Made by a program: the position numbers and the translations under genes
Part shown: in pieces, positions 1-64,000 of the stretch
Position numbering within the stretch: the stretch's first letter is position 1
How the letters are laid out: each line of letters starts with the position of its first letter
Notes under the pieces: generated by a model
Told to the model about the DNA's origin: nothing
The model's input: only the letters and a program-made list of their open reading frames with translations
Database searches by the model: none
NCBI GenBank assembly: GCA_045614145.1
Contig: JAZLCH010000010.1
Span: forward strand, 82,489-146,488
DNA: 64,000 bases
Direction of reading: 5' to 3'
DNA from: Candidatus Enterousia sp.
Lineage (GTDB): Bacteria > Pseudomonadota > Alphaproteobacteria > Rs-D84

Positions 1-148
1 GCAGAAAGTTCGCAAACAGTGTTGTAATAACATCTGCGCACCCCAGCACGATACCCACATGTCCACTGGCGGCCGTACGAATTGCGTGCAACGCCAACGC
101 GCGCACAGCATTTGCCATTTCTTTTAAATCTTTGGAATTATATTTCAT
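1..148 (-). CDS. tkt: Transketolase, N-terminal part (runs off window start)
   Basis: My translation of the minus strand from ATG at 148 is MKYNSKDLKEMANAVRALALHAIRTAASGHVGIVLGCADVITTLFANFL, matching the transketolase N-terminus (ANAxRxL...SGH). Not in the ORF track. Confidence 0.8.
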   Translation of the reverse strand, partial: MKYNSKDLKEMANAVRALALHAIRTAASGHVGIVLGCADVITTLFANFL

Positions 149-183
149 ATGTGATATTATATCATAAAAAGGACACATATAAA

Positions 184-612
184 ATGCTAAAAATCTGGAC
201 AGATGGTTCATGCCTGGGCAATCCCGGCCCTGGCGGATGGGGATTTGTTGCAACCGACGGCAAAAACATTGCCGAACGCAGCGGTGGCGAAACAAACACT
301 ACGAACAATCGTATGGAATTAATGGCGGTAATACGCGCGCTGACGGCGGCCGCCCGCCACAGCGAATTGGAAATTCACACCGACAGCCAATATGTAAAAA
401 ACGGCATGCAGTCCTGGCTAAAGAATTGGAAAAAGAACAATTGGCGCACCGCGGACAAAAAGCCGGTCAAAAATCAAGACCTGTGGCAAAAACTGGACGA
501 ATTGGCATCATCCAAGACAATCCATTGGCATTGGGTCAAGGGACACGCAGGCAATGAAATGAACGAACGTGTAGACACATTGGCGCGCACCGCCGCCGAG
601 AGTTTTAAATAA
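184..612 (+). CDS. rnhA: Ribonuclease HI
   Basis: WTDGSCLGNPGPGGW, TTNNRMEL, TDSQYV, WHWVKGHAG, NERVD motifs; start placed at ATG 184 after AAGGA. Confidence 0.97.
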   Translation: MLKIWTDGSCLGNPGPGGWGFVATDGKNIAERSGGETNTTNNRMELMAVIRALTAAARHSELEIHTDSQYVKNGMQSWLKNWKKNNWRTADKKPVKNQDLWQKLDELASSKTIHWHWVKGHAGNEMNERVDTLARTAAESFK

Positions 613-763
613 AAATCACGCCTTTAATACTGTTATCTAACACCAACGCACATTGGACAAAGGCGCCCCAAGCATATACAACGCATCAACCACACATTGA
701 TAGCAAACGTCAAAATAATAAAAACTAATTCCCAAATAAAAAAAATTACAAATCAACAAACAC

Positions 764-792
764 AAAAAAACGCCCCAAACGGGGCGATTTTT
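764..792. terminator. Bidirectional intrinsic terminator
   Basis: A-tract, CGCCCC-AAAC-GGGGCG (771-786), T-tract, between convergent genes. Confidence 0.75.
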
Positions 793-2200
793 AATCAATC
801 CAAAACTTACCATACGACGTTGGGGCATCCGCATCTCCCACCGGCACCGTACCAACAACCCCATCGGTCATATCTGACGTAACCTTGCCCCATGCTACGC
901 TGCCGCTTCCATCCGACCACAAAACGCCCGTCACCGAACTAGACCCCATGATCTTCTCTGTCGTCACGGCCCTGCCAGAAATCTTGTCTGTCGTCACTGC
1001 ACCGTCGGAAATTGCAAAATTTTCAACAGCCTTGCCGGCAATCATATTCGACGTCACCCAGCCAGTCTCGCTTTTGGAAATCTTGGCTGGCGTCACGGCG
1101 CCGTCGTCAATCATATCCGATGTCACCTTGCCCCAACCTACAGCACCCCCCGTTCCATTCGACACCAATACTCCCTTAGAAGTAGCTAAAATCTTTTCCG
1201 CCGTCACAGCCCTGCCAGAAATCTTGTCTGTCGTCACGGCACCATCAGCAATCATATCCGACACCACCCAGCCAGAATAACTTCTGGAAATCATATCCGA
1301 CGTCACCCAACCAGTCTCGCTTTTGGAAATCATATCCGACGTCACCCAACCAGTCTCGCTTTTGGAAATCATATCTGGCGTCACCCAACCAGTCTCGCTT
1401 TTGGAAATCTTGGCTGGCGTCACTGCACCGTCATAAATCTTAGCTGTCGTCACTGCCCTGTCGCCAATCAAATTCGATGTCACCTTGCCCCATTTTACGC
1501 TGCTGGCTCCATCCGTCCACAAAACGCCCGTCACCGAACTAGAACCTTCGATCTTGTCCGTCGTCACGGCCCTGCCAGAAATCTTGTCTGTTGTCACGGC
1601 ACCATCGTAAATCTTCTCTGTCGTCACGGCCCTGCCAGAAATCTTGTCTGTCGTCACTGCACCGTCGGAAATTGCAAATTCTTCAACAGCCTTGCCGGCA
1701 ATCATATCCGACGTCACCCAACCAGTCTCGCTTTTGGAAATCTTGGCTGGTTTAACTGCGCCGTCGGCAATCATATCCGTTGTTATATACCCCGGATAGA
1801 CCGTGCCGTCTTCGTCCGTCACCATGGCCCTGTTCTTATAATCAGCCCCCTGTTCAACATTAACTTTACCGCTTAATGCACCCTCGGCCTTTTCTGCCGC
1901 TTCCTGGGCATCATCTGCCGAATCTTTGGCGTCAATTGCATATTTGCCCGCCTCCGCTGCATGTTCTTCGGCATGCGCCGCCGCATTACCAGCTTTCTCA
2001 ACCACATTATTTACATAGCTAACACTTGCAATCCCCACCGTGGGCAGGCTGTTCACATCTATTACAAAATCCGATGAATGGTCCGTTTTCACCCCATCAC
2101 CCGTATAATCATATTCATCCGCTGCAAATGCCAACACTGGATTTACCGCCAACATGGCACACAAAGACACTGTAAATACGATTTTTTTTACTTCAATCAT
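791..2200 (-). CDS. Exported repeat-rich protein with (D)GAVTTDKI-type fibre repeats
   Basis: Signal peptide (KKIVF...VLAFA), short coiled coil, many GAVTxxKI / SKSETGWVTSDMI repeats, C-terminal ...YGKFWID. Confidence 0.8.
   Translation of the reverse strand: MIEVKKIVFTVSLCAMLAVNPVLAFAADEYDYTGDGVKTDHSSDFVIDVNSLPTVGIASVSYVNNVVEKAGNAAAHAEEHAAEAGKYAIDAKDSADDAQEAAEKAEGALSGKVNVEQGADYKNRAMVTDEDGTVYPGYITTDMIADGAVKPAKISKSETGWVTSDMIAGKAVEEFAISDGAVTTDKISGRAVTTEKIYDGAVTTDKISGRAVTTDKIEGSSSVTGVLWTDGASSVKWGKVTSNLIGDRAVTTAKIYDGAVTPAKISKSETGWVTPDMISKSETGWVTSDMISKSETGWVTSDMISRSYSGWVVSDMIADGAVTTDKISGRAVTAEKILATSKGVLVSNGTGGAVGWGKVTSDMIDDGAVTPAKISKSETGWVTSNMIAGKAVENFAISDGAVTTDKISGRAVTTEKIMGSSSVTGVLWSDGSGSVAWGKVTSDMTDGVVGTVPVGDADAPTSYGKFWID
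951..1750. repeat. Intragenic duplications: 140-bp direct repeat (951-1090 vs 1611-1750) and 39-bp tandem x3 (1285-1401)
   Basis: The 140-bp copies differ at 4 positions; the 39-bp unit TGGAAATCATATCCGACGTCACCCAACCAGTCTCGCTTT encodes the 13-aa repeat. Confidence 0.9.
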
Positions 2201-2332
2201 AATGACCCCACCATATAATTTTGCAAATGCACTCTCTTATTCTTGTATGGAATTATACAAAATATCACATACTCTGACAAGCACATTTTTATACTTTTTT
2301 AAAAAAAAACTCCCCGGACACGCCCGGGGAAT

Positions 2333-2992
2333 CTATCCGCGAAATCCCATCGCAACAATAAACATTTCCACACTATCCTTGCGCGAAGACGGTGGTTTCA
2401 TATGACACACATTATCAAATCGTTCCTTAATCTGCTTCAACAAATCCTGGGTTGTGCCACCGGTAAATGATTTACATACGAATGTTCCGCCCGGCTTTAA
2501 CGCGCGCAACGCGAAATCAAACGCATATTCCAGCAACACCATCTGACGAATATGATCTGTTTTTTTATGTCCAACCGTATTTGGCGCCATATCAGACACA
2601 ACAAGATCAGCCGTGCCACCGCCGACCGAATCGGCATCCAGCCCCAACTTCTCTTCCAGCCAGCGCAGGGCCGCATCCGACGTAAAGTCCCCCTGGTACG
2701 TTTCAACCCCAACAATTGGTGATATTTCCAATAAATCCATTGCAAATATCTTTGATTTTGGATATGTACGCGCAATATATTGCGACCACGACCCTGGCGC
2801 CGCCCCCAGGTCAACCACCACCTGGCCATTGCGCAAGAATTTGAATTTTTCATTCATTTCAATCAGTTTATACGCCGCGCGTGCGCGATAGCCATCCTTG
2901 TGCGCGCGCGCAACATATGGATCTGCCGCCTGGCGTTGCAACCATGCGACCGAAGACTTCTTGCTGGCAATTTTTTTATTTGTTATTTTCAT
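2333..2992 (-). CDS. rlmE: 23S rRNA Um2552 2'-O-methyltransferase RlmE/FtsJ
   Basis: GYRARAAYKL, VVDLGAAPGSWSQ, SDMAPN, KPPSSRKDSVE. Confidence 0.96.
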   Translation of the reverse strand: MKITNKKIASKKSSVAWLQRQAADPYVARAHKDGYRARAAYKLIEMNEKFKFLRNGQVVVDLGAAPGSWSQYIARTYPKSKIFAMDLLEISPIVGVETYQGDFTSDAALRWLEEKLGLDADSVGGGTADLVVSDMAPNTVGHKKTDHIRQMVLLEYAFDFALRALKPGGTFVCKSFTGGTTQDLLKQIKERFDNVCHMKPPSSRKDSVEMFIVAMGFRG

Positions 2993-3001
2993 ATTTTGCC
3001 G

Positions 3002-3526
3002 TTAATTTCCCTGCGGTTTTACACCGGGCATACCGCCCTGGGCCTGCATACGTGCCATAACGGCCTCCATCCCGCCCATGCGCTGAATCATTGCCATTTG
3101 CTGTTTCATTTTTGTATATTGCTTTATCATATGTTCAACTTCACGAACGGTACAGCCAGCTGTTTCTGCAATACGCGCCTTGGCATTGGCAAAGACCTTT
3201 TCTGGCTCGGCCCGTTCGGCGGGTGTCATTGCCTCTAGAATATTAATCTGGGCATCAACACTGCCATCTTTAATCTTTTCTTTCATTGCGCCGACCGCAT
3301 CTTTCATTCCCGGCACCATTTTCAACAGACCACTAAAATTGCTCATTTTCTTTATCTGTTTCAACTGCGCCAACATATCATTCATGTCAAACTGGCCCGA
3401 CATCATACGTGCGGCTGCCTCTTTCATGCCGCTGGGCATTTTATCGGCACCTAAATCCTTTTCAGCAGCCTTGATATCTGCCGCGGTAAAGTTATTTTTA
3501 TCTTTCTTTTTTCCAAATCCAAACAT
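3002..3526 (-). CDS. Stand-alone SRP54/Ffh M-domain-like protein (no NG domain)
   Basis: GQFDMNDMLAQLKQIKKM..LLKMVPGM and AMTPAER..PE align with the Ffh M domain; Met-rich; only 174 aa. Confidence 0.8.
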   Translation of the reverse strand: MFGFGKKKDKNNFTAADIKAAEKDLGADKMPSGMKEAAARMMSGQFDMNDMLAQLKQIKKMSNFSGLLKMVPGMKDAVGAMKEKIKDGSVDAQINILEAMTPAERAEPEKVFANAKARIAETAGCTVREVEHMIKQYTKMKQQMAMIQRMGGMEAVMARMQAQGGMPGVKPQGN

Positions 3527-3532
3527 AACAGC

Positions 3533-6406
3533 TTACTCCTTTTTTTGCCTATTTATTTTATTGTCTTTTCCAGATTTATCAAGATACTTCTTTAAATATT
3601 TTCCTGTTTTTGATTCTGGAACATTTGCAATATCTTCTGGTGTACCGGTTGCAACAATTTGCCCACCGCCCGCGCCACCGGCGGGCCCCAAATCAATAAT
3701 CCAATCCGCAGTCTTAATAACCTCCAGATTATGTTCAATAACAATGACTGTATTTCCCTGCTCTACCAATTCATGCAGGACGGACAACAACAACTTAATA
3801 TCTTCGAAATGCAGGCCTGTTGTCGGCTCGTCCAGGATATAGATTGTCTCGCCCGTACTGCGCGCGGCCAATTCTTTGGATAATTTTATACGCTGTGCTT
3901 CGCCCCCGGATAAATCCAACGAACTTTGCCCCAGTTTTATATAGTCCAACCCCACACGCTTTAACAGTTCTAACTTGCGCGCAATTTTTGGCACATTTAT
4001 AAAGAAACGATACGCTTCTTCGACCGTCATGTTCAACACATCTGCGATTGATTTACCTTTGTACTTAACAGCCAACGTTTCTTCGTTATATCGCGCCCCA
4101 CGACAACAATCGCATTCCACATACACATCGGCCAAGAAGTTCATTTCAATCTTAATCTGACCGTCACCCTGACAGGCCTCGCATCGGCCACCCTTGACAT
4201 TAAATGAAAAGCGTCCCGGCCCATATCCACGCGCCTTGGATTCAGGTAAATCGGCAAAGAAATCGCGTATATCACCAAACACACCTGTATATGTTGCCGG
4301 GTTACTGCGCGGGCTGCGTCCAATTGGCGATTGATCAATATCAACCACTTTATCTACATTTTCCATGCCCGTTATAATATCATGCGCCCCTGTTTCTATT
4401 TTTGAATTATACAGCGCACGCATCAACGCCGGATACAATGTATTCAACAACAGTGTTGATTTACCAGACCCTGACACACCCGTCAATGCCACAAATTTCC
4501 CCAGCGGAAATTCAGCCGTCACATTTTTCAGATTATTTTCACGCGCGCCATGCACAATGATTGACTGTCCACTGCCCGCACGTCGCGACGACGGCACCGC
4601 AATTTTACGCGCACCTGACAAATACTGACCAGTAATTGAATCTTTATTTTTTATTACCTGGGCCGGCGTTCCCGCCGCAATAACATTTCCGCCATTTATA
4701 CCTGCGCCACGCCCAATATCAACCAACCAATCCGCCGCCCGCATTGCATCTTCATCATGTTCAACCACAATAACAGTATTATCCTTGTCACGCAGCATTT
4801 TCAGCGTTTCCAGCAATTTGTCATTATCTGCCTGGTGCAGGCCGATTGACGGCTCGTCCAGCACATATAAAACCCCAGACAGCCCACTGCCAATCTGTGA
4901 TGCCAGACGAATGCGCTGGGCCTCGCCCCCAGACAGGGTTCCCGCCATACGCGACAGTGTTAAATACCCCAGTCCTACATTTTGCAGGAAATACAATCGG
5001 TCTGTGATTTCACGCAATACGACACGCGCTATCTCGTTATCTTTTTGCGTCAGATGATTTGGCAAATCGCGGAACCATTCCAGGGAATCATCAACCGACA
5101 TATCGCACACATCCATAATATCCGCACCATTTATTCGCACACACAACGCATGAATATTCAGTCGCTTGCCATGACAAACAGGGCACGGTTTTTCAGATTG
5201 ATACTTTGCCAATTCTGCCCGCATTGCCTCGGAGTCCGATTCGCGCCAACGCCGCTCTATATTTGGAATAACACCTTCGTATGGCTTTTCATAGACATAA
5301 CCGTTCCAGGTTATCTTAATCGCCTGGTCTCCGCTGCCATATAAAATCAAATTTTTCTGTTCCTGGGTCAGTGTATGCCACGGTTTTGACATTGGAATCT
5401 TGAACTTTTTATGCAGGGCATCTAACAGATGTTCAAACTGACTTAACATCCCGCCACGCGACCACGGCGCGATTGCCCCACCCAGGATTGACTTGGACGG
5501 GTCTGGCACGACCAAATCTGGCGACATATTTAATTGAACCCCCAATCCGTCACAATTCTGACACGCACCCATTGGCGCATTAAACGAAAACAATCGCGGT
5601 TCAATTTTTGGCACAGTAAACCCACTGACCGGGCATGCATAATTTTGCGAATACAATGTATCTTCGTTTGTGTCTAGGCGGCGCACCAACACAGATCCTG
5701 GCACCAATCGCAGCGACCCTTCGAACGAAGAATACATACGCGAACGAAATTCTTCCACATCTGCGCCATCGTCTGGCATTTGCAGACGGTCAACAACAAC
5801 CAATATCGTGTGCTTTTTATTTTTATCCAGCGGCGGCACCGCAGACAAATCAACCAATTCATCATCAATAATCGCGCGTTGATATCCCTGCTTTACCAAG
5901 AACGCCAACTCTTTGCGATATTCACCCTTTCGTTCACGCACCAGTGGCGCCAATATAAAGATTCTGGTGCCTGATGGGATTTTCATGGTCCAATCAACCA
6001 TTTCCGCAACTGTCTGTGATTTAATCGGTTTTCCCGTCACAGGCGAATGTGGCACCCCAATACGCGCCCACAGCAAACGCAGATAATCATATATCTCGGT
6101 CACGGTACCAACCGTCGAACGCGGATTTTTAGATGTGGTCTTTTGTTCAATTGAAATCGCGGGTGCCAATCCTTCTATCAAATCAACATCTGGCTTTTTC
6201 TGCATATCCAAGAATTGACGCGCATAACTGGACAGTGACTCGACATATCTGCGCTGTCCTTCGGCATAAATTGTATTAAACGCCAACGAAGATTTTCCCG
6301 ACCCAGATACGCCAGTCAAGACCACCAATTTATTTTTTGGTATGTCCAAATCAACATTTTTAAGATTATTTTCGCGCGCCCCGCGAATTTTTATAAAACT
6401 TGCCAT
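3533..6406 (-). CDS. uvrA: Excinuclease ABC subunit A
   Basis: GARENNLK, two GVSGSGKS Walker A motifs, [11 protein letters not shown], Zn-finger CxxC pairs, LSGGEAQR x2. Confidence 0.99.
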
Positions 6407-6474
6407 GACAAAGATATAGGTTATCTGATTATTTTTTCAATACAAAGGGCGAAAATTCCTTTCGCCCTGTATAC

Positions 6475-7359
6475 TTATTTTTTCTTATTCCCCAGCAAAC
6501 TGTCTGGGTTCAGCATAATACCACTTTTCCTGGTATGATCTGCACCTGCATCCGGTATTAATTTTCCATTTACCCAAATATCAATACCGCCCGCGTTGCC
6601 AAATGTCGCCTTGTACTTGTTACCAACCGGCACGTAATAAATATCCCCTGGCACCAATACGCGACTAAACACCGTGTTACCACGTCCATCTTCAACCTTT
6701 ACCCATGATTCTTGGGACGCCTGTAAAATAACATTTGCCTTGTCACGATTATCTGTACCAAATCTTTCACGCACCGTCAGTTTGTATTCAGGTTCTGTAC
6801 TCAACACTTCTTCAACAACAGGTACCACTGGCGTGACATCTTCTGTCTTTTCTGGTCCCGACAACAAAACAATCCCCAACACAACCAGCGCAATCGCTAC
6901 CAACACCCCCGCAAACCAAATCCAATGCTGATACACAAACTGATATGCTTTAACAAAATAAACCTTGGTCCAGTTTTCTTCCTTGATACTGGGCATTGCG
7001 CACGCGCTGACATCTTCATCAGAATCTGCACAATCAGATGTCAAGCCCATTTCTTTTTTTATTTTTGCAATAACCTCATCAGGATTTAATCCCAGTTCCA
7101 TTGCATAATTTCGCGCAAACCCCAAAATATAAACAGGCTCTGGGATTGCGGCATAATCACCATTTTCCAAGGCTTCTAAAAATTCCTCGCGAATGCACAG
7201 TTGTTTTGCAATTGTTGAAATTTCACGTTTACGACGACCGGTTGTACGTGCATTGTGCAACATCTGCCCCGCGGTTAGTTCTACAGGTACCTCAACAACA
7301 TCCGCGACAACGTCTGCAACAACATCAGTTTTTTCTACATTTTCAATATTTTCTGTCAT
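6475..7359 (-). CDS. rodZ: RodZ-like cell-shape protein (HTH - TM - DUF4115)
   Basis: IREEFLEALENGDY..IP..VYILGFARNYA HTH, single TM, SWVKVEDG...GNAGG C-domain; start placed at MTENIE. Confidence 0.88.
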   Translation of the reverse strand: MTENIENVEKTDVVADVVADVVEVPVELTAGQMLHNARTTGRRKREISTIAKQLCIREEFLEALENGDYAAIPEPVYILGFARNYAMELGLNPDEVIAKIKKEMGLTSDCADSDEDVSACAMPSIKEENWTKVYFVKAYQFVYQHWIWFAGVLVAIALVVLGIVLLSGPEKTEDVTPVVPVVEEVLSTEPEYKLTVRERFGTDNRDKANVILQASQESWVKVEDGRGNTVFSRVLVPGDIYYVPVGNKYKATFGNAGGIDIWVNGKLIPDAGADHTRKSGIMLNPDSLLGNKKK

Positions 7360-7390
7360 ATCACAAAACCCCATAATTATTAACTTTCCG

Positions 7391-8302
7391 TTAAATAATA
7401 GACCAAAATTCACGAATTGCAACCTTTAACGCAGCCGCATCCTCTATTTGATTAACCCTAATGCGAAAATCAGACGAATTTTTCATCCCTGCGCTGTACC
7501 ACGCAGCATGCTTTCTAAACATTGGGACGGCTGTCTTTTCGCCATAGTATTCCAACGCATATTCCAAATGCCGCAGCACAATTTCACCAACATTATCTGG
7601 CACATTGCCACCATGCATCTGTGATATCAGCCACGGCCGCCCCAGCATTGCACGCCCAATCATCGCCCCTGCATACCCCAATGATTCTGGCCCCACCAAA
7701 TCATCTGCTGTTTTTATATCACCATTTGCAATAATTGGGATTGGGCAATCAGACACATCGGGCAATTGCGCCCGCCCCAAATACAGCTGTGCCCGTGTAC
7801 GCCCATGCAGCGCAGCAAACCGCACACCGCACCCTGCCGCCACATCAATCAAAGCACGCCAATCACGATGTTCATCATCCCACCCCAAACGCGTCTTAAT
7901 CGAAACTGGAATTTGCACTGCACGCACAACCGCAGTCATAATCTGCCCCGCCAATTTATGGTCTCGCATCAGATGCGCCCCCGCCCCTGCGCGTGTTGCA
8001 ACCTTGGGCACAGGACACCCCATATTAATATCAATCCATTTAGCCCCTGCATCTTGTAAAATACGGGCCGCATCCGCCATCAAATTAGCATCCGCCCCAA
8101 AAATTTGGGCACCAACATTGCCTTCGTCTGCATAATTATCGAAATTACGCAAACAATTTCTATGCGCCCCCACCAACGAATGACACGAAATCATTTCTGT
8201 AACCAATGGGGCTTCATGCGAAAACAAACGCACCATGCGACGAAACGGCCGGTCAGTCACGCCCGCCAAAGGTGCAGCAAAAATTTGATTATTACTAAAC
8301 AT
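7391..8302 (-). CDS. dusB: tRNA-dihydrouridine synthase (DusB family)
   Basis: APLAGVTD, IDINMGCP, SIKTRLGW, HGRT, ANGDI, MIGR; start placed at MFSNNQ. Confidence 0.93.
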   Translation of the reverse strand: MFSNNQIFAAPLAGVTDRPFRRMVRLFSHEAPLVTEMISCHSLVGAHRNCLRNFDNYADEGNVGAQIFGADANLMADAARILQDAGAKWIDINMGCPVPKVATRAGAGAHLMRDHKLAGQIMTAVVRAVQIPVSIKTRLGWDDEHRDWRALIDVAAGCGVRFAALHGRTRAQLYLGRAQLPDVSDCPIPIIANGDIKTADDLVGPESLGYAGAMIGRAMLGRPWLISQMHGGNVPDNVGEIVLRHLEYALEYYGEKTAVPMFRKHAAWYSAGMKNSSDFRIRVNQIEDAAALKVAIREFWSII

Positions 8303-8321
8303 TTGTGATATAATGCCATCT

Positions 8322-8648
8322 ATGAAAGGAAAAATCAAAAATTTATTTAAATTTATCGGGCGCGCCTGGTCTGGGGGCATCCGTGGCAAACTGGGCCTGG
8401 GGTTGGCAGGATTTGCAACATTTATGTTCATCGGTCTGTTCTGGGGCGACGTTAATATTCAGCGTTTTACAATAAACACATTTCAACTAAATCGCGAACG
8501 CGCCCAATTATTATCAGAACAAGAAAAATTAAACGACCTGAATAAACACATTGAATTACTTCAGGGCTACAGTGCTGACTACATCGAAGAACTGGGGCTA
8601 AAATACCTGAACATCGGCGACCCCAAAACAAAAATTTTAAAGATATAA
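8322..8648 (+). CDS. Septum formation initiator (FtsB/DivIC-like)
   Basis: Short cytoplasmic N-term, one TM, coiled coil, DYIEE motif. Confidence 0.7.
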   Translation: MKGKIKNLFKFIGRAWSGGIRGKLGLGLAGFATFMFIGLFWGDVNIQRFTINTFQLNRERAQLLSEQEKLNDLNKHIELLQGYSADYIEELGLKYLNIGDPKTKILKI

Positions 8649-8672
8649 AAACCCCACTTTTGGGGGCTTTTA

Positions 8673-9149
8673 TTAATTTAACATCAATATCACACCATTC
8701 AAATACAGGGCAAAGCACAACCATAATAAATACGGCCACACCAAATAAGACGCCGCCCGACTGATTGGTTTAAATACAACCATCATCCAAATAGTAATCG
8801 CTATCAACGCAACCAGTGTCAGCAACGCCCCACCGACCATCTGCAAACCAAAGAACAAATAAGTCCACAAAGCATTCAAACCCATCTGAATCACGAACAA
8901 TGCATATGCGCCTGATTTATTCTGACGCGTTCTGTCATTATTCATAATTAAGAACAATGAAATACCCAACAATGTATACAGTATAAACCACGCAATCATA
9001 AACACCCACCCATTTGGCGTTAATACCGAGTGATTTAAACCATTATACCACACATCTGCCCCCGGCGACATTGGCGAAAAAAAACCACCAATGATACCTG
9101 GGATAAATGAAATAACAATTGCTAAAACAAACATTAAAATTTTTTTCAT
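8673..9149 (-). CDS. tspO: TspO/MBR tryptophan-rich sensory protein
   Basis: WYNGL..TPNGWVF..W..LY, LNALW, PYLLWLCFALYLN. Confidence 0.93.
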   Translation of the reverse strand: MKKILMFVLAIVISFIPGIIGGFFSPMSPGADVWYNGLNHSVLTPNGWVFMIAWFILYTLLGISLFLIMNNDRTRQNKSGAYALFVIQMGLNALWTYLFFGLQMVGGALLTLVALIAITIWMMVVFKPISRAASYLVWPYLLWLCFALYLNGVILMLN

Positions 9150-9346
9150 ATTTCTCTCCTTTTGACACAATGATACCATAAAGATTTTATAACAATAACA
9201 GGAACGATTACCCAATAAAAAACGCCACCTCAGTGGCATTTGCTGCATTTTTTTAGTTCCTATAATCAAACACAAAACCGCCACTTTCGTGACGGTTTAC
9301 AACATGCTTGCTACTACAATCTCGCTGCAGCGCAAGCGAAAGCGGA

Positions 9347-9393
9347 TGGCGCGCCCTGCAGGATTCGAACCTGCGACCTGCAGATTAGAAATC
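9347..9393 (-). pseudogene. 3' half of host tRNA-Arg(UCU), separated from its 5' half by the island
   Basis: Minus strand GATTTCTAATCTGCAGGTCGCAGGTTCGAATCCTGCAGGGCGCGCCA = anticodon loop, T-arm, acceptor 3' strand and CCA; no D-arm adjacent. Confidence 0.93.
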
Positions 9394-9466
9394 GTCTGAA
9401 CCGAAACCGATTGTTTGCCAGATTTCCGCCCTTTTCTACCATTTTACCCTTATTACAAATTCCATA

Positions 9467-9489
9467 CTATGTAGCAAATATGTAACATT
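9467..9489. repeat. Putative integrase arm-type sites, left end
   Basis: CTATGTAGCAAATATGTAACATT matches 31195-31217 at 22/23 positions. Confidence 0.75.
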
Positions 9490-9512
9490 TTTGTAGGAAT
9501 GCACATAAAACG

Positions 9513-10553
9513 CTACACAACTTCCCAATGACCGCCACGATCTGGACCAATACGACGAATTTTACCAGACTTTTTCAATTTATCCAAATTCCATTTTACG
9601 CCATCCGGACTCAGCCCCGTTGCGCTGGCCAAATCAGCACGCGTTGCACTTGGATTCTTTACCAAAACATCCAATATTTTCTGGGCAGTTTTCTGGGTAG
9701 TTTTCTGGGTAGTTTTTGCCCCCATTTCCTTTATCTGCATTTCACGATTATCAAGGCGATTTTTCTCGCCCAATAACAAATTACCAAAGAATTTGTTCAA
9801 GTATTCCATCGTGTACGGAATATTCCTTTCCAGATTTTGATAATTCGCACGAACCAGTGCATTTCTGAAATATTTCGCATGCTTTTCAAACATTTCATTG
9901 TTTGTATGCAAACCCAACGTATCTAAATACTTTATAATAAATACAACTGTTGCGCGAGTATTCCCCTCGCCAAACGGGTGTATTTGCCATATCCCAGACA
10001 TAAATCTTTCGATATGTTCTATGCGTTGGCGTTTGGTTAAACTGCTATAATCAAACTGTTTCTCTTGTGCAAAATCATATTCCAGCGTTTCAGCAATACT
10101 GTCTGCCCGCCCATAAACAACAGTATCATTATTCAATATTTCTTCTTTCTTGGTTATGTTATATGTGCGGAACTGACCAGCTATTTTTTTATCCAGAATA
10201 CCATCAAACAAAGCCCCATGAATCGATTTATATTCGGCCGGGCTGAATGTAAATGTCTTTTCACTTAGTAATTTGGCAATACGCGCTGACACCTTATCCG
10301 CTTCTTGCTCGTCTTGCTCTTTCTGGGTAGTTGCAGCATTTTCACGATAATAGCGATTTATTTCGCGTTCTGCATCATAGACCGATATTTTCCCCTCTAT
10401 ATTATCTTTCGCAATATCAATCAGATATCTAGATGGCGTTAAATTATCAACCTGTTGCAGACCAATGGCAACCCCCCAGTTCTCTGCACGAGTGCGTTTA
10501 TCTGGTTCGCCTTGCTTTTTATATTCGCTAAAATACTGCTTTTGTCTTGTCAT
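9513..10553 (-). CDS. Fic-domain protein with VbhA-like N-terminus and C-terminal wHTH
   Basis: HPFGEGNTRAT Fic motif; AIGLQQVDNLTPS N-region; IRRIGPDRGGHWEV winged HTH. Confidence 0.9.
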   Translation of the reverse strand: MTRQKQYFSEYKKQGEPDKRTRAENWGVAIGLQQVDNLTPSRYLIDIAKDNIEGKISVYDAEREINRYYRENAATTQKEQDEQEADKVSARIAKLLSEKTFTFSPAEYKSIHGALFDGILDKKIAGQFRTYNITKKEEILNNDTVVYGRADSIAETLEYDFAQEKQFDYSSLTKRQRIEHIERFMSGIWQIHPFGEGNTRATVVFIIKYLDTLGLHTNNEMFEKHAKYFRNALVRANYQNLERNIPYTMEYLNKFFGNLLLGEKNRLDNREMQIKEMGAKTTQKTTQKTAQKILDVLVKNPSATRADLASATGLSPDGVKWNLDKLKKSGKIRRIGPDRGGHWEVV

Positions 10554-11019
10554 CTCTGCATTTCATAGTAATCAAACTTCCCCACCTTTTCAACCAAGAA
10601 ATACAAGTGTTTTTAAATGTTTTCAATAAAACTAGGAGGTTGTTTGCATTAAAACGATAATTTGATAATACGTTCTGGTATAAGCGAAACAATATGACCA
10701 CGATATTATTATCTATAAAAAGTCATTTTTATATGAAATTTGCCTTGGTATGACAACATATCCTTTACAGGTTAAAATCAATGATGACATCTATCAAATT
10801 TCTTTCAACAGATTATTTAACGCCATGAATTTACAGACAAATTTTTATTTTGAAAACGCAATGTATTATTTTTGTACAAAAACAGATAAAACTGGATTAC
10901 AACTTGTAAACACACAAACGACTTCCCTAAAAAATAAGTGTTACATTTTTAGAAAATATATTGAAAATAAAGCATTTTTTTTCATAATATAATAATAAAT
11001 AAATTTGGAGCACACAAAA

Positions 11020-11790
11020 ATGAGCGGAAGTGATTATCTACACAATATTTTGATTAAAAAGGCATGCTGTTCCGAGACAGATCGGTTAAACCAATACAAT
11101 TTGGTAAAAAGAGAACTTATACCGATAATAAACCAATGGTCGGCTGGGTATTTAGAAGAAGTTTTTCAATCGGGTTCTTCTGCTAAAGGGACAGCAATTA
11201 AAGGCAAATCAGATGTGGATGTTTTTATATCCATAAAGTCTTCGTGTGATGCTACATTACAAAGAATGTACGAAACGCTTGGAGAAGCTGTCAGACGGGC
11301 TGGATACAATATACGTTATCAAAATGTTTCAATTGGCTTAAAAATAGGTAATATAGACGTGGATTTAGTGCCAGGAAAAAAAGACCCAGGCAATACAAAT
11401 TATCATAAGTTATATGTATCGAAAAAGCAGAGTTGGAGACAAACAAATGTGAAGCTTCAAATACAGAATATTAAAAATTCTCAACGTGCAAAATTTATAC
11501 AGCTTACAAAGATATGGCGAGATTGCCATAGGTTAGATTTTCCGTCCATGAATATAGAACTTATAGTTCTTGAGGCATTAAAAGGCTATCCGTACGATAT
11601 AAGTTTATCAGAGGGTTTTTTACAGGTTTTGAGATACATAGAAGACAAAATCTTATATGCATATCTAATAGACCCAGGCAATTCTGCAAATATCGTTTCT
11701 GATGATATGGCTAGTCAAGAAAAAATAGCTGTACAGCAGCAGGCTCGCAATAGCTTATCCCAACAATACTGGGGAGGTATAATATGGTGA
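11020..11790 (+). CDS. CBASS cGAS/DncV-like nucleotidyltransferase (CD-NTase)
   Basis: QSGSSAKGTAIKGKSDVDVF (GS..DxD), QNVSIG, DVDLVP, DPGNSAN; overlaps the NucC gene. Confidence 0.9.
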   Translation: MSGSDYLHNILIKKACCSETDRLNQYNLVKRELIPIINQWSAGYLEEVFQSGSSAKGTAIKGKSDVDVFISIKSSCDATLQRMYETLGEAVRRAGYNIRYQNVSIGLKIGNIDVDLVPGKKDPGNTNYHKLYVSKKQSWRQTNVKLQIQNIKNSQRAKFIQLTKIWRDCHRLDFPSMNIELIVLEALKGYPYDISLSEGFLQVLRYIEDKILYAYLIDPGNSANIVSDDMASQEKIAVQQQARNSLSQQYWGGIIW

Positions 11791-12494
11791 CATTAACGGA
11801 TTTGTTTCTTAGCAAACAACAAGAAATGCAGGCAAGTCTCAGAACCTCGTTATCTCATTGTGTTGCGCAGGGTGATAATTCTGAAGAAACGTGGAAACAG
11901 TTTTTTAAGAAGTATTTGCCTGCTAGGTATGCGTGCGACAAGGGTTTTATAATCGATAGCGACAACCATTTAAGTGATCAAATAGACCTGATTGTTTATG
12001 ATAATTATTTTTCGCCGTTCTTTTTTAATCATGGAGGGAATACATATATTCCCGCAGAAAGTGTGTATGCGGTATTTGAAATAAAACCAACTCTAAATAA
12101 AAAAAATTTTAATTACGCAAAGGATAAAGCGTCATCTGTCAGATGTTTAAAAAGAACGAGTGCATCAGTCGTCGCCAATGGAAAAAAGTGTAAGGGGCGG
12201 CAACAATTTCCTATAATCGCAGGCATCTTAACAAATACAAGTTCTTGGGAAAGCGTATTGCCAAATCAGGTAGCAGATCCTGCTGCGGACGATTTTATAG
12301 ATTTGTGTTGTTCGGCAGATGGGTATAGCTGGACAGTACGACAAACTGAAGATGGATACAAATATATAAAAAACACACATAGAGGCGAAAGCTTATTGGC
12401 GTTTTTAATGGAGTTGCTACATCAACTTCAGAAAAGAGGAACTGCGGCAGCATTAGATATTCCAAAATATTTTGATGGTTTTGAAGCAAAGTGA
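11784..12494 (+). CDS. nucC: CBASS effector endonuclease, NucC family
   Basis: GDNSE..W..YLP.RY, QIDLIVYD..SPF, IPAESVYAVFEIK, K.SSVR.LKRTS. Confidence 0.9.
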   Translation: MVTLTDLFLSKQQEMQASLRTSLSHCVAQGDNSEETWKQFFKKYLPARYACDKGFIIDSDNHLSDQIDLIVYDNYFSPFFFNHGGNTYIPAESVYAVFEIKPTLNKKNFNYAKDKASSVRCLKRTSASVVANGKKCKGRQQFPIIAGILTNTSSWESVLPNQVADPAADDFIDLCCSADGYSWTVRQTEDGYKYIKNTHRGESLLAFLMELLHQLQKRGTAAALDIPKYFDGFEAK

Positions 12495-12503
12495 AAATAA
12501 GAA

Positions 12504-12875
12504 ATGACCACAATACTATTATCCATTAAACCGCAATTTGTTGAAAAAATACTTTCCGGTGATAAGTGTTTTGAATTCAGAAAGCGCATCCCAAATAAGA
12601 CAATTGATAAAATTTTGATATACAGTTCTTATCCGGTGTGCACTGTTGTAGGAGAGGCAGAAGTTCTAAATATAATATCTACATCGCCAAAAAAGCTGTG
12701 GGAAGAAACTAAAAATCAATCGGGAATTGATTCTGAGTTCTTTTTCAAATATTTTACCGGCAAGGATACAGCATACGCATATAAGTTGGGCAAAATTACA
12801 AAATATACAACAGCAAGGAAACTGAGTGATTTTGGGATAAAATGCGCCCCTCAGTCATTTGTTTACATAAAGTAA
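12504..12875 (+). CDS. ASCH (PUA-like) domain protein
   Basis: ILLSIKPQFVEKILSGDKCFEFRKR (GxKxxExR), IYSS.P, APQSFVY. Confidence 0.88.
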   Translation: MTTILLSIKPQFVEKILSGDKCFEFRKRIPNKTIDKILIYSSYPVCTVVGEAEVLNIISTSPKKLWEETKNQSGIDSEFFFKYFTGKDTAYAYKLGKITKYTTARKLSDFGIKCAPQSFVYIK

Positions 12876-12876
12876 A

Positions 12877-13842
12877 TTACCATTCTACATCGATGTAAAA
12901 CATATCAGCTGGTTGACCAAGCAACTGTATATCGAATTTCAAGCTTGGTTCTACAATCGTGCTGGCACTGTGTATTCTGAAAGATATCGCCCAACCATTG
13001 TCCATTGTTAACACGATGGTCGTTTTAGAACCGGGTTTATATGCTAATTCAATGATTCTTGTAGGTAGTTTGATTTTTGGGATGCTAATCTGCGGTTTAG
13101 ACACTTTAGATGACTGGTTTAGGGTGCCGCATACATTAAATGGCATTACTGTGGTTTTATGATCGTTATGGTGGATTAGTTTATAATAATCTTTGCCATT
13201 TGACCCCAGTAGATATGCGATTATTCCGGATGTAACTTTATCATTATGCAGTTTGAATAGGCTATTAAACTCATCAATAAATGCATCTAAAACTGGCACA
13301 TAAACGCCATCTTGCTTATCTGGTAAATCTGACCACGCTACACCGTTATGTTTCAACTCTATAAGCCGGTTAAAAATTGGAGTTATATCAGAAAAATATT
13401 TGTCCGAGCACGGTAAACCAAACCATTCGTTCCCAAAATCAATATGTTGGGACAATCTGGAGTGTTTAAGAGCAGCATGATTATGTTTCACGGATATACC
13501 TATCTCCCATTTAATATCTCTGCGAATTATGATGACATCACGAATATCACCAGTTCTTGCAATATTATCTGGTTGTAAAAATATTGTCAACGCATCTCTT
13601 CCGTCTTCAATGATCTTTGGTTCCATTTGAATAATGACATCTATACCGGCTGCAGCTGATTTTAGCATATCTTGCTGAACTGTTTCTGTTACACATTCAA
13701 AACATTGTTTAGCTACCGCAAAGCTGGAGTTTTCTTCAATCGTCACAGGACGGATCTTGGAAACCTTATCATGTATTGTTTGCAAACATGCGTATTCGTA
13801 TGCCTTGCCCATAATCATTGATTGTTCGGTGGATCTGTTCAT
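12877..13842 (-). CDS. Type II restriction endonuclease, HaeIII family (GGCC inferred)
   Basis: [43 protein letters not shown]; coupled to an M.HaeIII-like MTase. Confidence 0.85.
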
Positions 13843-14828
13843 TCGGTTAAATCCTCCATAATCTGTTTTGCAATTTCAAAAGCTAGATTGACAGGAACTG
13901 CATTGCCAATCATTTTGTATCCCACAGCAACATCGGTATATTCAAAAATGAAGTCATCAGGGAAAGTTTGGATTCTTGCACATTCACGAACAGAAAGGCG
14001 GCGATAAGCAGATTCTTGTCCCTTTACAAACTCGAATTTATCTGTGCTTGCTTTTTGCATTGCTGGTGCGCTGGGATGTAATGGTGCCTGGCGACCACCT
14101 GCCTGAATAGTGAATGAAGGCTCATTCCAACCCCTTACACGATTTCGTGACATAAATATAGAAGACCAGCCACCGATCATGTATTCGTGATTAGGAATTT
14201 GCAATTCTCCATTGGTCTTGTTCTTTTCTTTTGCCGGAATTGCAGTCGGCAAATCGCCAATCGCATCTTTCAGGGTTGGCTTATATTCTTTTGGTGCAGG
14301 AAACACAAATTTCTTCTTAAGATCTTTACGATATCCAATTATGATAACCCTTTTGCGGTTTTCTGGAACGTTATAATCATTAGCATCAACCAACTGCCAG
14401 AATATGTCGTATCCGCAATCTTCAAACTCTTTTAGAAAACCTTGAAATGCCTCAGCGTGTTTCGGATGTAATATACCAGCTACATTTTCTACCAAGAAAA
14501 ATTTCGGTTGTTTTACCTTCAAAATACGAATGTAATCGTAAAACAATTGTCCGCGTTTATCTTCTATGCCGCGTCTTGCACCAGCTTCCGACCAACTTTG
14601 GCACGGGGGACCTCCAATAATACCAATAGAATCAGGAATTTCACTGGCGTCAACATCAGTAATGCTGCGTCTATCCAATTTTGTGTGTGGAAAATTGCGC
14701 TCAAATGTTGCCCATATTGTTTTATCAAATTCGTTAGCCCATATGGTATGAAAGCCGGCTTTTTCAAACCCTAAATCCAAACCGCCAGCACCACTAAAAA
14801 AAGACACAACACTAAAATCTTTCAACAT
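13839..14828 (-). CDS. DNA (cytosine-5)-methyltransferase, M.HaeIII-like
   Basis: [18 protein letters not shown]; [26 protein letters not shown] closely resembles M.HaeIII; YKMIGNAVP. Confidence 0.93.
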
Positions 14829-14959
14829 TTTCCTTCCCTTTGGGTTTCTCTCAAAGGGTGGAATAATTAAACCACGAAATTGTTGTTACACAAAAACAAT
14901 TGCTGAAAGCGGTTGATTTTCGCGGTTTTTTTATTTACAATTCTAGAACAATTAAAGGG

Positions 14960-15556
14960 TCATTTTCTGCTTTCAAGAAATCGCGAAATTGTGGGCGGGC
15001 TGACCTGGATAGTTCTGGCAATTTTTCGTTTGGAAAATCCTGCTGAATACATATCTAAAATCAGATTTTCGTGACCATCAATGATATGATACGCGTTCTT
15101 TTGACCATTTGGACGGCCTAATTTTACACCGCGTAATTGTAGTGCTGCCAATGCCTCTTTGGTGCGCTGGGCGATAAGATTGCGCTCAATCTCGGCGGAT
15201 AGCCCAAACGCAAATGCTAACACTTTGGATTGTATGGTGTCGCCCAATTCATAGCCGTCTTTAACGGTATAAAGCCGCGCACCGATTTTCATACAATGTT
15301 CTAGTATTCGCATAATCATGAACATTTTTCGTCCCAGGCGCGAAAGTTCGCTGCATATTATAACGTCTCCCGGATTTAAATGTCGTAAAACACCGCCCAA
15401 TGCACGTTGTTCCGGTTCTTTGGTACCAGATATGCCAGCGTCTTCAATATATTTATCAATACAAAGTCCCAATGCCCCGGCTTTGGATTCAATGCCCAGT
15501 TTTTGATTTTCACAGTCCTGTTTGTCGGTAGAAACCCGAATATACCCATATATCAC
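14960..15556 (-). CDS. Serine recombinase (resolvase/invertase) with C-terminal HTH
   Basis: YGYIRVSTDKQ, SELSRLGR, AEIER.LI.QRTKEAL, GVKLGRP; GTG start. Confidence 0.93.
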   Translation of the reverse strand: MIYGYIRVSTDKQDCENQKLGIESKAGALGLCIDKYIEDAGISGTKEPEQRALGGVLRHLNPGDVIICSELSRLGRKMFMIMRILEHCMKIGARLYTVKDGYELGDTIQSKVLAFAFGLSAEIERNLIAQRTKEALAALQLRGVKLGRPNGQKNAYHIIDGHENLILDMYSAGFSKRKIARTIQVSPPTISRFLESRK

Positions 15557-15709
15557 AATAAACTCCTTTTGTTTGTTCTATATGCCGTAGATTTCATTTT
15601 ATTCAAGTAAAAATAATGTTGATATTACCCTTGTTTTTACTAAATGTCGTATTATTAAACTGGATGTTTGCGCTGGTTGTGCTTTGTTTGTTCTAAAAAA
15701 GGAGTAAGC

Positions 15710-16879
15710 ATGACATTAAAAGAAACAATCAACAACCTAGAAATACAGATAATCAAGGATAAACAGCAACTTCTTCGCCTAGAGCGGGAATTAAATAAAA
15801 ATCAACAACTAACAATAAAAATCTTGCAACAAATTTGTCAGCAAATGCAAATGACACAAAAAACACAGTATACCGAGCGGTTATCAATTGGTGAGGTGCT
15901 GGAACGTTACAGAATAAAAAACGGAATAGACAGCGAGGAGACCAAGCGTAAATGCAAAACTATAGCATATTATTCAAATAAAGCAGGCTTAGAATTGAAA
16001 TGCGAGTATACAAAATTTCATAAAGATGTAATTTTGTTGAAAATATTTAATGAAATATCAGATAGAAAAGATATAAAGGGGGATCAGAAAGCAAAGCATG
16101 CTAGATGGATTGTTAGTTTTGTAAAATTTGCAGTATTTGCATATCCTGACCTGTATAAAACAGATGTGCTGGTTGGACTTCCATCTATGAAAAAAACACC
16201 CAAAAGCGCCAAATGTCCTCATACACCATATACAGATGAACAATTGAAGTCTATTTTTGACCCGAATAAGAAATTCTTTTACTATAATCCAGAGATTTTT
16301 TGGGGGTGTATGATAGCATTATTTACTGGCGCAAGAAAAAATGCAGCATTTACATTACAATACAAAGATATAATTCTAAAAGATGGTATTTGGTGTATAA
16401 ATTTCATAGAAGACAGTCCAGGAATTAAACAATTAAAAACAGAAGAGTCTGAGCGAATAGTACCAATTCATTCGGCGCTTTTGAAAATGGGTTTCTTAGA
16501 ATACATCAATAAAAAACATAAAAATAATGATCAAGATTTTATCTTTAAAAAGACATGCTTGACCTCCAAAGGCAATCTAAATCCTCACATTACTAGGAAC
16601 TTTTTTATATACCTAAAAGATATCGGTGTAAAAAATCCAGAATATGGAAGGTTTGATTTTCATTCATTCCGTAAAAATGCAAACATTATGATGGAAAAAT
16701 GCGGGATACTCCGCCCCTATATAGATAAGATTATCGGTTGGATGAGTCGTGGTAGCGAGGGCGAAAGATCATATTCAAATTACTCTATAAAACAAGTGTC
16801 GGAACAATTAGAATTATTACGCTACGATTGTCTTAAAACGGAATTTAAGAGATGGCAAAAGATAATGTCTAAGATATAA
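15710..16879 (+). CDS. Tyrosine recombinase/integrase
   Basis: FTGARK (R), LKT (K), FHSFRK (HxxR), IIGW, RSYS (Y); N-terminal coiled coil; GGAG RBS before ATG 15710. Confidence 0.9.
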   Translation: MTLKETINNLEIQIIKDKQQLLRLERELNKNQQLTIKILQQICQQMQMTQKTQYTERLSIGEVLERYRIKNGIDSEETKRKCKTIAYYSNKAGLELKCEYTKFHKDVILLKIFNEISDRKDIKGDQKAKHARWIVSFVKFAVFAYPDLYKTDVLVGLPSMKKTPKSAKCPHTPYTDEQLKSIFDPNKKFFYYNPEIFWGCMIALFTGARKNAAFTLQYKDIILKDGIWCINFIEDSPGIKQLKTEESERIVPIHSALLKMGFLEYINKKHKNNDQDFIFKKTCLTSKGNLNPHITRNFFIYLKDIGVKNPEYGRFDFHSFRKNANIMMEKCGILRPYIDKIIGWMSRGSEGERSYSNYSIKQVSEQLELLRYDCLKTEFKRWQKIMSKI

Positions 16880-16951
16880 AAAATTCGATTATTTAACTAG
16901 ATATTCCATTTTTTGTTGGCATTGTTGTGTTGAAAAAACAAGAGGCACAAC

Positions 16952-17485
16952 ATGACAACGATAAACAAGCAACACGGGTTCTATGGTGCGCTGGTGGCAC
17001 GCTATGACAGTCCGGTCCACCGACAGGAAATCTGGGACATAGCGATTAAACGCCTGGGGCAAATTCACCCCGAAAAGTCCGCTGATGAAATCATGGAATT
17101 TCTAAACGGGCGTGCCGGGCGACACCTGGCTGACGAGATATTCGACGGCCCCGGCACCCTGAGTTATGGGGTGGCGATGCTGCGTGTGGCAATGCTGAAC
17201 AAACTAAAAATGACCAAGTGGTGGGCGTATCACACCGGCACAACACCACGCCCCATCACGGTGGACAAGCGCTTGCTGTACCGGTCTGCAATCAAGAACG
17301 AAATGCGCAACCGACGCATCCGCAAATTGCTGGACGGTGCGCTGGCCTGTGCCCAGGACGGCGTATGGCAGACCCCAGAAATGTGGTTAAAATCAGACCT
17401 GACAGGGCTGGACGAACTGGAATTGATGTGGGGGCATATTCAACAACACTTGAAAACCAAAGGTGTCGCACATGGAAACGATTGA
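16952..17485 (+). CDS. Hypothetical protein (mobile-element core)
   Basis: 177-aa ORF with GAGG RBS, overlapping the next ORF. Confidence 0.7.
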   Translation: MTTINKQHGFYGALVARYDSPVHRQEIWDIAIKRLGQIHPEKSADEIMEFLNGRAGRHLADEIFDGPGTLSYGVAMLRVAMLNKLKMTKWWAYHTGTTPRPITVDKRLLYRSAIKNEMRNRRIRKLLDGALACAQDGVWQTPEMWLKSDLTGLDELELMWGHIQQHLKTKGVAHGND

Positions 17486-17741
17486 TACGCTGGAACGGAA
17501 ACTGCACACCGCCCGACAACAAGCATGCAACGCTAAATACCCAACGGGGCTGATAGTTGATCTGAACGGGCCAGCCGGCAATATCTTCTATCTTATGGGC
17601 ATGTGTAATCGGCTGGTACGGGAACTGCAATTAAGGCCCGCTGAACGCCAAGAATTTGAAACCGAACTATATGCCACCAGGGACTATCAATCCCGACTGG
17701 CTGTCATGCAAAAATGGTTCGGCATTGTGTTTGTGGAATAA
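17472..17741 (+). CDS. Small phage-type hypothetical protein
   Basis: DLNGPAGNIFYLMG resembles the G(P)DGNAF motif of small phage proteins; AAGG RBS. Confidence 0.65.
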   Translation: METIDTLERKLHTARQQACNAKYPTGLIVDLNGPAGNIFYLMGMCNRLVRELQLRPAERQEFETELYATRDYQSRLAVMQKWFGIVFVE

Positions 17742-17834
17742 AATCTAGATAGACTTGTATAAGATTATCCAAATATATTTTCTTACTTTATTGCTTTTTC
17801 TTGATTTTTATGGATTATAAGGTATGATTTCTGT

Positions 17835-18287
17835 ATGAAAAATAATAATCGACGTGTTATTCTTAACCGTTTTTCTGAAGAATTAGACAATGAGACAAAG
17901 TGGACACGGGCACGCGTTGAGGCACAAATTTACTCTGCGGTCATCCTTGCTATTCAGATGGATAAAAACGACAAAACACGTCAACACATGTTGGCAACAT
18001 GGCCGGCGGAATGTTCCGTTCGATATGAATGGTTTGAATCTGTTATTGCAGACGTTAAATTGCCCCCAAATATAGCCCCCTTTGATAACACACACGATAA
18101 TTTTTATAATGTTTTGGTGCATTGGTTAGATTCTGTGGACAGTGTCACAGATAGAAAATTATTGATTCTGCATTCAATCGGTTTATCAATGAATAAACTC
18201 AGCAAAAAGACTGGGCTGTTACGTCAGACCGCCAGTCGTCGTTACACCAACGCAATCGATGCGCTGGTTTGGAAATTAAACCACTAA
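17835..18287 (+). CDS. Putative transcription regulator with C-terminal sigma-4/Q-like HTH
   Basis: WLDSV...DRKLL...GLSMNKLSKKTGLLRQTASRRY..AIDAL pattern. Confidence 0.6.
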   Translation: MKNNNRRVILNRFSEELDNETKWTRARVEAQIYSAVILAIQMDKNDKTRQHMLATWPAECSVRYEWFESVIADVKLPPNIAPFDNTHDNFYNVLVHWLDSVDSVTDRKLLILHSIGLSMNKLSKKTGLLRQTASRRYTNAIDALVWKLNH

Positions 18288-18293
18288 ACAAAC

Positions 18294-18348
18294 TAACCTG
18301 TATACTTATACCGTACCTTTTTATACCTTAAGTAACCTAAACTAACTT
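18294..18348. repeat. Phased ~10-bp repeats upstream of the excisionase
   Basis: TAACCT, ATACTT, GTACCT, ATACCT, TAACCT, TAACTT at 18294, 18302, 18313, 18323, 18333, 18343. Confidence 0.55.
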
Positions 18349-18447
18349 AATTTCCTTTTTGTCGCAAAAACGTGCATTGCGCACGGTTATTTTTTATGCA
18401 TATATCTTTACATAGACCCATCAAAACCCGAAACAAAAGGACAAACC

Positions 18448-18657
18448 ATGACAACAATACTATCCAAGGACGAATATATGACGGAACGTGCGCTGGCTGA
18501 AATGTGGGGATTGAAACGCAATACTTTACAAAAATGGCGCAGCACCGGTGTTGGACCAAAATTTCTAAAACGTGTTGGTCGCATTGTATATCGGAAACAA
18601 GATATAGCTGAATTTGAACAAAACAACATATTCCAGCGTACAAGCGACAAGCAATAG
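18448..18657 (+). CDS. Excisionase/AlpA-type HTH protein
   Basis: TERALAEMWGLKRNTLQKWR..GVGPKFLK..RIVY. Confidence 0.88.
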   Translation: MTTILSKDEYMTERALAEMWGLKRNTLQKWRSTGVGPKFLKRVGRIVYRKQDIAEFEQNNIFQRTSDKQ

Positions 18658-18666
18658 GAAACGGTT

Positions 18667-19248
18667 ATGAAACGGCTGGCCAATCCGAAATGGGCGCTTT
18701 TATTGGAAAATATATCACGCGAAGAACGCGGCGACATATTTATGGCGATTTTGAAATACCCCGACATGGAATGTTCAAGCGCTGTGTGGCCATTTATAAA
18801 AGCCGAACTAGATGAAGACGATATTAAATACAAAGCCAAATGTGAACGACTGGCCACGAACAGATTGGCACGTTGGGGCGAACAGAATTCATCAGACATC
18901 AAACAGACATTATCAGATATCAGACATAAATCAGATGCAATAGCAAATAGCAAGTACAGTACAGACACAATAAAACAAAGCAAGGAAATACATACTCATA
19001 CTAATGATTTGCTTCAAAAATTAGCAACTTCTTTTAACCCATCACGAGAGCCAAAACATCACATAGACAACGAATTTTCACTGTCAAAAATCATTGAACG
19101 AAACCCAAAGTTGTTTCCAATATTCAACGAATTTACACCGGAACAACTGGAACGCGGGCAAATATCATTGAAACGCAAATGCATGGGACAAGATAAAACG
19201 ATGGCACAAATCATAGGATGGATAAGGAATGAAGGAAATTTCACATAA
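18667..19248 (+). CDS. Putative replication initiator-like protein
   Basis: Follows xis; EERG.IF.AI..Y...FIK..LD.D..KY...CE...N...RW N-terminal pattern of phage replication organisers; internal DNA repeats. Confidence 0.55.
   Translation: MKRLANPKWALLLENISREERGDIFMAILKYPDMECSSAVWPFIKAELDEDDIKYKAKCERLATNRLARWGEQNSSDIKQTLSDIRHKSDAIANSKYSTDTIKQSKEIHTHTNDLLQKLATSFNPSREPKHHIDNEFSLSKIIERNPKLFPIFNEFTPEQLERGQISLKRKCMGQDKTMAQIIGWIRNEGNFT
18893..18938 (+). repeat. Iteron-like repeats inside the rep gene (candidate ori)
   Basis: CAGACAT 18893, CAGACAT 18904, CAGATAT 18914, CAGACAT 18921, CAGATGC 18932. Confidence 0.55.
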
Positions 19249-19257
19249 AAACATAAT

Positions 19258-19301
19258 AGGTTCTGTGACGACTTTTCGCATTGAGGGTAACGGCGACCCC
19301 G
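19258..19301 (+). other. Candidate cos-like packaging site
   Basis: AGGTTCT followed by GGGTAACGGCGACCCCG just upstream of terS, resembling lambda cosQ (GGGTCCT) / cosN (GGGCGGCGACCT). Confidence 0.45.
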
Positions 19302-19361
19302 ACACTTGCCCAGCGACAGAAATAAAAAAACGGTGAACGGTGAACACTAAAAGGGGTAACG

Positions 19362-19841
19362 ATGTTATTATCAAGAAGAGAATATGCAGCGCATCGCGGG
19401 ATTGCGGTGTCCGCAGTCCAAAAGGCGATTGAGACGGGACGAATAACACTAATAGACGGGAAAATAGACCCCGAAAAGGCGGATAAAGAATGGGCAGAGA
19501 ACACTAACCCAGCCTATAACACCCCGCGCACAAATGACAGTTCTTCAAATTCTTATCAAAGAAGCAAAGCAATGAAGTCGACATACGATGCAATGCTGAA
19601 AAAACTGGAATACGAAGAACGTGCAGGAAAGCTAATACTATTAGCACAAGCACAATCTGAGGCTTTTGCAGCAGCCCGATTTTCAAGGGATCAATTACTG
19701 ATGATTCCGCGACGTGTTGCACCGCGACTTATCGAACAAACAAACATTTCCGATATTGAGTATATCTTGACCCAAGAAATTACAGAGGCGTTAAGAAATT
19801 TATGCAACATATTACAAGGATACAAAGGAGAACAAAAATGA
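19362..19841 (+). CDS. Terminase small subunit (Nu1-like wHTH)
   Basis: SRREYAAHRG...AVQKAI..GRI...GKID...AD.EW; LEYEE..GKL; RDQLL.IP.R.A. Confidence 0.8.
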   Translation: MLLSRREYAAHRGIAVSAVQKAIETGRITLIDGKIDPEKADKEWAENTNPAYNTPRTNDSSSNSYQRSKAMKSTYDAMLKKLEYEERAGKLILLAQAQSEAFAAARFSRDQLLMIPRRVAPRLIEQTNISDIEYILTQEITEALRNLCNILQGYKGEQK

Positions 19842-20068
19842 CTCAAAACACAAAAACTGAAATCAAAACTGCATGGGATAAAACAGTTGCATTTTTAATA
19901 GAAAAATCAGACACAGTATCCGAAAACATCGCGGTGGAAATAATAGGAAAACCCAAAGATGAAATACATGCAATTTTAAGTCGCGCAATGACAGAATTTT
20001 GGGACATGGGCGAGCAATATTTCATACAAGAAATCCGCAAAAGCCAGCAAAAAACACAAGAATCTTGA
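19838..20068 (+). CDS. Hypothetical protein
   Basis: AGGAG RBS; ATGA overlap with the terS stop. Confidence 0.65.
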   Translation: MTQNTKTEIKTAWDKTVAFLIEKSDTVSENIAVEIIGKPKDEIHAILSRAMTEFWDMGEQYFIQEIRKSQQKTQES

Positions 20069-20131
20069 TAGTCTTATTCACTGGACTTGTGCGTTTTTAT
20101 TATCAATGTTGTGTGTAACAAAGGGCAATAT

Positions 20132-21355
20132 ATGCGGGCACTTAAATGTCAAAAGTTGGTTTTAACAACAGGATTTCTGAACAAACTGAAATCCGACATT
20201 GATTTGCAAATAACAGATGCGGCACTGCCGGGGCTACAATGCCGGTATTCGGCCGCATCTGGACGCAAAGTGTTCTATTTGGGATATCGCGTTCGCGGTT
20301 CATATCAACAAAAGCATATAAGATTGGGCACATTGGCGGAATTTAGCTTAAATGAGATTCGCGCACGTGCGATACAAACCAAACAAGATATCGCCAACGG
20401 TCTGGACCCGCAATCAGAACAGCGCACACGCATAAAGCAAAACGAAATGGCCGCAGCACGACGTAAACAAGTCCGTGAACTAACCCCAATATTTATGGAA
20501 AAACATTGTCGCGAAAACAATCGGGAAAATACCTATCGATCAAACGAAACATTGATGCGCCTGTATATAATCCCATATCTTGGCGATAAATACATTGCGG
20601 ATATTGATCTGCGCACAATCCAGGATATGTACGATAAAATCAAAAACACAAAAACCATAGCGGTTGGATTACATGTTATGCGATTATTATCGACCTTTCT
20701 AAATTGGTGTGAAAAATACAATTATCGCACAATAAATTCAAATCCGTGCCATTTGGTTCAAAAGGCAAAATCCCCAAAGATGAACCATACGATTCTAGAT
20801 ATAGATGGTTATAAACGTTTATTTACTGCACTGGACGAGGCATTTTGCGCTGGGAAATATGCACCACAAACCATCCTGGCTATTAAAACACTTGCACTGA
20901 CAGGCTGTCGCAGTGGGGAAATAACAAGCCTGGAACTGGACGAGTTAGACCTAGAAAACGGGTATCTACGTTTAAACAAACGCAAAACAGATGCATTTAA
21001 TGTACCACTGGGCGATCCAGCAATAGAAGTTATAAAACAGGCTTTGAGAATTTGTAAAAGTAAACGATATGTATTTCATTCGCCAATCGACCATACGCGT
21101 CCATTGACAGATTTGCGTAAAGCGTTCTGGTGGGCATTGGACCGTGCCGAATTGCCACGTATGCGAATACACGATTTGCGTCATTCCTTTGCAACACTGG
21201 CAACCAGCATTGGCGAAGATATACGAATATTAAAAGACGTATTGGGACACACAAAAATCACCACAACCGAAATATACGCACACGCATCAAGTAATGCCGC
21301 ACGACGCACCGCAAACAACGTCGCCAGCATGATAACAGGATTATTTGGTGGGTAA
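20132..21355 (+). CDS. Tyrosine integrase with N-terminal arm-binding domain (P4-like)
   Basis: TDAALPGL..R..SGRK.F..YR..G arm domain; LTGCRSGE; RIHDLRHSFA; LGH..ITTT.IYAH. Confidence 0.95.
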   Translation: MRALKCQKLVLTTGFLNKLKSDIDLQITDAALPGLQCRYSAASGRKVFYLGYRVRGSYQQKHIRLGTLAEFSLNEIRARAIQTKQDIANGLDPQSEQRTRIKQNEMAAARRKQVRELTPIFMEKHCRENNRENTYRSNETLMRLYIIPYLGDKYIADIDLRTIQDMYDKIKNTKTIAVGLHVMRLLSTFLNWCEKYNYRTINSNPCHLVQKAKSPKMNHTILDIDGYKRLFTALDEAFCAGKYAPQTILAIKTLALTGCRSGEITSLELDELDLENGYLRLNKRKTDAFNVPLGDPAIEVIKQALRICKSKRYVFHSPIDHTRPLTDLRKAFWWALDRAELPRMRIHDLRHSFATLATSIGEDIRILKDVLGHTKITTTEIYAHASSNAARRTANNVASMITGLFGG

Positions 21356-21381
21356 TCTATCAAACATAAAAAACAAAGAAA

Positions 21382-22062
21382 TTACGAGGATTTTTTATAT
21401 TCTGTTGGTATGCTACGATTCCAAGAAACATCACGTTTAATTATTTTTGCAGGATTTCCGCCAAGTGCGGTCCATTCTTCTGTAAATGCCTTGGTTACAA
21501 TTGTTTCGGCACCGACAATAGTATTATTTGGCAATTTGGCATTTTTAAGCAATCTAACCCCATGCCCCAACCAACAATTGTTGCCAATAACAACGTTGCC
21601 AGGACCATTTAATACACGACCTGTCTTTCTGTCCAACACGGTATGAAAATCGGTTGCGACAATACTGATGTGCCAACCAATCATACAGTCTTGTCCAATT
21701 GTTACAGATGCGCCACTTTCACACAATTCTATATATCCACCCGTAATAGTTGTGTTTTTACCCCATTGCAAGTGTTGCTTGTTGCCATTTCTGACAAAAA
21801 CTGACAGATTGTTTATTTCTGGGCTTTCTTCAAAATGCAAAACCGCATCATCTGCAACAATTACTATTTTAGAGCCTTTGAATATAGTTTTGTCTGTCAA
21901 ACATACCGTATTGTTGTCGCCATTTATTTCTATATCCAGACCAGATATTTTCTTGTGCTTTCCCAATACAATCTGACTGCCATCGGATTGTCTGATTATA
22001 ATTTTATTGCTATTTCCAACAATTTTATACTTTCGTGGCCAACACAGTTTTATATTTTTCAT
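21382..22062 (-). CDS. Hexapeptide-repeat acyltransferase
   Basis: TIGQDCMI, TDFH, VIGNNCWLG, GGNPAKIIK. Confidence 0.88.
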   Translation of the reverse strand: MKNIKLCWPRKYKIVGNSNKIIIRQSDGSQIVLGKHKKISGLDIEINGDNNTVCLTDKTIFKGSKIVIVADDAVLHFEESPEINNLSVFVRNGNKQHLQWGKNTTITGGYIELCESGASVTIGQDCMIGWHISIVATDFHTVLDRKTGRVLNGPGNVVIGNNCWLGHGVRLLKNAKLPNNTIVGAETIVTKAFTEEWTALGGNPAKIIKRDVSWNRSIPTEYKKSS

Positions 22063-22905
22063 TTAAATATCCTTTGTATTTGGGTAACGATTAGTAATTG
22101 CAGAATTTACTTTATCGATATATTTATCCATTGAGCTGTCATTTTTAACTTCATTATGGTTGTATTCCATATAGGCAGCATCCCATGCCGTGTCTTCATT
22201 TCTAAAACGTGCGGTTTTAGAACTTAAAGCATCGCCTTTACTGCGTTTAATCAGATATTCTTCATAAGATTTAAAAATATAATGTTTGATATGCATATTA
22301 GCATATGTCCCGTTTTGCAGCCTGGCATTTGATATTGGCACGATTGGTTCACCTATTGCATTTACCGCCACATAACCATCAATAGCTGTTGGCAAATGTA
22401 GATTTTTCACTATTATGCGTCTTGGGTTTATAATGCTTTTGCACATTTCTGATGTAACATTTGGTAAATTATGAGATTTAAAGCGTTCGATTACCAATCC
22501 CGGCTGTTTAGTTTTACGACCTGAATCACCATATACCATCCACTGTAAAACAACGGCAGCTTGGTCTTCAAATTTTTCTAAATCTGTTCTTATGTTATCT
22601 GTGTCTGAATACAAAAATTCATCAATGTCAATAACTGCCAACCAATGAGTATCATGTTTATGTTTGGTTACACAATCCCTGTAAGCCGGCATTTGCATAG
22701 CAATACCTGGCCAATACGTATAATCTACAATACCGGTATCAATGTAAGGCTGTAAAACCTGTTTTATATTATCTGTACTGCCGTTATCATAGATATAGAA
22801 TTTCTCCACCCCGACAATCAAATGGTATTCTAACCATTCTGGCATATATTCTGCTTCGTTCTTGATAATACAAGTAGCAGATAAATAATATTGTGGTTTT
22901 ATCAT
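22063..22905 (-). CDS. Glycosyltransferase family 92/DUF23-like
   Basis: IIKNEAEYMPEWLEYH..VGVEKFYIYDNGSTD, WLAVIDIDEF, K.IINP. Confidence 0.85.
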   Translation of the reverse strand: MIKPQYYLSATCIIKNEAEYMPEWLEYHLIVGVEKFYIYDNGSTDNIKQVLQPYIDTGIVDYTYWPGIAMQMPAYRDCVTKHKHDTHWLAVIDIDEFLYSDTDNIRTDLEKFEDQAAVVLQWMVYGDSGRKTKQPGLVIERFKSHNLPNVTSEMCKSIINPRRIIVKNLHLPTAIDGYVAVNAIGEPIVPISNARLQNGTYANMHIKHYIFKSYEEYLIKRSKGDALSSKTARFRNEDTAWDAAYMEYNHNEVKNDSSMDKYIDKVNSAITNRYPNTKDI

Positions 22906-24326
22906 CTAAACTTTTGTTTCAATATACCGTTTTGTATCATATATTCAGCGGTTAGAGGCAATTGGTCTAAAAACGCTCTTTCATGCGATATAACCAGAAA
23001 AGCCCCAGGGTATTGAGATAGAACCGATGCAATATATTGCTTTGTTTCAATGTCAAGGTTGTTTGTTATTTCGTCCAGAATCAATAATTTTGGTGGTCGT
23101 GCAGCAATTTGTGCCAATGATAATCGTGCCTTTTCACCGCCTGACAATGTCTTGACCTTGGCGAACACTTCTTCATTTTTTCTGAATAAGAATGAATTTA
23201 GATGTTTTCTTATTTCCAAGGAATTCATGGATGGATTTCTGTCTTGAATAGTGCCTTCTACGGTTTGTTCTGAATCAAGATTTTGATAATGTTGTTCCAA
23301 ATACCCTATATCCCTGGCGGGCAACAAATGCCAATCACCATTACACGTAACCTTTGGGTCTTGCATTAACGCACGAATAAAGGTAGTTTTACCAGATGCA
23401 TTACTGCCACTGAGGGCAATCTTATCATTAGAATCAATTGAAAAATATATTTCAGACAAAACCGTTTGAGTTCCATAACCGCATTCCCCAAAAGAAACAG
23501 AGATAAGATTACTGTTTGACTGGGTATATGCGCTGTCTAAAACAAATTTTGGTCTGTATTCTTCTGGTAATCTGTTACTACCTATCTCGGTTTGAACTTC
23601 TTCTAATTTTTCACGCAACTTAGTAATTTTTGCACCAGCTTTTGCCTGGGCGTTACCAGATTTTGCATCAAAGCCCAGTTTGTCATTGTCTTTGGCTTTC
23701 TTTTTACCGGACTTTGCCATTTTTTGTGCTTCTTGCTGACGCTGAATTCTTAGTTTTTTCTTTTCTTTTTGTAATGAATCCAATGCTTTCTGCTGAACTG
23801 ACAGCTGAATTCCCTTTTCAGACATATAGTCATAGTAATTGCCAAAGAAAACATTTATGCGACCATTTTCGATATGCCAAATTTTATCAACGCATTTTGT
23901 CAGCAAATCAATATCGTGTGTTACAATTATCAGTGTTCCTTGATAATTGTTCAACATTCTCATCAATGAATATTTGGTATTTTGGTCTAGGTGATTTGTC
24001 GGCTCATCCAACACCAATACATCTGGATGGCTTGCAAGTGCATCTGAAAAAGATTTATTAAACCTTTCGCCACCACTTAGATCGGTGTGTTGTAAAACCG
24101 TTTGTGGCACATAACCAATACGTAATCCACCAACGCCAGAAACTCGTCCTGAGGTCGAATCCATATTATCTGTTAAAATTTTTAACAAAGATGATTTGCC
24201 GGTCCCGTTACGGCCAATAATACCAATACGTTCCCCAGGAAGGATTTGAGTAGAGAACCCAGAAAAACAAACCTTGTGTGGGAATTCAAGAGATAAATTC
24301 GTTATAGATATTGGTTTATGTGCCAT
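22902..24326 (-). CDS. ABC-F family ATPase
   Basis: Two ABC domains (GRNGTGKS / GSNASGKT, LSGGE x2, LDEPTNHLD, LDEITNNLD), charged linker, no TM. Confidence 0.9.
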   Translation of the reverse strand: MAHKPISITNLSLEFPHKVCFSGFSTQILPGERIGIIGRNGTGKSSLLKILTDNMDSTSGRVSGVGGLRIGYVPQTVLQHTDLSGGERFNKSFSDALASHPDVLVLDEPTNHLDQNTKYSLMRMLNNYQGTLIIVTHDIDLLTKCVDKIWHIENGRINVFFGNYYDYMSEKGIQLSVQQKALDSLQKEKKKLRIQRQQEAQKMAKSGKKKAKDNDKLGFDAKSGNAQAKAGAKITKLREKLEEVQTEIGSNRLPEEYRPKFVLDSAYTQSNSNLISVSFGECGYGTQTVLSEIYFSIDSNDKIALSGSNASGKTTFIRALMQDPKVTCNGDWHLLPARDIGYLEQHYQNLDSEQTVEGTIQDRNPSMNSLEIRKHLNSFLFRKNEEVFAKVKTLSGGEKARLSLAQIAARPPKLLILDEITNNLDIETKQYIASVLSQYPGAFLVISHERAFLDQLPLTAEYMIQNGILKQKFR

Positions 24327-24387
24327 AAACAACCTCTTATGTTTCTAGAAAGATACCGCAAAAATATGAAAAATCAATAAAATATGT

Positions 24388-25224
24388 TTAGAGAAGCTCT
24401 AGTACCCCATCGCCACCAAATAAAAGTCTGCTGATATGAAAAGCTTTATATCCGTTGTCTGACAATAATTTTTGTAATAGTTTTTGATTGTTAGAAATTT
24501 CAGCCGGCGCAGTTTCTGTTAAAGGATGTGAGATGTGTAGCAACTCTATATTGTCAAATACAACAGGTTTTCCAAGACGTAAATAACACAAAAAAGCAAA
24601 AGCATCGTCTTCACACGAATATCCGGGGTATTCAGGGAATCCGCCAATAGCATAAAAATCTGTTTTAGCAATTATGCCAAAATTGCCTATGAATGATTTT
24701 AGAAGTATTTTTACAGAATTTTGATTCTTATATCTGATTTCTGGTGCTGGTACTATTGCATCTTTTTTTAATTCTGTTAAATCTCCGCTTTTCGTTATTT
24801 TGAGTAATGCGGTTCTGTTTTTTGAAACCCAGTTCAAATCTGGCGACCATAAACGATTGGCTCCGTATCCATATATTGCATCTTGGTTGCAATAAGCTAT
24901 CAATCTCTCGATACAGTCGTTTTGCATTGGTATTGTGTCATCATCATTAAACAGAATGTACCGACTTTCTACAAATTTTACACCAAAGTTACGAGCGCCA
25001 CCGATTGTCAAATTACACGAAATTATTCTGACATCTGGCAAGCCATCACAAAATTCTTGTAATTTTGCTGTATTTTGTGCATCAGAACCATTGTTTATCA
25101 CAATTATTTGGTGCGGTTTTACTGTCTGATTCAAATAAGCGTTTATCACAAATTCAACAGCCCCGGCCTTAGTGGTATATGAATTATGAGTCAGAATCAA
25201 GACGGATATATTAGACCGTTTCAT
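24388..25224 (-). CDS. Glycosyltransferase family 2
   Basis: SVLILTHN, INNGSD, GARNFG, LFNDDD, GGFPEYPGYSCEDD. Confidence 0.85.
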   Translation of the reverse strand: MKRSNISVLILTHNSYTTKAGAVEFVINAYLNQTVKPHQIIVINNGSDAQNTAKLQEFCDGLPDVRIISCNLTIGGARNFGVKFVESRYILFNDDDTIPMQNDCIERLIAYCNQDAIYGYGANRLWSPDLNWVSKNRTALLKITKSGDLTELKKDAIVPAPEIRYKNQNSVKILLKSFIGNFGIIAKTDFYAIGGFPEYPGYSCEDDAFAFLCYLRLGKPVVFDNIELLHISHPLTETAPAEISNNQKLLQKLLSDNGYKAFHISRLLFGGDGVLELL

Positions 25225-26176
25225 TTAATAACTTCGCTAAAATTTCTTGTTTATGTTCATCTATATATTTAAATTTCTTTATATCACGTTGTAAAAGTCC
25301 TTCAAAGAAAGACTCTTTATAATCTATCAAAGAATTTTCTAGGACAGACGATTGAAGAAAACGCAAAAATGTAAATTCAAATGTATATTTTAGGTCTTGA
25401 TCGGTAACACCTGTTGTTTCTTTGCATACCACCAAGAAGTCTGCAGATTTTTTTAAATTTTCATCAGACAAATCACTATTTAGGAATGCAAACCACACAA
25501 AATTTATCATATCTTCTGCATAATGACCACGATGAACCAATTCAAAGTCTAAAACTGAGCTAATCCCGTATTTTGTGAATAATATATTCTCGTTATGAAA
25601 GTCACCATGCACAAAATCGTTGGCATCAGCCAACCAATTACGCAATGTGGTATTTTGCTTATATTTTGATAGAATTTCTTGTTTTAGTTTTATGATATTT
25701 TGTACCGTATCCCGGTATGAATCCGTGCTTTTTAATTTTTTAGCGGTGACGTCTAATTTTTTTATACTGCTATCTATATCATAATACAAATCTAAACTGT
25801 GCTTTAAATCAGGTGTAACCTGTTGTTGTTTAAATCTTTTCAACACCCTGGCAATTGGCTCATAATAACATTTTTTTATATCAACACCATGCAAAACTTT
25901 GCCTTCTAGATATGGTAATACGACAAATTTATGTTCTGAATTTATAAGCAGTGGTTTTATAAAATAGCGCTGTCGATCTGTTTTCATAATTTTATTAACA
26001 GATTGTAGCTTATCAATATAGTTATCAAACGCATTTCTTAGGAATTTTACAACATATTTTTGTTCATCATCTGTATGAACAATGTAGTTCTCTGCTGTAA
26101 AACCACCAAGCCGCTCGTCACGACAAATATGCTTTTTTAATAGCTTTTCTAGTAAGAGCTTGTATTCCTGATTCAT
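25211..26176 (-). CDS. APH/choline-kinase-like phosphotransferase
   Basis: YVVK, HGDFHNENIL, VLDFE. Confidence 0.85.
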   Translation of the reverse strand: MNQEYKLLLEKLLKKHICRDERLGGFTAENYIVHTDDEQKYVVKFLRNAFDNYIDKLQSVNKIMKTDRQRYFIKPLLINSEHKFVVLPYLEGKVLHGVDIKKCYYEPIARVLKRFKQQQVTPDLKHSLDLYYDIDSSIKKLDVTAKKLKSTDSYRDTVQNIIKLKQEILSKYKQNTTLRNWLADANDFVHGDFHNENILFTKYGISSVLDFELVHRGHYAEDMINFVWFAFLNSDLSDENLKKSADFLVVCKETTGVTDQDLKYTFEFTFLRFLQSSVLENSLIDYKESFFEGLLQRDIKKFKYIDEHKQEILAKLLNETV

Positions 26177-26257
26177 TTTATTGAATTTTATTTGTTTTTA
26201 GCCAGAAAATCAAGATTTTATTTGACTTTATGATTATTTGTTTTATGCTTTTTAAGC

Positions 26258-26851
26258 ATGAAAAAGCCGCATTTGTACTTAGATTGTGACGAGGTGTTGT
26301 TAAAAACGGCTGGTACACATGCGCTTTTTTTAGAACAACAATATGATATATCAGTAGACCAATCTCTGTATCCCAGCCAATGGTCATTTCCACCAAATAG
26401 CGGATTAGATTTCAAGAAGTCTACGGAAAACTTTATTAAATCTGATTATTTTGCAAATATTCCCGCTATGCCAAATGCAGTAGAAGCAGTCAAGTTATTG
26501 TGCGAGCACGATTATACAATGTCTATTGTAAGTTCTATTTCTAGTGATAGTATAGCACAACAAAAACGAATATCTAATTTATACGATGTTTTTGGTAATT
26601 CATTTTATGAAATCCAGTTATTGCCTTTGGGCTGGGCAAATAAAATAGCTTTTTATCAATCGAAACCGCATGGAATCGTTATTGACGACAGTATTTTTAA
26701 TATACAAGATGCTATTAAATGCGGTCATGAAGCAGTGTTTATACGAATTCCCCAGAATAAATCACATCATGAATTAGCCAAACAACAATGTATAACATCG
26801 AATTCCAGCCTGTTCGATTGGGTAAAAAATCAGACCATTAAACAAAGGTAA
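26258..26851 (+). CDS. HAD phosphatase, 5'(3')-nucleotidase-like
   Basis: LYLDCDEVL (DxD), P.PNAVEA, IVSS, K, IDDS. Confidence 0.8.
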   Translation: MKKPHLYLDCDEVLLKTAGTHALFLEQQYDISVDQSLYPSQWSFPPNSGLDFKKSTENFIKSDYFANIPAMPNAVEAVKLLCEHDYTMSIVSSISSDSIAQQKRISNLYDVFGNSFYEIQLLPLGWANKIAFYQSKPHGIVIDDSIFNIQDAIKCGHEAVFIRIPQNKSHHELAKQQCITSNSSLFDWVKNQTIKQR

Positions 26852-26855
26852 AAGT

Positions 26856-28166
26856 GTGCAAATAACAGTTTATCCTTCTAAACCACGAAATAATACAGTT
26901 GTTAGCATCGGTGGACACAAGCATTCTTTTGTTCAGATTTTATCAGCAGCAGTGATATTAAAACGGGAGTGCACGATACACAACGTTCCTAAAACAGATG
27001 ACGTGCTAATACTAAAGCAAATTATTCGCGATTTAGGTGGGGTAGCATCTTTTAGAAACCACAAATTTTATCTTAACCCAAAAGACATAAAATACAAGGT
27101 CCCATCGGTTGATTTGTGTAATAAAATACATGGTGCATTATATTTCCTGTTTGCTTTAGCGATACGTTTTCACCGGTTTCCTTTGCTGGATACAGGGGGC
27201 TGTCAGATTGGAAAAAACAAGGCACGTCCCAATGATCATTTATTGGAAATATTAAATCTATTTGGAAAAACAGAACAACTGAATGATGTAGAGTTCTCGT
27301 TCCAGCCATATAACAAGCAAAATATACGCTTAAACATTATGCGTTTTTCTGATAGTTATTTCCGTTTGTCAGGGGAAAAAATTAGCAGCGCGACCAAATT
27401 GGCTATTTTAGCCTCTCTTACGAACAAATATCATAAAACAGTTATAAAGAATCCATACATAAAGACAGATGTGTTAGATTTATTAGATTTTGTGGCTAAA
27501 GATGGACATGTTGTATCCAGCGATAAAAAACATATAACTATTACCCCAAAACAAACAAAGCGTCCTGCAAACATTGACTTCACAATATCTGATTGCCAAA
27601 GTGAAGTTTTTACATTTATCACCTTGGCCCTTGTAAACAACATCAAACTAATATTACAGGTAAATTCAGCAGATAATGTTAACCGCATATTGTATCACGA
27701 ACTTAAAGCACTGCGAAAAATGGGCATCAATATACAATTTCAAGAACACCAAATAATTATACCCAATAATCAAGTAATAAAGTCTAAAAATATAGTAATT
27801 AAACAAAATCAAATTCAAAGCGATCATCAGCCCTTTTTTGCACTATTATTGTTACATGGGAATAAGTCAGCAACAATTCGTGAAGAGGTATGGCAGTCTC
27901 GTTTTGAATATGCAAAAGAATTATGTAAACTGGGGCATAAAATAGATTTCGATACGGGACGAATAACAGTTCATCCTACAAAGCGTATCAAAAACAACAC
28001 GAGAACCGTACTTTGCGCCACAGACACTCGTGCGGCTGCTGTGTTGGCAATCGCAGCGATTAAACCGGGAAAGACAACTGCCATTAAACACTTTGAACAT
28101 GTCAACCGTGGGTACGAGGATTTTATTAAGAAATTACAACAAATTGGGGTAAATATATCACAATGA
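26856..28166 (+). CDS. Divergent MurA/NikO-like enolpyruvyl transferase
   Basis: GGHKHS, NVP..DDV, GGCQIG..RP (active-site Cys), SDHQP, SRF, TDTRAA, RGYE. Confidence 0.8.
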   Translation: MQITVYPSKPRNNTVVSIGGHKHSFVQILSAAVILKRECTIHNVPKTDDVLILKQIIRDLGGVASFRNHKFYLNPKDIKYKVPSVDLCNKIHGALYFLFALAIRFHRFPLLDTGGCQIGKNKARPNDHLLEILNLFGKTEQLNDVEFSFQPYNKQNIRLNIMRFSDSYFRLSGEKISSATKLAILASLTNKYHKTVIKNPYIKTDVLDLLDFVAKDGHVVSSDKKHITITPKQTKRPANIDFTISDCQSEVFTFITLALVNNIKLILQVNSADNVNRILYHELKALRKMGINIQFQEHQIIIPNNQVIKSKNIVIKQNQIQSDHQPFFALLLLHGNKSATIREEVWQSRFEYAKELCKLGHKIDFDTGRITVHPTKRIKNNTRTVLCATDTRAAAVLAIAAIKPGKTTAIKHFEHVNRGYEDFIKKLQQIGVNISQ

Positions 28167-29359
28167 AAATACTGTCTGTTCTAAATATTTCTAATAAAGA
28201 AAATATAACCTGTGATTCTGGTTATATTTTTCAGGCTGTGCTTGCAGAAGAATTTAACAAAAATGGGCACGAATATATTGTTGCGGGCTCTAATTGTAAG
28301 CAATTTAGAAAAGCAAAAATTCCACACACCAAAAAGGTCTATTTACCATTGGGGACAAATAAATATAGTGCCAGATTTGATTTTGATTCTAGGTATTTTT
28401 ATAAACTGCTAGACAAAATAAAACCGGATATTATTTTTAATACCCAAGCAGAATTAACACCCGCTATAAAATCTGTACTGGCATGGAATAAATTAAATAT
28501 ACCTGTGGTAACCTATTGTCATTATCCCGCATTATGGGCCAATAAACCGAATTCATCAATCCCGGAATTAGACCAAAGTTTAAATTCCGAAAAATTGTGT
28601 ACGCCTATTTTAATGAACATACTAAGCGCCCTACAAATATCTGATGCTTTTATAATACAAAGCAAATTTGCCAAAGAATTATTAGAAAAGGCAGCAAAAT
28701 TTCACAATATAAAATATAGTAGAAGTAGATTTTTTGTCATAGCACCACCGGCAGACGAAAAGTTCTTGGAATATATATATACAAATGAACCTGATAGAAA
28801 TTTTGTATACAACCACAGATTGTATAAGACATACGGAACAGAAAAATTTATAACTATATTCAAAAAGTTGAACAAGAAATATGGTGTTAATTGCTCTGTT
28901 CTAGACCCTATGCAAAAACGTTCTAAACAACGTTCCGCACACAACAATACCCCGGCTGAATATTTACAACAAATGGCTCAAACGCAGGGATTCATTGTTG
29001 AGAGAAACAATAAGAACAGAAATGAATACAAGCGAATTTTATCAAAATCTCTTGCAGGTTTTGCTCCATTAAGACCGGCCTGCGTTTGGTCTATGGCCGC
29101 AATGGATTGTATGGGACTGGGAATTCCTGTAATTGCGCCAAATATGGCCGCGTTTCCCGAATTTATACCACAAAAACTGCTGTATAAAAATCAATCTGAA
29201 TTAGAAAATATTGTTAAAAACATTATCGAAGACAGCGCTTTCAGACAATCAATGTCTAGACAATGCTTTGATATAGCAAAGAAATATTCTGCAAAAAACA
29301 TTGCAGGCAAATTAGAAAGTGCTTTCAAACAAGTATTGGATAAAACATGTATGGAATAA
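28163..29359 (+). CDS. GT-B (family 4-like) glycosyltransferase
   Basis: KPDII, YCHYP, YNHRL, WSMAAMDCMGLGIPVIAP...FPE. Confidence 0.8.
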   Translation: MKILSVLNISNKENITCDSGYIFQAVLAEEFNKNGHEYIVAGSNCKQFRKAKIPHTKKVYLPLGTNKYSARFDFDSRYFYKLLDKIKPDIIFNTQAELTPAIKSVLAWNKLNIPVVTYCHYPALWANKPNSSIPELDQSLNSEKLCTPILMNILSALQISDAFIIQSKFAKELLEKAAKFHNIKYSRSRFFVIAPPADEKFLEYIYTNEPDRNFVYNHRLYKTYGTEKFITIFKKLNKKYGVNCSVLDPMQKRSKQRSAHNNTPAEYLQQMAQTQGFIVERNNKNRNEYKRILSKSLAGFAPLRPACVWSMAAMDCMGLGIPVIAPNMAAFPEFIPQKLLYKNQSELENIVKNIIEDSAFRQSMSRQCFDIAKKYSAKNIAGKLESAFKQVLDKTCME

Positions 29360-30981
29360 CAGGAATTGTCGGAAACGATAAAAAATATTTAACAAAATCT
29401 ATAAAGAAAATTTCTGGGCGGGGGCGCGCTTATGTTGTTCAGAATTTATCAGCAGATAAATATATAGCTTTATCCTTTACCAAAACGAACAAAACCCCAC
29501 AACCTGTTCATTTCTTTATAGATGAGTGTTCTGGGGATTTTTGCCTGTTTTACGGTATATTATACGATAAAAGTACAATTTATAAGTTTTTGGAAACAAG
29601 CGCAATATCAGATGATGCCGAACTTATTATGAAATTGTACAAAAAAATAGGGGCTAAATTTATAAAACACCTTGACGGTAGTTTTGTTATTGTTTTAGGC
29701 ACAAAAGGCAAGTTATCGCTAATTTCAGATTATTTTGGCACTAAAACCCTATATTATTCCGCCCCCCCAAATGATTACTTCGTTTTTTCTTCTTCGTTAC
29801 AATCAATATTACGCTATGTAAAAAAAGCCAAGATTTCAGAACGTGCTTTGGCCAGTTATTTACAATACCGTTTTGTTGCTCATCCTCTAACAATATTTGA
29901 AAATATATATAAGATATCGCCAAAACAAATAATCCAAATTGGCAACAAAATAATAAAAAAGCAATACACAAAGGATGTTGTGTCATCAAAATCTTTGAAA
30001 GATTGGGCACAGATTGTAGCAGACTGTCATTCTGATAAAACTGGATTGTTGTTAAGTGGTGGATTGGATTCAAGTATATTGGCATCGTTAACAGAACCAG
30101 TAAAAGCTTTTACTATCTCATACGAAACGCAGCATTCAGATACCGATTTATCTTGTGCAAAACTGGTTGCTGCAAAATTTAGCCATAAACATAACGTTGT
30201 GAAAATGAAATCTCGTGATATTTTGTCCGCTCTGAATAGTTCTATCTGTCAACTTGAAGAACCAATGTATTCTACCATTTCTGCCAGTAGCAACTTTTTA
30301 GCAAATAAAGCAAAAAAATCAGTAAGCACAATGATTACCGGCGATGGCGCGGATGAGCTGTTCATAGGATACAATTATATAAGAACAGCCCTAAACAGTC
30401 AAAATAACGAAATAGAAGAATACAAAAAGCAAATTTCATGGTGCGACGAATTGTTATGCAAACAGCTTCTTGGCAAAAATATTAAACATATTGACCTGAT
30501 TAAAGATACAACAGCGCATTTGGATTCGATATTGGATTTTGAGCAAAATTATCGCTTGCCAAATTATCACTTGTCTAGATTGGAAAAGATAATGGCTGCC
30601 AATAATATCATTGCGTGCACACCTTTTTTGTCGGAACAAATGTTAAATTATGTGTCTGCTTTTACAAATAAAACATTGTATACAACTCCACCAAAAAAAC
30701 ACCTTAGCCAACCATTTGTTGATGTTTTGCCTGTTGAAATTACCACTAGACAAAAACAACCATTTCCAGCTCCTTTTATTACATGGATAGATACATGCCT
30801 ACAAAAAGATATAATCAAGACTTTTTCTAATAAAAAACTAACCTGCAAACTAGGAATAAATCATCGTCATCTATTGGATTTAGCATACAAACAAGAAAAA
30901 CAATATCATGATTATACAACAATTTGGGGATTTTACATGTTGCTGCTATGGGTCAAGAAATTTTATAAACATATTGTTTGA
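29347..30981 (+). CDS. Asparagine synthetase B-like ATP-dependent amide ligase (catalytic Cys absent)
   Basis: MYGITGI (canonical MCGI), DYFGTKTLYY, LLSGGLDSS, GDGADELF.GY, RQKQPF..P. Confidence 0.85.
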   Translation: MYGITGIVGNDKKYLTKSIKKISGRGRAYVVQNLSADKYIALSFTKTNKTPQPVHFFIDECSGDFCLFYGILYDKSTIYKFLETSAISDDAELIMKLYKKIGAKFIKHLDGSFVIVLGTKGKLSLISDYFGTKTLYYSAPPNDYFVFSSSLQSILRYVKKAKISERALASYLQYRFVAHPLTIFENIYKISPKQIIQIGNKIIKKQYTKDVVSSKSLKDWAQIVADCHSDKTGLLLSGGLDSSILASLTEPVKAFTISYETQHSDTDLSCAKLVAAKFSHKHNVVKMKSRDILSALNSSICQLEEPMYSTISASSNFLANKAKKSVSTMITGDGADELFIGYNYIRTALNSQNNEIEEYKKQISWCDELLCKQLLGKNIKHIDLIKDTTAHLDSILDFEQNYRLPNYHLSRLEKIMAANNIIACTPFLSEQMLNYVSAFTNKTLYTTPPKKHLSQPFVDVLPVEITTRQKQPFPAPFITWIDTCLQKDIIKTFSNKKLTCKLGINHRHLLDLAYKQEKQYHDYTTIWGFYMLLLWVKKFYKHIV

Positions 30982-31063
30982 TAATCTGCCTTGCATCATA
31001 TTTACGCCCCCCCCTGTGGCAACACAATAAAATAAAAACCAGCATATTGCCGGCTTTAAACTT

Positions 31064-31140
31064 TGGCGTGCCCAGCAGGACTCGAACCTGCAACCTATTG
31101 CTTAGAAGGCAATTGCTCTATCCGATTGAGCCATGGGCAC
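31064..31140 (-). tRNA. tRNA-Arg(UCU), complete, island-borne
   Basis: GTGCCCATGGCTCAATCGGATAGAGCAATTGCCTTCTAAGCAATAGGTTGCAGGTTCGAGTCCTGCTGGGCACGCCA: 77 nt, all stems pair, anticodon TCT, encoded CCA. Confidence 0.96.
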
Positions 31141-31183
31141 ATAACCAACTTGTGGAATTTTACGCAAATATGCGGCCAATTCC

Positions 31184-31217
31184 TGTGTAACATTCTATGT
31201 AACAAATATGTAACATT
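31184..31217. repeat. Putative integrase arm-type sites, right end
   Basis: Three TGTAACA units; 31195-31217 matches 9467-9489 (22/23). Confidence 0.75.
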
Positions 31218-31344
31218 ATACATACAATTACATACAATTCAATCAATCTGTGTCAAGTTTCATACAGAACTGATTTTCACGCGCACCCGCACAAATCCAG
31301 CATTTATACATCTTTATCCAAATCTATCCATAAAAATTGCGGAC

Positions 31345-31385
31345 GATTAGAAATCTGATGCTCTATCCAGCTGAGCTAAGGGCGC
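31345..31385 (-). pseudogene. 5' half of host tRNA-Arg(UCU)
   Basis: Minus strand GCGCCCTTAGCTCAGCTGGATAGAGCATCAGATTTCTAATC; its acceptor strand GCGCCCT pairs with AGGGCGC of the 3' half at 9351-9357. Confidence 0.93.
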
Positions 31386-31458
31386 AACGCACCTATTTTA
31401 TATCATTTTTTTTAAAATTCAAGTCCCAGATTTTCTCTGCACAAACCAGCACCAAATA

Positions 31459-31860
31459 TCAATCATCCAAAATCCGATTCGCCCGCTCTATCAATTGAAT
31501 CAATTTATCAAAATTCTTTTGTCCCAAACCAGACACCAGGGCGCATATTTTCTCTGATTTTTTTTCATTAAGTCTTTTAAACAAATCTGCGCCACTTTTA
31601 CTGGGCATAACATAGACACTGCGTCCATCTTCGGGCGACGGAACACGCAACACAAAACCACCCGCCATCAAGGCCGACAAATGCGCGCTAAGCATCGGCT
31701 TTGAAACACCCATTATTTCCGCCAAACCCGCCGGCGTATGTGGCCCAGGTGTCGAACACATTATCCCCAACACCGCAAATTCACTGGGCCGAATTGGCAA
31801 TTCAGACATACCCCGCAAAAAACCACGACAAAACTTTATCAGCTCTATATTTTCATTCAT
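31459..31860 (-). CDS. MarR family transcriptional regulator
   Basis: SEFAVL, LAEIMGVSKP, RVPSPEDGRS; start may be 31872. Confidence 0.9.
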   Translation of the reverse strand: MNENIELIKFCRGFLRGMSELPIRPSEFAVLGIMCSTPGPHTPAGLAEIMGVSKPMLSAHLSALMAGGFVLRVPSPEDGRSVYVMPSKSGADLFKRLNEKKSEKICALVSGLGQKNFDKLIQLIERANRILDD

Positions 31861-31886
31861 AGAAACCACCATATTAATTAATTCAC

Positions 31887-31905
31887 ATTAACTATAATAG
31901 TTAAT
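31887..31905. promoter_or_regulatory. Palindromic operator between marR and fabI
   Basis: ATTAACTAT-A-ATAGTTAAT perfect inverted repeat. Confidence 0.6.
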
Positions 31906-32007
31906 TTACATTAATTAAATCAAGGTATTTTTTATCTATTGCACGCCTAAAATATCAATGATACTATTTAACACGTCCAATAAATAATAACCAAAAGGGA
32001 TTTTTAT

Positions 32008-32814
32008 ATGTTATTACAAGGAAAAAAGATTTTAATCACTGGCGTTGCAAACGACTGGTCCATGGCATGGGCAATCGCCAAACGCGCGCATGAGATGGGC
32101 GCAGAAATTGCAATGCCATACGCAATGCCCGCCCTGGAAAAGCGTGTGCGCCCACTGGCAGAATCAATTGGCGCCAAATTTGTCCAAGAATGCAACGTGC
32201 AGAACGATGAACAGATGGACGATTTATTTAATAAAATCGAAGCCGAATGGGGACACATCGACTGCATGTTACATGCGATTGCATTTTCAGACAAAAACGA
32301 ATTAACCGGTCGCTATGCGGACACATCACGCGAAAACTTCAAGAACACTATGGATATTTCTGTATATTCACTGGTTGATTTAACACGTCGCGCATCCCGT
32401 CTGATGAAAAACGGCGGCAGCATCGTTACACTAACATATTACGGGGGCGAAAAATCCGTACCAAACTACAATGTAATGGGGGTCGCAAAATCCGCCCTGG
32501 ACAGCAGCGTCCGATATTTGGCATCAGACCTGGGACGCAACAACATTCGCATTAACGCAATCAGCGCTGGCCCAATCATGACACTTGCATCCAGTGGGGT
32601 TGGCGGATTCAAGGCAATGTTACGCCTGAACGCAGAAACCACTCCTTTACGTCGCAACATGACCCTGGACGACGTATCCGGCGCAGCCGTTTATCTGTTC
32701 AGCGACCTGTCCAGCGGTGTCACCGGTGAAATACATCACGTAGATTGCGGATACTCAACAACCGGCATGTTGCCAAATGAATTAAAAGACGTATTATTAA
32801 AAAACCTGGACTAG
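32008..32814 (+). CDS. fabI: Enoyl-ACP reductase
   Basis: ITGVANDWSMAW.IA, PNYNVMGVAKSAL, NAISAGPI.TLA, TGEI.HVD.G. Confidence 0.96.
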   Translation: MLLQGKKILITGVANDWSMAWAIAKRAHEMGAEIAMPYAMPALEKRVRPLAESIGAKFVQECNVQNDEQMDDLFNKIEAEWGHIDCMLHAIAFSDKNELTGRYADTSRENFKNTMDISVYSLVDLTRRASRLMKNGGSIVTLTYYGGEKSVPNYNVMGVAKSALDSSVRYLASDLGRNNIRINAISAGPIMTLASSGVGGFKAMLRLNAETTPLRRNMTLDDVSGAAVYLFSDLSSGVTGEIHHVDCGYSTTGMLPNELKDVLLKNLD

Positions 32815-32882
32815 CAAAAACGCCCCCGTTTTCGGGGGCGCGGACATGAAACCAATTACGCGTTTTAGTTTTTATTATTTTT

Positions 32883-33095
32883 TTAGCGGTCGCGTGATAC
32901 CGGCCGGTCTATGAACATCCATATCAACCAAATCAATGCGGCAATACCAATGATTGCGTACACAATGTTACTGGCCAAGGTTGCAGGACCAAATAAAAAC
33001 GCAACCAAGTCAAAACCAAAGATACCAACCAATCCCCAGTTCAACGCACCAATAAATGTCAACGGAATAAGAACATAGTTTGTAAGTCCTCTCAT
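32883..33095 (-). CDS. DUF378 small membrane protein
   Basis: IGALNWGLVGIFGFDLVAFLFG...YAIIG. Confidence 0.9.
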   Translation of the reverse strand: MRGLTNYVLIPLTFIGALNWGLVGIFGFDLVAFLFGPATLASNIVYAIIGIAALIWLIWMFIDRPVSRDR

Positions 33096-33227
33096 CTCTT
33101 TTTTCTCCTTTTCAAGGTTTACATTCGTCTTAAGTATAAGACGATGTTATTATAACTATTTTCATCCCTAACGACAATCGGATTAAAACCCCAGGAAACA
33201 TTTCATATAAGCCAAAAGAGCATCTAT

Positions 33228-34169
33228 TTACAAACACTTATCGATATGCGATTTTATACCAGCAATCACATTCTGCGCATCCAATCCCAAACCATACAAC
33301 CGATAATTTTGCATAATAAATTTATTTGCACATTTCAAACACGGCACAGATTTATCATCCCCTGAATATTTCAACGCTGCAAAAAACATAGACGGAAAGA
33401 ACGCCCCCCAAAACCAATTACGCACATCACAGAACGCACCCCACTGATTACAATATTCATAATATGCAATTGCAATTTTTATCGGGTCAACGTTCAGCAC
33501 AGACTTCTGATACGCAACATTCATTATTGACCCTGCGCGACGACGATAGACATACAATTTTTCTGCGACAAAAGTTATACGCTTGACCCACAGTGTATAT
33601 GCCGGCCAAAAAAATTCATCTTCATGCTTTAACCCAACTGGGAACTTTAATTTATGTTCACGAATTATATCACGACGAAAAATCTTACCCCACGCCGCCC
33701 CATAACACAATCCATGACACGAACGATTTATTTCAAAGGTCCCCGGTTTCCGTATCGCAAAGAACCCTGAATCACTATCTTTTAATTCATGATTTGCTTC
33801 ATATATCACATCTATCCCACACACTGCAACATCCGCCCCGTCGGTACAAATTGCCTTGACCATTTTTTCACACATGTTCGGGGCAAACATATCATCAGAA
33901 TCGCAGAACATAACATAGGGCGCACGCACATATTTCATACCATGATTACGACTGTACGACAAACCACGATTACGCCAGTTACGAATAATCCGAATACGCT
34001 TGTCACGGGCGGCATATTCGCGCACAATAGCCATCGATTTATCAGAACCGCGATCATCAACACAGATAACTTCGATATCCTGCATCGTCTGATTTATCAG
34101 CGATTCCATACAATCCCTTACGTATTTTTCAACATTATATATTGGAACTATAACAGATACAGCTGGCAT
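33228..34169 (-). CDS. Glycosyltransferase family 2
   Basis: VSVIVPIYNVEKY, VDDRGSD, FCDSDD, HEDE. Confidence 0.92.
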   Translation of the reverse strand: MPAVSVIVPIYNVEKYVRDCMESLINQTMQDIEVICVDDRGSDKSMAIVREYAARDKRIRIIRNWRNRGLSYSRNHGMKYVRAPYVMFCDSDDMFAPNMCEKMVKAICTDGADVAVCGIDVIYEANHELKDSDSGFFAIRKPGTFEINRSCHGLCYGAAWGKIFRRDIIREHKLKFPVGLKHEDEFFWPAYTLWVKRITFVAEKLYVYRRRAGSIMNVAYQKSVLNVDPIKIAIAYYEYCNQWGAFCDVRNWFWGAFFPSMFFAALKYSGDDKSVPCLKCANKFIMQNYRLYGLGLDAQNVIAGIKSHIDKCL

Positions 34170-34184
34170 TTCGCCCCCCCCTAT

Positions 34185-36815
34185 TTATGATACATGCAGA
34201 CGCATCAACAACAATCGAACAAAATTAATTGGAATTATCAACAACGACAACCCAAATACAATCAACCATTGAACCGGCGACAATGGCGACAACTGTAACA
34301 CCGGACCACCAAATGTCACACAAAACACAGTTGCAGCCACAACCCCAAATGCAACCACCATGAACATAGGATTCATCCTAATACGCGCAAACAAATCAAA
34401 GCCATCCACACGAACGCAAAAACCATTCACAATCGCCATAACAACCAATAACGCAAAACGCGCCGACATATATACAGACGGGCCATCAAAATGATTACGC
34501 ACACCCGGCAACGCCAAAACGCCGAATACAACAACGAAACCGACCGTTGCCCATAAAACCTGATTCAGCAATGACCGCGATATCAGCGGTGCATTTTTTC
34601 CTTGGGCCGGTTCCGTCATATATTCCGGCCGTGACGGTTCACCACCAAACGCCAATGCATTCAGGCTGTCCATAACAATATTAATAATTAAAATCTGCAC
34701 TGCTGTAAACGCATCAAATCCAAACAATATTGGGAACAAGATACTCAACACCACCAACGAAAAATTAATCGGCAATTGAAATTTCAAGAAATTTTTCACA
34801 TTATGCACAAACGTACGTCCCAACAATATACTGTTGGCAATAGATATAAAGTTATTATCTGTAATAATAATATCGCTGGATTCCTTGCATACATCTGTGC
34901 CATCGCCCATTGCAAAGCCAACATCTGCGCGCTTTAACGCGGGCGCATCATTTGTACCATCTCCACACATACCGATACACAAACTTAAAGACTGGGCCAA
35001 TTTTACAATACGCAATTTTGTTGCCGGCGTTGCGCGCGCAATCACACGTATTTTCGGCAATATCCGCAACGCATCTTCATCAGACATATTATCAAATTCT
35101 GATGCCGTTATTGCAATATCATCATCTGACGTTATTATATTACAATCAACCGCAATCGCACGCGCAGTATCCAATATATCCCCCGTTATCATCATAACCT
35201 GAACCCCAGATTTATTCATTGCCTGCACAACATCTGGCACACCGGGTCGCACTTCATCACGCATTGCAACCAAAGAAACGAACACTAAATCATCCGGCAA
35301 CCTTTCATCATCACGCCACCCGCCATCTGGCGAATACGCCAACACAACCAACCGCATCGCACGCGACGCATTTGCCCGTATCAGATTATTAATTTCTGCC
35401 TTATTCAGTTTCTTTACTTCACCACTTGCATCAACATAGGTATTTGCGTGCGCCAACACAATCTCTGGCGCCCCCATAAAGTATGACACGCCATCACCAG
35501 TCCGCACACCTGAAAACTTATTAGCACTGTTAAACGTAATTTTTTTATCAACAACCGTATTGCGCTGAATATCAGAAACTGCAGCCGAATACGCTTGCAT
35601 AGATTCGAACAATGCGCGCGCGGTCATATTTCCACCAATTATATCCCCATCCGGGCCATATGTTGCCCCAGACAGCAACGAAATATTCTTTATAAATATT
35701 TCTTTGACCCGTCCCCCTGTCACCTGGTCGAATAAAATATCTTCGCCACTTCCGGTAAAATTATAGACCGGCTGCAAGAACCCACGCGTCAACGTTCCCG
35801 TCTTATCCGTACACAATATTTGTATATTCCCAGCTTCGGGTATTTTGTGTGGATTTTTCGCCAATATATTACTTTTTATCATCACATTAACATTCTGTCC
35901 TGTAACGATACCGATAATAAATGGCAACCCTTCGGGAACAGCAGCAACAAATATTGTCAACGCAACCGTCAAAGATGAAAATACGGTATAAATCAAACCT
36001 GCCCCGCCAGAAAAATCGTTTTCATTCAGATTTACCACCAACAGAACCGCAAATATAACAATCGCACATATTGAACCAATTTTACTAATTTGTGCCGCTA
36101 AATTATCCAACTGAATCTGCAGAGTTGTCTTAACTTCGTCAATAGAATTCAATGACGCCATAATTTTTGCATTTTCTGTATCTGCCCCAACACGCGCCAC
36201 ACGCATTTTTCCTTCGCCGGCCAGAACAGTTGTTCCCGCAAAGACCAAATGCGCATCAACATAACTGTCCGCATTTATCGACGCATTACGATTATATTCA
36301 TAATTGGATGGAACGGGTATTTTTTCGGCTTCGGTACTTTCACCATTTAAAATAGCATTATTTACACTGACCGCACCATCGACCAGATATCCATCCGCAC
36401 AGATTGTTTCACCAGCCGCGATTACGACAATATCGCCGACGACAACCTCTACACTATCAATACGCTGCACGATGCCATCTCGAACAACATTTGCATACAG
36501 TTGCGAAGACTTCTGGCGTAATTCTTCCGCGCTGCGCTGGGTTTTCATTTTCGTCCAAACAGTTGTTACTGCGACCACCACCAGCACCAGACCGATTCCG
36601 ATTGCTTCTGACACACTGCCATAGCCAGCAGCCCCCAATCCGATAAATATCAGCATCATAAACAACAAAATCAGATTTAATTTGTCCTGGAACACTTCAA
36701 GAAAAAACTGCCACGCCGATTTTAACTTTGGCGCCGGCATCTGGTTTTTACCATACTTTTCACGACTATCCAATACCTGTTCATTGGTCAATCCACGCAA
36801 ATTCATATTGTCCAT
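34185..36815 (-). CDS. P-type ATPase, Ca2+-transporting type
   Basis: PEGLP, DKTGTLT, MITGD, GDGTNDAPALK, FQL. Confidence 0.94.
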   Translation of the reverse strand: MDNMNLRGLTNEQVLDSREKYGKNQMPAPKLKSAWQFFLEVFQDKLNLILLFMMLIFIGLGAAGYGSVSEAIGIGLVLVVVAVTTVWTKMKTQRSAEELRQKSSQLYANVVRDGIVQRIDSVEVVVGDIVVIAAGETICADGYLVDGAVSVNNAILNGESTEAEKIPVPSNYEYNRNASINADSYVDAHLVFAGTTVLAGEGKMRVARVGADTENAKIMASLNSIDEVKTTLQIQLDNLAAQISKIGSICAIVIFAVLLVVNLNENDFSGGAGLIYTVFSSLTVALTIFVAAVPEGLPFIIGIVTGQNVNVMIKSNILAKNPHKIPEAGNIQILCTDKTGTLTRGFLQPVYNFTGSGEDILFDQVTGGRVKEIFIKNISLLSGATYGPDGDIIGGNMTARALFESMQAYSAAVSDIQRNTVVDKKITFNSANKFSGVRTGDGVSYFMGAPEIVLAHANTYVDASGEVKKLNKAEINNLIRANASRAMRLVVLAYSPDGGWRDDERLPDDLVFVSLVAMRDEVRPGVPDVVQAMNKSGVQVMMITGDILDTARAIAVDCNIITSDDDIAITASEFDNMSDEDALRILPKIRVIARATPATKLRIVKLAQSLSLCIGMCGDGTNDAPALKRADVGFAMGDGTDVCKESSDIIITDNNFISIANSILLGRTFVHNVKNFLKFQLPINFSLVVLSILFPILFGFDAFTAVQILIINIVMDSLNALAFGGEPSRPEYMTEPAQGKNAPLISRSLLNQVLWATVGFVVVFGVLALPGVRNHFDGPSVYMSARFALLVVMAIVNGFCVRVDGFDLFARIRMNPMFMVVAFGVVAATVFCVTFGGPVLQLSPLSPVQWLIVFGLSLLIIPINFVRLLLMRLHVS

Positions 36816-36947
36816 CCTTGTGCTTTACCCAGAAATTGATACACATTATACCACACAAACGCAAGTCATAAAATTATATATCATTTATTGACAAACCAGT
36901 TCAAAAAGGCTAATAATAACTCAGAAAAACACAACAAAGGGCCCACG

Positions 36948-37724
36948 ATGTCAACACCGCGTGTTTCTGTAATATTACCCGCATACAATTCAGAAAAATA
37001 TATTGACGAATCAATCAACAGCATCTTAAATCAAACATTCACAGATTTTGAATTAATAATCCTGAACGACGGCAGCACCGATAAAACACCTGAAATCATC
37101 CAGAAATACGCAGATTCTGACAAACGCATAATATTTGTGAACAACCGCGAAAACCGCGGTCTGATTGCTGTCTTGAACCAAGGTTTGGACATGGCACGTG
37201 GCGAATATATCGCCCGCATGGATTCTGACGACATCAGTCTGCCCGAACGTTTCGACAAGCAGGTCAAATACCTGGACAACAATCCAGACGTTGGGGTATT
37301 GGGAACAAAAATTCATGGTTTTGGCGTCATAGACGCCGCAGGGATTCAAATACCTGTTGTGACTGCAATCGACATGTTAAAAGACAACTATATCGCCCAC
37401 CCCAGCGTTATGATACGCAAATCGATAATCGACAAATACAATCTGCGATACAACCCAGACTATATACACTGCGAAGACATGGAACTGTGGTCACGCATGA
37501 TATTTCTGACAAAATTCCACAATATTATGGAAATATTACTGATGTACAGAATTACAGGAAATAATATCAGCACACAAAACTGGAACCATCAAAAAACCAT
37601 GTCTGCACAAATTCGAAATGATCTAAAACGCAGACTAGCCGCTGCAGGAATGATACGGTTAGACGATTTTGGTTTTATCCAAGCCGAAACGCACACCGCG
37701 CAAAAGATTTCTCTGTACGATTAA
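36948..37724 (+). CDS. Glycosyltransferase family 2
   Basis: VSVILPAYN, NDGSTD, ARMDSDD, HPSVM, EDMELW. Confidence 0.92.
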   Translation: MSTPRVSVILPAYNSEKYIDESINSILNQTFTDFELIILNDGSTDKTPEIIQKYADSDKRIIFVNNRENRGLIAVLNQGLDMARGEYIARMDSDDISLPERFDKQVKYLDNNPDVGVLGTKIHGFGVIDAAGIQIPVVTAIDMLKDNYIAHPSVMIRKSIIDKYNLRYNPDYIHCEDMELWSRMIFLTKFHNIMEILLMYRITGNNISTQNWNHQKTMSAQIRNDLKRRLAAAGMIRLDDFGFIQAETHTAQKISLYD

Positions 37725-37791
37725 AATCAAATAAAATCGTTTTGACACCCCAAATGAAATGTTGTACAATTTGCGACGTACGGGGGACCAC

Positions 37792-38163
37792 GTGAAACAC
37801 ATATTCCAATTTTGTATTATAATGATTTTTGTCTTGTTGGGCGAAATATGTGAACACTTTATTCCATTACCCATCGCGGGCAGTATTTATGGACTGATTT
37901 TACTGTTTTTATCGCTGACATTTGGCATAATCAAATTGCACTGGGTCGAAGATATTGCCAACTGGTTTCATGGCACAATGGCGCTATATTTTATTGCGCC
38001 GGCGGTTGCTGTGATTGATATTTGGTCTGACATTCATGACATCTGGTGGATATTGGTTTTATTGATGGTTGTGGCATACTTGGTCACTATGATAACGACT
38101 GGCATTACTGCGGACCGATTAATTCGTGATCCCTGCCCACAACCCCAAGGGGATAAGAAATGA
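37792..38163 (+). CDS. CidA/LrgA family protein
   Basis: PLPIAGSIYGLILLF, four TMs; GTG start after GGGGG; coupled to LrgB. Confidence 0.88.
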   Translation: MKHIFQFCIIMIFVLLGEICEHFIPLPIAGSIYGLILLFLSLTFGIIKLHWVEDIANWFHGTMALYFIAPAVAVIDIWSDIHDIWWILVLLMVVAYLVTMITTGITADRLIRDPCPQPQGDKK

Positions 38164-38858
38164 TTGAATTTTTGACCTATTCCCCATATTTCGGCATTGT
38201 ATTAACACTATCTATGTTTTTATTAGCCGCCTTAATCAATCGTCGCTGGCCATCACCATTCACCACACCATTATTTTTGGCGACAATATTTGTTATATTT
38301 ACATTATTAGAAACAGGGATATCATATTCAGACTATAACCGCAGCGCCCAATATATAACATATTTTCTGGTTCCATTGACCGTATCTTTTGCGGTCCCGA
38401 TGTACAAGCAGTTACCACTGTTAAAACGACACGCATGGTCAATTTTGCTATCTATATTAATTGGCGTTATTTGTTCTGTATTAACAGTAATTTTTATATG
38501 TATTTTCTTTGGTTTTGGGGATATTATCGCCCGTTCATTGGTATCGATATCTGTCACAACTGCAATTGCAATTGGCATTACGGAAAAGTTGGGCGGAATT
38601 ATTGCATTGACTGTTTCATCCGTAATTATAACAGGCATTCTGGGCGCATCCGTCAGCGATATCGTATGTCGCAAACTTGGCCTTCGCAGTGCAATCGCAC
38701 GCGGTCTGGCCATTGGGAACGCATCCCATGCGGCCGGCACAACCAAAGCCATGCAAATGGGCCCCGTCGAAGGCGCACTCAGCAGTATGTCCATCGTATT
38801 ATCAGGCCTGATGACCGCATTGATTGCGCCGATGGCAATATGGTTATTTTTTAACTAA
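38160..38858 (+). CDS. LrgB/CidB family membrane protein
   Basis: SVTTAIA, ARGLAIG.ASHAAGT. Confidence 0.92.
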   Translation: MIEFLTYSPYFGIVLTLSMFLLAALINRRWPSPFTTPLFLATIFVIFTLLETGISYSDYNRSAQYITYFLVPLTVSFAVPMYKQLPLLKRHAWSILLSILIGVICSVLTVIFICIFFGFGDIIARSLVSISVTTAIAIGITEKLGGIIALTVSSVIITGILGASVSDIVCRKLGLRSAIARGLAIGNASHAAGTTKAMQMGPVEGALSSMSIVLSGLMTALIAPMAIWLFFN

Positions 38859-38879
38859 ACGAAAAAAAGGAAGCAAAAA

Positions 38880-39626
38880 ATGAAAATCACAAATAAACTA
38901 AAGACAATACCCGGCATTTGGATTTCCTTCTTGGCAATTGGCATTGCACTGGGCGGATTCTTTATCGGGGACGGAATATATCGCGCCATGTCTGGTCGAA
39001 CCGTAACGGTCAAAGGTCTGGCCGAACGCGATGTTGTGGCTGATGTCGCGGTATGGAACATAAAAATAAATGGTGTTGGTGGCGATTTGGGCGTACTGCA
39101 AAAAGAAATAGACGAAGACCTGGCCCAAATACACGCATTTCTAATTGATTCTGGATTTACCCCATCAGACATACAGAATCTTCGCGTTCACGTACGCGAT
39201 AAATACGCCGGATATTCGGACACAGAATTACGCGCCCAAAACAATGATGGCCGATATGTAATTGATACCGGCGTCATGGTACGTTCGCATGACGTACAGC
39301 TGGTTGACAGCGTTTCGCGTCGAATGGGTGAATTGGTACGCCGTGGCATCACTGTAACCGAAGATTATTCTGGCCCTATTTACATATTTAATGGTCTAAA
39401 TGATATTAAAATTTCAATGATTGAACAGGCCACCAAAAATGCTACAGCCGCGGGCAAACAATTTGCCAAGGACGCCGACGCGCGCCTGGGAAAAATCAAA
39501 AGCGCAAACCAAGGTGTATTCAGCATTGAATCACGCGACCCAACCGACACATGGTCTTCGAACGAACGCCAGGCAATTAACAAAAAAGTCCGTGTTGTTG
39601 CAACAATTACATTTTATTTAAAATAA
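38880..39626 (+). CDS. SIMPL (DUF541) domain protein
   Basis: RTVTVKGLAER.V.AD, LNDIK..MI..AT.NA, LGKIKSANQG.FSI, KKVRVV. Confidence 0.9.
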   Translation: MKITNKLKTIPGIWISFLAIGIALGGFFIGDGIYRAMSGRTVTVKGLAERDVVADVAVWNIKINGVGGDLGVLQKEIDEDLAQIHAFLIDSGFTPSDIQNLRVHVRDKYAGYSDTELRAQNNDGRYVIDTGVMVRSHDVQLVDSVSRRMGELVRRGITVTEDYSGPIYIFNGLNDIKISMIEQATKNATAAGKQFAKDADARLGKIKSANQGVFSIESRDPTDTWSSNERQAINKKVRVVATITFYLK

Positions 39627-39672
39627 TATCCCAACAAAAAACCGCCATTTTTGGCGGTTTTTTTGCTACAAT

Positions 39673-40002
39673 TTACTGAACCTCATCTGTCAAATGATAA
39701 ACAATCCCATCATGAATAAAGTTAAGCGTCCCTTCTGCTGCCCCTTCTGACAACTTGCCATAACAAACGCCATTTTTGTACTTAAAAACCAGGGCTGGGG
39801 TGGAATATTTTTCACCAAACAAATAATAAACCTTGCCACTGGACAACTTTACTTTATCCGGGGCAACATCGCACAGTTTTTCCCACACAGCTGACATTGA
39901 GATTGGTTTTTCAGTCTCTGCAATTTCATCTGCACTAGCCGCCATCATAAAAGTACAACAAAACACCAAAGAAATAAAAATAAGCTTTCGAAAACTCACC
40001 AC
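39673..40002 (-). CDS. Exported hypothetical protein
   Basis: Signal-peptide-like N-terminus; GAGGGG RBS before GTG. Confidence 0.6.
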   Translation of the reverse strand: MVSFRKLIFISLVFCCTFMMAASADEIAETEKPISMSAVWEKLCDVAPDKVKLSSGKVYYLFGEKYSTPALVFKYKNGVCYGKLSEGAAEGTLNFIHDGIVYHLTDEVQ

Positions 40003-40131
40003 GTCCCCTCTTGTTTAACAAAAATAGTCTAAAGAAAAATACAATTTCAGGCAAGCAAAAAAGACTACTTTTTTTTAAATTTGATTTTTCATAGGAATGC
40101 TGTTACCATAACTTGCTGAAAAAGGATTTAT

Positions 40132-41154
40132 ATGTCAGTCAAGGCAAAACGCCTGTTTAAAAAAATTATTAGCTACTCAGGTATTTTCTTCTTTATATTG
40201 GCGGCGACCATGCTATGGTGGCAATTACGCAATTACAGCCTGTCCGATATCGCACATTCTATACAAAATATTCCATTCATCAATCTGGTAATGGCCTGTA
40301 CTGCATGCCTTGCGGGTTACATTGCCCTATCGTTATATGATTATCTGGCACTAAACTATGTCGGGGGCAAAGTTACATGGTGGAAATGGATGTTGGCAGG
40401 GATGCTGGGGTTCGCAATCAGTAATAATGCCGGCCACGCAGTGGTCAGCGGTGGCGCAATTCGATACAGACTGTATACACGTTGGCGTATTCGCGGTGGC
40501 GATATTTTAAAGATGCTGACAATTTCTGGCTTCACATATTTTCTGGGCGCATCAGCAATCGTAGTTATCAGTTATTTCTTAATCCCCAGCGACGTGTTTA
40601 ACAGTTCACTCGGGGCCAGCATAGGTATGAATGCCCTGTTTATATTCTGCACAACAACCCTGCTTGCCTACTTTGCGACAACAATTATTTTTCACAAGAA
40701 AAGCATTAAAATCGGTCAATTAAAATTCCAAATTCCATCAACAAAAATGGCAACCGCGCAAACAATACTGGGCATAACAGACAGTGTACTGGCAGGATTA
40801 GTACTGTATTTCTGTATGGCACCATTTATTGAAATTCCTTTTGTAGTGTTTATGGGCCTGTTTGCAATTGCACAGACAACCGGTGTATTCAGCCAGGTAC
40901 CAGGGGGAATTGGCGTATTTGAAAGCATTTTTCTGATGGCCCTGCCCAACAGCATCGATAAAGCCAGCATTTTTGGCGCATTATTGGCATATCGTATAAT
41001 TTACTATGTCTTGCCATTGATTGGGGTGGGCAGCTTATTCTTCATCTATGAACGCTGGTTGCGCAGCCGCATGAAAAGATGGCTGAAGGAAGCTAAAGAA
41101 AAAATCCCCGCAAAAATCAATAAAATAAAATCTGAAATAAAAATCAGAAAATAA
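40132..41154 (+). CDS. Lysylphosphatidylglycerol synthase-type TM (flippase-like) protein
   Basis: YDYLAL, SGGAIRYRLY, VPGGIGVFE, LLAYRIIYY.LP. Confidence 0.88.
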   Translation: MSVKAKRLFKKIISYSGIFFFILAATMLWWQLRNYSLSDIAHSIQNIPFINLVMACTACLAGYIALSLYDYLALNYVGGKVTWWKWMLAGMLGFAISNNAGHAVVSGGAIRYRLYTRWRIRGGDILKMLTISGFTYFLGASAIVVISYFLIPSDVFNSSLGASIGMNALFIFCTTTLLAYFATTIIFHKKSIKIGQLKFQIPSTKMATAQTILGITDSVLAGLVLYFCMAPFIEIPFVVFMGLFAIAQTTGVFSQVPGGIGVFESIFLMALPNSIDKASIFGALLAYRIIYYVLPLIGVGSLFFIYERWLRSRMKRWLKEAKEKIPAKINKIKSEIKIRK

Positions 41155-41360
41155 ATACCTTGCCAAGTTGTATATTAGCATGTTAGAATAGCCAAGTGTA
41201 TGAAAATGGGGCTATAATTAAGTGTTTGTATTGTCACTATTTTTAACAATTCGCATGGCGCTGATGGCTATCGTGGCGCAATTCCTTGGCATGGGCATGG
41301 ACGCCCCACGGGAACGTATTGTTACCATTACATACATCGCCAAAACAAAAGGATTACTAA

Positions 41361-43154
41361 ATGTCAAAAAAAATATACGTGGATGCAGTCCACCCGGAAG
41401 AAACGCGTGTTGTTGTTGTTGATACCGCAACAAATCGTGTTTCGGACTTTGACGTTGAAACCACAACAAAACCTCAGATTAAAGGGAACATCTATCTGGC
41501 CAAGGTTATACGTGTGGAACCGTCGCTGCAGGCGGCATTTGTTGATTATGGAACAGGCAAGAATGGGTTCTTGCCATTTTCGGAAATTCATCCGGACTAT
41601 TATCAGGTGACGCCAGAACAGAAAAAGAAATTATTAGAATTAGCACACGCCAACATTGTTGACGACGACGACGATCCAAATGATGAAGAAGACGAAGTTG
41701 CCGAATACGATGACCACAGTGCCGGCGAAGACAATCACGAATTTACAAAACGCGCACGCGAATTTAAAATTCAGGATGTTATTAAACCAAAACAAATCTT
41801 GCTGATTCAAGGTGTCAAAGAAGAACGCGGCCAGAAAGGCGCATCTATGACAACATACCTGTCGTTGGCGGGGCGTTTTGCGGTCTTGATGCCAAATTCA
41901 CGCAAACGCAACAGCTATGGTATTTCAAAAAAGATTTCCGATAAATCAGAACGCGCACGTCTGCGCGAAGTGCTGCATGGTCTGAAAATCCCCAAGGGGA
42001 TGACCGTCGTTCTGCGAACAGCCGCCATGGGTGCAACACCTGCAGACATTGCAGCAGACTATGATTACCTGGTAAATCTGTGGAATGAAATTCGCAAGAC
42101 AACATTGGCGTCTGTTGCACCGGTAACAATTCATACCGAAGATTCACTGTTGCGTCGTGTTGTCCGCGATTTCCTTAGTGATAAAGAAGATGTTCTAGTT
42201 ATCCAGGGTGAAGAAGCATTTGATGCAGCAAAACAATATTTCCAACAAATGTATGGTCGTGCGCCACGCAAACAGCTGGTTCAATACAAAGACGTCGCCG
42301 TCCCATTAATGGTCAAGGCCGGCGTGGAAAAACAGCTGGAAGGCCTGCATGGCCCATATGTGACATTGCCATCGGGCGGTTCTTTGGTTATCAACCAGAC
42401 CGAAGCAATGGTAACAATTGATGTGAATTCTTCGCGCGCGATTAAAGAAAAAGATATTGAACAGACCGCACTGAACACTAATTTAGAAGCGGCGGAAGAA
42501 ATCGCCCTGCAATTACGCCTGCGTGATTTGGCGGGTATTATTGCGATTGACTTTATCGATATGGAAGAAGAAAAGAACAATCGCAAATTGGAACTGAAAA
42601 TGCGAGAAGTTATGAAACGCGATCGTGCGCGCACCCAGGTTGCGAAAATTAATAACTTTGGTGTTCTGATGTTGTCGCGTCAGCGTCTGCGCAGCAGTTT
42701 TATGGAATCGTCATATGTTGCGTGTCCACACTGTATGGGTGCGGGGGTTGTACCATCTATTCAGACAGCGGCGATTATTCTGTTCCGCCACCTGCAGGAA
42801 AAGCTGTTGGCCAAGGCTGCACAGAAAATCATTATGACCGTACCAACCGATGTGGCGGTATATCTGTTAAATCACAAGCGCACCGAATTGGCCCAGATGG
42901 AAGCTGAATTTGATACAGAAATTGTGATTATTGGTGATGACAGCCTGATGAATATTGACCAATATTCAATTCAGCGTGTTGCGCCAGAACAGAACAAGAC
43001 CGAAGAATTGTTGGGCGCATATGCACCATCAACTGATGCAAAAAAGAAAAACGCCCAGCACATTGATGCAAAAAAGACAACGGTTAACACGCAGCGCCGT
43101 AAACGCAAAAAACAAAACAAGAAAAAGACGTTGTGGCAGAAAATTATCGGTTAA
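41361..43154 (+). CDS. rne: Ribonuclease E/G
   Basis: HPEETRV, KGNIY..V.RVEPSLQAAFVDYG, IDVNS, LRDLAG.I.IDFIDM, CPHC.G.G. Confidence 0.95.
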   Translation: MSKKIYVDAVHPEETRVVVVDTATNRVSDFDVETTTKPQIKGNIYLAKVIRVEPSLQAAFVDYGTGKNGFLPFSEIHPDYYQVTPEQKKKLLELAHANIVDDDDDPNDEEDEVAEYDDHSAGEDNHEFTKRAREFKIQDVIKPKQILLIQGVKEERGQKGASMTTYLSLAGRFAVLMPNSRKRNSYGISKKISDKSERARLREVLHGLKIPKGMTVVLRTAAMGATPADIAADYDYLVNLWNEIRKTTLASVAPVTIHTEDSLLRRVVRDFLSDKEDVLVIQGEEAFDAAKQYFQQMYGRAPRKQLVQYKDVAVPLMVKAGVEKQLEGLHGPYVTLPSGGSLVINQTEAMVTIDVNSSRAIKEKDIEQTALNTNLEAAEEIALQLRLRDLAGIIAIDFIDMEEEKNNRKLELKMREVMKRDRARTQVAKINNFGVLMLSRQRLRSSFMESSYVACPHCMGAGVVPSIQTAAIILFRHLQEKLLAKAAQKIIMTVPTDVAVYLLNHKRTELAQMEAEFDTEIVIIGDDSLMNIDQYSIQRVAPEQNKTEELLGAYAPSTDAKKKNAQHIDAKKTTVNTQRRKRKKQNKKKTLWQKIIG

Positions 43155-43156
43155 TA

Positions 43157-43181
43157 AAATCCCCCAAATTCGGGGGATTTT
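43157..43181. terminator. Bidirectional terminator between rne and the phage-like cluster
   Basis: AAATCCCCC-AAATTC-GGGGGATTT hairpin. Confidence 0.75.
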
Positions 43182-43183
43182 CC

Positions 43184-43420
43184 TTATTTAATTACTGCGC
43201 CTTTGATAAGGGTCAGGTCTTCTTTGATATCGTCTATTTTTATTTGAATTTGCCCGATTCCGGTTTCCAGTATTGTTGTTCGGTTTTCCAGCGATGTTAT
43301 ACGTGTATCAAATGTTTCGTGTTCGGCAACAGATAAATCTTGGCGGGCCGCCCAATAAATCAGCCCACCAATGAAGACTATTAAAAACCAACTGTTGCGC
43401 AGAAATTCTATTGATTTCAT
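43184..43420 (-). CDS. Small TM + coiled-coil protein (holin/hemolysin-like)
   Basis: One TM followed by heptads (RITSLE...IDDIKEDL); ATGA-coupled. Confidence 0.6.
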   Translation of the reverse strand: MKSIEFLRNSWFLIVFIGGLIYWAARQDLSVAEHETFDTRITSLENRTTILETGIGQIQIKIDDIKEDLTLIKGAVIK

Positions 43421-43620
43421 GATTTATCCCCCCTGCCCCGCGCGACCAGTGATAATATCTGGCGCAGGAATGCGCGTTGGGCTTCGGCCCAGCGCAATTC
43501 ATTATCGCTTGCATTTGCCCCCAGGGTGCGTTCAATTGTTATCATGCGCAGGTAATCCAGCACACGCGCGCCGGCGGGCGTTGAAAAGCAACGGGCAAAA
43601 TCTGGTGCAATATCTGTCAT
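43417..43620 (-). CDS. Bbp19-like phage protein
   Basis: FARCFSTPAGARVLDYLR...LRWAEAQR..L.QI, in the usual position after a podoviral portal. Confidence 0.75.
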   Translation of the reverse strand: MTDIAPDFARCFSTPAGARVLDYLRMITIERTLGANASDNELRWAEAQRAFLRQILSLVARGRGDKS

Positions 43621-43623
43621 AGA

Positions 43624-44853
43624 TCACCCCCCCAGCACCGTTTCAGTTGCCGTCATCTGTGCAATCGGTGCAATGTATTTTAATTCGGCATCACCGTTTA
43701 ACTGGATTGGTGCAATCAATCCGCGACGCGCCAAAATCTGTAATCCGCGGTCACACAGTGGGCGAATAAATTCATGCAACAGGCGCCCATATGTCGCACC
43801 CAAGATGCGCATCATGTCGGCATTACGTGCCATGATTTCAGTTGCGGTCATTTCTTTATCAGACAACAGCCCCAGACGGTCTGCCAACAGCGCATGACGA
43901 ATGCGTTCGCGCAGGTCTTTTAATATCAACTGGGACACATCAAAATTCGCACCACTGGTCAATGGTGTCAGACCTGACGAGCCGACAGCCTTTGGTATAA
44001 TTGCGCCTGGGGTCAGGTTAATATTCTGCAGGTTTATAACACCATCATCATCCGCCATCCAAATTCCAGAAACCGCGATTGTCGCGTTTTTCAGGACCAG
44101 TTCAACGACCTTGTTCGCGGTTTTAATATCGGGCAACGCACGCAAGACCGGACCACGACCGTATAGTTCGCCACTGGATACAGACCAACGGAAAATAATA
44201 TATGGATTTGTTTCAAATGTACCCGTTGCAACAATATTATTTTCAATGTCGCCCCCAACATCTAACCAGGCGGTAAATTCAGTACCGACCAGACTTTGCA
44301 CCAATTTCAATGGCGTTTCTGGGTCGCGCTGTATCACATCACGCAGATTGGCAGGCGGGGTCCATGTTGGATATTTTTCCAGTACTTCGCGCGCTGGCAT
44401 TGACGTCGTGTGAAATACTGCATTTGGTAAAATCGCAATGTCTGCCATTGGAATTGCGGTAAATGTAAATGCAGACGATGCGCCGATTGGTGCCTCTGCC
44501 ATGAACAGACATGCTGTCCCCAATATAACCAGGTCCATATAACACTGGTGTATGGTTGTATAAAAATTTGAATCGTTCAGATTTGCACGCAGAACCGTGG
44601 TGGCATAATCTGCGTTTTGCGATAATTCACTTTCACCGACCAGTTGCAGCCACATTGATTCAGGCGGTGTCAACAATGTATAAATAGATGCCGCCAGGTT
44701 ATCTGCCGCGTCGGCTGCGGTTGCATCGTATAATGTCGCCGCATCGTCGTCTGCAGATGGCACGGTATAACGACGCGCCGCATCCCAACGGGCAATCCAA
44801 GGGCTGCGCATGTCCAAGGCACGTTTATACAGGCTTTGTAAATTCTTTTGCAT
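43624..44853 (-). CDS. Head-tail connector (portal), T7/BPP-1 type
   Basis: DATA..AA..LAA.I...LTPP..W, DL..LGTA, RW...GE.YGRGP...ALPDIK, MTATEI..R, LG..YGRL..E.I.PL. Confidence 0.92.
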   Translation of the reverse strand: MQKNLQSLYKRALDMRSPWIARWDAARRYTVPSADDDAATLYDATAADAADNLAASIYTLLTPPESMWLQLVGESELSQNADYATTVLRANLNDSNFYTTIHQCYMDLVILGTACLFMAEAPIGASSAFTFTAIPMADIAILPNAVFHTTSMPAREVLEKYPTWTPPANLRDVIQRDPETPLKLVQSLVGTEFTAWLDVGGDIENNIVATGTFETNPYIIFRWSVSSGELYGRGPVLRALPDIKTANKVVELVLKNATIAVSGIWMADDDGVINLQNINLTPGAIIPKAVGSSGLTPLTSGANFDVSQLILKDLRERIRHALLADRLGLLSDKEMTATEIMARNADMMRILGATYGRLLHEFIRPLCDRGLQILARRGLIAPIQLNGDAELKYIAPIAQMTATETVLGG

Positions 44854-44874
44854 TTATTTTGTCCTTTTGGTTAA

Positions 44875-45723
44875 TTAAACAGAAAAATTTGTATTTGCAG
44901 AAAATGTTTGTATTCCCCTGCCCAGTGCGCGCACAGGCATTGGGGTTTGGGCAATCGCACCCGCCACTGCGTCCAGACCGTCGTCGTGCGTACCATACGC
45001 CCCAACCGGCGACCAGCCCAGCATTTCAGACATCAGTGGCGTGACGCGTGTGCGTTCGTGCGCATACAAGCGGCCGGTGGATAACAGGGGTTCAATAGCA
45101 TCCAGGATTCGTTCATTTTTTGATTTACTGTTCTGGATGCGACAAACATGAATTCGCATACCGTGGCGGGTGGCACAATCGCGCATAATTTCAGGCAACC
45201 CACCACCAATTCCATTCGTTTCGATACAGATTGTATGCAAATTCCGTACACGCATAAATTCCAGCACCATATCACACTGGCGTGATAATGGGAACTGTTC
45301 ACTGTCAGATACAGTCAGATACAAAATATCGTGAACAAAGGCGCGTCGGTTTTTATCGTCACGATACAACAAGACACACGCGCTGCAGTCACGTTTGCGT
45401 TTACCACTGGACGGGTCCCAATACAATGTGACACCTGTTATCAGATGTTCGCCAATTTTCGCACTGCGCGGTTCAAATTCTGTATCGTAAAAATGCACCC
45501 CCCCGGGATCCAGGCGTGCGCGTTCGGGTGATACAAATTCCAGCATCATTTGCGACATAAAATGACGCGCGCCCACAATTTGACGCAAATTATCTATCTT
45601 CTCTGGCGGGAATAGTTCAGGCCAGGCAGGTTCACCGAACGCATTAACTATCGGAATTTTCAACAGTTTATAGCCCTGTAAAAAAGGCGTTGAAAAAGCA
45701 TTTTTTTCATATACCATTGGCAT
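44875..45723 (-). CDS. Terminase large subunit, C-terminal (nuclease) half
   Basis: PAWPE.F, F.SQMM, YWDPS, DCSA, IETNG, K..RI, HDDGLDA; start is ATG 45723 or 45717 (uncertain). Confidence 0.85.
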   Translation of the reverse strand: MPMVYEKNAFSTPFLQGYKLLKIPIVNAFGEPAWPELFPPEKIDNLRQIVGARHFMSQMMLEFVSPERARLDPGGVHFYDTEFEPRSAKIGEHLITGVTLYWDPSSGKRKRDCSACVLLYRDDKNRRAFVHDILYLTVSDSEQFPLSRQCDMVLEFMRVRNLHTICIETNGIGGGLPEIMRDCATRHGMRIHVCRIQNSKSKNERILDAIEPLLSTGRLYAHERTRVTPLMSEMLGWSPVGAYGTHDDGLDAVAGAIAQTPMPVRALGRGIQTFSANTNFSV

Positions 45724-45742
45724 AGAAGTAAAGGAATTTGAC

Positions 45743-47308
45743 ATGGATTTTACCCCCAAAACATTACCCACAAATCTGGAAGCCGAACAGGCCGTGTTGG
45801 CCGCAGTGTTGATGAACAATCGTGCGCTGGAACGCGTGGGCGAATTCCTGAACTACACACATTTTTCACATCCTGCGCACCAGGAAATCTATAAACTGGC
45901 CGAACGTCAATTTGCAGCCGGGATTCCATTTGATATTATTACTGCGAAAAACTATCTGGACCAACAAGGGGTCTTGGAATCGGTTGGTGGCGTTGACTAT
46001 CTGACACAGTTGTCTGGCGCAGGCGCAACAGTTGTTAATGTTGAACAATACGGGCGCATTGTTTATGAACACGCATTGCGCCGCGACCTGATTGCGCTGG
46101 GCCAGGAAATTACAGACAAGGCATTCATCGAAGACCTGGACAATCCGCCATCACGACAAATTGAAATCGCCGAACAAAAACTGTTTGATATGGCGACGAC
46201 AGGTTCATCTGAACGCGAAGTAACACCAATTGCCGCCGCGTTGCAGACCGCACTGAACGAAGCAGAAATCGCGTACAAGGCAGACGGCCAATTATCTGGC
46301 TTAACGACGGGACTGGATGCGCTGGACAAATCAATCAGTGGGCTGCACCATTCGGATTTGATTATTATTGCGGGCCGTCCTGCAATGGGTAAGACCACAT
46401 TGGCAATGAACATCGCGTTTAACGCGGCGAACGCGATTGCATACGGGCGCGCAAACCAGAATTACAAGGGCGCAGTCGTGTTTTTCAGTTTGGAAATGTC
46501 TGCATCCCAGTTGGCGGCGCGTGTGCTGTCTTCACAGTCCAAGGTTCCGGCCAGCGCGATGCGCGAAGGAAATTTAACCGACGAAGATTTCTTAAAGATG
46601 TCACAATATTCTGCCGCCATCGGCAAGGTGCCACTGTTCATTGACGACACGCCCGGTATGTCGGTGCCAATGATGCGTACTCGCGCACGCCGCCTGGCAC
46701 GCAAACACGGTGGAATTGCGCTGATTGTTATTGATTATCTGCAGTTGATGACATCACCCGGTGGCAAGCACAGCGACAACCGCGTTCAAGAAATTTCTGA
46801 AATTACCCGTGGTCTAAAAATGCTGGCCAAAGAATTGGATGTACCGGTGATTTCACTGTCACAGTTATCACGCAGTGTGGAATCGCGTGACGATAAACGA
46901 CCAATGCTGTCAGATTTGCGTGAATCTGGGTCTATTGAACAGGACGCGGACATTGTTATGTTTACATATCGTGAAGAATACTATCTGCAAAATCGCGATC
47001 CATCTGAACGCCTATCAAATACGACCAATAACGCAATGGTTGAATCATGGCAGAAACGATACGAACGCGCCAAGGGCAAGGCTGACATCATCATCGGCAA
47101 AAACCGTCACGGCCGTCCTGAAACAGTGCGCACCGCCTTCTTTGGCGATTACAGCTTGTTCGATAATCTTCCAGAATTTGAATCATATGACGACAATGAA
47201 TTCGCCCAACCTGCCCCGACTGTTTCTACGACCAATCTGAACAGCGATGCAGATTTTGCCCCAACCGCAATTAATCCTGATGACATTCCAGACGATATGC
47301 CATTGTAA
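45743..47308 (+). CDS. dnaB: Replicative DNA helicase
   Basis: NLEAEQAVL, AGRPAMGKT, FFSLEMS, IDYLQL, SQLSR, SDLRESGSIEQDAD, KNRHG. Confidence 0.98.
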   Translation: MDFTPKTLPTNLEAEQAVLAAVLMNNRALERVGEFLNYTHFSHPAHQEIYKLAERQFAAGIPFDIITAKNYLDQQGVLESVGGVDYLTQLSGAGATVVNVEQYGRIVYEHALRRDLIALGQEITDKAFIEDLDNPPSRQIEIAEQKLFDMATTGSSEREVTPIAAALQTALNEAEIAYKADGQLSGLTTGLDALDKSISGLHHSDLIIIAGRPAMGKTTLAMNIAFNAANAIAYGRANQNYKGAVVFFSLEMSASQLAARVLSSQSKVPASAMREGNLTDEDFLKMSQYSAAIGKVPLFIDDTPGMSVPMMRTRARRLARKHGGIALIVIDYLQLMTSPGGKHSDNRVQEISEITRGLKMLAKELDVPVISLSQLSRSVESRDDKRPMLSDLRESGSIEQDADIVMFTYREEYYLQNRDPSERLSNTTNNAMVESWQKRYERAKGKADIIIGKNRHGRPETVRTAFFGDYSLFDNLPEFESYDDNEFAQPAPTVSTTNLNSDADFAPTAINPDDIPDDMPL

Positions 47309-47323
47309 TTTATAATTATTTTC

Positions 47324-47370
47324 TTGCACCAGATGGATAAATTAACTATTATTTTGTCAAGAAATAGTTA
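47324..47370 (+). promoter_or_regulatory. Sigma70-like promoter with overlapping inverted repeat
   Basis: TTGCAC-N17-TATTAT (47324-47352); TAACTATT-N12-AATAGTTA (47343-47370). Confidence 0.55.
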
Positions 47371-47384
47371 TTTAGGAGTTGCAC

Positions 47385-48392
47385 ATGGCCCAAGAAGAAA
47401 TTATTTTTCCAAATAATATCCGTAACATACGTTTGGCAAACGGCATGAAAATGACAGAACTGGCACGCCAGACGGGTTTATCATTATCTGCTGTTTCAAA
47501 AATTGAAAAGGGTGTACGACGTCTAAATCAGAAACAACTGTTAAACATTTGCAATATTTTAGGTTGTAAATTGTCTGACATTTTCATCAAAGAATCTGAT
47601 GACGTTGCCAATCAATGGCAATCTGAAATCAAACGTCGCCTGAACGACAACGAAAACAGCGGCCTAAAGGTATTTGGCAGTGGTCTGCGCAAAATTCGCC
47701 AACAATCAGGCAAGACAATTGCCCAGGCGGCCAAAGAAGCCGGAATGACACTGTCTGTTTATCATAAAATCGAGGTCGGACAACGTGAAATATACAAAAA
47801 CGAAATCGAACCATTGGCAAAATCATTTGCGTTGGGCGCCGAAGATCTGTTTGACAAAATTGCAAACCTGTACAAATCCGGTGAATTAAATAAGCATATC
47901 AGCAAGGTAAAAGAACGTGTTAAATCCGTTTTAATACCTGGGAACCCATTGTCTGGCATCGATATGCACGGCAGCCTATATGGTGCAAAACTGTACGACA
48001 GCGCACGAAAAAAACTGGTTCCTGTATTTGGTACCCCATCTGGCAAATCAATCACATTTAAGAAATCAGACAAAACAATGATTGTTGCTCCAATGCCCCT
48101 AGAAGGTCGCGCTGGCATTTATGCGGTAATACCAAACACAAAACGTCTGGGCGGCATAATTCCTGAAAAATCATATATTTTTGCCGATGCGCTGACCCCT
48201 GCACAACCAGGCGACATGGCGGTATGCATTGATACAGATTTTGACATCCTGGACAACGACACAACCATCAATGCCCAGGTTGCCATCATCCGCCAGGATT
48301 CCAAAGGCAACATTTACGGCCACGTTTCAGGTCCTGACGAAAAAATAACCGCCCAAACAATGCACAAAGTTGTAATGATTGTTATGAAATAA
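47385..48392 (+). CDS. Tandem XRE-HTH regulator with degenerate S24/CI-like C-terminal domain
   Basis: Two Cro/CI HTHs (IRNIR..GM...LARQTG.S...SKIEKG; LRKIR..GKT...A...G.......IE.G); VPVFG...YAV...P.QPGD C-domain. Confidence 0.8.
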   Translation: MAQEEIIFPNNIRNIRLANGMKMTELARQTGLSLSAVSKIEKGVRRLNQKQLLNICNILGCKLSDIFIKESDDVANQWQSEIKRRLNDNENSGLKVFGSGLRKIRQQSGKTIAQAAKEAGMTLSVYHKIEVGQREIYKNEIEPLAKSFALGAEDLFDKIANLYKSGELNKHISKVKERVKSVLIPGNPLSGIDMHGSLYGAKLYDSARKKLVPVFGTPSGKSITFKKSDKTMIVAPMPLEGRAGIYAVIPNTKRLGGIIPEKSYIFADALTPAQPGDMAVCIDTDFDILDNDTTINAQVAIIRQDSKGNIYGHVSGPDEKITAQTMHKVVMIVMK

Positions 48393-48425
48393 ACCATTCA
48401 TTTCACCCCCAGGAGAGAGACTAAC

Positions 48426-49064
48426 ATGAAAGCAAAAATCAGAACAACCGCACAAAGATTATTAAACCTGTACCGCCAAGAACATGTAATTATTGGCGGT
48501 TGGGCGACCATAAATCCTATATTTATAAATGACGCAACCGACGACGTCATTTCAGAGCTGAAAGACATGCCAACAGGCCCATCCCTGATTCAGCATATTG
48601 AAAATCTGCGCAGCGGAAAAACCCCAATGGATTCAATTGCGCGTGAATTATTGCCATATGGTGGCATGATGACAGAATCAATTGCATCAATAAACCTGAC
48701 TGACGGCGAATTGCATGAACTGCAACACACCATTGACCAATTTACCCCTGACCAATCAGGACTAAACATGTTTCTGGCCACGCCAATTGTTCGTAAATTT
48801 GGCGAAGAATGGCCATCAGCTATTCGTTCTATAATTGACAATCATCCACAAATGCTGGCCAAATGGGATATAATTAAACAAACATATGACGCATACAGAC
48901 TGTGGGATTCTGCAAACGAAATTATTTCAAACCCTTTGTCTGAACGCGCCCGGGCACTGGTTCAATCTGACATGCCAGATTATGAAACATACCTGCCAAA
49001 ATTTGGGGTTCAGGGTATTGAATTACTGGAAAAACTGCGCACATTTGTCAGCACACTGAACTAA
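48426..49064 (+). CDS. Hypothetical protein
   Basis: 212-aa ORF, AGGAG RBS; its stop overlaps the stop of the TerL N-half. Confidence 0.8.
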   Translation: MKAKIRTTAQRLLNLYRQEHVIIGGWATINPIFINDATDDVISELKDMPTGPSLIQHIENLRSGKTPMDSIARELLPYGGMMTESIASINLTDGELHELQHTIDQFTPDQSGLNMFLATPIVRKFGEEWPSAIRSIIDNHPQMLAKWDIIKQTYDAYRLWDSANEIISNPLSERARALVQSDMPDYETYLPKFGVQGIELLEKLRTFVSTLN

Positions 49065-49666
49065 TCTTCATTCGTTGTACGATATATCGTATCATGTGCA
49101 TGCGGCGTACCAATATAAATCATTGTGCCGTTTGGCGACAAAATAAAGTCCAATTCACGCAGTCTTTCACGCAACATCTCGCGTTTTTGCGCAGTATTGG
49201 TTGTATTTGGCACTTCGACATCATCACAGATTATTAAATCCGCGCGCATTCCTGTAATATTACCATGAATACCCTGGCATATGACAGACGGTTCACGAAT
49301 TCCAATTGGCCGATTTATAGTTATGCGTCCGCACGCCCATTCTTTTTTATTTGTCGGGATTAAATCTGCACACCATGGGTGATTTTCCAATATATGACGA
49401 ACATGGGCAACCATACGCGATGCCAAACTGTTTTCTGCCGACAAAATTAATATACGTGTTTCAGGATACATATACAGCACACACGCAACAAAGATACCAA
49501 CAACCGTTGACTTACCAGAATGCCGAAACGCCATTAACAAACCACGATGCGGTGTTTTTTGCCAGACATCTACTAAAAAAGCCATAATTTTTTTATGATG
49601 TACCGGCGTTTTATATCCCAAGACCCGATTCCATTCATCCAAGAAACTATAATACCCCGTAATCAT
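49061..49666 (-). CDS. Terminase large subunit, N-terminal (ATPase) half
   Basis: LMAFRHSGKST (Walker A), ILILSA, ITGMRADLIICDDVE (Walker B), IYIGTPH (coupling motif), then stop. Confidence 0.9.
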   Translation of the reverse strand: MITGYYSFLDEWNRVLGYKTPVHHKKIMAFLVDVWQKTPHRGLLMAFRHSGKSTVVGIFVACVLYMYPETRILILSAENSLASRMVAHVRHILENHPWCADLIPTNKKEWACGRITINRPIGIREPSVICQGIHGNITGMRADLIICDDVEVPNTTNTAQKREMLRERLRELDFILSPNGTMIYIGTPHAHDTIYRTTNED

Positions 49667-50198
49667 CGGTATTTTCGTTTTCTGCAGCATCTGTGATATA
49701 CCCATAATCATTTATTAAATTTGGCAATGCGTTTTCCAAAACCGTTAACAAATTACGATACAGTCCCAAAACTGCCCCGCCCGACAATTTATCTTCTATG
49801 ACTGCCCGAGTATAATCAATCAGTGATTTAATATCATCATGACGATTCACCCATTCATTTATGTCAATATCAACTGACCGCAAATCTTGAAATGCCGCCA
49901 GCAAGAAATTAAAATCAGAATTCAAATCTTCCGGATCTATTTTTTTAGTTGGCTGATAATCAATTGTGCGCTTCAATGCGATTTGTCGAAAGATATCAAT
50001 TTTTGTATCTTCAATCGGCGCATCATCAAACACGACGTTACCACCCGAAAAATTTTCATTAGGCAACACCGAAAAAACATACCCACTGTCCCCAATCAAA
50101 CCGTTTATCGCGACACGAACATCTGCGACCTGGAAAAACGGGAAAGAGAATGCAAACTCTGTTGTTGCCCCATCTGCAACATAAGATATTTTATACAT
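49647..50198 (-). CDS. Short T7-type tail fibre N-terminal (adaptor) domain protein
   Basis: YVADG.T.EFAFSFPFF...DV.V, IFRQ....R..DY, LN.DF; only 183 aa. Confidence 0.78.
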   Translation of the reverse strand: MYKISYVADGATTEFAFSFPFFQVADVRVAINGLIGDSGYVFSVLPNENFSGGNVVFDDAPIEDTKIDIFRQIALKRTIDYQPTKKIDPEDLNSDFNFLLAAFQDLRSVDIDINEWVNRHDDIKSLIDYTRAVIEDKLSGGAVLGLYRNLLTVLENALPNLINDYGYITDAAENENTDDYGVL

Positions 50199-50217
50199 AA
50201 CACCGCCCCCATATAAA

Positions 50218-50565
50218 TCAACCCACAATTTCATCAAAACGCGCCAGCAACGATTTCAGTAAATTTGGTTTCTTTGCACGCGTTTTACTTAATTTATCCA
50301 GATTTTCGCGACGTTTCTTGTCATACGGCGCTGCCGTTTCTGCCTTCATACGTTTTAAGACAGCTCCTTCAGTCATGCCAGCACTTGACATACCTGACGC
50401 CCCATATTTTGCACGCTGACTGGCCAGAACTTTTTTTATCAGATTTGTTTTTTCTGCATCATCTTCAGCCATTTGTTTCAATATTTCCTGACGTTGTGTC
50501 TTGGCTTGTTTTTTATCTTCTTTATAATCCAACAGATCAGTTACATCAGATACTATTTGTCCCAT
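50218..50565 (-). CDS. Small internal-virion-like protein
   Basis: QRAKYGASG motif; position after tail tube B. Confidence 0.6.
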   Translation of the reverse strand: MGQIVSDVTDLLDYKEDKKQAKTQRQEILKQMAEDDAEKTNLIKKVLASQRAKYGASGMSSAGMTEGAVLKRMKAETAAPYDKKRRENLDKLSKTRAKKPNLLKSLLARFDEIVG

Positions 50566-50600
50566 ATCAATATTCCTTTGGTAAAAAAAATATATAAAAG

Positions 50601-52316
50601 TTAAACCGAATACCACCCATGCATTGTGACCGACAGAACCGTAACCGGTTCAGCATCTGTCCCATGAATTGTCCACAGTGGCTTTATGCAATCATGTGTT
50701 GTTCCCAACAGATTTATCGATACATCGCCACAATATCCAGAACTGCCATCAGAATAAATTTCATTTGGCAAATTTATACGATATGAATTTATATGAATCG
50801 ACTTTGTATTAATAACACGTGCGACTAATTTACGCATTTTCACACGCACTGCGCTGTGCCCTGACGATTGCAGTGGCAAACCGGACGCAACATATGAAAA
50901 ATTATATTGTCCACAATCAATCAATTCTGATTCTGAAAAACGTTCCAAGAACACACCATTATTACGATGTGTAACAACGTATGTCACGCCCGCTGACACG
51001 ACTACGGACAACACTTGCCCTGCGGTTTTATATTTTCCCCATGCGGACACGCCCAGTCCAGAATTATGATTTAACACCGAAATCGAACCATCATCACATA
51101 CAACATACAGACGACGGAATGACGAATTGTACGCCATATCAATTGGCCTATTAATCAGATGTCTAGAAAATGCACACAAGTCATTTGCGCTGTAATTTTC
51201 CCCCAGCGCATCCAACCCCAATTCACGAATGTCATCCCCTGATGCAGATACAAATACTGTCGTCCCTTCTATCTTTTGTGGTGGCAAGAAATATTCAGAA
51301 TACGATCCAACTGCTGTATGCTGCTTTACATCTACCGACGAAGGGGTCAAAGGCTTGCTTGAAATTGCCCATTCACCAACACTGGTCAGGATTTGTAAAT
51401 TATCACTGCTGACAATTGTACAAATTTGTTGACGCTTATGCGATGACAACGACACAAATATTGCTTCATCGTCCAAGCCTGTGCCTATATTAAAATTATT
51501 ATGTCGTCCAACCTGTGACATCCAAATACCATTTGGCCAATCACGTGAACCACCAAAGACCAAACGATCTTGATGAAAAGTGATACTGCATGGCCAACCG
51601 CGCCGCATTCCAAACGCCGATTCGCGCCAATCAGAAATACTGCTTGATGGAACCGAATACGTTCCATTTGTATGCGCAACGATTTGTGTTGGGCTGATAT
51701 ATTCATATATATACCATTGACGTTCTAATAAATACAACCGTCCCCCCACGTTATCAGGCGTCCAATAATCAGAACTGGCTGTAAATGTTGCAAAATTGTT
51801 CCCATTTGAATTTGTTGTCACAGCAATCGTTATGTCTGCAGAATCGTCAAATCGCACAAATGGCATATTCAACGTCATATCAAAATCATTACGCGCGAAT
51901 GCGAATTCAGATATTGTAAAATATTCCCCCGTATGCTGCAAAACCTGGGGCGGGTAATCAGGATGAACAAATATCATTATTCTGGACTGTTGGGCATATT
52001 GCACCTGCGCCAGGTCAGAATACGACCATGGCGTCCGCAGGTCTTGTATATGTTCTGTTCCATGAAAAACATGCATATGGTTTTCAGTTAATGCAATAAC
52101 ATACTCGGACGAATCTACCCCAGAAAACGATACCAAACGCGCCACATTTGGCAGTTTATAAACCGACTGCAACCCCATTCTGCGCGCCAATCCACCACCT
52201 GGCAACACATCCATATTTTCTAGTTTACACAGACCATTAATATTATCGTGTGCATAGAATTCCGGGGCAACTTCACCATTTGCAAAAGAGTTTTGTGTTT
52301 TTATAAAGTTTGCCAT
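50601..52316 (-). CDS. Tail tubular protein B (nozzle)-like
   Basis: QNSFANGEVAP, GG..RR.G, VHPDYPP, GWP....FHQDRL.FGG, GLDDEAI, T..GEW. Confidence 0.85.
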   Translation of the reverse strand: MANFIKTQNSFANGEVAPEFYAHDNINGLCKLENMDVLPGGGLARRMGLQSVYKLPNVARLVSFSGVDSSEYVIALTENHMHVFHGTEHIQDLRTPWSYSDLAQVQYAQQSRIMIFVHPDYPPQVLQHTGEYFTISEFAFARNDFDMTLNMPFVRFDDSADITIAVTTNSNGNNFATFTASSDYWTPDNVGGRLYLLERQWYIYEYISPTQIVAHTNGTYSVPSSSISDWRESAFGMRRGWPCSITFHQDRLVFGGSRDWPNGIWMSQVGRHNNFNIGTGLDDEAIFVSLSSHKRQQICTIVSSDNLQILTSVGEWAISSKPLTPSSVDVKQHTAVGSYSEYFLPPQKIEGTTVFVSASGDDIRELGLDALGENYSANDLCAFSRHLINRPIDMAYNSSFRRLYVVCDDGSISVLNHNSGLGVSAWGKYKTAGQVLSVVVSAGVTYVVTHRNNGVFLERFSESELIDCGQYNFSYVASGLPLQSSGHSAVRVKMRKLVARVINTKSIHINSYRINLPNEIYSDGSSGYCGDVSINLLGTTHDCIKPLWTIHGTDAEPVTVLSVTMHGWYSV

Positions 52317-52328
52317 TACCACCCCCAA

Positions 52329-52847
52329 CTAATATCGTGCAGAAATTAAAGAAAATTCTTTGATTCCATCATTTACCCCAGACGATGCATCTAAAAATTT
52401 TGCTGTCTGTAATTCTGTTTCATACAATGCGACCAACATACGAAACACGGTCTGGTCACCCAGCAACGGGACACAAAATTCCATTGCTAAACGTGTTGCA
52501 GCCAACGATATAAAATACGCTGGAAAATTATCAGGTGCAGTACGAACCAGCGCAGTAATTTTCACCGTTTCCGCATCCGAGAATATTCGATTTCCAACAA
52601 TACGTCCCGACGTATTCAAGACGCGCAACACATTTGATGGCAATAAAAAATTACCGTCTGTATTACGTACCAATTCGATATCATATGTTGCAAATCGCCA
52701 TGGATAGATTGCAACTAATGCATCAATGACAGGCTCAAAAAGTGTACGCGACAATTTTGCTGCCGCGCTGTCATCTGTCAAAGACTGAATTGGTTCTTCG
52801 CCCAATTTTAATAGCGCCATGGAACACAAGTCTATTTTAGTAAGCAT
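52329..52847 (-). CDS. Tail tubular protein A (gatekeeper)-like
   Basis: IDLCSMALLKLGEEPI.SL, YPWRFA, LP...LRV, FPAYF. Confidence 0.85.
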   Translation of the reverse strand: MLTKIDLCSMALLKLGEEPIQSLTDDSAAAKLSRTLFEPVIDALVAIYPWRFATYDIELVRNTDGNFLLPSNVLRVLNTSGRIVGNRIFSDAETVKITALVRTAPDNFPAYFISLAATRLAMEFCVPLLGDQTVFRMLVALYETELQTAKFLDASSGVNDGIKEFSLISARY

Positions 52848-52864
52848 TTTTGTTCCCTTTGTGT

Positions 52865-52898
52865 AAAAAAAAATGGCCGGCAAAATACAATACCGGCC
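52865..52898 (-). terminator. Intrinsic terminator between capsid and tail genes
   Basis: GGCCGG-N12-CCGGCC followed on the minus strand by a U-tract. Confidence 0.55.
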
Positions 52899-52916
52899 TG
52901 TATTAATACGTTATAT

Positions 52917-53150
52917 CTATGCCAATGCAATCGTTGTGACATTCAATTCTGTCACATTAATTTTCTTAATTGCGGTATTATCAGATGCATTAATAATGAT
53001 AATATCGCCAATGTTCATCAATGTTTTTACATTGTTAAAATAACCATTTACCGTTATTGTTGACAATGTTTCAGACGCGCTGCTGTAATGCCACAATGTA
53101 AAACCGTTTGCATATGCAATGACGGATAAATTTTTATTCTGAAAAGCCAT
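52917..53150 (-). CDS. Small conserved phage-type protein after the capsid gene
   Basis: LSVIAYANGFTLWHY...GYFN...GDIII; AAAGGA RBS. Confidence 0.75.
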   Translation of the reverse strand: MAFQNKNLSVIAYANGFTLWHYSSASETLSTITVNGYFNNVKTLMNIGDIIIINASDNTAIKKINVTELNVTTIALA

Positions 53151-53194
53151 ATTTTTTCCTTTTGATTAAAAATGTTTATATTGTGAACTTAAAT

Positions 53195-54019
53195 TTATGC
53201 ATTTACGCCATCTGAACACTTAACACGAACAATACCATCACCATCGATCAGCACTGCCCCCTGTGACATACTGTTGCTGATAAAGTGCGCTGCGCGTTCG
53301 CCATGCCATGAAATATCCGATTTAACTTCTTGACCACACGCATGCCCTATGCTGGACGCATGATAGATAAAGCAATCACGATTCTTATCAGATACCGGCA
53401 GACCATTATGCAACACCCATGTTATACCCAACCATTTGCGTGCTTCAAAACCGTTTACCAATGGCGAATCGGTTACATAATCCGCGGACACAAATTCATC
53501 CATTGCCAACAGTTCGTTCCACTGATGCACACCAACAACCGCAAAGCGACGACCATCATCTGGGACATCATTTGTATTCAATACTTCCAGTGCATTCAAC
53601 ACCAATTCCTTGGTCAGGCCGGTTGTATAATCACCGACATTTGCTGTTGCGGTATTCATTGCAGAAATAATTAATTCATCTGTTTTACGCCCCAGCGCAT
53701 ATGCACCAGCAGATGCAACGACACGACGTTCATCAATATTTGTTTTTAATTCATCCAAACTATCGACCCAATCACCCGCATAATAATCCATCAGCAAACA
53801 TTCCACTGGTTCATGGTTTAAATTCATTACTGGAACAATACCATGACGTGATTTTGTGCTGGCTGTGCCACGCCCAACCTTTTGGAACGTGGTCGATGCA
53901 CCAATCACACCCGATTTACTGCGAACCGTCGAACGCAGTTTTGTCCCCATCTGCTGATACGCCAAATGAACATCAGCTTCAAATTGTTTTACAAATACAT
54001 TGTCTATGGAAACAGACAT
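53195..54019 (-). CDS. Major capsid protein (T7/BPP-1-like)
   Basis: FVKQFEADVHLAYQQMGTKLR.TVR, D.LDELK, A.ALGRKTD..II, DVPDDG.R, WLG..W. Confidence 0.9.
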   Translation of the reverse strand: MSVSIDNVFVKQFEADVHLAYQQMGTKLRSTVRSKSGVIGASTTFQKVGRGTASTKSRHGIVPVMNLNHEPVECLLMDYYAGDWVDSLDELKTNIDERRVVASAGAYALGRKTDELIISAMNTATANVGDYTTGLTKELVLNALEVLNTNDVPDDGRRFAVVGVHQWNELLAMDEFVSADYVTDSPLVNGFEARKWLGITWVLHNGLPVSDKNRDCFIYHASSIGHACGQEVKSDISWHGERAAHFISNSMSQGAVLIDGDGIVRVKCSDGVNA

Positions 54020-54133
54020 ACAAAAATCCTTTGGTTAAAAATTAAATTGAATTTTGTATTTTGGTTATGCAACTAAATGCGCCATAAAAACAAAAGTTAA
54101 AATTGGGTCTGCATTTTTGTACAGATTATCCAT

Positions 54134-54203
54134 AAAAAAATATCAGTCAGACTGTGCACACTCATCTGACTGATACTTAAAGAAAAACCCCGCATTTGCG
54201 GGG
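54134..54203 (-). terminator. Two terminator-like hairpins upstream of the capsid gene
   Basis: TATCAGTCAGA-N13-TCTGACTGATA (54141-54175) and CCCCGCA-TT-TGCGGGG (54188-54203), each followed by a U-tract on the minus strand. Confidence 0.65.
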
Positions 54204-54210
54204 AATTATA

Positions 54211-54402
54211 TTATTTCTTTTTACAACATTTTTTTGCAGGCGCTTTTTTTGCAACTGACTTCACAGCTACTTTTTTAACTGCAACTTTTTTTGCTGCTGG
54301 TTTTGCTGCAACTGCTTTTTTGGCAGGTGCCTTTTTTGCAACTGGTTTTTCAACTGGCTTAACCGCCTCTACCTTCTTAGATTTTCTAAAGAAAAATCCC
54401 AT
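54211..54402 (-). CDS. Small Lys/Ala/Pro-rich histone H1-like protein
   Basis: KKAPAKK repeats; AAGGAG RBS. Confidence 0.75.
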   Translation of the reverse strand: MGFFFRKSKKVEAVKPVEKPVAKKAPAKKAVAAKPAAKKVAVKKVAVKSVAKKAPAKKCCKKK

Positions 54403-54512
54403 CCTTTCTCTCCTTTTACTACGTTCTGTGACAGAACAAATTCGTTTTGTTCTTGCTTAATATTTTATCATAAAACATAAATCCTAGTAAAGAAGAAAAG
54501 TTAAATTTTACA

Positions 54513-55169
54513 CTATGAGTATAATTTTTTAAATCCGTTTTCAATTTTTCGAATATATTCTGCATCACCATCGCGCCAATATTTTGGATCACGCATCATA
54601 CGACGCAAATCAGAATCAGATAAATTTTTTTCAGACGCCCCATCTATCTGCACATCAGGTTCCATTGATTGCATCATCTTATAAATACTTTGAATTCCCT
54701 GGGGTGTAGTACACAATTCGTCATATGCATCACGTGGCAAGAATCGTTCACCAAACGCATTTATTGCCCGCAATGCATCGCTCATTTTTTCATCACCGCC
54801 GAAAAAATTTTTCAATTCATTAATTGCACTGTCTTCATCACGCACAGAAAATAAATCTGAAATTATCGGGGATAGAAATTCATTTGCGATATCGTAAATT
54901 TTTTCTACCTGATTACAGGTTAATCCAATTTGTAAAAATTTTTCACGCAAATTTTCATCATCATACAATTCATTTATTGGATATTCAGACGCATTCACCG
55001 GCACCCCAATTGCACGATTAAATTTTTGACGTGTCGCCTCATCAGAATCAGATGTTGGAACACTGATCATGCCACCTATTTTTTTCTCTAATTCAGAATA
55101 AGATTTCATCAGTGCCGATGCGTTTAATGTTCCATCGTCCTTTAAAAATTTTTCTGGGATATTATCCAT
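54513..55169 (-). CDS. Capsid assembly scaffolding protein
   Basis: IPEKF....L.KSYSELEKK N-terminus; LR.MMRDPKYW.......IENGFKKLY C-terminus. Confidence 0.85.
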   Translation of the reverse strand: MDNIPEKFLKDDGTLNASALMKSYSELEKKIGGMISVPTSDSDEATRQKFNRAIGVPVNASEYPINELYDDENLREKFLQIGLTCNQVEKIYDIANEFLSPIISDLFSVRDEDSAINELKNFFGGDEKMSDALRAINAFGERFLPRDAYDELCTTPQGIQSIYKMMQSMEPDVQIDGASEKNLSDSDLRRMMRDPKYWRDGDAEYIRKIENGFKKLYS

Positions 55170-55170
55170 T

Positions 55171-55368
55171 TTATTTTCCTTTGTCTTCATTTGATTTGCG
55201 CAGGAAATAAATTCCTGCAAATGTACAAACAGATTGCAACATAACAAACAAATCTGAATCACCGGCCAAATACGCCCCAATTGCAGATAAAATGCCAGTT
55301 GCAGAAATTATATATGTTCGATATCCCGCCAGATATCCACCACGTACAATATTCTTCATTGCTATCAT
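55171..55368 (-). CDS. Small two-TM holin-like protein
   Basis: GYRTYI + two hydrophobic segments + FLRK; adjacent to the hydrolase. Confidence 0.6.
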   Translation of the reverse strand: MIAMKNIVRGGYLAGYRTYIISATGILSAIGAYLAGDSDLFVMLQSVCTFAGIYFLRKSNEDKGK

Positions 55369-55372
55369 CCAT

Positions 55373-55783
55373 TTATAAATAAAACAGCATACCGTCTATA
55401 TCGGCGATATATCCGCGCGCACGCGCCCAATCAGGCATAACATCAGCATGATGAAATCGCGACGCACCATAACAGGCATCGTTTAATCCACCACACAGCA
55501 TACGCTTTGCTACGCGCAAACACATTTGATACCCACGGTTCATTGGCTGCACATACATGCGTTCATGACGACAAGATTTTTCAGACAACGCATTGAAAAT
55601 ATTTTCATCTGATATCAGATCTGAAAAACATCTGCCAGATACATCTGCCAAATTTTTTATCATTGATGTTAATGCCTCGACCCCACGCAAAGATTGCGCA
55701 CCACTTTCCGCATACACAATCCGTGCAATTCTATATGCCACCCCTGCGGACATGTCCGTGTTACGTATCAGTTCAAGATTCAT
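55373..55783 (-). CDS. Cell wall hydrolase (SleB/Hydrolase_2-like)
   Basis: ARIVYAES, GA..FH...V.PDWA, IDG.LFY. Confidence 0.78.
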   Translation of the reverse strand: MNLELIRNTDMSAGVAYRIARIVYAESGAQSLRGVEALTSMIKNLADVSGRCFSDLISDENIFNALSEKSCRHERMYVQPMNRGYQMCLRVAKRMLCGGLNDACYGASRFHHADVMPDWARARGYIADIDGMLFYL

Positions 55784-55800
55784 GAATTCCCCCCTGGGTA

Positions 55801-55913
55801 TAAAAAATCCCCATGTGAAATACATGGGGGGTAAAAAAAATCCACACGCAAATGTGGATACAATCTGTCATGTTTATGTCTCACATACTAGCATATTTTC
55901 ATAAAAAAGTCAA
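55801..55913 (-). promoter_or_regulatory. Promoter of the phage-like operon followed by two tandem terminators
   Basis: TTGACT (55913-55908)-N17-TAGTAT (55890-55885) with extended TG; hairpins ATCCACA/TGTGGAT (55840-55859) and CCCCATGT/ACATGGGG (55809-55829), each with a U-tract, before the first ATG. Confidence 0.65.
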
Positions 55914-55948
55914 GTAAAAATTCGTCACCCCCGGAAATACGGGCCTTT

Positions 55949-56614
55949 TCACACACTTATTTCATCACCATAGACCAACAAATATCGTGTATCGCGGCGC
56001 AAGACCAACGCCCCATTTTCATTTATTCCGACCAATGTCGCAACCTGACCCTGATATCGCACAGGACAATTCAGACAGGCCGCCAATTCCAACCATCTTT
56101 CCCGTACTGCGCGAAAATCTGCACAACGCCATTTGTCCAAATTTCGCATTAAACGGTTCAACAATGCCTCTAATGGTACATCCGAATAATTATCCATCTT
56201 GGTCGTCTTATATCGATCGACCGTTGGATTAGATTTTACATTTATCCCAATCCCAACAATAACGAATCGCCCAGAATATTCAATCAAGGCCCCCGAAATC
56301 TTTTTTCCATCCACCAATATATCATTTGGCCACTTAATCGTTGGATGAATTCCAAACGAAGCAATTGTTTCTGCCACCGCGACCGCCACCGCATAGGCCA
56401 TACGCGCATCACGTTCCGGGCAATCATAAATAAAACTGACATACAAATTTCCATGATGAGACACCCACGGTCGGCGAAAACGTCCACGACCTGCCGACTG
56501 GGCCAAGGCCCAAATCGCCGTATGGTCACGCCCCCCACCCTGTGCAATCAGTTCATGCGCATAATCCTGGGTACTGGGGATTTTATCAAAAGAAACCAGT
56601 TTATAATTTGCCAA
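55949..56614 (-). CDS. birA: Biotin protein ligase (no HTH)
   Basis: STQD, QSAGRGR..R.W, IKWPNDILVDGKKISG.L.E, GIGIN. Confidence 0.95.
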   Translation of the reverse strand: MANYKLVSFDKIPSTQDYAHELIAQGGGRDHTAIWALAQSAGRGRFRRPWVSHHGNLYVSFIYDCPERDARMAYAVAVAVAETIASFGIHPTIKWPNDILVDGKKISGALIEYSGRFVIVGIGINVKSNPTVDRYKTTKMDNYSDVPLEALLNRLMRNLDKWRCADFRAVRERWLELAACLNCPVRYQGQVATLVGINENGALVLRRDTRYLLVYGDEISV

Positions 56615-57020
56615 GTTTATATACCCCCTCTATATTTTTTATAAAATCACGACCAAATCGCTGGCGCAACTGATAGATTGCTGTATCAATCGCATGCGAC
56701 GTTGTATCGGGCATTACCCCCAGCGCAGTTCGCAAATTTGAATATCTCATTCCGCCTGTTTTATGCAACAATACAATAATTTGCGTCTGCAAATACGGTA
56801 AAATAACACACTGTCCAAAGATATCAAATAACACATGACTATTATCTGCCACTGCCAGAATACATGCTTTCAACTGCATTGGAGTAACAATATCAGTAAT
56901 TTTCAAATCATCAAAATTCACTTCTGTAATTGCCGGGGCATCCGTAACAGTCGCCCCAAAATCCGCCAAGATTTGTCGCCATATTTTGTCACTTGTAAAA
57001 ATACGAACGCCATTCAGCAT
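56601..57020 (-). CDS. OmpR-type winged-helix protein with degenerate N-terminus
   Basis: SHAIDTAIYQLRQR...I.N..G.YKL. Confidence 0.7.
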   Translation of the reverse strand: MLNGVRIFTSDKIWRQILADFGATVTDAPAITEVNFDDLKITDIVTPMQLKACILAVADNSHVLFDIFGQCVILPYLQTQIIVLLHKTGGMRYSNLRTALGVMPDTTSHAIDTAIYQLRQRFGRDFIKNIEGVYKLGKL

Positions 57021-57119
57021 ATATGCATATATTATCCGACATTATAATATTTGTCCAACAAAAAACCACCGCATGATAATGCCGTGGTTTTGGGTGTCGA
57101 AAACCATTAAAAAGTCGGG

Positions 57120-57365
57120 CTATTCGCGCACTGTCTCTCTTTGTTCGATAAACTTAGTAAAATCCTGAATTTTTGCACCCGTAGATGCCAAAATCTTAGA
57201 AATACTGTTTGTTGACGGCCAACGCGGTTGCCCTTCTTTGGACCAACGTTTGCTGCGATTAAACGTCGTCGGATCCAAACCGCTGCATTTTGCCAAACCT
57301 GAACACGACATACCATGTTCTGTTGCAAAGCGTTCGATGGCACGCCATACATCCTCGTGAGTCAT
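57120..57365 (-). CDS. Alphaproteobacterial phage-repressor-like HTH (N-domain only)
   Basis: H..VW.AI...A...G.S.SGLAK.SGLDPTTFN.SKR...G.PRWPST.SI.KIL. Confidence 0.85.
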   Translation of the reverse strand: MTHEDVWRAIERFATEHGMSCSGLAKCSGLDPTTFNRSKRWSKEGQPRWPSTNSISKILASTGAKIQDFTKFIEQRETVRE

Positions 57366-57560
57366 TTTTCTCTCCCTCTTATTTTTTTAGCACAGGCCAT
57401 TTTTTCCCTGACCCAACCCGATTTTATTCCAGATTTCCGGGCATTACAAGCAGCAGCATTTCCTAGGAATTCCATGATAAATGTAAAAAAATTAAATATA
57501 CTAAATTTTTTTTTGACAAAACACTTGACAAATTGTTTTTTGTATACTATATTTCGATTC

Positions 57561-57752
57561 GTCAGCGGGGGACAACTCCTGATGACCGGTTACTAAAGTA
57601 ACTGTGGGGACCAGAGGTTCAGACTCCCTCCTACATTCTCTCTCCTCTGGACTCTGGCCCCCAGCACAAGTTTAGAGTGCCCAATTTCTTTTTCTCCTTT
57701 CCTTCCTTTCGGGGCACTCGGAAATACCGCCGGCAACGGCGGTGTTTTTTTT
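57561..57752 (+). ncRNA. Candidate multi-hairpin sRNA with anti-SD loops
   Basis: TTGACA-N17-TATATT promoter (57525-57553); four hairpins, two with C/U-only loops; terminator ACCGCC-GGCAAC-GGCGGT plus T-run; no credible ORF. Confidence 0.65.
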
Positions 57753-57909
57753 CATTGCCGCGCAGGCGGTAACAGCCCACCCCCCCATTGCGCAACGCGC
57801 ACCAAATAAAAATTCTAAGATCCGGGGCCCGGTGCATACCCCAGGATGACAAAAAGCCCACCCTATTACACTAACCATAAAAAAAACCGCCGTTCGGCGG
57901 TTTTTTTCA

Positions 57910-60900
57910 TCAGAATCTGTACGAACCAGATACACGGATATTATGCAACTGAATATCATGATTATACTGATAACGATAATCAATGCCAAATTGCAATCCA
58001 TTCGCTGACAGCATTTCTATACCGCCACCGATATTCGCCCAGAATGGTTCAATTTCAACATTGTATTTAGTATACACATCCGCCGCGGCGAATTTGTATT
58101 TCGCATTATTCGGCGCGCCCAACACATCATATTCAATACCAACCGACGCATATGGACGGATCTGGAACCATGCCGATGGATATATACGTTTCTGCGCAGT
58201 CAAAGAATAACCCGGCGTTAACATCAGATAACCATCTGACTTCATCCGCATATAATCATGGTCATCAACTTTTTCTTTGACATTGAAACCAAAATTATAC
58301 CCAGCGCGCGCATATAAATTACCAACGATATACTGATTCAAGATATCATGCATAATCCCCCATTCAGAAATCAAACTGAATGCCGCACCATCACCATCGA
58401 TTGTATCAACATAGTTTTGACTGCGATTTACATCCAAAACATGCAAATCAACAAACGCATTACCGTACAAACGCACCTTTTCATTGACAGTCTTCATCAA
58501 ATAACCACCAAATGCCAGATTTGTATCTGCCACTTCGATATCAACATGTCCATTAATCGATTCGCCTGGGATATATCCTAAATCCATCTTATCTGAAACC
58601 TTAGAAGACGTACGTGCAACACGCCCCGTCAGTCCTAATTGCAACGTATTTGATTCCTGCCAATCAAATCCGCCAGAAATACTGAAACGATTGCCATCAG
58701 TATGTTTACCATCCTGGACATTTTGATACAGCATGCCATAATCTACATCCAACCATGCTTTTTTCAAATTACGGTTACGGTTCCATATAAATTCGTCAAA
58801 CATACGATCTTCAAACGAACGAAACGCCGTGTGTTCATTCAAAGCAATACTGCCTGCGATTTGTTCCATTTCACGCGGTTGAAACAAACGAGCAAAGTTT
58901 GCAAACATCCCTGCATCTCGATTTGTTTCCTTATAATATTCCATACGATTATACAATTCATTCGCCATTTGCTGCATATTTGTACCGCGGAAAACCAATG
59001 GGATTACTTCTATCGGAGTACGATTCAAGAATTTTTTATCCTTTAAGCGTCCTGCAATCATATTATCCAATGCCCCTGCCGACACGATCTCGCCACGGGT
59101 ATTTAATTGATAATCTGCAACAATCGGCTGTAACCCAAAGACTTCAATCGGACCACCAAAACGCGGATCAAATACAATGTACATATCATTATCACGTGCT
59201 GCAATATATGCTGGTGCATCATCCCCGGTACCATTATCAACATTCAAAGAATCCAAATAATCATAACACAATGAACCATCTGCATTGCAATAACGCACCT
59301 CTAGATTACGAACCTTGTTCAATGCTGTTGCATCAACAACACCGCCATTTGCATGCAGGAACCAAATCGCAGTCCCCTGATCAACAATATCACGTAACGA
59401 TATACCGATTTGCCCACCTGCCAACGGTGTTGCATCAGAATTTGCCTGCAAAGATGTCGCGTTCTGTCCTGCGGTAAACTTACCTGCGACATTAATCATC
59501 GCCGCCCCATCCGTTGCATTTTCAATCTTTACCATTCCTTCTTCATCCAACAACACGCGTGACCAATAATTTACATCGGTTGAATCAATTGTGCTGCCCG
59601 CAGCATACGGCAAGATAACCGCATTAATATTGCTGCCACCATTAAAGACATAATCCCCAGAAACGGTCATCTTCTCCAGACCGATAAAGTCAACATTCCC
59701 AGAAACACTGCCATTAACATTAACATTCATCCAATTATCTACTGGTACCGCGACGAAGCGCAAATCAGTTGCATTAATAGACCCACCAACATCTATATCG
59801 CTAGAATTAATAACCAATGTACCATTCTGGCTAATTCCACCGACATTCAAATTCGATGTATTAATAACATAATTTGCAGAAATTACATTTATATCCTTGT
59901 TATCCAATCTGCTGCTGTTACCCTGATACAAAATCCCATCTGTATTTAGCGCCGTCGTCAAATCCAACCCCACACCACTGAACACGACATTACCACCATT
60001 CATGGCCAATGTATCCAACGAAACAACACCCTTCTGTGAATCCAACATCAAAGTATCTGCATTAATGGTCAAATTACCTAAATTAATTCCATTTTTTGCC
60101 GATAATGTTAAATCTGCATTATTCGTTAACGATGTCGCAGTAATTGTACTGCCTGCATTAATCGTTGCAGATGCGCCAACTGCAGTATTTATTGCGCCAT
60201 TTACACGCAACGCAGTCCCAATACTATATAACGTATCTGCTGCATCAATATTAAAATCGCCCCCGACAACCAAATTATTCGCAGAAAACACATCAGCCGA
60301 GTGATTCAACATCCCCGAATCGCCCCACTGAACGAAATCACCAGAAACACTAACATTTCCTGTAACATTGACGTTCGATACATCTAAATTTGCAACCGAC
60401 GTATCATTAACAGTTACCGAATCTGCCGACAAAGTATAAGAAGACAAATTCATCACACCTGCAGACTGTGAAATATCATCTGCCGTGATACTTGTCCCTG
60501 CTGTTACATCGAACAAATCACCACTGGTCGAAACACCACCAAATACAGCACTGTTATCAGACACCACCACCAAACGCGAAGTGTTCGTAACATCCGCCAG
60601 ATTCACATCTGCCCCAGAAATTGTCATATCGTCTTTGTTTGTAACCAAGTCCGATACAGACACAGCATCCGCCGCATCAATATTAACAATACCATTATTT
60701 ACAATTGTACCATTGACCATAACGTTTTCTGACGCCGTCATATCCAAAGTATTAACACTGCCAACTGATATTGCACCAACGTCGATATCATTCGCACTCA
60801 TATTCAACGTATTCACATCACGAACAACAATACCCGCAGAAATGGAAACAGGATCTGCAGACGGATCAAAATACAAATTACCATCCACATTAATATCGCC

Positions 60901-62988
60901 ATTTGTTGCAACCAAACTCTGACCATGCAATTTAAACAAGCCATTACCTGAAATATTCGCTGCCGACACTTCACTTACAAACGATTCAAACACACCGGCA
61001 TCATTAACCAACAAATCGCCACCAATTTCTGCCACGCCAGCATTCACCGCATCACCCAAGGTCAAACGCCCCATATTTGCGACATAGACATTACCGACAA
61101 CCTTGGTCAATTCTGTATCAAATTGCACACTGCGCGTCGCATCTGCCTCTGTCAGGTCAACATTTCCACCGACCGTAACAGACGACGCCGTCAAAACAAA
61201 CGGATTCCCCTTAACTGTGACATTCATATCACCTGCCGCATTTGTCGGGCTGGCAGATGCGACAACATCACCACTGACCTGGACAGCCCCACCAACCGTC
61301 AATGTCTTTAAACTGTCACCCAGATTCAACGCCCCTCCCGTCACAGCCACCGCACCATTAACACTGGCTGCCCCGGCCAAAGCATTCAAATTAACAACAC
61401 CACCCAACGCGTTAATTGCACCAATTTGAACCGCCCCGCCATCTGTATCAGATCCGCGAATCGTTGTTGTACCACTGTTATTTATAACTGCGCCACCAAC
61501 ACTCACATCCTTGGCCCAAACCGTTGTTTGTCCATCTGTATTGGTCAAGGCACCAGAAATCGTAACCTTGCCGGTCGGTGCCGTCAATGATGACACCGTC
61601 AAATTCGCCGTCTCGCCAGTATTTGTAACGTCCACCAACGCAACATTATTTCCATTCAATACCATTGTTGCCTGATTAGAAACACCGCCCGTCGCCGTCA
61701 ACACCCCCATTGCAGATACAGTTGTCGCCCCTGATTTCCCGACAATAACGCCATTAACAGTAACATTACCGTCATCTGCATCCGCATTTTCACCACCTGC
61801 AATAACCGACAATTTATCCCCGGAATTTGTGATTGAATCTGCAACAACATTCAACGCCGACAAAGACATATCAGCATTTGCATTCACTGTATCACCCGCA
61901 CCAATACCATTTTGTATCTGTCCTGCGCTGACATCTCCTGCTGTTACAGCTAACTGAAAATCATTAGAATAATTAGAAAACAGCTGCTCTAAATTCGACC
62001 CCAGCAATGTGCCTGTCTTCAAATGAAAGACATTATCTGCCTTCATCCCCGCCAAATTCACACCATTTGCAAAATTCGTTTCCCCTGAAACCGTCGCATA
62101 GAAATCCCCTGAATTTAAAAGAGAATACTGCGCCCCTGTTCCAGAAATCGTCATATTTTTAACATCCAACAGCATCTTGCCACCTGCAACAGTGTTTGTC
62201 AAAGCACCCGACACATTCAAATCAGCCCCACTTACGACCAATTCTGCTGCTGCATTATTTGCCATTCCGCCAACAACGTCTATATCCGTGTCCGCAGTTA
62301 TTACCATATTACCTGCGTTATTCTGAATCGTACCATTTGATGCAATCACAGCCCCTGACACTTCTGTCACACCTGTTCCATTAACGACCAGACCATCAAA
62401 TCCAACTGCGCCCGCCGAATCGACACTCAAATTACCTGTATTAACATCAATTGCACCAACATCAACCGAATTTGCCCCAACAGACAAATTCCCATACAGT
62501 GTCACCGCCCCATCAACCGTCAGGGCATCAATATTCTGCAACAGTAAAGCAGCACTTTTTTCTGTATTTCCGACCTGAATTCCGCCGTTTCCAACATCTA
62601 AATCCGCCACATCACCCAATTTAAAAGACAACGTATTCCCATCTACAACCTGCAGCATTGCGCCAATTGAAACATCCCCCTGGGATTCAATTGTAAATGT
62701 ATCACCAACAGAACTTAATATATACAAATTTCCTGACTGGCTGCCCTGATATGGAACACCATAATATAAATTCTCTGTGACAGAAAAACCATTCTGGGAC
62801 ACAATTCCATCTATGGACGGAAATTCATTAGACGCAGCAATCTCAATCGTATTACCCGCCGCCATCGCATCCAGCCACGCGTCACTCTCTGTTGAAACGA
62901 AAGTATTCCCAATTTCCGGGTTCACAACAACCGCCCCTGCCCCCAATGGCAACAGGCAGCAAGCAAAAGAAACAAGCCTTTTAATCAT
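57910..62988 (-). CDS. Large autotransporter-like outer-membrane protein
   Basis: Signal peptide, long G/N/V/S/T-rich beta-helix-like passenger, C-terminal alternating beta-barrel ending in SYRF. Confidence 0.8.
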   Translation of the reverse strand: MIKRLVSFACCLLPLGAGAVVVNPEIGNTFVSTESDAWLDAMAAGNTIEIAASNEFPSIDGIVSQNGFSVTENLYYGVPYQGSQSGNLYILSSVGDTFTIESQGDVSIGAMLQVVDGNTLSFKLGDVADLDVGNGGIQVGNTEKSAALLLQNIDALTVDGAVTLYGNLSVGANSVDVGAIDVNTGNLSVDSAGAVGFDGLVVNGTGVTEVSGAVIASNGTIQNNAGNMVITADTDIDVVGGMANNAAAELVVSGADLNVSGALTNTVAGGKMLLDVKNMTISGTGAQYSLLNSGDFYATVSGETNFANGVNLAGMKADNVFHLKTGTLLGSNLEQLFSNYSNDFQLAVTAGDVSAGQIQNGIGAGDTVNANADMSLSALNVVADSITNSGDKLSVIAGGENADADDGNVTVNGVIVGKSGATTVSAMGVLTATGGVSNQATMVLNGNNVALVDVTNTGETANLTVSSLTAPTGKVTISGALTNTDGQTTVWAKDVSVGGAVINNSGTTTIRGSDTDGGAVQIGAINALGGVVNLNALAGAASVNGAVAVTGGALNLGDSLKTLTVGGAVQVSGDVVASASPTNAAGDMNVTVKGNPFVLTASSVTVGGNVDLTEADATRSVQFDTELTKVVGNVYVANMGRLTLGDAVNAGVAEIGGDLLVNDAGVFESFVSEVSAANISGNGLFKLHGQSLVATNGDINVDGNLYFDPSADPVSISAGIVVRDVNTLNMSANDIDVGAISVGSVNTLDMTASENVMVNGTIVNNGIVNIDAADAVSVSDLVTNKDDMTISGADVNLADVTNTSRLVVVSDNSAVFGGVSTSGDLFDVTAGTSITADDISQSAGVMNLSSYTLSADSVTVNDTSVANLDVSNVNVTGNVSVSGDFVQWGDSGMLNHSADVFSANNLVVGGDFNIDAADTLYSIGTALRVNGAINTAVGASATINAGSTITATSLTNNADLTLSAKNGINLGNLTINADTLMLDSQKGVVSLDTLAMNGGNVVFSGVGLDLTTALNTDGILYQGNSSRLDNKDINVISANYVINTSNLNVGGISQNGTLVINSSDIDVGGSINATDLRFVAVPVDNWMNVNVNGSVSGNVDFIGLEKMTVSGDYVFNGGSNINAVILPYAAGSTIDSTDVNYWSRVLLDEEGMVKIENATDGAAMINVAGKFTAGQNATSLQANSDATPLAGGQIGISLRDIVDQGTAIWFLHANGGVVDATALNKVRNLEVRYCNADGSLCYDYLDSLNVDNGTGDDAPAYIAARDNDMYIVFDPRFGGPIEVFGLQPIVADYQLNTRGEIVSAGALDNMIAGRLKDKKFLNRTPIEVIPLVFRGTNMQQMANELYNRMEYYKETNRDAGMFANFARLFQPREMEQIAGSIALNEHTAFRSFEDRMFDEFIWNRNRNLKKAWLDVDYGMLYQNVQDGKHTDGNRFSISGGFDWQESNTLQLGLTGRVARTSSKVSDKMDLGYIPGESINGHVDIEVADTNLAFGGYLMKTVNEKVRLYGNAFVDLHVLDVNRSQNYVDTIDGDGAAFSLISEWGIMHDILNQYIVGNLYARAGYNFGFNVKEKVDDHDYMRMKSDGYLMLTPGYSLTAQKRIYPSAWFQIRPYASVGIEYDVLGAPNNAKYKFAAADVYTKYNVEIEPFWANIGGGIEMLSANGLQFGIDYRYQYNHDIQLHNIRVSGSYRF

Positions 62989-63092
62989 TTTTTATTTCCT
63001 TCCCATATCAATTATGATATATAGTATAGAACATTTCGTTAAATCAAGGCAAGACGAAATTAACTATGTTCAGTATCAGAAGGAGAAAAAAT

Positions 63093-64000
63093 ATGTTCGA
63101 AATAAAAAAGATTCACGCACGCCAAATTATGGACAGTCGTGGCAACCCAACAATTGAGTGCGACATTGAATTATCCGGAGGTGCATTCGGTCGTGCTGCC
63201 GTTCCATCTGGCGCATCAACTGGCACCTTTGAAGCCCTGGAACTACGCGATGGTGGCAATGCCTACATGGGCAAAGGCGTTCTGACGGCTGTAAAAAACG
63301 TAAATGAAATTATTGCCCCTGCATTAACTGGCATGGACGCATCCAAACAAACCGAACTGGACGAGAAAATGCTGGCCTTGGACGGTACAACAAACAAAGA
63401 CAAACTGGGGGCGAATGCAATCCTGGCTGTATCAATGGCTTTGGCACACGCTGCCGCAAACGCAAAACACATTCCATTATATAAATATATTGCAGACGTT
63501 TATGGCAACGACACGCCATGCGTATTACCACGTCCAATGATGAACATTATTAACGGTGGCGCACACGCAGACAACGGCCTGGACGCCCAAGAATTCATGA
63601 TTATTCCAAACGGAGCCACATCTGAAAACGAAGCGATTCGCATGGGCTCAGAAATTTTCCACAATTTAAAGTCTATTTTAAAGAAAGGCGGCAATTCAAC
63701 AAACGTCGGTGACGAAGGCGGTTTTGCACCAAACTTCAATTCCTGCGCCGAAGCATTGGACACAATTGTTGCGGCAATACGTTCCGCGGGATATGAACCA
63801 GGCACCCAGGTTTCAATCGGACTGGACGTTGCATCATCTGAATTCTATTCCAATGGCGTTTACAATTTCGAAGGAAAGAAGTTAACCTCTGATGAAATGA
63901 TTGAATTTTACGAAAAATTAATTTCAGACTACCCTATTATCTCTATCGAAGATGCCTTGGCCGAAGAAGATTGGGACGGCTGGAAGAAACTGACCGAAAA
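63093..64000 (+). CDS. eno: Enolase (runs off window end)
   Basis: My translation from ATG 63093: [22 protein letters not shown]...[36 protein letters not shown]. Confidence 0.97.

Follow-up and report, generated by a model that had tools for sequence, protein, structure and literature searches.

Integration into a tRNA gene that is left disrupted and is replaced by a tRNA of the element has been described as tRNA-dependent lysogeny for the actinobacteriophages Fionnbharth (subcluster K4) and those of cluster L (Guerrero-Bustamante and Hatfull 2024, PMC10865867). In the accessible text of that paper, a tyrosine integrase with an arm-binding domain uses an attB in a single-copy host tRNA gene, the common core is short (~10 bp) with arm-type sites on either side, neither attL nor attR reconstitutes a tRNA, the element tRNA has the same anticodon as its target and the tRNA set of the host is minimal. 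These features recur at the locus described here, with a core of 11 bp. As far as that text goes, the differences are the following. The target is tRNA-Arg(UCU) instead of tRNA-Lys(UUU), attP has the replacement tRNA as its immediate neighbour, oriented like the host promoter, and the island resides in a gut alphaproteobacterium with a reduced genome. The element is an island that lacks capsid, tail and lysis genes and contains a small-terminase-like gene, defence systems and a glycan cluster. The requirement for the tRNA is experimental in the phages, whereas here it is inferred from the sequence. The locus has a predicted integrase with its attB in a tRNA gene, junctions without a rebuilt tRNA and a carried tRNA-Arg(TCT), but the element is not a temperate phage. 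A preliminary description of this DNA had proposed a 'disrupt-and-replace' strategy. The host tRNA is indeed disrupted and unrepaired and a replacement is carried, but the strategy is not new. The mechanism has been known from mycobacteriophages since 2024; the novelty lies in where it occurs, namely in a satellite-like island with defence and glycan genes, carried by gut Alphaproteobacteria of reduced genome size. The idea that a replacement tRNA may evade anticodon nucleases is raised as speculation in PMC10865867.

Comparable cases are the Sinorhizobium meliloti prophages like Mesorhizobium phage vB_MloP_Lo5R7ANS, which disrupt tRNA-Leu(UAG) (PMC11476347, PMC12429752), and the Lactobacillus johnsonii prophage Lj965 (cited in PMC10865867). 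As in the island, integration in the middle of the tRNA inactivates the gene and the element tRNA is the same isoacceptor. The accessible parts of these sources describe intact prophages of large genomes, two cases among 27 strains, whereas the present family consists of non-phage islands, found in roughly one in ten of the species sampled from a single genus. The S. meliloti replacement resembles the tRNA of other Alphaproteobacteria; that of the island matches the allele of a sister clade. Classical tRNA-restoring genomic islands (Islander, PMC4383910) and the tycheposons of Prochlorococcus (bioRxiv 10.1101/2020.12.28.424599), as far as these texts are accessible, share with the island a tyrosine recombinase, excisionase-like and terS-like genes, cargo, a tRNA site, a streamlined genome and a displaced 3' tRNA fragment at the far end. 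Classical islands supply the 3' part of the tRNA and regenerate their target, whereas the present island brings a whole gene and regenerates nothing. Phage precedents and no non-phage island of such kind were found in the literature searched, which comprised sources other than subscription journals and supplements.

Table 1. Features of the island and its ends (window positions).
Feature	Positions	Strand	Remarks
Host tRNA-Arg(UCU) 3' half, displaced	9347-9393	-	Contains one 11-bp core copy at 9383-9393
Left arm of inferred attP	9460-9490	-	Contains TGYTACAYA twice (9468-9487); conservation across 6 genome loci and 7 metagenome contigs
Fic domain and winged-helix protein	9513-10553	-	PADLOC candidate PDC-S72
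CBASS-like pair	11005-12494	+	Oligonucleotide cyclase 11005-11790 (SMODS); NucC-type endonuclease 11784-12494 (DUF6602)
ASCH-like protein	12504-12875	+	PADLOC candidate PDC-M11B
Type II restriction-modification pair	12877-14828	-	HaeIII-family endonuclease; C5 cytosine methylase
Serine recombinase, resolvase type	14960-15556	-	Domain match
int1, second tyrosine recombinase	15668-16879	+	Accessory; in L038 and L057 only, among 24 integrase loci
Conserved module upstream of integrase	16952-20068	+	Adjoins integrase in relatives too
int2, P4-like tyrosine integrase, candidate enzyme for att site	20087-21355	+	Arm-DNA-bind_3, SAM-like and catalytic domains
Glycan-type cargo, low-GC, 9.7 kb, between integrase and island tRNA	21358-31053		Limits from L018 alignment
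Terminator-like hairpin 3' of island tRNA	31035-31057	-	Similar sequence after native copy in G085
Island tRNA-Arg(UCU), sole intact copy in assembly	31064-31140	-	ARAGORN; Rfam 73.4 bits; every stem fully paired
Spacer, right arm of inferred attP	31141-31344	-	204 nt; three TGYTACAYA repeats (31184-31215); promoter-like site (31242-31215)
Host tRNA-Arg(UCU) 5' half	31345-31385	-	Contains second core copy at 31345-31355; host-specific alleles in relatives
Host tRNA promoter-like site TTGAAT-16-TAAAAT	31395-31422	-	Now directed through 5' half and spacer toward island tRNA

The host tRNA-Arg(UCU) gene is split into two halves that lie 22 kb apart at the ends of an integrated element of ~21.96 kb (positions 9394-31344 of the window, which is the whole 64-kb stretch of DNA that was analysed; Table 1). 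An 11-bp core of the anticodon loop, GATTTCTAATC, is present at the inner edge of both halves and is the sole sequence common to both. Each half has one match in the entire assembly of 904,645 bases (blastn-short). A scripted join of the halves gives a 77-nt tRNA-Arg(TCT) according to ARAGORN, with pairing of 7/7 in the acceptor, 4/4 in the D, 4/5 in the anticodon and 5/5 in the T stem. The single mismatch (T-C, anticodon stem) is also found in the intact gene of a relative (G024). The preliminary description had located the halves and the island tRNA correctly; the joined tRNA is valid, although 'perfect' was a slight overstatement in view of this mismatch. Its further claim that neither junction rebuilds a tRNA agrees with the predictions, as none is called there by ARAGORN in the 64-kb window or by Rfam at E up to 1 between 8500 and 32500. 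Classical regeneration is not observed, since the sequence 3' of the core at the 5' half is unrelated and no tRNA is called there. Between the promoter-like site of the host tRNA and the island tRNA no terminator-like site is predicted.

The complete tRNA-Arg(UCU) with a candidate promoter, described before as lying just inside the island end, is present beyond the 204-nt spacer. Its promoter-like site, TTGAAT-16-TATAAT, matches the consensus at 10 of 12 positions. The Rfam match (31067-31140 of the minus strand) is the sole tRNA match between 8500 and 32500 at E up to 1, and this is the one tRNA that ARAGORN finds in the window. A match to the Rfam family 'Plastid-ycf2' opposite the tRNA strand is an artefact (33.6 bits against a gathering score of 65.7). 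Across element copies, the island tRNA varies in the D loop and T loop only.

A search for other tRNA-Arg(UCU) genes, as proposed in the preliminary description, returned no second copy. The island copy is the only tRNA-Arg(TCT) among the 43 tRNAs found by ARAGORN in the assembly, which is not complete for tRNA genes (tRNA-Asn, tRNA-Ile(GAT) and tRNA-Pro(TGG) are absent). The remaining arginine tRNAs have the anticodons CCU, CCG and ACG. Under established decoding rules, none of these reads AGA. Outside the island 684 long ORFs contain 1075 AGA codons (4.3 per 1000 codons). The island tRNA is probably expressed and may be needed by the host, a dependence that would stabilize the island.

Phage satellites of the PICI-like and tycheposon-like types have an integrase, an excisionase or regulator, a replication module and a terS-type packaging-hijack gene; they span ~10-20 kb and are mobilized by helper phages. 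The integrase, an excisionase-like ORF with an HTH_17 domain (18448-18657, E 4.5e-9) and a small-terminase-like ORF (19362-19841, phrog_57, E 1.9e-27) are found in the island, and a sister element has a size of 13.2 kb. Both ORFs belong to the conserved module, together with ORF177, DUF6362, DUF6291 and ORF88. No primase or replication gene is recognized in the island. No capsid, portal, tail or lysis gene is present among its ORFs according to Pfam and PHROGs, and phage-type matches are confined to the small-terminase-like ORF and the integrases. Its predicted gene content marks the element as a satellite-like island with defence and glycan functions and not, as it stands, as a prophage.

All three Pfam domains of int2 score above their cut-offs. 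Its alignment with XerA/XerD spans the HDLRH (HxxR) and terminal Y motifs, as in P4-like integrases. The 9-mer TGYTACAYA has 10 matches in the window (2.4 expected), five of which lie at the two island ends on one strand only. In the CBASS-like pair, a predicted CD-NTase-type cyclase adjoins its effector in overlapping genes (PADLOC Cyclase, E 2.2e-82; NucC effector, E 4.6e-76). The glycan cargo comprises an acetyltransferase, three glycosyltransferases, a double ABC ATPase, an APH-fold kinase, an EPSP-synthase-like enzyme and an AsnB-like amidotransferase. It is also present in L036 and G006, and absent in G074, G044 and others.

The empty site is preserved in G024 (locus L114), where the gene order is rodZ-dus-tspO-intact tRNA-Arg(TCT)-marR. 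An intact tRNA between tspO and marR is what the preliminary description had expected for island-free relatives. In G074 both halves flank the 13.2-kb sister element, which has the same gene order without the 9.7-kb glycan cargo. The census covers 101 sampled genomes of the genus, the present one (G000) included. The core-plus-spacer junction occurs in 11 of these, and the integrase (at least 89% identity) in ten, all of them junction carriers. The island-type tRNA (at least 96% identity) is found in 16 genomes, namely these ten carriers and six without the junction. An intact host-type anticodon arm is present in 70 genomes, with exactly one match in 68 of them; among the 11 junction carriers it is found in G019 only, whose extra intact tRNA-Arg(TCT) represents a third allele.

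The loci of 24 integrases from named MAGs were compared. In 17 of them the integrase, island tRNA, ~204-bp spacer, core and host 5' half are all present. The 5' half is truncated in one (L046), a divergent lineage follows the same logic in another (L056) and three loci end too early for classification. The remaining two (L044 and L049) have an intact host-type tRNA beside the integrase instead, and no arm repeats are found within 10 kb. The host 5' half occurs as four alleles with unrelated upstream flanks, and the similarity from element to element begins at the core. The island tRNA is 96-100% identical across the elements while the 5' half varies by host. At the left junctions, the same arm and core are fused to differing host 3' halves (six genome loci and five of seven metagenome contigs). 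Genomes with Dus proteins of 67-82% identity have integrases that share 89-97%; the higher identity of the integrase indicates horizontal spread. These comparisons show a family of mobile elements that very probably spreads from species to species within one genus of gut Alphaproteobacteria, whose genomes measure 0.9 Mb.

The halves of G044 are mismatched to each other. At its left junction, the sequence fused to the island arm and core is a 3' part of island type (100% identical over positions 34-77), and the replacement tRNA of the second lineage, L056, still contains the core. Both contradict the earlier suggestion that the island tRNA cannot be re-targeted. Tandem integration followed by deletion and homologous replacement were considered for the exceptions (G044, L044, L049, G019, L046 and L127/L129), and neither fits all sequences.

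By sequence identity, the island tRNA corresponds to the native allele of a sister clade within the same genus. Of the six genomes that have this tRNA without an island junction, five carry it beside tspO (G085, G095, G057, G012 and G049). There it occupies the place of the host-type gene, the upstream region differs and neither a 5' half nor the spacer is present. These five belong to more distant species (Dus ~66% identical). The occurrence of the same tRNA at this locus in island-free relatives had been named beforehand as an observation against an island-borne origin. Formally it is made in these five species, but it reveals the source of the tRNA and not a native status in G000. In the four genomes examined, the sequences that precede the native island-type tRNA do not resemble the spacer, which leaves a simple capture from those hosts through aberrant excision unsupported. 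On the 3' side of the tRNA only about 35-42 bp are shared with the native loci.

It is highly probable that an integrase-driven mobile element splits the single-copy host tRNA-Arg(UCU) and that its own tRNA takes over AGA decoding. In the proposed mechanism, int2 would recombine attP with the host gene. Both would share only the anticodon-loop core, with the crossover inside TTTCTAA and arm-type repeats on both sides of the core. The complete tRNA 204 bp from the core, which has its own promoter-like site and is aligned with the direction of the host tRNA promoter, would then assume AGA decoding. The integrase is probably active. Because the island encodes two other recombinases, int2 is assigned to the att site by co-occurrence alone and is a candidate. 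The arm sites overlap the promoter-like site of the island tRNA, and the host promoter-like site reads toward this tRNA.

The element of G000 might be a fixed, immobile remnant and the tRNA replacement permanent. This is unlikely, though several observations point to it. A 20-nt word comprising the left arm and core was searched in public collections. It has no match in viral contigs, and its seven matches in metagenome contigs are all integrated left junctions, with no circle or attP seen. The depth of the G074 sister element (L123) was inspected in four runs, all of them Logan contigs, in which rare variants are dropped. In the gut runs X2, X3 and X4 it is at about the depth of the flanking sequence. 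One contig of X7 joins position 2315 to 15526 of L123 through 11 letters common to both sides, which gives an intact host-type tRNA; its shorter side has 24 letters only, so that this contig is not assignable to these flanks. Cover of the island interior is low in X7 and was excluded from the evidence. In relatives the host halves are decayed or mismatched: the 3' half of G054 is cut short, the acceptor stem of G074 pairs at 6/7 and the halves of G044 do not match. In G000, on the other hand, the integrase is a full-length open frame with its catalytic motifs, both arms and both cores are intact and the halves still join into a valid tRNA.

Alternatively, the architecture is as proposed and the host is independent of the island tRNA owing to a second tRNA-Arg(UCU) in unassembled DNA. 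Such a gene is possible because at least three expected tRNA species are absent from the assembly (96.7% complete, 11 contigs), and the carrier G019 has an extra intact copy. Against this, no intact host-type gene is seen in 10 of 11 carriers, several of them being 97-99% complete, and a single match is the rule in genomes with an intact host-type anticodon arm (68 of 70). An independent host is thus considered improbable.

Still less probable is a composite of two elements, in which int2 acts classically and restores the island-type tRNA and int1 or the resolvase made the host-type junctions. The island-type 3' part at the far junction of G044 is what classical integration into that tRNA would leave, and G000 has three recombinase genes. 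However, the whole G000 assembly contains no island-type 3' fragment, and int1 is found in two of 24 integrase loci whereas the host-type junction is present in 17. Furthermore, the arm repeats flank the host-type core and not the anticodon loop of the island tRNA, and the junction accompanies int2 in all ten genomes. That the tRNA at 31064-31140 is native, as it is beside tspO in the five distant species, and that the halves are chance or unrelated pseudogene pieces has practically no probability: each half occurs only once, the two together form a valid tRNA that matches the gene left intact at this locus in G024, and the island tRNA travels with integrase, spacer and core into hosts with four tRNA alleles and differing flanks.

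Integration dependent on a tRNA has so far been experimental only in mycobacteriophages and noted for a few prophages. The preferred reading, a mobile element that splits the host tRNA-Arg(UCU) and replaces it, extends it to a non-phage, cargo-carrying island family in a minimal-genome host with a single AGA decoder. Four host alleles, one island allele and halves at different stages of decay form a natural data set for the origin of such elements, for their possible role as addiction modules and for swaps of essential tRNA alleles between species. Programs that expect a regenerated tRNA and a displaced fragment would misplace the ends of such islands. Finally, it is conceivable, if rather doubtful, that a phage-satellite-like defence island holds an essential tRNA function hostage, with replacement of the tRNA-Arg(UCU) allele across species as a side effect. 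On this reading, expression of the island tRNA could be coupled to the integrated or excised state, given the overlap of the arm sites with its promoter and the direction of the host promoter. Furthermore, the element would be shielded from loss in genomes under strong deletion pressure, and the allele of the sister clade would become the sole working gene after decay of the host halves, as in G054.

The host tRNA-Arg(UCU) gene is split by an island (9394-31344) that carries its own replacement tRNA, and this arrangement is well supported as a real feature. The two halves share the core, an 11-bp sequence of the anticodon loop. Both lie where the preliminary description had placed them, and each is present in a single copy in the assembly (G000, 904,645 bases). 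Joining the halves in silico yields a 77-nt tRNA-Arg(TCT) (ARAGORN) with 7/7 pairs in the acceptor stem, 4/4 in the D stem, 4/5 in the anticodon stem and 5/5 in the T stem. The joined tRNA, announced as perfect, is thus valid but contains one anticodon-stem mismatch that is shared with a relative's intact gene. Neither ARAGORN nor Rfam calls a tRNA at either island junction, in line with the earlier claim that none is rebuilt there. A complete tRNA-Arg(UCU), expected just inside the island end, is found 204 nt from the core and is co-directional with the host halves.

Features of the island in gene order from the 3' half upward (9394-31344), followed by features of other loci (G, genome; L, single locus or contig)
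Feature	Position (strand)	Remark
Host tRNA-Arg(UCU), 3' half	9393-9347 (-)	last 47 nt including CCA; starts with the 11 nt GATTTCTAATC
Left arm		two TGYTACAYA repeats
Fic-wHTH protein	9513-10553	PADLOC candidate PDC-S72
CBASS-like cyclase and NucC pair	within 11005-14828	
ASCH-like protein	within 11005-14828	PADLOC candidate PDC-M11B
HaeIII-type restriction-modification pair	within 11005-14828	
Serine resolvase and second tyrosine recombinase int1	14960-16879	
Conserved module		ORF177, DUF6362, HTH_17 excisionase-like ORF, DUF6291, small-terminase-like ORF (phrog_57, E 1.9e-27), ORF88
int2, P4-like tyrosine integrase	20087-21355 (+)	
Glycan-type gene cluster	21358-31053	9.7 kb, low GC (about 0.33)
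Terminator		
Island tRNA-Arg(TCT)	31140-31064 (-)	73.4 bits (Rfam), every stem paired
Spacer		204 nt, three further TGYTACAYA repeats
Host tRNA-Arg(UCU), 5' half	31385-31345 (-)	first 41 nt; 3' terminus is the same GATTTCTAATC
Host promoter-like site	31422-31395	directed toward island tRNA
L113 (G044), left junction	3236-3291	island arm and core joined to island-type 3' tRNA part
L113 (G044), right junction	17855-17895	host H1-type 5' half
L125 (G019:C39), tRNA cluster	786-1773	tRNA-Ser, tRNA-Ala, tRNA-His; third-allele tRNA-Arg(TCT) on opposite strand
L049, repeat	11263-11560	second copy of last 18 nt of H1-like tRNA
L056, second lineage	578-624, 11277-11353, 12120-12160	
Two-piece (permuted) tmRNA gene (G000)	contig C6, 95704-96059	tag AANDNVRLAMAA

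No capsid, tail or lysis genes are recognised in the island. The window contains 10 copies of the motif TGYTACAYA (2.4 expected; none of 100 shuffles reaches 10); five of them lie at the two island ends, each on the minus strand. CBASS-like and restriction-modification genes and two PADLOC candidates form a defence stack in the left part of the island. The glycan-type cluster is placed exactly between int2 and the island tRNA. Most sister elements lack it, although L036 and G006 have it too, and a module of 0.9-1.2 kb occupies the same gap in other elements. This gap looks like an insertion hot spot for cargo. Only a few of the sister elements contain the recombinase int1, so the resolvase-int1 segment may represent a nested or fused element.

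A search for other tRNA-Arg(UCU) genes, proposed in the preliminary description, returned only the island copy among the 43 tRNAs (ARAGORN) of an assembly that is 96.7% complete in 11 contigs and lacks some tRNA genes, since those for Asn, Ile(GAT) and Pro(TGG) are missing from its list. AGA is used at 4.3 per 1000 outside the island (1075 codons in 684 long ORFs) compared with 12.6 per 1000 within it. The remaining Arg tRNAs have the anticodons CCU, CCG and ACG, which under the accepted decoding rules do not read AGA. Decoding of AGA therefore probably depends on the island tRNA. This tRNA is preceded by a promoter-like TTGAAT-16-TATAAT, which in aligned element copies appears as TTGAAT...TATAAT or TTGAAA...TAAAAT (alignment judged by eye). 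Additionally, no terminator-like site is predicted between the host promoter-like site and the island tRNA. An Rfam match to 'Plastid-ycf2' below threshold on the opposite strand (31066-31140, plus) was rejected as an artefact of the tRNA's complement.

PMC12306168 places the genus in the order Rs-D84 and describes its members as gut bacteria with reduced genomes, and the sampled genomes of relatives are all 0.6-1.1 Mb. The two-piece tmRNA gene of G000 fits Alphaproteobacteria. An island-free relative with an intact tRNA between tspO and marR had been anticipated and is provided by G024, where the order is rodZ, dus, tspO, tRNA-Arg(TCT) of the same allele and marR. In G074 the same element is flanked by the same kinds of halves; it has no glycan cluster, is 13.2 kb long and has only 53 bp between integrase and island tRNA.

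Counting G000, the census covers 101 genomes from the genus. The junction of core and spacer is present in 11 of these, and int2 (at least 89% identity) in 10, all of them junction carriers; in the eleventh carrier, G086, the junction lies at a contig end. From co-occurrence, int2 is probably the acting enzyme among the three recombinases of the island; it can be aligned to Xer recombinases across the HxxR and tyrosine motifs. An island-type tRNA (at least 96% identity) is found in 16 genomes, 10 carriers and 6 others. The intact host-type anticodon arm is present in 70 of the 101 genomes, among carriers in G019 only. Furthermore, 17 of 24 integrase loci from named MAGs combine the integrase with the island tRNA, the spacer, the core and a 5' half of the host gene. 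In L046 the 5' half is reduced to 16 nt, L056 belongs to a divergent lineage, the host-type tRNA close to the integrase is intact in L044 and L049, and the contigs of L036, L039 and L048 end too early for the junction to be scored. Near-identical integrase loci come from MAGs of goat, sheep, horse, deer and other guts.

In aligned junctions, the elements resemble one another from the core onward. The 5' half, which precedes the core, occurs in four alleles (H1, H1', H2 and H3) whose flanks and promoters are unrelated. At 6 genome loci, and likewise in 5 of the 7 metagenome contigs, one conserved left arm and core continue into differing 3' halves. Integrase identity is 89-97% between genomes that share 67-82% identity in Dus. 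The comparative sequence data indicate a mobile element that carries the tRNA.

The attP of this element would consist of left arm, core and right arm, with the tRNA gene just past the right arm, followed by the integrase. Crossover would take place within TTTCTAA, the anticodon loop, because host-specific letters stop just before TTTCTAA, the tRNA halves in the L056 lineage have only TTTCTAAT in common and the 3' part of the G044 junction only TTCTAA. Integration would leave two dead tRNA halves, and in G000 precise excision would restore the host gene. An excised form was not found in the viral and metagenome contigs searched, and the depth of a sister element equals that of its flanks in three gut runs.

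In five of the six junction-less genomes with the island-type tRNA (G085, G095, G057, G012 and G049), this tRNA adjoins tspO in place of the host-type gene. These native loci have their own promoter region and neither spacer nor half gene. The species concerned are more distantly related; their Dus proteins share about 66% identity with that of G000. About 35-42 bp 3' of the tRNA are common to element and native loci. The island type differs from H2 at 10 of 77 positions (manual count). Eight of these changes are compensatory and fall in four stem pairs; the others are in the anticodon loop (one) and the variable region (one). Accordingly, both alleles look like working genes. The allele may have passed from host to element or from element to host.

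Several loci deviate. Besides the island and a split H1 gene, G019 has a tRNA cluster with an additional intact tRNA-Arg(TCT) that represents a third allele; a second gene, a further mobile element or a mixed bin could account for it. The halves in G044 stem from different alleles and together form no tRNA. In L046, L127 and L129 the core is joined to non-tRNA sequence; the latter two, metagenome contigs with left arm and core, could represent a secondary site or a deletion. L044 and L049 have no arm repeats within 10 kb. The 18-nt repeat of L049 lies between intact tRNA and integrase, is preceded by about 95 nt ending like an inverted tRNA 3' end and may have been left by a further integration at the gene's 3' end. 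L056 follows the same logic with an integrase of 58% identity and GCTACA arm repeats on both sides. The tRNA-Arg(TCT) that serves as its replacement lies on the opposite strand, differs in the acceptor stem and retains the core. The contig is titled 'uncultured Muribaculaceae' MAG; a tspO homologue nearby suggests that it is alphaproteobacterial and mis-binned. The G044 junction and the full core in the replacement tRNA of L056 contradict the view that the island's anticodon arm cannot be re-targeted.

The architecture matches that of tRNA-dependent lysogeny, which PMC10865867 describes with a tyrosine integrase, attB in a single-copy tRNA gene and a core of ~10 bp with arm sites on either side; the tRNA is not restored, and survival of the lysogen requires a phage-encoded tRNA of matching isotype. 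Lj965 of Lactobacillus johnsonii is cited there as another likely example. Two prophages of S. meliloti disrupt tRNA-Leu(UAG) and bring a replacement similar to the tRNA found in other Alphaproteobacteria (PMC11476347 and PMC12429752). Thus, disruption without repair and a carried replacement hold for the 'disrupt-and-replace' strategy proposed earlier, but the strategy is already known, Alphaproteobacteria included. Classical tRNA islands (Islander) and tycheposons (10.1101/2020.12.28.424599) regenerate their target as a defining feature, whereas this island does not. No description of a non-phage island of this kind was found among the open-access papers searched.

In contrast to the known prophage cases, the element is a satellite-like island whose cargo comprises defence and glycan genes, members of its family occur in roughly one tenth of the species sampled in the genus and the host has a minimal genome. 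Its tRNA immediately adjoins attP and is co-directional with the host promoter, and the source allele can be named. The halves are partly decayed in relatives: the 3' half is shortened in G054, the acceptor stem has 6/7 pairs in G074 and the halves of G044 are mismatched. In these three genomes, replacement of the host tRNA is becoming permanent.

What the first reader, a model, noticed from the sequence alone, without database searches (positions are those of the whole stretch)
43184..55783. Miniaturised podovirus-type virion operon with no integration or replication module: candidate new gene transfer agent
Seen in sequence: hydrolase, holin-like, scaffold, capsid (274 aa), tail tube A, nozzle (571 aa), tail-fibre N-domain only (183 aa), TerL halves, portal (409 aa) and a Bbp19-like gene. 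All are intact and co-oriented, flanked directly by rne and birA, with no integrase, att repeat, polymerase, recognisable TerS or large ejection proteins. Composition looks host-like, unlike the AT-rich island. Established: GTAs are phage-derived structural operons kept by the host. RcGTA is siphovirus-like, whereas the Bartonella GTA is a short-tailed type. These proteins are shorter than their T7 counterparts. Inference: a vertically inherited short-tailed GTA or similar particle in a lineage where none may be described.
Basis: partly seen in the sequence, partly recalled or inferred. Interest (0 to 1): 0.82.

Follow-up and report, generated by a model that had tools for sequence, protein, structure and literature searches.

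The report
Inherited short-tailed phage particle genes
A gut bacterium with a very small genome keeps a working-looking gene set for a short-tailed virus-like particle that it inherited from its ancestors rather than caught as an infection, so it may be a new kind of gene-transfer particle.

Summary
Window 43184-55825 carries T7-type portal, scaffold, capsid, tail adaptor, nozzle, fibre stub, lysis genes and a large terminase (TerL) in two pieces. The pieces are separated by the genome's only dnaB. There is no integrase or replication gene beside it.

It is not a decaying prophage. The capsid occurs in 275 of 301 genomes of the order. The arrangement is the same in 10 congeners and 4 other genera of the family. 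Every gene found is an open full-length frame in 69 congeneric loci, with dN/dS 0.08-0.34, like dnaB and birA. Element and host trees share 18 of 27 splits, against at most 3 in shuffles.

The cluster is a rearranged member of a compact, roughly 14-17 kb element found across many alphaproteobacterial families, including Azospirillum relatives. There TerL is one gene and a LexA-like repressor sits at one end. The TerL split is ancestral to the order.

Best reading: a domesticated, vertically inherited podovirus-type particle system, probably GTA-like. Particles, packaging and transfer are untested. My six literature searches found no description of it.

The parts
43184..43420 (-). g78: 78-aa membrane-anchored coiled-coil protein, the last gene of the portal unit. 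It is a possible lysis accessory.
   Evidence: Only a weak PHROG 'hemolysin' match, 0.0025. Full-length in 47 of 47 congeneric loci that reach it. dN/dS 0.16.
43417..43620 (-). Bbp19-like small phage protein.
   Evidence: PF25181, 8e-10. It follows the portal in order-level and class-level relatives. 46% identical to a pelagiphage gene.
43624..44853 (-). Portal (T7 gp8 type), 409 aa. It is about 100 aa shorter at the C-terminus than in relatives.
   Evidence: Head-tail_con, 7.6e-83. Relatives have 483-587 aa. dN/dS 0.08.
44875..45819 (-). TerL C-half (rest of the ATPase domain plus the nuclease). The real start is probably an internal Met near 45744.
   Evidence: termin_lrg_T7, best stretch at positions 333-500. 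Nuclease motifs are kept in the alignment. Full-length in 67 of 67 loci. dN/dS 0.21.
45743..47308 (+). dnaB, a host gene lying between the TerL halves. Not part of the particle.
   Evidence: DnaB_C, 9e-100. It is the only match above cut-off in the genome. It stays in place in G078, which lost the cluster.
47379..49064 (+). Double-HTH gene (337 aa) and a 212-aa gene, which travel with dnaB.
   Evidence: HTH_3 in two copies. Both are syntenic in the genus and family. Both are retained in G078 without the cluster.
49061..49711 (-). TerL N-half (ATPase core with Walker A, Walker B and the GTPH motif).
   Evidence: termin_lrg_T7 positions 4-192 of 500, 5e-65. Alignment. Full-length in 69 of 69 loci. 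dN/dS 0.14.
49647..50237 (-). Tail-fibre N-terminal (tail-binding) domain only.
   Evidence: PHROG tail-fibre families match residues 17-119. Relatives have 216-771 aa. Found in only 46 of 69 congeneric loci.
50218..50616 (-). g132: small internal virion protein homologue.
   Evidence: It matches a G410 gene that hits phrog_418 'internal virion protein', 8e-7.
50601..52328 (-). Nozzle / tail tubular protein B.
   Evidence: phrog_376, 1.3e-81. Full-length in 69 of 69 loci. dN/dS 0.20.
52329..52883 (-). Tail tubular protein A (adaptor).
   Evidence: phrog_394, 4e-29. The Pfam Tube match is weak.
52917..53150 (-). g77: conserved small protein after the capsid gene, followed by a hairpin at 52898-52875.
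   Evidence: phrog_18004, 2.6e-12. Present in the pelagiphage and in class-level loci. Hairpin.
53195..54019 (-). Major capsid protein, 274 aa.
   Evidence: Phage_capsid_2, 1.1e-71. 66-73% identical across families of the order, against RpoB at 47-56%. dN/dS 0.09.
54211..54402 (-). Lys/Ala/Pro-rich repeat protein (histone H1-like composition).
   Evidence: A K/A-rich ORF sits between scaffold and capsid in 65 of 66 distinct genus loci, 63-159 aa among the 40 loci listed. The Pfam HC2 match is weak.
54513..55280 (-). Scaffold protein. The real start is probably the Met near 55169.
   Evidence: Phage_T7_Capsid, 6.9e-8. Homologues align from about residue 37.
55171..55368 (-). g65: 65-aa hydrophobic protein, holin-like by position and composition only.
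   Evidence: No family match. Full-length in 68 of 69 loci. dN/dS 0.23.
55373..55825 (-). Cell-wall hydrolase / endolysin-like protein, the first gene of the structural unit.
   Evidence: phrog_938, 1.4e-7. Hydrolase_2 is below its cut-off. It follows TerL in class-level loci.
55809..55859 (-). Terminator-like hairpins with T tails between birA and the first cluster gene.
   Evidence: Found. A hairpin with a T tail occurs in 64 of 64 genus loci, against 47 of 640 shuffles.
57120..57365 (-). g81: HTH protein, the remnant N-domain of the element's CI/LexA-like repressor.
   Evidence: Its homologue sits next to the portal in 9 of 10 class-level windows that hold the portal. In 5 listed loci it is the N-terminus of a 208-218 aa protein. 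In G410 that protein carries Peptidase_S24, 9e-26. It is also kept in G078 without the cluster.

Best explanation
This is the gene set of a domesticated podovirus-type particle. It descends from a T7-like temperate phage that entered an early alphaproteobacterial lineage and has since been passed on with the chromosome.

In this family (Candidatus Enterousia and kin, GTDB Rs-D84) it is read as two units.
- Unit 1 (window 55825 to 49061, minus strand): hydrolase, holin-like protein, scaffold, Lys/Ala-rich protein, capsid, g77, adaptor, nozzle, internal protein, fibre stub, TerL ATPase half. It lies behind a conserved hairpin.
- Unit 2 (about 45744 to 43184): TerL nuclease half, portal, Bbp19-like protein, g78.

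Inferred mechanism:
1. Scaffold, capsid and portal build a procapsid.
2. The two TerL chains together form the packaging motor.
3. With no recognisable small terminase, the motor starts on cellular DNA.
4. Adaptor, nozzle, internal protein and fibre stub close the head.
5. The hydrolase and the membrane proteins lyse the producer.
6. Because the large T7-type ejection proteins are missing, DNA would reach only the periplasm of a recipient. It would then enter through ComEC/DprA, as described for RcGTA.

Shown here: gene identities, intact frames, purifying selection, synteny, co-divergence, and the lack of integration and replication genes. Inferred: particle production, random packaging, lysis and uptake.
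For: Gene identities.

Distribution:
- Portal in 24 of 24 congeners and 12 of 16 other genomes of the order.
- Capsid in 275 of 301 genomes of the order, and in 210 of 223 high-quality ones.

Synteny, including the dnaB insert, holds in 9 of 9 full genus loci, in the part of the truncated tenth locus that was fetched, and in 4 of 4 other genera of the family.

Intactness: in 69 congeneric loci (65 distinct), every gene found is a frame covering at least 85% of the query in all or all but one locus. Examples are capsid 69/69, portal 64/64, TerL_N 69/69, TerL_C 67/67 and nozzle 69/69.

Selection: median NG86 dN/dS is 0.08-0.34 for cluster genes, against dnaB 0.09, birA 0.20 and g139 0.35. Median dS is above 2 for most genes.

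Conservation: the capsid is more conserved than RpoB or DnaB between families.

Co-divergence, host (RpoB+DnaB) against element (8 genes) in 30 genomes:
- 17 of 27 (FastTree) and 18 of 27 (IQ-TREE) splits are shared; the maximum in 2000 label shuffles is 3.
- Patristic distances correlate at r = 0.94, with 0 of 5000 permutations as high.

TerL:
- It is one frame in 14 of 14 class-level loci.
- It is two ORFs, cut at the same site, in the 9 of 10 other order-level loci that hold both halves; the tenth holds only the N-half. Catalytic motifs are kept in the 5 split pairs I aligned.

No mobility genes: no integrase near the cluster. Flanks of the G410 and G390 elements are host genes wherever a family was matched.

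No phage record has a capsid above 44% identity, except one unverified 5-kb faecal scaffold with the element's gene order.

Other points in favour:
- The G390 element ends with a GTA_holin_3TM gene.
- ComEC and two DprA genes are kept in this 0.9-Mb genome.
- No RcGTA-type capsid (PF05065) was found in the genome.
Against: - No small terminase and no large ejection proteins were recognised.
- The candidate small gene upstream of TerL in class-level elements has no detectable homologue in this genome.
- The fibre is reduced to its N-domain. It was not found in 23 of 69 congeneric loci, and tblastn also missed it in 2 of the 9 full loci.
- The portal lacks about 100 C-terminal residues.
- The cluster is dispensable. 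It is cleanly deleted in G078, a congener, and missing beside dnaB in G098 and G100.
- 13 of 223 high-quality genomes of the order lack the capsid.
- The AU test rejects an element topology identical to the two-gene host tree (delta lnL 102, p 0.0004). Supported conflicts lie among free-living class-level taxa, so some transfer or recombination there is likely.
- A 34-kb pelagiphage has a capsid gene of equal length, so nothing here shows a small head.
- g81 and the double-HTH gene persist where the cluster is lost, so no dedicated regulator is established.
Confidence: 0.6

Rival explanations
1. The particle is made and is under selection, but its use is not gene transfer. Possible uses are a killing or interference particle against competitors or related phages, DNA release for biofilm or nutrition, or an interaction with a eukaryotic host of these reduced-genome gut bacteria.
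For: The signs of selection are the same as for the best explanation and do not say what the particle carries. The receptor-binding part of the fibre is gone, and the fibre stub was not found in 23 of 69 loci. Ejection proteins are missing. George et al. 2022 (abstract) raise repurposing for RcGTA-like heads kept in endosymbionts.
Against: TerL keeps its ATPase and nuclease motifs in both halves, with dN/dS of 0.14 and 0.21. The portal is kept as well. DNA packaging itself therefore seems to be selected. No killing particle built on a podovirus is known to me (recall). ComEC and DprA are retained.
Confidence: 0.27
2. It is a relic of an old prophage that is decaying slowly and has no present function.
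For: Several features point to erosion: TerL is split, the portal, nozzle and fibre are shortened, host genes are interleaved, and no small terminase is recognised. Some species have lost the cluster.
Against: No broken frames were seen in 69 congeneric loci, although synonymous sites are saturated. dN/dS is 0.08-0.34. The capsid is more conserved than RpoB between families. The cluster is retained in genomes of 0.5-1.3 Mb through a whole order. Where it is lost, the loss is a clean deletion, not decay.
Confidence: 0.03
3. It is still a self-transmitting element, such as a small temperate podovirus or a satellite, that merely tracks its hosts closely.
For: Class-level copies are compact (roughly 14-17 kb in the two bounded) and carry a LexA-like repressor and a lysis cassette. 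A head like the pelagiphage's could hold the whole element. Hardies et al. 2023 describe vertical descent with patchy persistence for temperate podoviruses of Alphaproteobacteria (abstract and passages). The AU test shows some conflict with the host tree.
Against: No integrase or replication gene was found among the ORFs tested in the G410 and G390 elements or their flanks, though three left-flank ORFs of G390 matched no family. The copy is single in nearly all genomes. Presence follows clades: g85 20 of 20 and g336 0 of 10. In this family the genes are in two blocks around dnaB, and in sister families around ftsZ. They cannot leave as a unit.
Confidence: 0.1

Closest known systems
RcGTA and RcGTA-like GTAs (Rhodogtaviriformidae)
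   Same: A phage-derived head, tail and terminase gene set in Alphaproteobacteria. It is vertically inherited, under purifying selection, lacks integrase and replication genes, and is lost in some lineages. Criteria are as listed by Kogay et al. 2022 (passages). A holin of the Pfam family named after GTA release occurs in one class-level copy.
   Different: RcGTA is siphovirus-like with an HK97 capsid of Pfam Phage_capsid. No such capsid was found in this genome. Here the module is T7-type: portal PF12236, capsid PF19821, tubular proteins A and B, and T7-type TerL. Function is proven for RcGTA but not here.
BaGTA of Bartonella (Bartogtaviriformidae)
   Same: A domesticated phage gene cluster in host-associated Alphaproteobacteria that co-diverges with its hosts (Guy et al. 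2013 and a 2025 preprint, passages).
   Different: BaGTA's portal (1863 nt) and terminase (1344 nt) have other sizes. It is coupled to a run-off replication module and a Q-like antiterminator. Nothing of that kind was seen here. I did not compare sequences, because no BaGTA sequence was at hand.
FpGTA of Faecalibacterium
   Same: A GTA-like element of gut bacteria with podovirus-like morphology (Borodovich et al. 2026, passages).
   Different: It lies in Firmicutes and was shown by sequencing of packaged DNA. [quoted passage not shown] No sequence comparison was made here.
Pelagibacter phage EXVC031P (34-kb podovirus)
   Same: It is the closest true phage. It shares portal (32%), Bbp19-like protein (46%), scaffold, capsid (44%, same length), g77, tubular A, nozzle and fibre N-domain, in the same order.
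   Different: It is a full 34-kb genome with large proteins downstream of the nozzle (783 and 1247 aa ORFs) and many early genes. Its terminase did not match at E 1e-3.
'Prophage region 2' of Candidatus Hepatincola porcellionum
   Same: [quoted passage not shown] It is present in all three strains, has no attachment sites, and sits in a reduced alphaproteobacterial genome (passages). It is probably the same element.
   Different: The authors treated it as an incomplete prophage. The identity rests on gene names only. Their Supplementary Table S3 was not available to me.
RcGTA-like head genes in Rickettsiales and Holosporaceae endosymbionts (George et al. 2022)
   Same: Phage-derived particle genes kept under purifying selection in highly reduced symbiont genomes, with the function in doubt (abstract).
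   Different: Those are RcGTA-type head genes with the tails missing. Here the module is of another phage type, and adaptor and nozzle are kept.

Membership tests
Gene transfer agent (viriform) as defined by Kogay et al. 2022 | Genes fully endogenised in the host genome, often over several loci | tested here: met
   The cluster forms two blocks around dnaB, with host flanks rne and birA. In sister families ftsZ, an ABC-F ATPase and an amidase are interleaved. Possible relocated genes lie on contigs C2 and C5.
Gene transfer agent (viriform) | Mostly vertical inheritance and co-diversification with hosts | tested here: met
   18 of 27 splits are shared, against at most 3 in shuffles. The Mantel correlation is r = 0.94. 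The AU test does reject a topology identical to the host tree, and the conflicts lie outside the order.
Gene transfer agent (viriform) | Tailed-phage-like particles are produced | not testable with these tools
   Only the genes are seen. No RNA run was listed.
Gene transfer agent (viriform) | Particles hold mostly random host DNA | not testable with these tools
   This needs sequencing of protected DNA.
Gene transfer agent (viriform) | The head is too small to hold the element's own genes | not testable with these tools
   A 34-kb phage has a capsid gene of equal length, so gene size says nothing about head size.
Gene transfer agent (viriform) | Packaged DNA is delivered to other cells | not testable with these tools
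   ComEC and DprA are present. They are common genes and prove nothing.
RcGTA-like GTA | HK97 capsid of Pfam Phage_capsid (PF05065) | tested here: not met
   No match in the genome, which is 96.7% complete.
BaGTA | Homology to the bgt genes and linkage to a run-off replication module | not tested
   No BaGTA sequence was available. Published gene lengths differ.
T7-type podovirus morphogenesis module | gp8-type portal, gp9-type scaffold, capsid, tubular proteins A and B, T7-type TerL | tested here: met
   PF12236, PF05396 and PF19821. phrog_394 and phrog_376. NF033889.
Autographivirus / complete T7-like phage | Own RNA polymerase, DNA replication genes, large internal core proteins, small terminase | tested here: not met
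   None was found among the cluster ORFs by Pfam or PHROGs.
Integrated, inducible prophage | Integrase, attachment repeats, replication module, excisable as one unit | tested here: not met
   The nearest integrase is more than 21 kb away, in another island. The host's only dnaB splits the cluster. I did not search specifically for att repeats.

The most novel reading that the evidence does not exclude
Alphaproteobacteria may carry a third, ancient GTA lineage of podovirus type, alongside the RcGTA and BaGTA lineages. It would have been acquired before the split of Azospirillum-like free-living bacteria and the reduced Rs-D84 gut lineage, and inherited with the chromosome ever since. In Rs-D84 its packaging motor works as a two-chain terminase, and its genes have become interleaved with core cell-cycle genes: dnaB here and ftsZ in sister families. 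The mitomycin-inducible particles with random 10-kb host DNA reported for Azospirillum, whose genes were never firmly assigned, could be products of this element. The particles would be induced through its LexA-like repressor.
Probability: 0.4. Interest if true: 0.9.

Novelty: new variant of a known kind. Interest (0 to 1): 0.78.

Why it matters
GTAs are one of the few cases in which cells have turned a virus into an organelle-like tool, and only a handful of independent origins are known.

Here a different phage type appears to have gone the same way:
- It is kept through an order of more than 300 species with genomes of 0.5-1.3 Mb, where useless DNA is quickly lost.
- It is present in cultured free-living relatives such as Azospirillum, so the idea can be tested at the bench.

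It also offers a natural terminase split between the ATPase core and the rest of the enzyme, maintained across families. That is a ready-made experiment on how the packaging motor is built.

For gut microbiome work, part of the bacterial DNA seen in virus-like-particle fractions could come from such elements.

Tried and rejected
Tools that gave nothing or were unavailable:
- The look-up of sequencing runs listed no RNA holder, only DNA contigs with small shares of the words. I therefore did not use read laying, because contigs cannot show expression or packaging.
- The search for related loci on genome contigs returned only the 80 best loci, all from the genus. It gave the genus name but no names for class-level carriers; those came.
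- Boyer et al. 2008 (PMC2227737) is not held. What I say about Azospirillum particles comes only from passages of PMC3899980.
- Supplementary files were not consulted. Table S3 of PMC9992710 may settle whether Hepatincola 'region 2' is the same element.
- Structure prediction, fold search, complex prediction, the protein atlas and the representative search were not used. Family matches already fixed the main identities, and a complex job on halves of a split gene is uninformative by the tool's own text.

Analyses that failed and were replaced:
I replaced it with my own Nei-Gojobori code.
- A full IQ-TREE run with bootstraps gave no answer. I used FastTree and IQ-TREE -fast with SH-aLRT instead.

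Negative family searches:
- No Pfam or PHROG family for g65, the 212-aa gene or g139. g78 had only a weak match.
- None for the two conserved genes upstream of the portal in class-level elements, or for their possible relocated homologues in this genome (C2:25029-25373 and C5:122520-122882).
- NCBIfam named only the TerL halves.

Ideas rejected:
- A split intein joining the TerL halves. The N-half ends a few residues after the last ATPase motif, with no room for an intein part.
- A link to Bartonella through the name Bbp19.
- The roughly 150-aa genes next to TerL_C in other families as small terminases. They are type IV pilin-like.

Prior description: six literature searches found no paper describing this element as a GTA.

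Full report
WHAT IS THERE

On the minus strand between rne (41361-43154; RNase_E_G, 7e-85) and birA (55949-56614) lie two blocks of phage-type genes.

Block B, read from 55825 down to 49061, contains in order:
- a cell-wall hydrolase (phrog_938 endolysin, 1.4e-7);
- a 65-aa hydrophobic protein;
- a scaffold protein (T7 capsid assembly protein, 6.9e-8);
- a Lys/Ala-rich 63-aa protein;
- the capsid (Phage_capsid_2, 1.1e-71);
- a 77-aa protein (phrog_18004);
- tail tubular protein A (phrog_394, 4e-29);
- the nozzle (phrog_376, 1.3e-81);
- a 132-aa protein whose relative in another genome hits 'internal virion protein';
- a 196-aa protein that matches only the N-terminal domain of tail fibres;
- the N-terminal 216 aa of a T7-type large terminase (NCBIfam termin_lrg_T7, positions 4-192 of 500, 5e-65).

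Block A, read from about 45744 down to 43184, contains:
- the rest of that terminase (termin_lrg_T7, best stretch at positions 333-500);
- the portal (Head-tail_con, 7.6e-83);
- a Bbp19-like protein;
- a 78-aa membrane-anchored coiled-coil protein.

Between the blocks, on the other strand, lie dnaB, a double-HTH gene and a 212-aa gene. That dnaB is the only DnaB_C match above cut-off in the genome, which is 0.90 Mb and 96.7% complete.

The genome has six integrase matches. The nearest are at window 16307-16747 and 20801-21292, in the AT-rich island. Base composition is within about one standard deviation of the genome's long ORFs.

IT IS KEPT, NOT DECAYING

Record titles of close relatives name the genus Candidatus Enterousia. 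Gilroy et al. 2021 equate it with GTDB genus, family and order Rs-D84 (passage).

Distribution:
- The portal was found in 24 of 24 sampled congeners and in 12 of 16 other genomes of the order.
- The capsid was found in 275 of 301 genomes of the order, and in 210 of 223 that are at least 90% complete. All these genomes are 0.5-1.3 Mb.

Synteny: 9 of 9 fully fetched congeneric loci show the same gene order, including dnaB between the TerL halves and birA-g139-g81 at one side. In two of them (L014, L017) tblastn did not find the fibre stub g196. The truncated tenth locus shows the same order as far as it reaches. So do 4 of 4 loci from other genera of the family.

Intactness: I examined 69 further congeneric loci, of which 65 are distinct after removing four duplicates. 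Every cluster gene that was found is an open frame covering at least 85% of the query in all, or all but one, of the loci:
- capsid 69/69, portal 64/64, TerL_N 69/69, TerL_C 67/67;
- nozzle 69/69, tubular A 69/69, g77 69/69;
- scaffold 68/69, g65 68/69, hydrolase 69/69.

Loci were cut at 10 kb either side of the capsid, which explains the lower totals for portal-side genes. The one real exception is the fibre stub, found in only 46 of 69 loci.

Selection: median pairwise Nei-Gojobori dN/dS, over pairs with 0.05 < dS < 1.5:
- cluster genes: portal 0.08, capsid 0.09, TerL_N 0.14, g77 0.16, nozzle 0.20, TerL_C 0.21, tubular A 0.22, scaffold 0.23, hydrolase 0.34;
- host genes in and beside the cluster: dnaB 0.09, double-HTH gene 0.11, birA 0.20, g139 0.35.

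Median dS over all pairs exceeds 2 for most genes. These frames have therefore stayed open over much more time than neutral decay would allow.

Between this genome and other families of the order, the capsid is 66-73% identical, while RpoB is 47-56% and DnaB 41-56%.

IT GOES WITH THE HOST

I chose 30 genomes: 6 of the genus, 10 of other families of the order, and 14 from other families of the class. For these I compared a host tree (RpoB+DnaB, 1609 columns) with an element tree (capsid, nozzle, both TerL parts, tubular A, portal, scaffold and g77; 2082 columns).
- FastTree trees share 17 of 27 splits, and IQ-TREE -fast trees share 18 of 27.
- In 2000 label shuffles the maximum shared was 3.
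- Shared splits include the order against the rest, the grouping of families within the order, and several class-level pairs.
- Patristic distances correlate at r = 0.94, and 0 of 5000 permutations reach that value. The element evolves about 1.5 times as fast as the two host proteins.

Against strict co-phylogeny, the AU test rejects the host topology for the element alignment (delta lnL 102, p 0.0004). The well-supported conflicts concern a few free-living class-level taxa and the place of one order-level genome. The host tree rests on only two genes. Some exchange among the free-living carriers is nevertheless likely.

THE WIDER ELEMENT

A search of 401 genomes spread over the class found the capsid at E <= 1e-5 in 96 of them. 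By my count from that listing, 61 of the 397 genomes outside the order have a match of 50-66% identity. These genomes are 0.9-6.6 Mb.

I fetched 14 of these loci, and all 14 show one compact cluster:
- The order is portal, Bbp19-like, scaffold, capsid, g77, tubular A, nozzle, small internal protein, fibre, lysis genes, TerL, hydrolase.
- TerL is a single frame in 14 of 14.
- In 9 of the 10 windows that include the portal, a homologue of g81 lies next to it, reading the other way.
- In the 5 loci where one search lists that ORF, g81 matches the N-terminus of a 208-218 aa protein. In G410 this protein carries a Peptidase_S24 (LexA/CI-like) domain (9e-26).
- In G410 the element spans about 14 kb. 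It lies between pyrD and the repressor, and the genes beyond both ends are ordinary host genes: HAD hydrolase and GGDEF on one side, NUDIX, MFS, HAD and lysyl-tRNA synthetase on the other.
- A pyrD homologue is shared by four other class-level loci.
- The G410 copy has a holin and an endolysin. The G390 copy ends with a gene of Pfam family GTA_holin_3TM (2e-12).
- No integrase or replication gene was seen in what I tested. Three ORFs on the left flank of G390 matched no family.

Named carriers include Azospirillum, Skermanella, Indioceanicola, Telmatospirillum, Oleisolibacter and Shumkonia.

In one family of large free-living genomes the capsid is present in 60 of 81 genomes, and presence follows clades: one genus 20 of 20, another 15 of 16, another 0 of 10. 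Nearly all carriers have one copy.

Among 50,697 phage records the best capsid match is 44%, to Pelagibacter phage EXVC031P. That phage shares the whole morphogenesis module but not the terminase. The sole exception is an unverified 5-kb 'Bacteriophage sp.' scaffold from human faeces. It is 63% identical, has the element's gene order, and may be bacterial DNA.

WHAT HAPPENED IN THIS ORDER

In all 10 fetched loci from five other families of the order, the N-part of TerL is a separate ORF of 171-213 aa. The C-part, 265-357 aa, was seen in 9 of them. The halves lie side by side with a gap of 170-380 nt in three families. In a fourth, the C-part lies just after the portal.

In the five split pairs I aligned against four single-chain relatives (this genome and one locus from each of four other families), the cut falls at the same place, a few residues after the GTPH motif. 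Walker A, Walker B and the acidic nuclease motifs are kept in the halves of this genome. The split is thus old, shared and tolerated. In this family the two halves were later parted by dnaB and its two companions.

In the order the portal pair was also moved to follow TerL, and host genes came to lie between them. In three families the genome's only ftsZ sits directly upstream of the portal. An ABC-F ATPase, an AmiC-type amidase and type IV pilin genes are also interleaved.

Several proteins shrank:
- portal: 409 aa, against 483-587 aa;
- nozzle: 575 aa, against 625-768 aa;
- fibre: 196 aa, against 216-771 aa.

A Lys/Ala/Pro-rich repeat gene between scaffold and capsid is present in 65 of 66 distinct genus loci.

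Two genes that precede the portal in class-level copies have possible homologues elsewhere in this genome. C2:25029-25373 is 33% identical at E 9e-15. C5:122520-122882 is a weak match at E 4e-5. No family matched them.

A hairpin with a T tail lies between birA and the first cluster gene in 64 of 64 genus loci, against 47 of 640 shuffled controls. It may simply end the birA transcript. It may instead gate entry into the cluster, as described for BaGTA. This is open.

LOSSES

The cluster is dispensable.
- In G078, a congener 97% complete, dnaB with its two companions and birA-g139-g81 are in place but both phage blocks are gone, with no fragments left.
- In G098 and G100, dnaB stands without the cluster.
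- Two other 'absences' (G136, G201) also lack dnaB and are probably assembly gaps.

HOW IT MOST LIKELY WORKS

The full set for a podovirus head, a DNA-packaging motor, a short tail and lysis is under selection. Everything that would let it replicate, integrate or leave as a unit is absent, and it descends with the chromosome. That is the signature of a GTA by the criteria of Kogay et al. 2022 that can be checked from sequence.

I infer the following steps, none of which is shown here:
1. A fraction of cells express the two units.
2. A procapsid forms.
3. The two TerL chains act together.
4. Without a recognisable small terminase, cellular DNA is packaged.
5. The producer lyses.
6. For lack of T7-type ejection proteins, DNA is released into the periplasm of a recipient and taken up through ComEC/DprA, both of which this small genome keeps.

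I put 0.6 on this reading. I put 0.27 on a selected particle with another use, 0.10 on a still self-transmitting element, and 0.03 on a functionless relic.

WHAT IS KNOWN

RcGTA-type genes are a different module, and no PF05065 capsid is in this genome. BaGTA has genes of other sizes and a replication-coupled design.

[quoted passage not shown] George et al. 2022 describe RcGTA-like heads in reduced endosymbionts (abstract).

The Hepatincola paper lists a 10-gene 'prophage region 2' with tubular protein A, capsid and head-tail connector. It occurs in all three strains, has no attachment sites, and is dismissed as incomplete. It is probably this element.

Wisniewski-Dye et al. 2012 report that Azospirillum lipoferum strains and strain B510 release mitomycin-inducible particles holding random 10-kb pieces of host DNA, citing Boyer et al. 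2008. They only tentatively assign these to RcGTA-like genes. An element with a LexA-like repressor is an alternative source worth testing. From recall, the original work described siphovirus-like particles, which would speak against that idea.

My six searches found no description of this element as a GTA or as a vertically inherited unit.

VERDICT

It is a new variant of a known kind (GTA-like domesticated phage), seen here in a rearranged form with a split terminase. It belongs to a much wider element that can be tested in cultured bacteria.

Noticed in passing
whole genome G000; order-wide: No FtsZ/tubulin (PF00091) match in this genome. There was also none in any of 61 other genomes of its family that are at least 90% complete (genus 0 of 54), nor in the one genome of family f4. 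Sister families have it: f3 12 of 13, f2 2 of 3, f5 1 of 1, f6 1 of 1. MreB is present at C5:92551-93546, 2e-138. The FtsA-family hits are MreB itself and one 596-aa frame. The whole family may divide without FtsZ.
   Followed up: partly
L023:5999-7750, L024:4792-6312, L025:4428-6011 and others: In three sister families the genome's only ftsZ lies directly upstream of the portal gene on the same strand. In the FtsZ-less family studied here, that neighbourhood holds dnaB instead.
   Followed up: partly
window 54211-54402: A gene for a Lys/Ala/Pro-rich repeat protein with histone H1-like composition sits between scaffold and capsid in 65 of 66 distinct genus loci (63-159 aa among the 40 listed). 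The repeat number varies. It is absent from class-level copies. It might bind DNA in the head; this is untested.
   Followed up: partly
capsid and scaffold genes, genus alignments: Median synonymous divergence is lower for capsid (1.39) and scaffold (1.06) than for all other genes in the region, host genes included (above 1.6, mostly above 2). This may mean selection on synonymous sites, such as codon use for high expression or RNA structure.
   Followed up: no
L023:13938-14402, L024:8073-8543; G000 C5:110606-111064 and C7:44339-44803: Type IV pilin-like genes lie next to the TerL C-half in several sister families. Homologues are elsewhere in this genome.
   Followed up: no
window 10000-31000: An AT-rich island (36.6% GC against 42.9% for the genome) holds two integrase-family genes at 16307-16747 and 20801-21292. 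It is separate from the finding.
   Followed up: no
window 57910-62988: A very long minus-strand ORF (1692 aa) with a repetitive Gly/Asn/Val/Thr-rich body. By eye it looks like a surface or autotransporter-type protein. No family search was run.
   Followed up: no
L036 (MT838907.1): A 5-kb 'UNVERIFIED: Bacteriophage sp.' scaffold from human faeces carries portal, scaffold, capsid (63% identical), g77, tubular A and the start of the nozzle, in the class-level order, at 51% GC. It may be bacterial DNA of a carrier filed as a phage.
   Followed up: partly
L043:10732-11862 and four other class-level loci: pyrD (dihydroorotate dehydrogenase) lies beside the hydrolase end of the element in G410. A homologue is present in four other class-level loci from different families. 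This hints at an old, shared insertion site.
   Followed up: partly
L218 (G078:C14:1-20000): In the congener that lost the cluster, about 3.9 kb of other sequence lies between the 212-aa gene and birA. I did not look at what it encodes.
   Followed up: no

What the first reader, a model, noticed from the sequence alone, without database searches (positions are those of the whole stretch)
44875..49666. Large terminase split into two intact genes that bracket the essential dnaB block
Seen in sequence: ORF 49061-49666 has all TerL ATPase motifs (FRHSGKST, IICDDVE, GTPH) and stops shortly after GTPH. ORF 44875-~45723, on the same strand 3.3 kb downstream, carries the rest (PFLQGY...AWPE...WDPS...HDDGLDA). 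Neither half has an internal stop or frameshift. Between them, on the opposite strand, lie dnaB, a tandem-HTH regulator and a hypothetical gene. The packing is extremely tight: stop codons overlap at 49061-49064, and only ~20 bp separate the divergent starts at 45723/45743. Established: TerL is normally one polypeptide with an N-terminal ATPase and a C-terminal RNase H-like nuclease. Inference: this is a maintained two-subunit terminase rather than decay, and physical interleaving with dnaB makes the virion operon hard to delete, as expected for a domesticated system.
Basis: partly seen in the sequence, partly recalled or inferred. Interest (0 to 1): 0.92.

Follow-up and report, generated by a model that had tools for sequence, protein, structure and literature searches.

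The report
Two-piece terminase in gut symbionts
A tiny-genome gut bacterium keeps a virus-like particle gene set whose DNA-packaging motor has been encoded as two separate, intact proteins since the origin of its whole order, and in this lineage the cell's only replicative helicase gene now lies between the two pieces.

Summary
terL-N (49061-49666/49711, -) and terL-C (44875-45744, -) are intact, cognate halves of one T7-type large terminase. dnaB (the genome's only DnaB), a 2xHTH regulator and a hypothetical gene lie between them on the other strand.

The split is not decay. The short N-half was found in 233 of 251 genomes of the order, always as a 200-233 aa frame among the rows listed. Both halves show dN/dS of about 0.1-0.17, all catalytic residues are invariant, and the split forms fall on one side of a branch, nested among single-chain (479-580 aa) relatives from other Alphaproteobacteria.

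The cut lies inside the ATPase core, not at the ATPase/nuclease boundary. It falls in the loop after motif III (GTPH), so the C-half supplies the last core strand, the lid helices and the nuclease. A complex model pairs that strand with the Walker A strand (score 0.88, best control 0.00; may reflect memory of single-chain structures).

The dnaB block is a later insertion, confined to this family. Other families have adjacent halves, or ftsZ and portal between them.

Best reading: an obligate two-chain terminase of a domesticated, GTA-like, T7-type particle. The "hard to delete" idea is untested and not needed.

The parts
49061..49711 (-). terL-N. It holds the ASCE ATPase strands up to motif III: Walker A FRHSGKST, Walker B LIICDDVE, GTPH. 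The likely start is M16 at 49666, giving 201 aa.
44875..45744 (-). terL-C. It holds the last ATPase core strand (LLKIPIV), the lid helices (FMSQMML) and the RNase H-like nuclease (WDPS, ETNG, DDGLDA). It is 289 aa from the ATG at 45744; an alternative ATG lies at 45723.
45742..45745 (.). CATG holding both divergent start codons (terL-C and dnaB). The dnaB Shine-Dalgarno AAGGA at 45731-45735 lies inside terL-C codons.
   Evidence: the same start-on-start geometry in 9 of 9 genus loci
45743..47308 (+). dnaB replicative helicase, the only DnaB_C match above cut-off in the 0.90 Mb genome. It is a host core gene.
47379..48392 (+). Regulator with two HTH_3 domains and an unassigned C-terminal domain. 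It is single-copy in 41 of 41 genomes of the order sample, so it is a host gene and not specific to the cluster.
48426..49064 (+). Hypothetical 212-aa protein with no family match. It is conserved in the genus (46-75% identity) and lies next to the HTH gene in one other family.
49061..49064 (.). CTAA: the overlapping convergent stop codons of hyp212 (TAA) and terL-N (TAG).
43624..44853 (-). Portal (T7 gp8-type head-to-tail connector).
43417..43620 (-). Bbp19-like small phage protein.
43184..43420 (-). 78-aa protein with no family match. By my reading of the sequence it has a membrane helix and a coiled coil. It is conserved at the end of the cluster.
49647..50237 (-). Tail-fibre N-terminal-domain-like protein.
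50218..50616 (-). 132-aa conserved cluster protein with no family match.
50601..52328 (-). Tail tubular protein B-like (phrog_376).
52329..52883 (-). Tail tubular protein A-like (phrog_394; Pfam Tube, weak).
53195..54019 (-). Major capsid protein (Phage_capsid_2). It is 65-73% identical across the families of the order.
54513..55280 (-). Scaffold (T7 capsid assembly protein family).
55373..55825 (-). Cell-wall hydrolase-like protein (weak matches).
55949..56614 (-). Biotin/lipoate protein ligase family gene. It is a host-type gene sitting inside the cluster.
56601..57020 (-). 139-aa conserved cluster protein with no family match.
57910..62988 (-). 1692-aa protein with no family match. That it is an internal virion or ejection protein is a guess from its size and position only.

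Best explanation
SHOWN. The large terminase of a chromosomal T7-type head-tail-packaging gene cluster is encoded as two separate intact genes. The cut lies in the variable loop that follows motif III (GTPH) of the ATPase. The same cut is present throughout the order (probably Rs-D84; the genus is probably Ca. Enterousia, judged from names that sources give close homologues). Both halves are under purifying selection, and the split forms fall on one side of a branch, nested among single-chain relatives.

INFERRED (mechanism). TerL-N (about 201 aa) holds the Walker A strand and the other core strands up to the motif III strand. It cannot form a complete ASCE ATPase on its own. TerL-C (about 289 aa) adds the missing edge strand next to the Walker A strand, the lid helices and the RNase H-like nuclease. 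The two chains would associate non-covalently into a heterodimeric protomer that works like ordinary TerL: it docks on the portal, pumps DNA and cuts it.

INFERRED (role). The motor serves a domesticated, vertically inherited, podovirus-type particle, most likely a gene-transfer-agent-like device. This would explain why about 20 kb is kept in genomes of about 0.9 Mb.

INFERRED (history). Once the two halves were separate genes, the boundary between them became an ordinary intergenic site. In this family a block of host core genes (dnaB, a universal 2xHTH regulator and a hypothetical gene) was placed there. In another family ftsZ and portal lie there. No selective 'anti-deletion' role is needed.
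For: Cognate halves: both hit phrog_38 at consecutive positions. Aligned to seven full-length relatives of 477-505 aa, N plus C cover the whole protein with no gap or overlap.

Distribution:
- Strong N-half matches in 37 of 41 relatives, in frames of 202-245 aa.
- C-half matches in 36 of 41.
- Order-wide profile search: 233 of 251 genomes, 201 of 213 high-quality, 24 of 26 genera. All 150 listed frames are 200-233 aa.
- The N ORF is intact in 20 of 20 loci and stops 2-20 aa after TIY. It ends at the same place in five other-family loci.

Selection (NG86): terL-N median omega 0.097 (17 usable of 21 pairs), terL-C 0.167 (27 of 36). For comparison dnaB is 0.094, portal 0.073 and capsid 0.070. The closest pair gives terL-N 0.077 and terL-C 0.040.

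Catalytic residues are invariant in 20 N and 19 C sequences.

One origin: the split forms need one change on the N tree (19 rows, SH-aLRT 93) and on the C tree (20 rows, SH-aLRT 68). In both they are nested in full-length forms. 36 of 41 IMG/VR relatives at 43-55% identity have one frame of 479-580 aa. Full-length forms occur in Terasakiella, Micavibrio, Rhodospirillaceae and Azospirillaceae records.

Position in the fold: an AlphaFold2 model of a full-length relative (pLDDT 89.4, pTM 0.80) has a strand at 177-187 ending in GTP, a loop at 188-214, a strand at 215-219 and helices at 236-255, with the nuclease sheet from about 273. The cut maps to the loop at 188-214.

Complex model: ipSAE 0.88, best of 3 controls 0.00. 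That mark was reached by 58 of 80 solved complexes and 2 of 110 mismatched pairs. The runs agree in at least 92% of contacts and the partner's pLDDT is at least 77. C-half residues 17-32 touch N-half residues 41-50.

No RNA or protein splicing signal: Rfam finds no intron. Spacers carry stops in all three frames. There are no extra residues for an intein.

The insertion came later: dnaB lies between the halves only in this family.
Against: - There is no expression, proteomic or particle evidence. No RNA run was listed and no contig bridged the junctions (these are tried steps, not evidence).
- The complex model may pass from memory of single-chain TerL structures.
- dS is saturated (about 1.5-2) for most pairs, so omega rests mainly on conservation and on the closest pair.
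- The C-half tree supports one origin only weakly (SH-aLRT 68).
- No small terminase was identified.
- One 99%-complete genome of another family (G029) has the N-half followed directly by portal and no detectable C-half. Either the C-half can be lost or diverge beyond recognition, or it is unassembled there.
- 12 of 213 high-quality genomes lack the N-half, so the system is dispensable in some lineages.
- GTA function is inferred from gene content and inheritance only.
Confidence: 0.65

Rival explanations
1. Decaying prophage: terL was broken by an insertion and the halves are pseudogene remnants awaiting loss.
For: TerL is normally one chain. The cluster has host genes scattered through it. 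Some genomes of the order lack it.
Against: The same cut with intact frames is seen across 24 of 26 genera. Omega is 0.10 and 0.17, like dnaB and portal. Catalytic residues are invariant. There are no internal stops in 20 of 20 N ORFs. These genomes are about 0.9 Mb and are reported to lack pseudogene accumulation (PMC12306168, passages read).
Confidence: 0.03
2. The two halves are rejoined covalently, by RNA splicing (group I/II intron or trans-splicing), protein trans-splicing (split intein), or ribosomal bypass.
For: Introns and inteins are known in phage terminase genes (recalled; an intein in a large terminase homologue is mentioned in PMC2147016). Genes cut in two and rejoined by split inteins exist (cyanobacterial dnaE, recalled).
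Against: Rfam finds no intron in five spacers or in window 43000-50500. N plus C equal the full-length protein with no surplus residues for intein halves. Spacers of 174-379 nt have stops in every frame. Here 3.3 kb of opposite-strand genes intervene.
Confidence: 0.03
3. Sub-functionalisation: the halves no longer form a terminase. For example, TerL-C acts as a free nuclease and TerL-N has another role, and the particle, if made, does not package DNA (a protein-delivery or bacteriocin-like device).
For: G029 keeps the N-half without a detectable C-half. No TerS was found. The halves sit in different recombination segments between two close species.
Against: The N-half lacks the core strand that the model places against the Walker A strand, so a stand-alone fold is unlikely. 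The interface segments (PFLxGY..LKIP, SQMML) are conserved. Both halves co-occur in 36 of the 37 genomes with an N-half in the first sample. Portal, scaffold and capsid are all retained with them.
Confidence: 0.1
4. One reading: placing essential genes (dnaB here, ftsZ elsewhere) between or beside the particle genes is selected because it protects the cluster from deletion.
For: Essential genes lie inside the cluster in at least two independent ways: dnaB in this family, and ftsZ between terL-N and portal or directly beside portal in three other families. The packing is extremely tight.
Against: The split predates both arrangements. One genus of this family still has adjacent halves (L054). 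dnaB orientation varies among genera, as expected for neutral rearrangement. This genus shows no ftsZ at all yet keeps the cluster. 12 of 213 high-quality genomes lack the N-half. Deleting the flanking particle genes would not touch dnaB.
Confidence: 0.1
5. Assembly artefact (a chimeric contig).
For: The genome is a draft of 11 contigs. No laid contig bridged the junctions (a tried step only).
Against: The same order is found in 23 of 24 other species on one contig, in 13 IMG/VR contigs, and with base-exact overlapping starts in 9 of 9 loci.
Confidence: 0.01

Closest known systems
T7-type large terminase (T7 gp19, PDB 4bij/4bil; PhiV-1 TerL, PDB 8dgc)
   Same: The family is the same: a profile of full-length relatives plus the two halves hits 8dgc_E at 3e-40 and 4bij_A at 1.4e-36. 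The model of a full-length relative matches 8dgc_E best (Foldseek E 1.3e-29). The Walker A, Walker B, motif III and nuclease acidic residues are the same.
   Different: Those proteins are single chains of 476-586 residues as deposited. Here there are two chains, cut after motif III at about T7-type residue 217, and the two genes are 3.3 kb apart.
Single-chain sister clusters in other Alphaproteobacteria (Terasakiella pusilla, Micavibrio spp., Rhodospirillaceae and Azospirillaceae MAGs; IMG/VR 'provirus' records)
   Same: TerL is 43-58% identical to the query used, with capsid, tail tube A/B, fibre, portal and lysozyme-like genes nearby. Five of five records checked lack DNA_pol_A and Phage_integrase.
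   Different: terL is one frame of 479-580 aa in 36 of 41 loci. Whether these are prophages or domesticated elements was not examined.
RcGTA-type gene transfer agents of Alphaproteobacteria
   Same: Both are chromosomal, apparently vertically inherited head-tail-terminase clusters with no replication or integration genes in the cluster, kept under purifying selection.
   Different: RcGTA is HK97/siphovirus-like with a one-chain TerL, and its DNA transfer has been shown experimentally (recalled; background in PMC5721377 and PMC12946183). Here the architecture is T7/podovirus-like, TerL is two-chain, and no function has been shown.
FpGTA of Faecalibacterium prausnitzii
   Same: It is a gut bacterium's GTA-like element with inferred podovirus-like morphology (PMC12946183, passages read).
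   Different: It belongs to a different phylum. No sequence comparison was made here. The paper's passages seen do not mention a split terminase.
Genes cut in two and reunited by split inteins (cyanobacterial dnaE) or by mRNA splicing (herpesvirus terminase pUL15); both recalled
   Same: One enzyme is encoded in two separated pieces.
   Different: Those are rejoined covalently. Here no intein residues or intron RNA are present.

Membership tests
Large terminase, T7/T4-type (Terminase_6N + RNase H-like nuclease; phrog_38) | ASCE ATPase motifs: Walker A, Walker B with catalytic Glu, motif III | tested here: met
   G51 K52 S53, D148 D149 E151 and G186 T187 P188 are invariant in 20 sequences. Terminase_6N scores 27.9 bits against a cut-off of 22.
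Large terminase, T7/T4-type (Terminase_6N + RNase H-like nuclease; phrog_38) | RNase H-like nuclease with conserved acidic residues | tested here: met
   D110 (WDP), E175 (ETNG) and D254/D255/D258 (DDGLD) are invariant in 19 sequences. phrog_38 positions 483-704 match at E 1.4e-35. The Pfam nuclease families score just under cut-off: 25.4 against 27, and 21.8 against 22.6.
Large terminase, T7/T4-type (Terminase_6N + RNase H-like nuclease; phrog_38) | ATPase and nuclease on one polypeptide | tested here: not met
   There are two ORFs in every genome of the order examined. It works like the family, and the sequences belong to it, but the architecture differs.
Gene transfer agent (GTA) | Phage-like structural and packaging genes fixed in the chromosome and inherited with the host lineage | tested here: met
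   233 of 251 genomes and 24 of 26 genera. Gene order and flanks (rne, mprF) are conserved in the genus. The TerL trees group sequences by host family codes. No formal reconciliation with the species tree was done.
Gene transfer agent (GTA) | No replication, integration or lysogeny module belonging to the element | tested here: inconclusive
   None was seen among the cluster ORFs scanned. Several ORFs have no family match. A tyrosine recombinase lies 22 kb away at 20087-21355.
Gene transfer agent (GTA) | Particles package random host DNA and deliver it to other cells | not testable with these tools
   This needs capsid-protected DNA sequencing, electron microscopy and transfer assays.
Split-intein or intron-interrupted gene | Intein blocks flanking the cut, or a group I/II intron RNA between the exons | tested here: not met
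   There are no surplus residues and no Rfam intron.
Functional prophage | Integrase and att sites, replication and regulatory modules, patchy distribution among close relatives | tested here: not met
   The distribution is order-wide and syntenic rather than patchy. No integrase or polymerase was found in the cluster. att sites were not searched for.

The most novel reading that the evidence does not exclude
An entire order of ultra-reduced gut Alphaproteobacteria carries a vertically inherited, T7/podovirus-type gene transfer agent. Its packaging motor is an obligate two-chain TerL, cut inside the ASCE core. Because the halves sit in separate transcription units, wired next to the cell's own replication and division genes (dnaB here, ftsZ elsewhere), the split acts as an AND-gate that ties particle production to the cell cycle. 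The related single-chain clusters in Micavibrio, Terasakiella and other Alphaproteobacteria would then be a second, unrecognised GTA lineage beside the RcGTA type.
Probability: 0.25. Interest if true: 0.88.

Novelty: new variant of a known kind. Interest (0 to 1): 0.74.

Why it matters
Large terminases are textbook single-chain motors. A natural version cut within the ATPase core and kept for the lifetime of a bacterial order would show that the motor tolerates fragment complementation. It would also provide a ready-made system for studying how the ATPase core, lid and nuclease communicate.

Keeping about 20 kb of virion genes in genomes of about 0.9 Mb that have lost most biosynthesis argues for a real cellular function. 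The most plausible is DNA exchange, which could offset mutational decay in partner-dependent, small-population symbionts.

If particles are confirmed, this would be a T7-type GTA in Alphaproteobacteria. No such element came up in my searches, and a 2026 paper calls a Faecalibacterium element the first podovirus-like GTA (PMC12946183).

The finding also flags a wider family of related chromosomal clusters in free-living and predatory Alphaproteobacteria.

Tried and rejected
- Promoter and terminator scan of 44500-50500: 16 promoter-like sites against 13.2 +/- 4.1 in shuffles, and 9 terminator-like sites against 7.3 +/- 3.1. This says nothing about how terL-C is transcribed.
- Sequencing runs: no RNA holder was listed. 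The best DNA holders share at most 0.27 of the sampled words.
- Laying contigs of 4 runs: only short pieces, mostly from related strains. None of the listed pieces bridges 45743 or 49061, so this gives neither independent support nor contradiction for the assembly.
- Protein atlas for the 212-aa ORF: no usable hit.
- Phage records whose TerL best matched the C-half (Piluca, vB_EcoM_APEC, TPWB-05) all have one full-length terL, so no split phage counterpart was found there. Short PHROG families phrog_4758 and phrog_5573 match the N and C halves. They may represent split or truncated terL genes in phages, but I could not list their members.
- From memory only: actinobacteriophage annotators use separate 'ATPase domain' and 'nuclease domain' terminase labels. 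If that is right, terL splits at the domain boundary are known in phages. My search for those phrases found nothing.
- Literature:
  - 'Rs-D84' + 'gene transfer agent': 0 papers.
  - 'Enterousia': 16 papers. The one I opened (PMC12306168, find mode) has 0 occurrences of phage, terminase or gene transfer agent.
  - 'split terminase' and related terms gave nothing relevant.
  - 'gene transfer agent' + 'tail tubular protein' + 'Alphaproteobacteria': 1 paper, seen as a listing only.
  - 'Micavibrio' + 'prophage' + 'terminase': 4 papers hold the terms, 3 listed, seen as a listing only.
  - Supplementary files of papers were not consulted (closed). Gene tables of PMC12306168 might list these phage-like genes.
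- G029: the C-half was not found with the protein or with phrog_38. The C-half profile A3 was not tried on it.
- Rows dropped:
  - dN/dS left out alignment pieces that held a stop. For terL-N these were L038 and L041, whose pieces began upstream of the true ATG; their ORFs are intact.
  - The N tree left out L032, L038 and L041 of 22 split loci. The C tree left out L035 and L070, which had no C-half in the locus.
  - In one search my frame walk failed for L104, and 4 loci ran off their contig.
  - Two of the 150 rows listed carry one stop inside the match. For G003 it lies upstream of the ATG. For G019 the ORF from its ATG is intact at 198 aa (L014).

Full report
WHAT IS THERE

The window is part of contig 10 of a 0.90 Mb, 11-contig, 96.7%-complete genome. 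Sources name close homologues of the N-half 'Alphaproteobacteria bacterium' and 'Candidatus Enterousia avicola'. Enterousia belongs to the uncultured order Rs-D84, gut bacteria with genomes under about 1 Mb (PMC12306168, passages read). The tool's group codes cannot be matched to names, so equating 'the order' searched here with Rs-D84 is my inference.

On the minus strand from 62988 down to 43184 lies a T7-type virion gene set, in this order:
- a 1692-aa protein and small ORFs
- a lipoate/biotin-ligase-family gene
- a cell-wall-hydrolase-like gene
- the T7-type scaffold
- the capsid protein (Phage_capsid_2)
- tail tubular proteins A and B
- a 132-aa ORF
- a fibre N-domain protein
- terL-N
- [three plus-strand genes]
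- terL-C
- the portal (Head-tail_con, E 7.6e-83)
- a Bbp19-like protein
- a 78-aa ORF

Enolase lies on one flank, and RNase E/G and an MprF-like gene on the other.

- terL-N (49061-49711, 216 aa) matches phrog_38 positions 272-461 (E 1e-40). terL-C (44875-45819 maximal frame) matches positions 483-704 (E 1.4e-35).
- Between them lie dnaB (DnaB and DnaB_C, E 9e-100), a protein with two HTH_3 domains, and a 212-aa ORF with no match.
- dnaB is the only DnaB_C match above cut-off in the genome.
- The convergent stop codons share CTAA at 49061-49064.
- At the other end, an ATG at 45744 on the minus strand and the dnaB ATG at 45743 share CATG. In all 9 genus loci I checked, a terL-C start codon sits exactly one base from the dnaB start (coordinates). 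In several species it is the only start upstream of the conserved PFLxGY segment. The divergent genes therefore probably overlap rather than being about 20 bp apart.
- Relatives' terL-N ORFs begin at the equivalent of M16 (49666).

THE HALVES ARE ONE PROTEIN CUT CLEANLY

A whole-library search with the N-half finds relatives at 47-53% identity that are 477-530 aa long, with the N-half matching their first 200 or so residues. Aligned with seven of them, N ends at ...GTPHxxDTIYxxx and C begins a few residues before PFLxGY. Together they cover the whole protein, without loss or surplus. The junction falls in a stretch that varies in length among the full-length proteins.

This rules out an intein. 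Rfam finds no intron in the spacers of five other-family loci or in window 43000-50500, and those spacers have stops in all frames.

WHERE THE CUT LIES IN THE FOLD

An AlphaFold2 model of a full-length relative (P0126; 30-row alignment; mean pLDDT 89.4, pTM 0.80) has these elements:
- the Walker A strand at 42-47
- the Walker B strand at 143-149
- a strand at 177-187 that ends in G187-T188-P189
- a loop at 188-214
- a further strand at 215-219
- helices at 236-255
- the nuclease sheet from about 273

The model matches T7-type (8dgc_E, E 1.3e-29), T4, D6E, HK97 and Sf6 terminases. Isolated P74-26 ATPase-domain structures of about 250 residues align over 281 columns.

The cut maps to the loop at 188-214. 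The C-half therefore carries the last ATPase core strand and the lid helices as well as the nuclease.

A complex prediction of the two window proteins, with their own alignments, gives ipSAE 0.88 (runs 0.89, 0.88, 0.88) against 0.00 for the best of three controls. That mark was reached by 58 of 80 solved complexes and 2 of 110 mismatched pairs. The runs share at least 92% of contacts, and the partner's pLDDT is at least 77. C-half residues 17-32 (…LLKIPIV) lie against N-half residues 41-50 (the strand before Walker A), and residues 64-74 (SQMML…) also touch. Because single-chain TerL structures are solved, this pass may come from memory. It shows that the two chains can rebuild the known fold, not that they bind in the cell.

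THE SPLIT IS OLD, UNIVERSAL IN THE ORDER AND SELECTED

Distribution in 41 genomes (own, 24 of the genus, 16 of five other families):
- Strong N-half matches (E at most 3.5e-54) occur in 37, always in open frames of 202-245 aa. One further genome has only a weak hit in a 603-aa frame.
- C-half matches occur in 36.

With a profile of 20 N-halves over 251 genomes drawn from the order, 233 match at E at most 1e-10. That is 201 of 213 high-quality genomes and 24 of 26 genera. All 150 rows listed have frames of 200-233 aa.

In 20 of 20 fetched loci the N ORF is intact and stops 2-20 residues after TIY. In five loci of three other families it stops at the same place.

Walker A, Walker B, motif III and the three nuclease acidic positions are invariant.

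Pairwise NG86 dN/dS among the window and eight genus loci gives these medians:

| Gene | Median omega | Usable pairs |
|---|---|---|
| terL-N | 0.097 | 17 of 21 |
| terL-C | 0.167 | 27 of 36 |
| dnaB | 0.094 | |
| portal | 0.073 | |
| capsid | 0.070 | |

dS is mostly saturated. The closest pair gives terL-N dN 0.090 / dS 1.17, and terL-C dN 0.009 / dS 0.234.

ONE ORIGIN, FROM SINGLE-CHAIN ANCESTORS

IMG/VR holds 41 relatives at 43-55% identity. In 36 of them one frame of 479-580 aa holds both parts, 4 run off the contig, and for one my frame walk failed.

Named genome records with full-length forms, and with capsid, tail and portal genes nearby, include Terasakiella pusilla, Micavibrio spp., and Rhodospirillaceae and Azospirillaceae MAGs.

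On maximum-likelihood trees rooted with more distant T7-like contigs:
- The split forms need one change on the N-part tree (19 split, 48 full, 6 outgroup rows; SH-aLRT 93).
- They need one change on the C-part tree (20, 44, 6; SH-aLRT 68, which is weak).
- In both trees they are nested within the full-length forms.

The halves are therefore cognate, and the split most simply arose once, at or near the base of the order.

THE dnaB BLOCK CAME LATER

Within the genus, dnaB lies between the halves in 23 of 24 other species on a single contig, and in the 24th across a contig break.

In 13 IMG/VR contigs of the same type, terL-N is followed by hyp212 on the other strand in 13. HTH follows in 12, dnaB in 11 and terL-C in 8; the rest end at the contig edge.

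In the other families dnaB is on another contig or more than 75 kb away, and the halves are arranged differently:
- They are adjacent, separated by 174-379 bp, in L025-L029.
- In one family they are ordered terL-N, 3-7 kb, portal, terL-C, with ftsZ directly upstream of portal.
- In another family the order is terL-C, hypothetical gene, amidase, tRNA, ftsZ, hypothetical gene, portal.

Within the window's own family:
- dnaB abuts terL-C divergently in three more genera.
- dnaB sits on the same strand in two genera.
- One genus still has adjacent halves.
- Three genera have something else upstream of terL-C.

The HTH regulator is single-copy in 41 of 41 genomes, including those without the cluster. 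Outside this genus it is near the cluster in only two genomes. The inserted block is therefore made of host core genes.

WHAT THE SYSTEM PROBABLY IS

- The cluster takes up about 2% of a genome that has shed most biosynthesis.
- It is present in 93% of the sampled genomes of the order.
- It is syntenic within the genus.
- It has host genes interspersed (ligase-family gene, dnaB block, ftsZ, tRNA).
- No integrase or polymerase is visible in it.
- Its capsid protein is 65-73% identical across families, against 40-56% for DnaB.

This is the profile of a domesticated element rather than a prophage. Retention of a catalytically intact terminase and portal points to DNA packaging, hence a GTA-like particle. 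None of this has been shown experimentally. No paper in the searched library links Rs-D84 or Enterousia with phage-like genes.

Essential genes are embedded in the cluster in two independent ways (dnaB, ftsZ), which is suggestive. Against it:
- The split predates both arrangements.
- dnaB orientation and presence vary.
- This genus shows no Tubulin/FtsZ match in 25 of 25 genomes yet keeps the cluster.
- Some genomes of the order lack the N-half.

Rearrangement at what had become an ordinary gene boundary is sufficient.

LIMITS

- There are no expression or protein data.
- No small terminase was identified.
- One near-complete genome (G029) has the N-half but no detectable C-half.
- Supplementary files of papers were closed.

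Noticed in passing
whole genome G000 and 24 other genomes of the genus: No Tubulin/FtsZ family match in 25 of 25 genomes of this genus (FtsZ_C is also absent in G000), while 14 of 16 genomes of the other families have one. The genus may divide without FtsZ.
   Followed up: partly
L030 11384-13096, L031 9139-10821, L032 8598-10349, L033 9764-11347, L026 5019-6539, L028 17033-19036: In three other families ftsZ lies directly upstream of the portal gene on the same strand. In one family this places it between terL-N and terL-C.
   Followed up: partly
window 41200-53999 vs L036 (G016): Nucleotide identity to a sister species is 91-97% from rne to dnaB (41.2-47.2 kb). It drops to 66-84% from the HTH gene through terL-N and the tail genes. 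dS differs about five-fold between terL-C (0.23) and terL-N (1.17). A recombination boundary therefore lies inside the inserted block, and the two TerL halves have different histories.
   Followed up: partly
window 53195-54019 and orthologues: The capsid protein is 65-73% identical between families of the order, more conserved than DnaB (40-56%). Its dN/dS of 0.070 is the lowest in the cluster.
   Followed up: no
L071-L111, L137-L144: A family of related chromosomal T7-type clusters with single-chain TerL exists in Terasakiella, Micavibrio, Rhodospirillaceae and Azospirillaceae records. Five IMG/VR records are classed provirus, and 0 of 5 have DNA_pol_A or Phage_integrase. These may be further domesticated elements.
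   Followed up: partly
L035 (G029:C64) 9240-11316: In a 99%-complete genome of another family, terL-N is followed directly by portal. No C-half was found with the protein or with phrog_38.
   Followed up: partly
window 55949-56614: A biotin/lipoate protein ligase family gene sits inside the virion cluster and is conserved there in the genus.
   Followed up: no
window 10000-32000: A stretch of low G+C (0.34-0.40, against 0.41-0.50 elsewhere). It holds a tyrosine recombinase (20087-21355), an ABC-F protein (22902-24332), asparagine-synthase-like and MurA-like genes, and ends near tRNA-Arg (31064-31140). It may be an island.
   Followed up: no
G010:C28:5861-7395: In one 82%-complete genome of the genus, dnaB is matched as two overlapping pieces in different frames. 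This could be a frameshift or a sequencing error.
   Followed up: no
window 47379-48392: The 2xHTH protein has a C-terminal domain of about 170 residues with no family match. It is single-copy in 41 of 41 genomes of the order, so it is a universal regulator of unknown role.
   Followed up: partly
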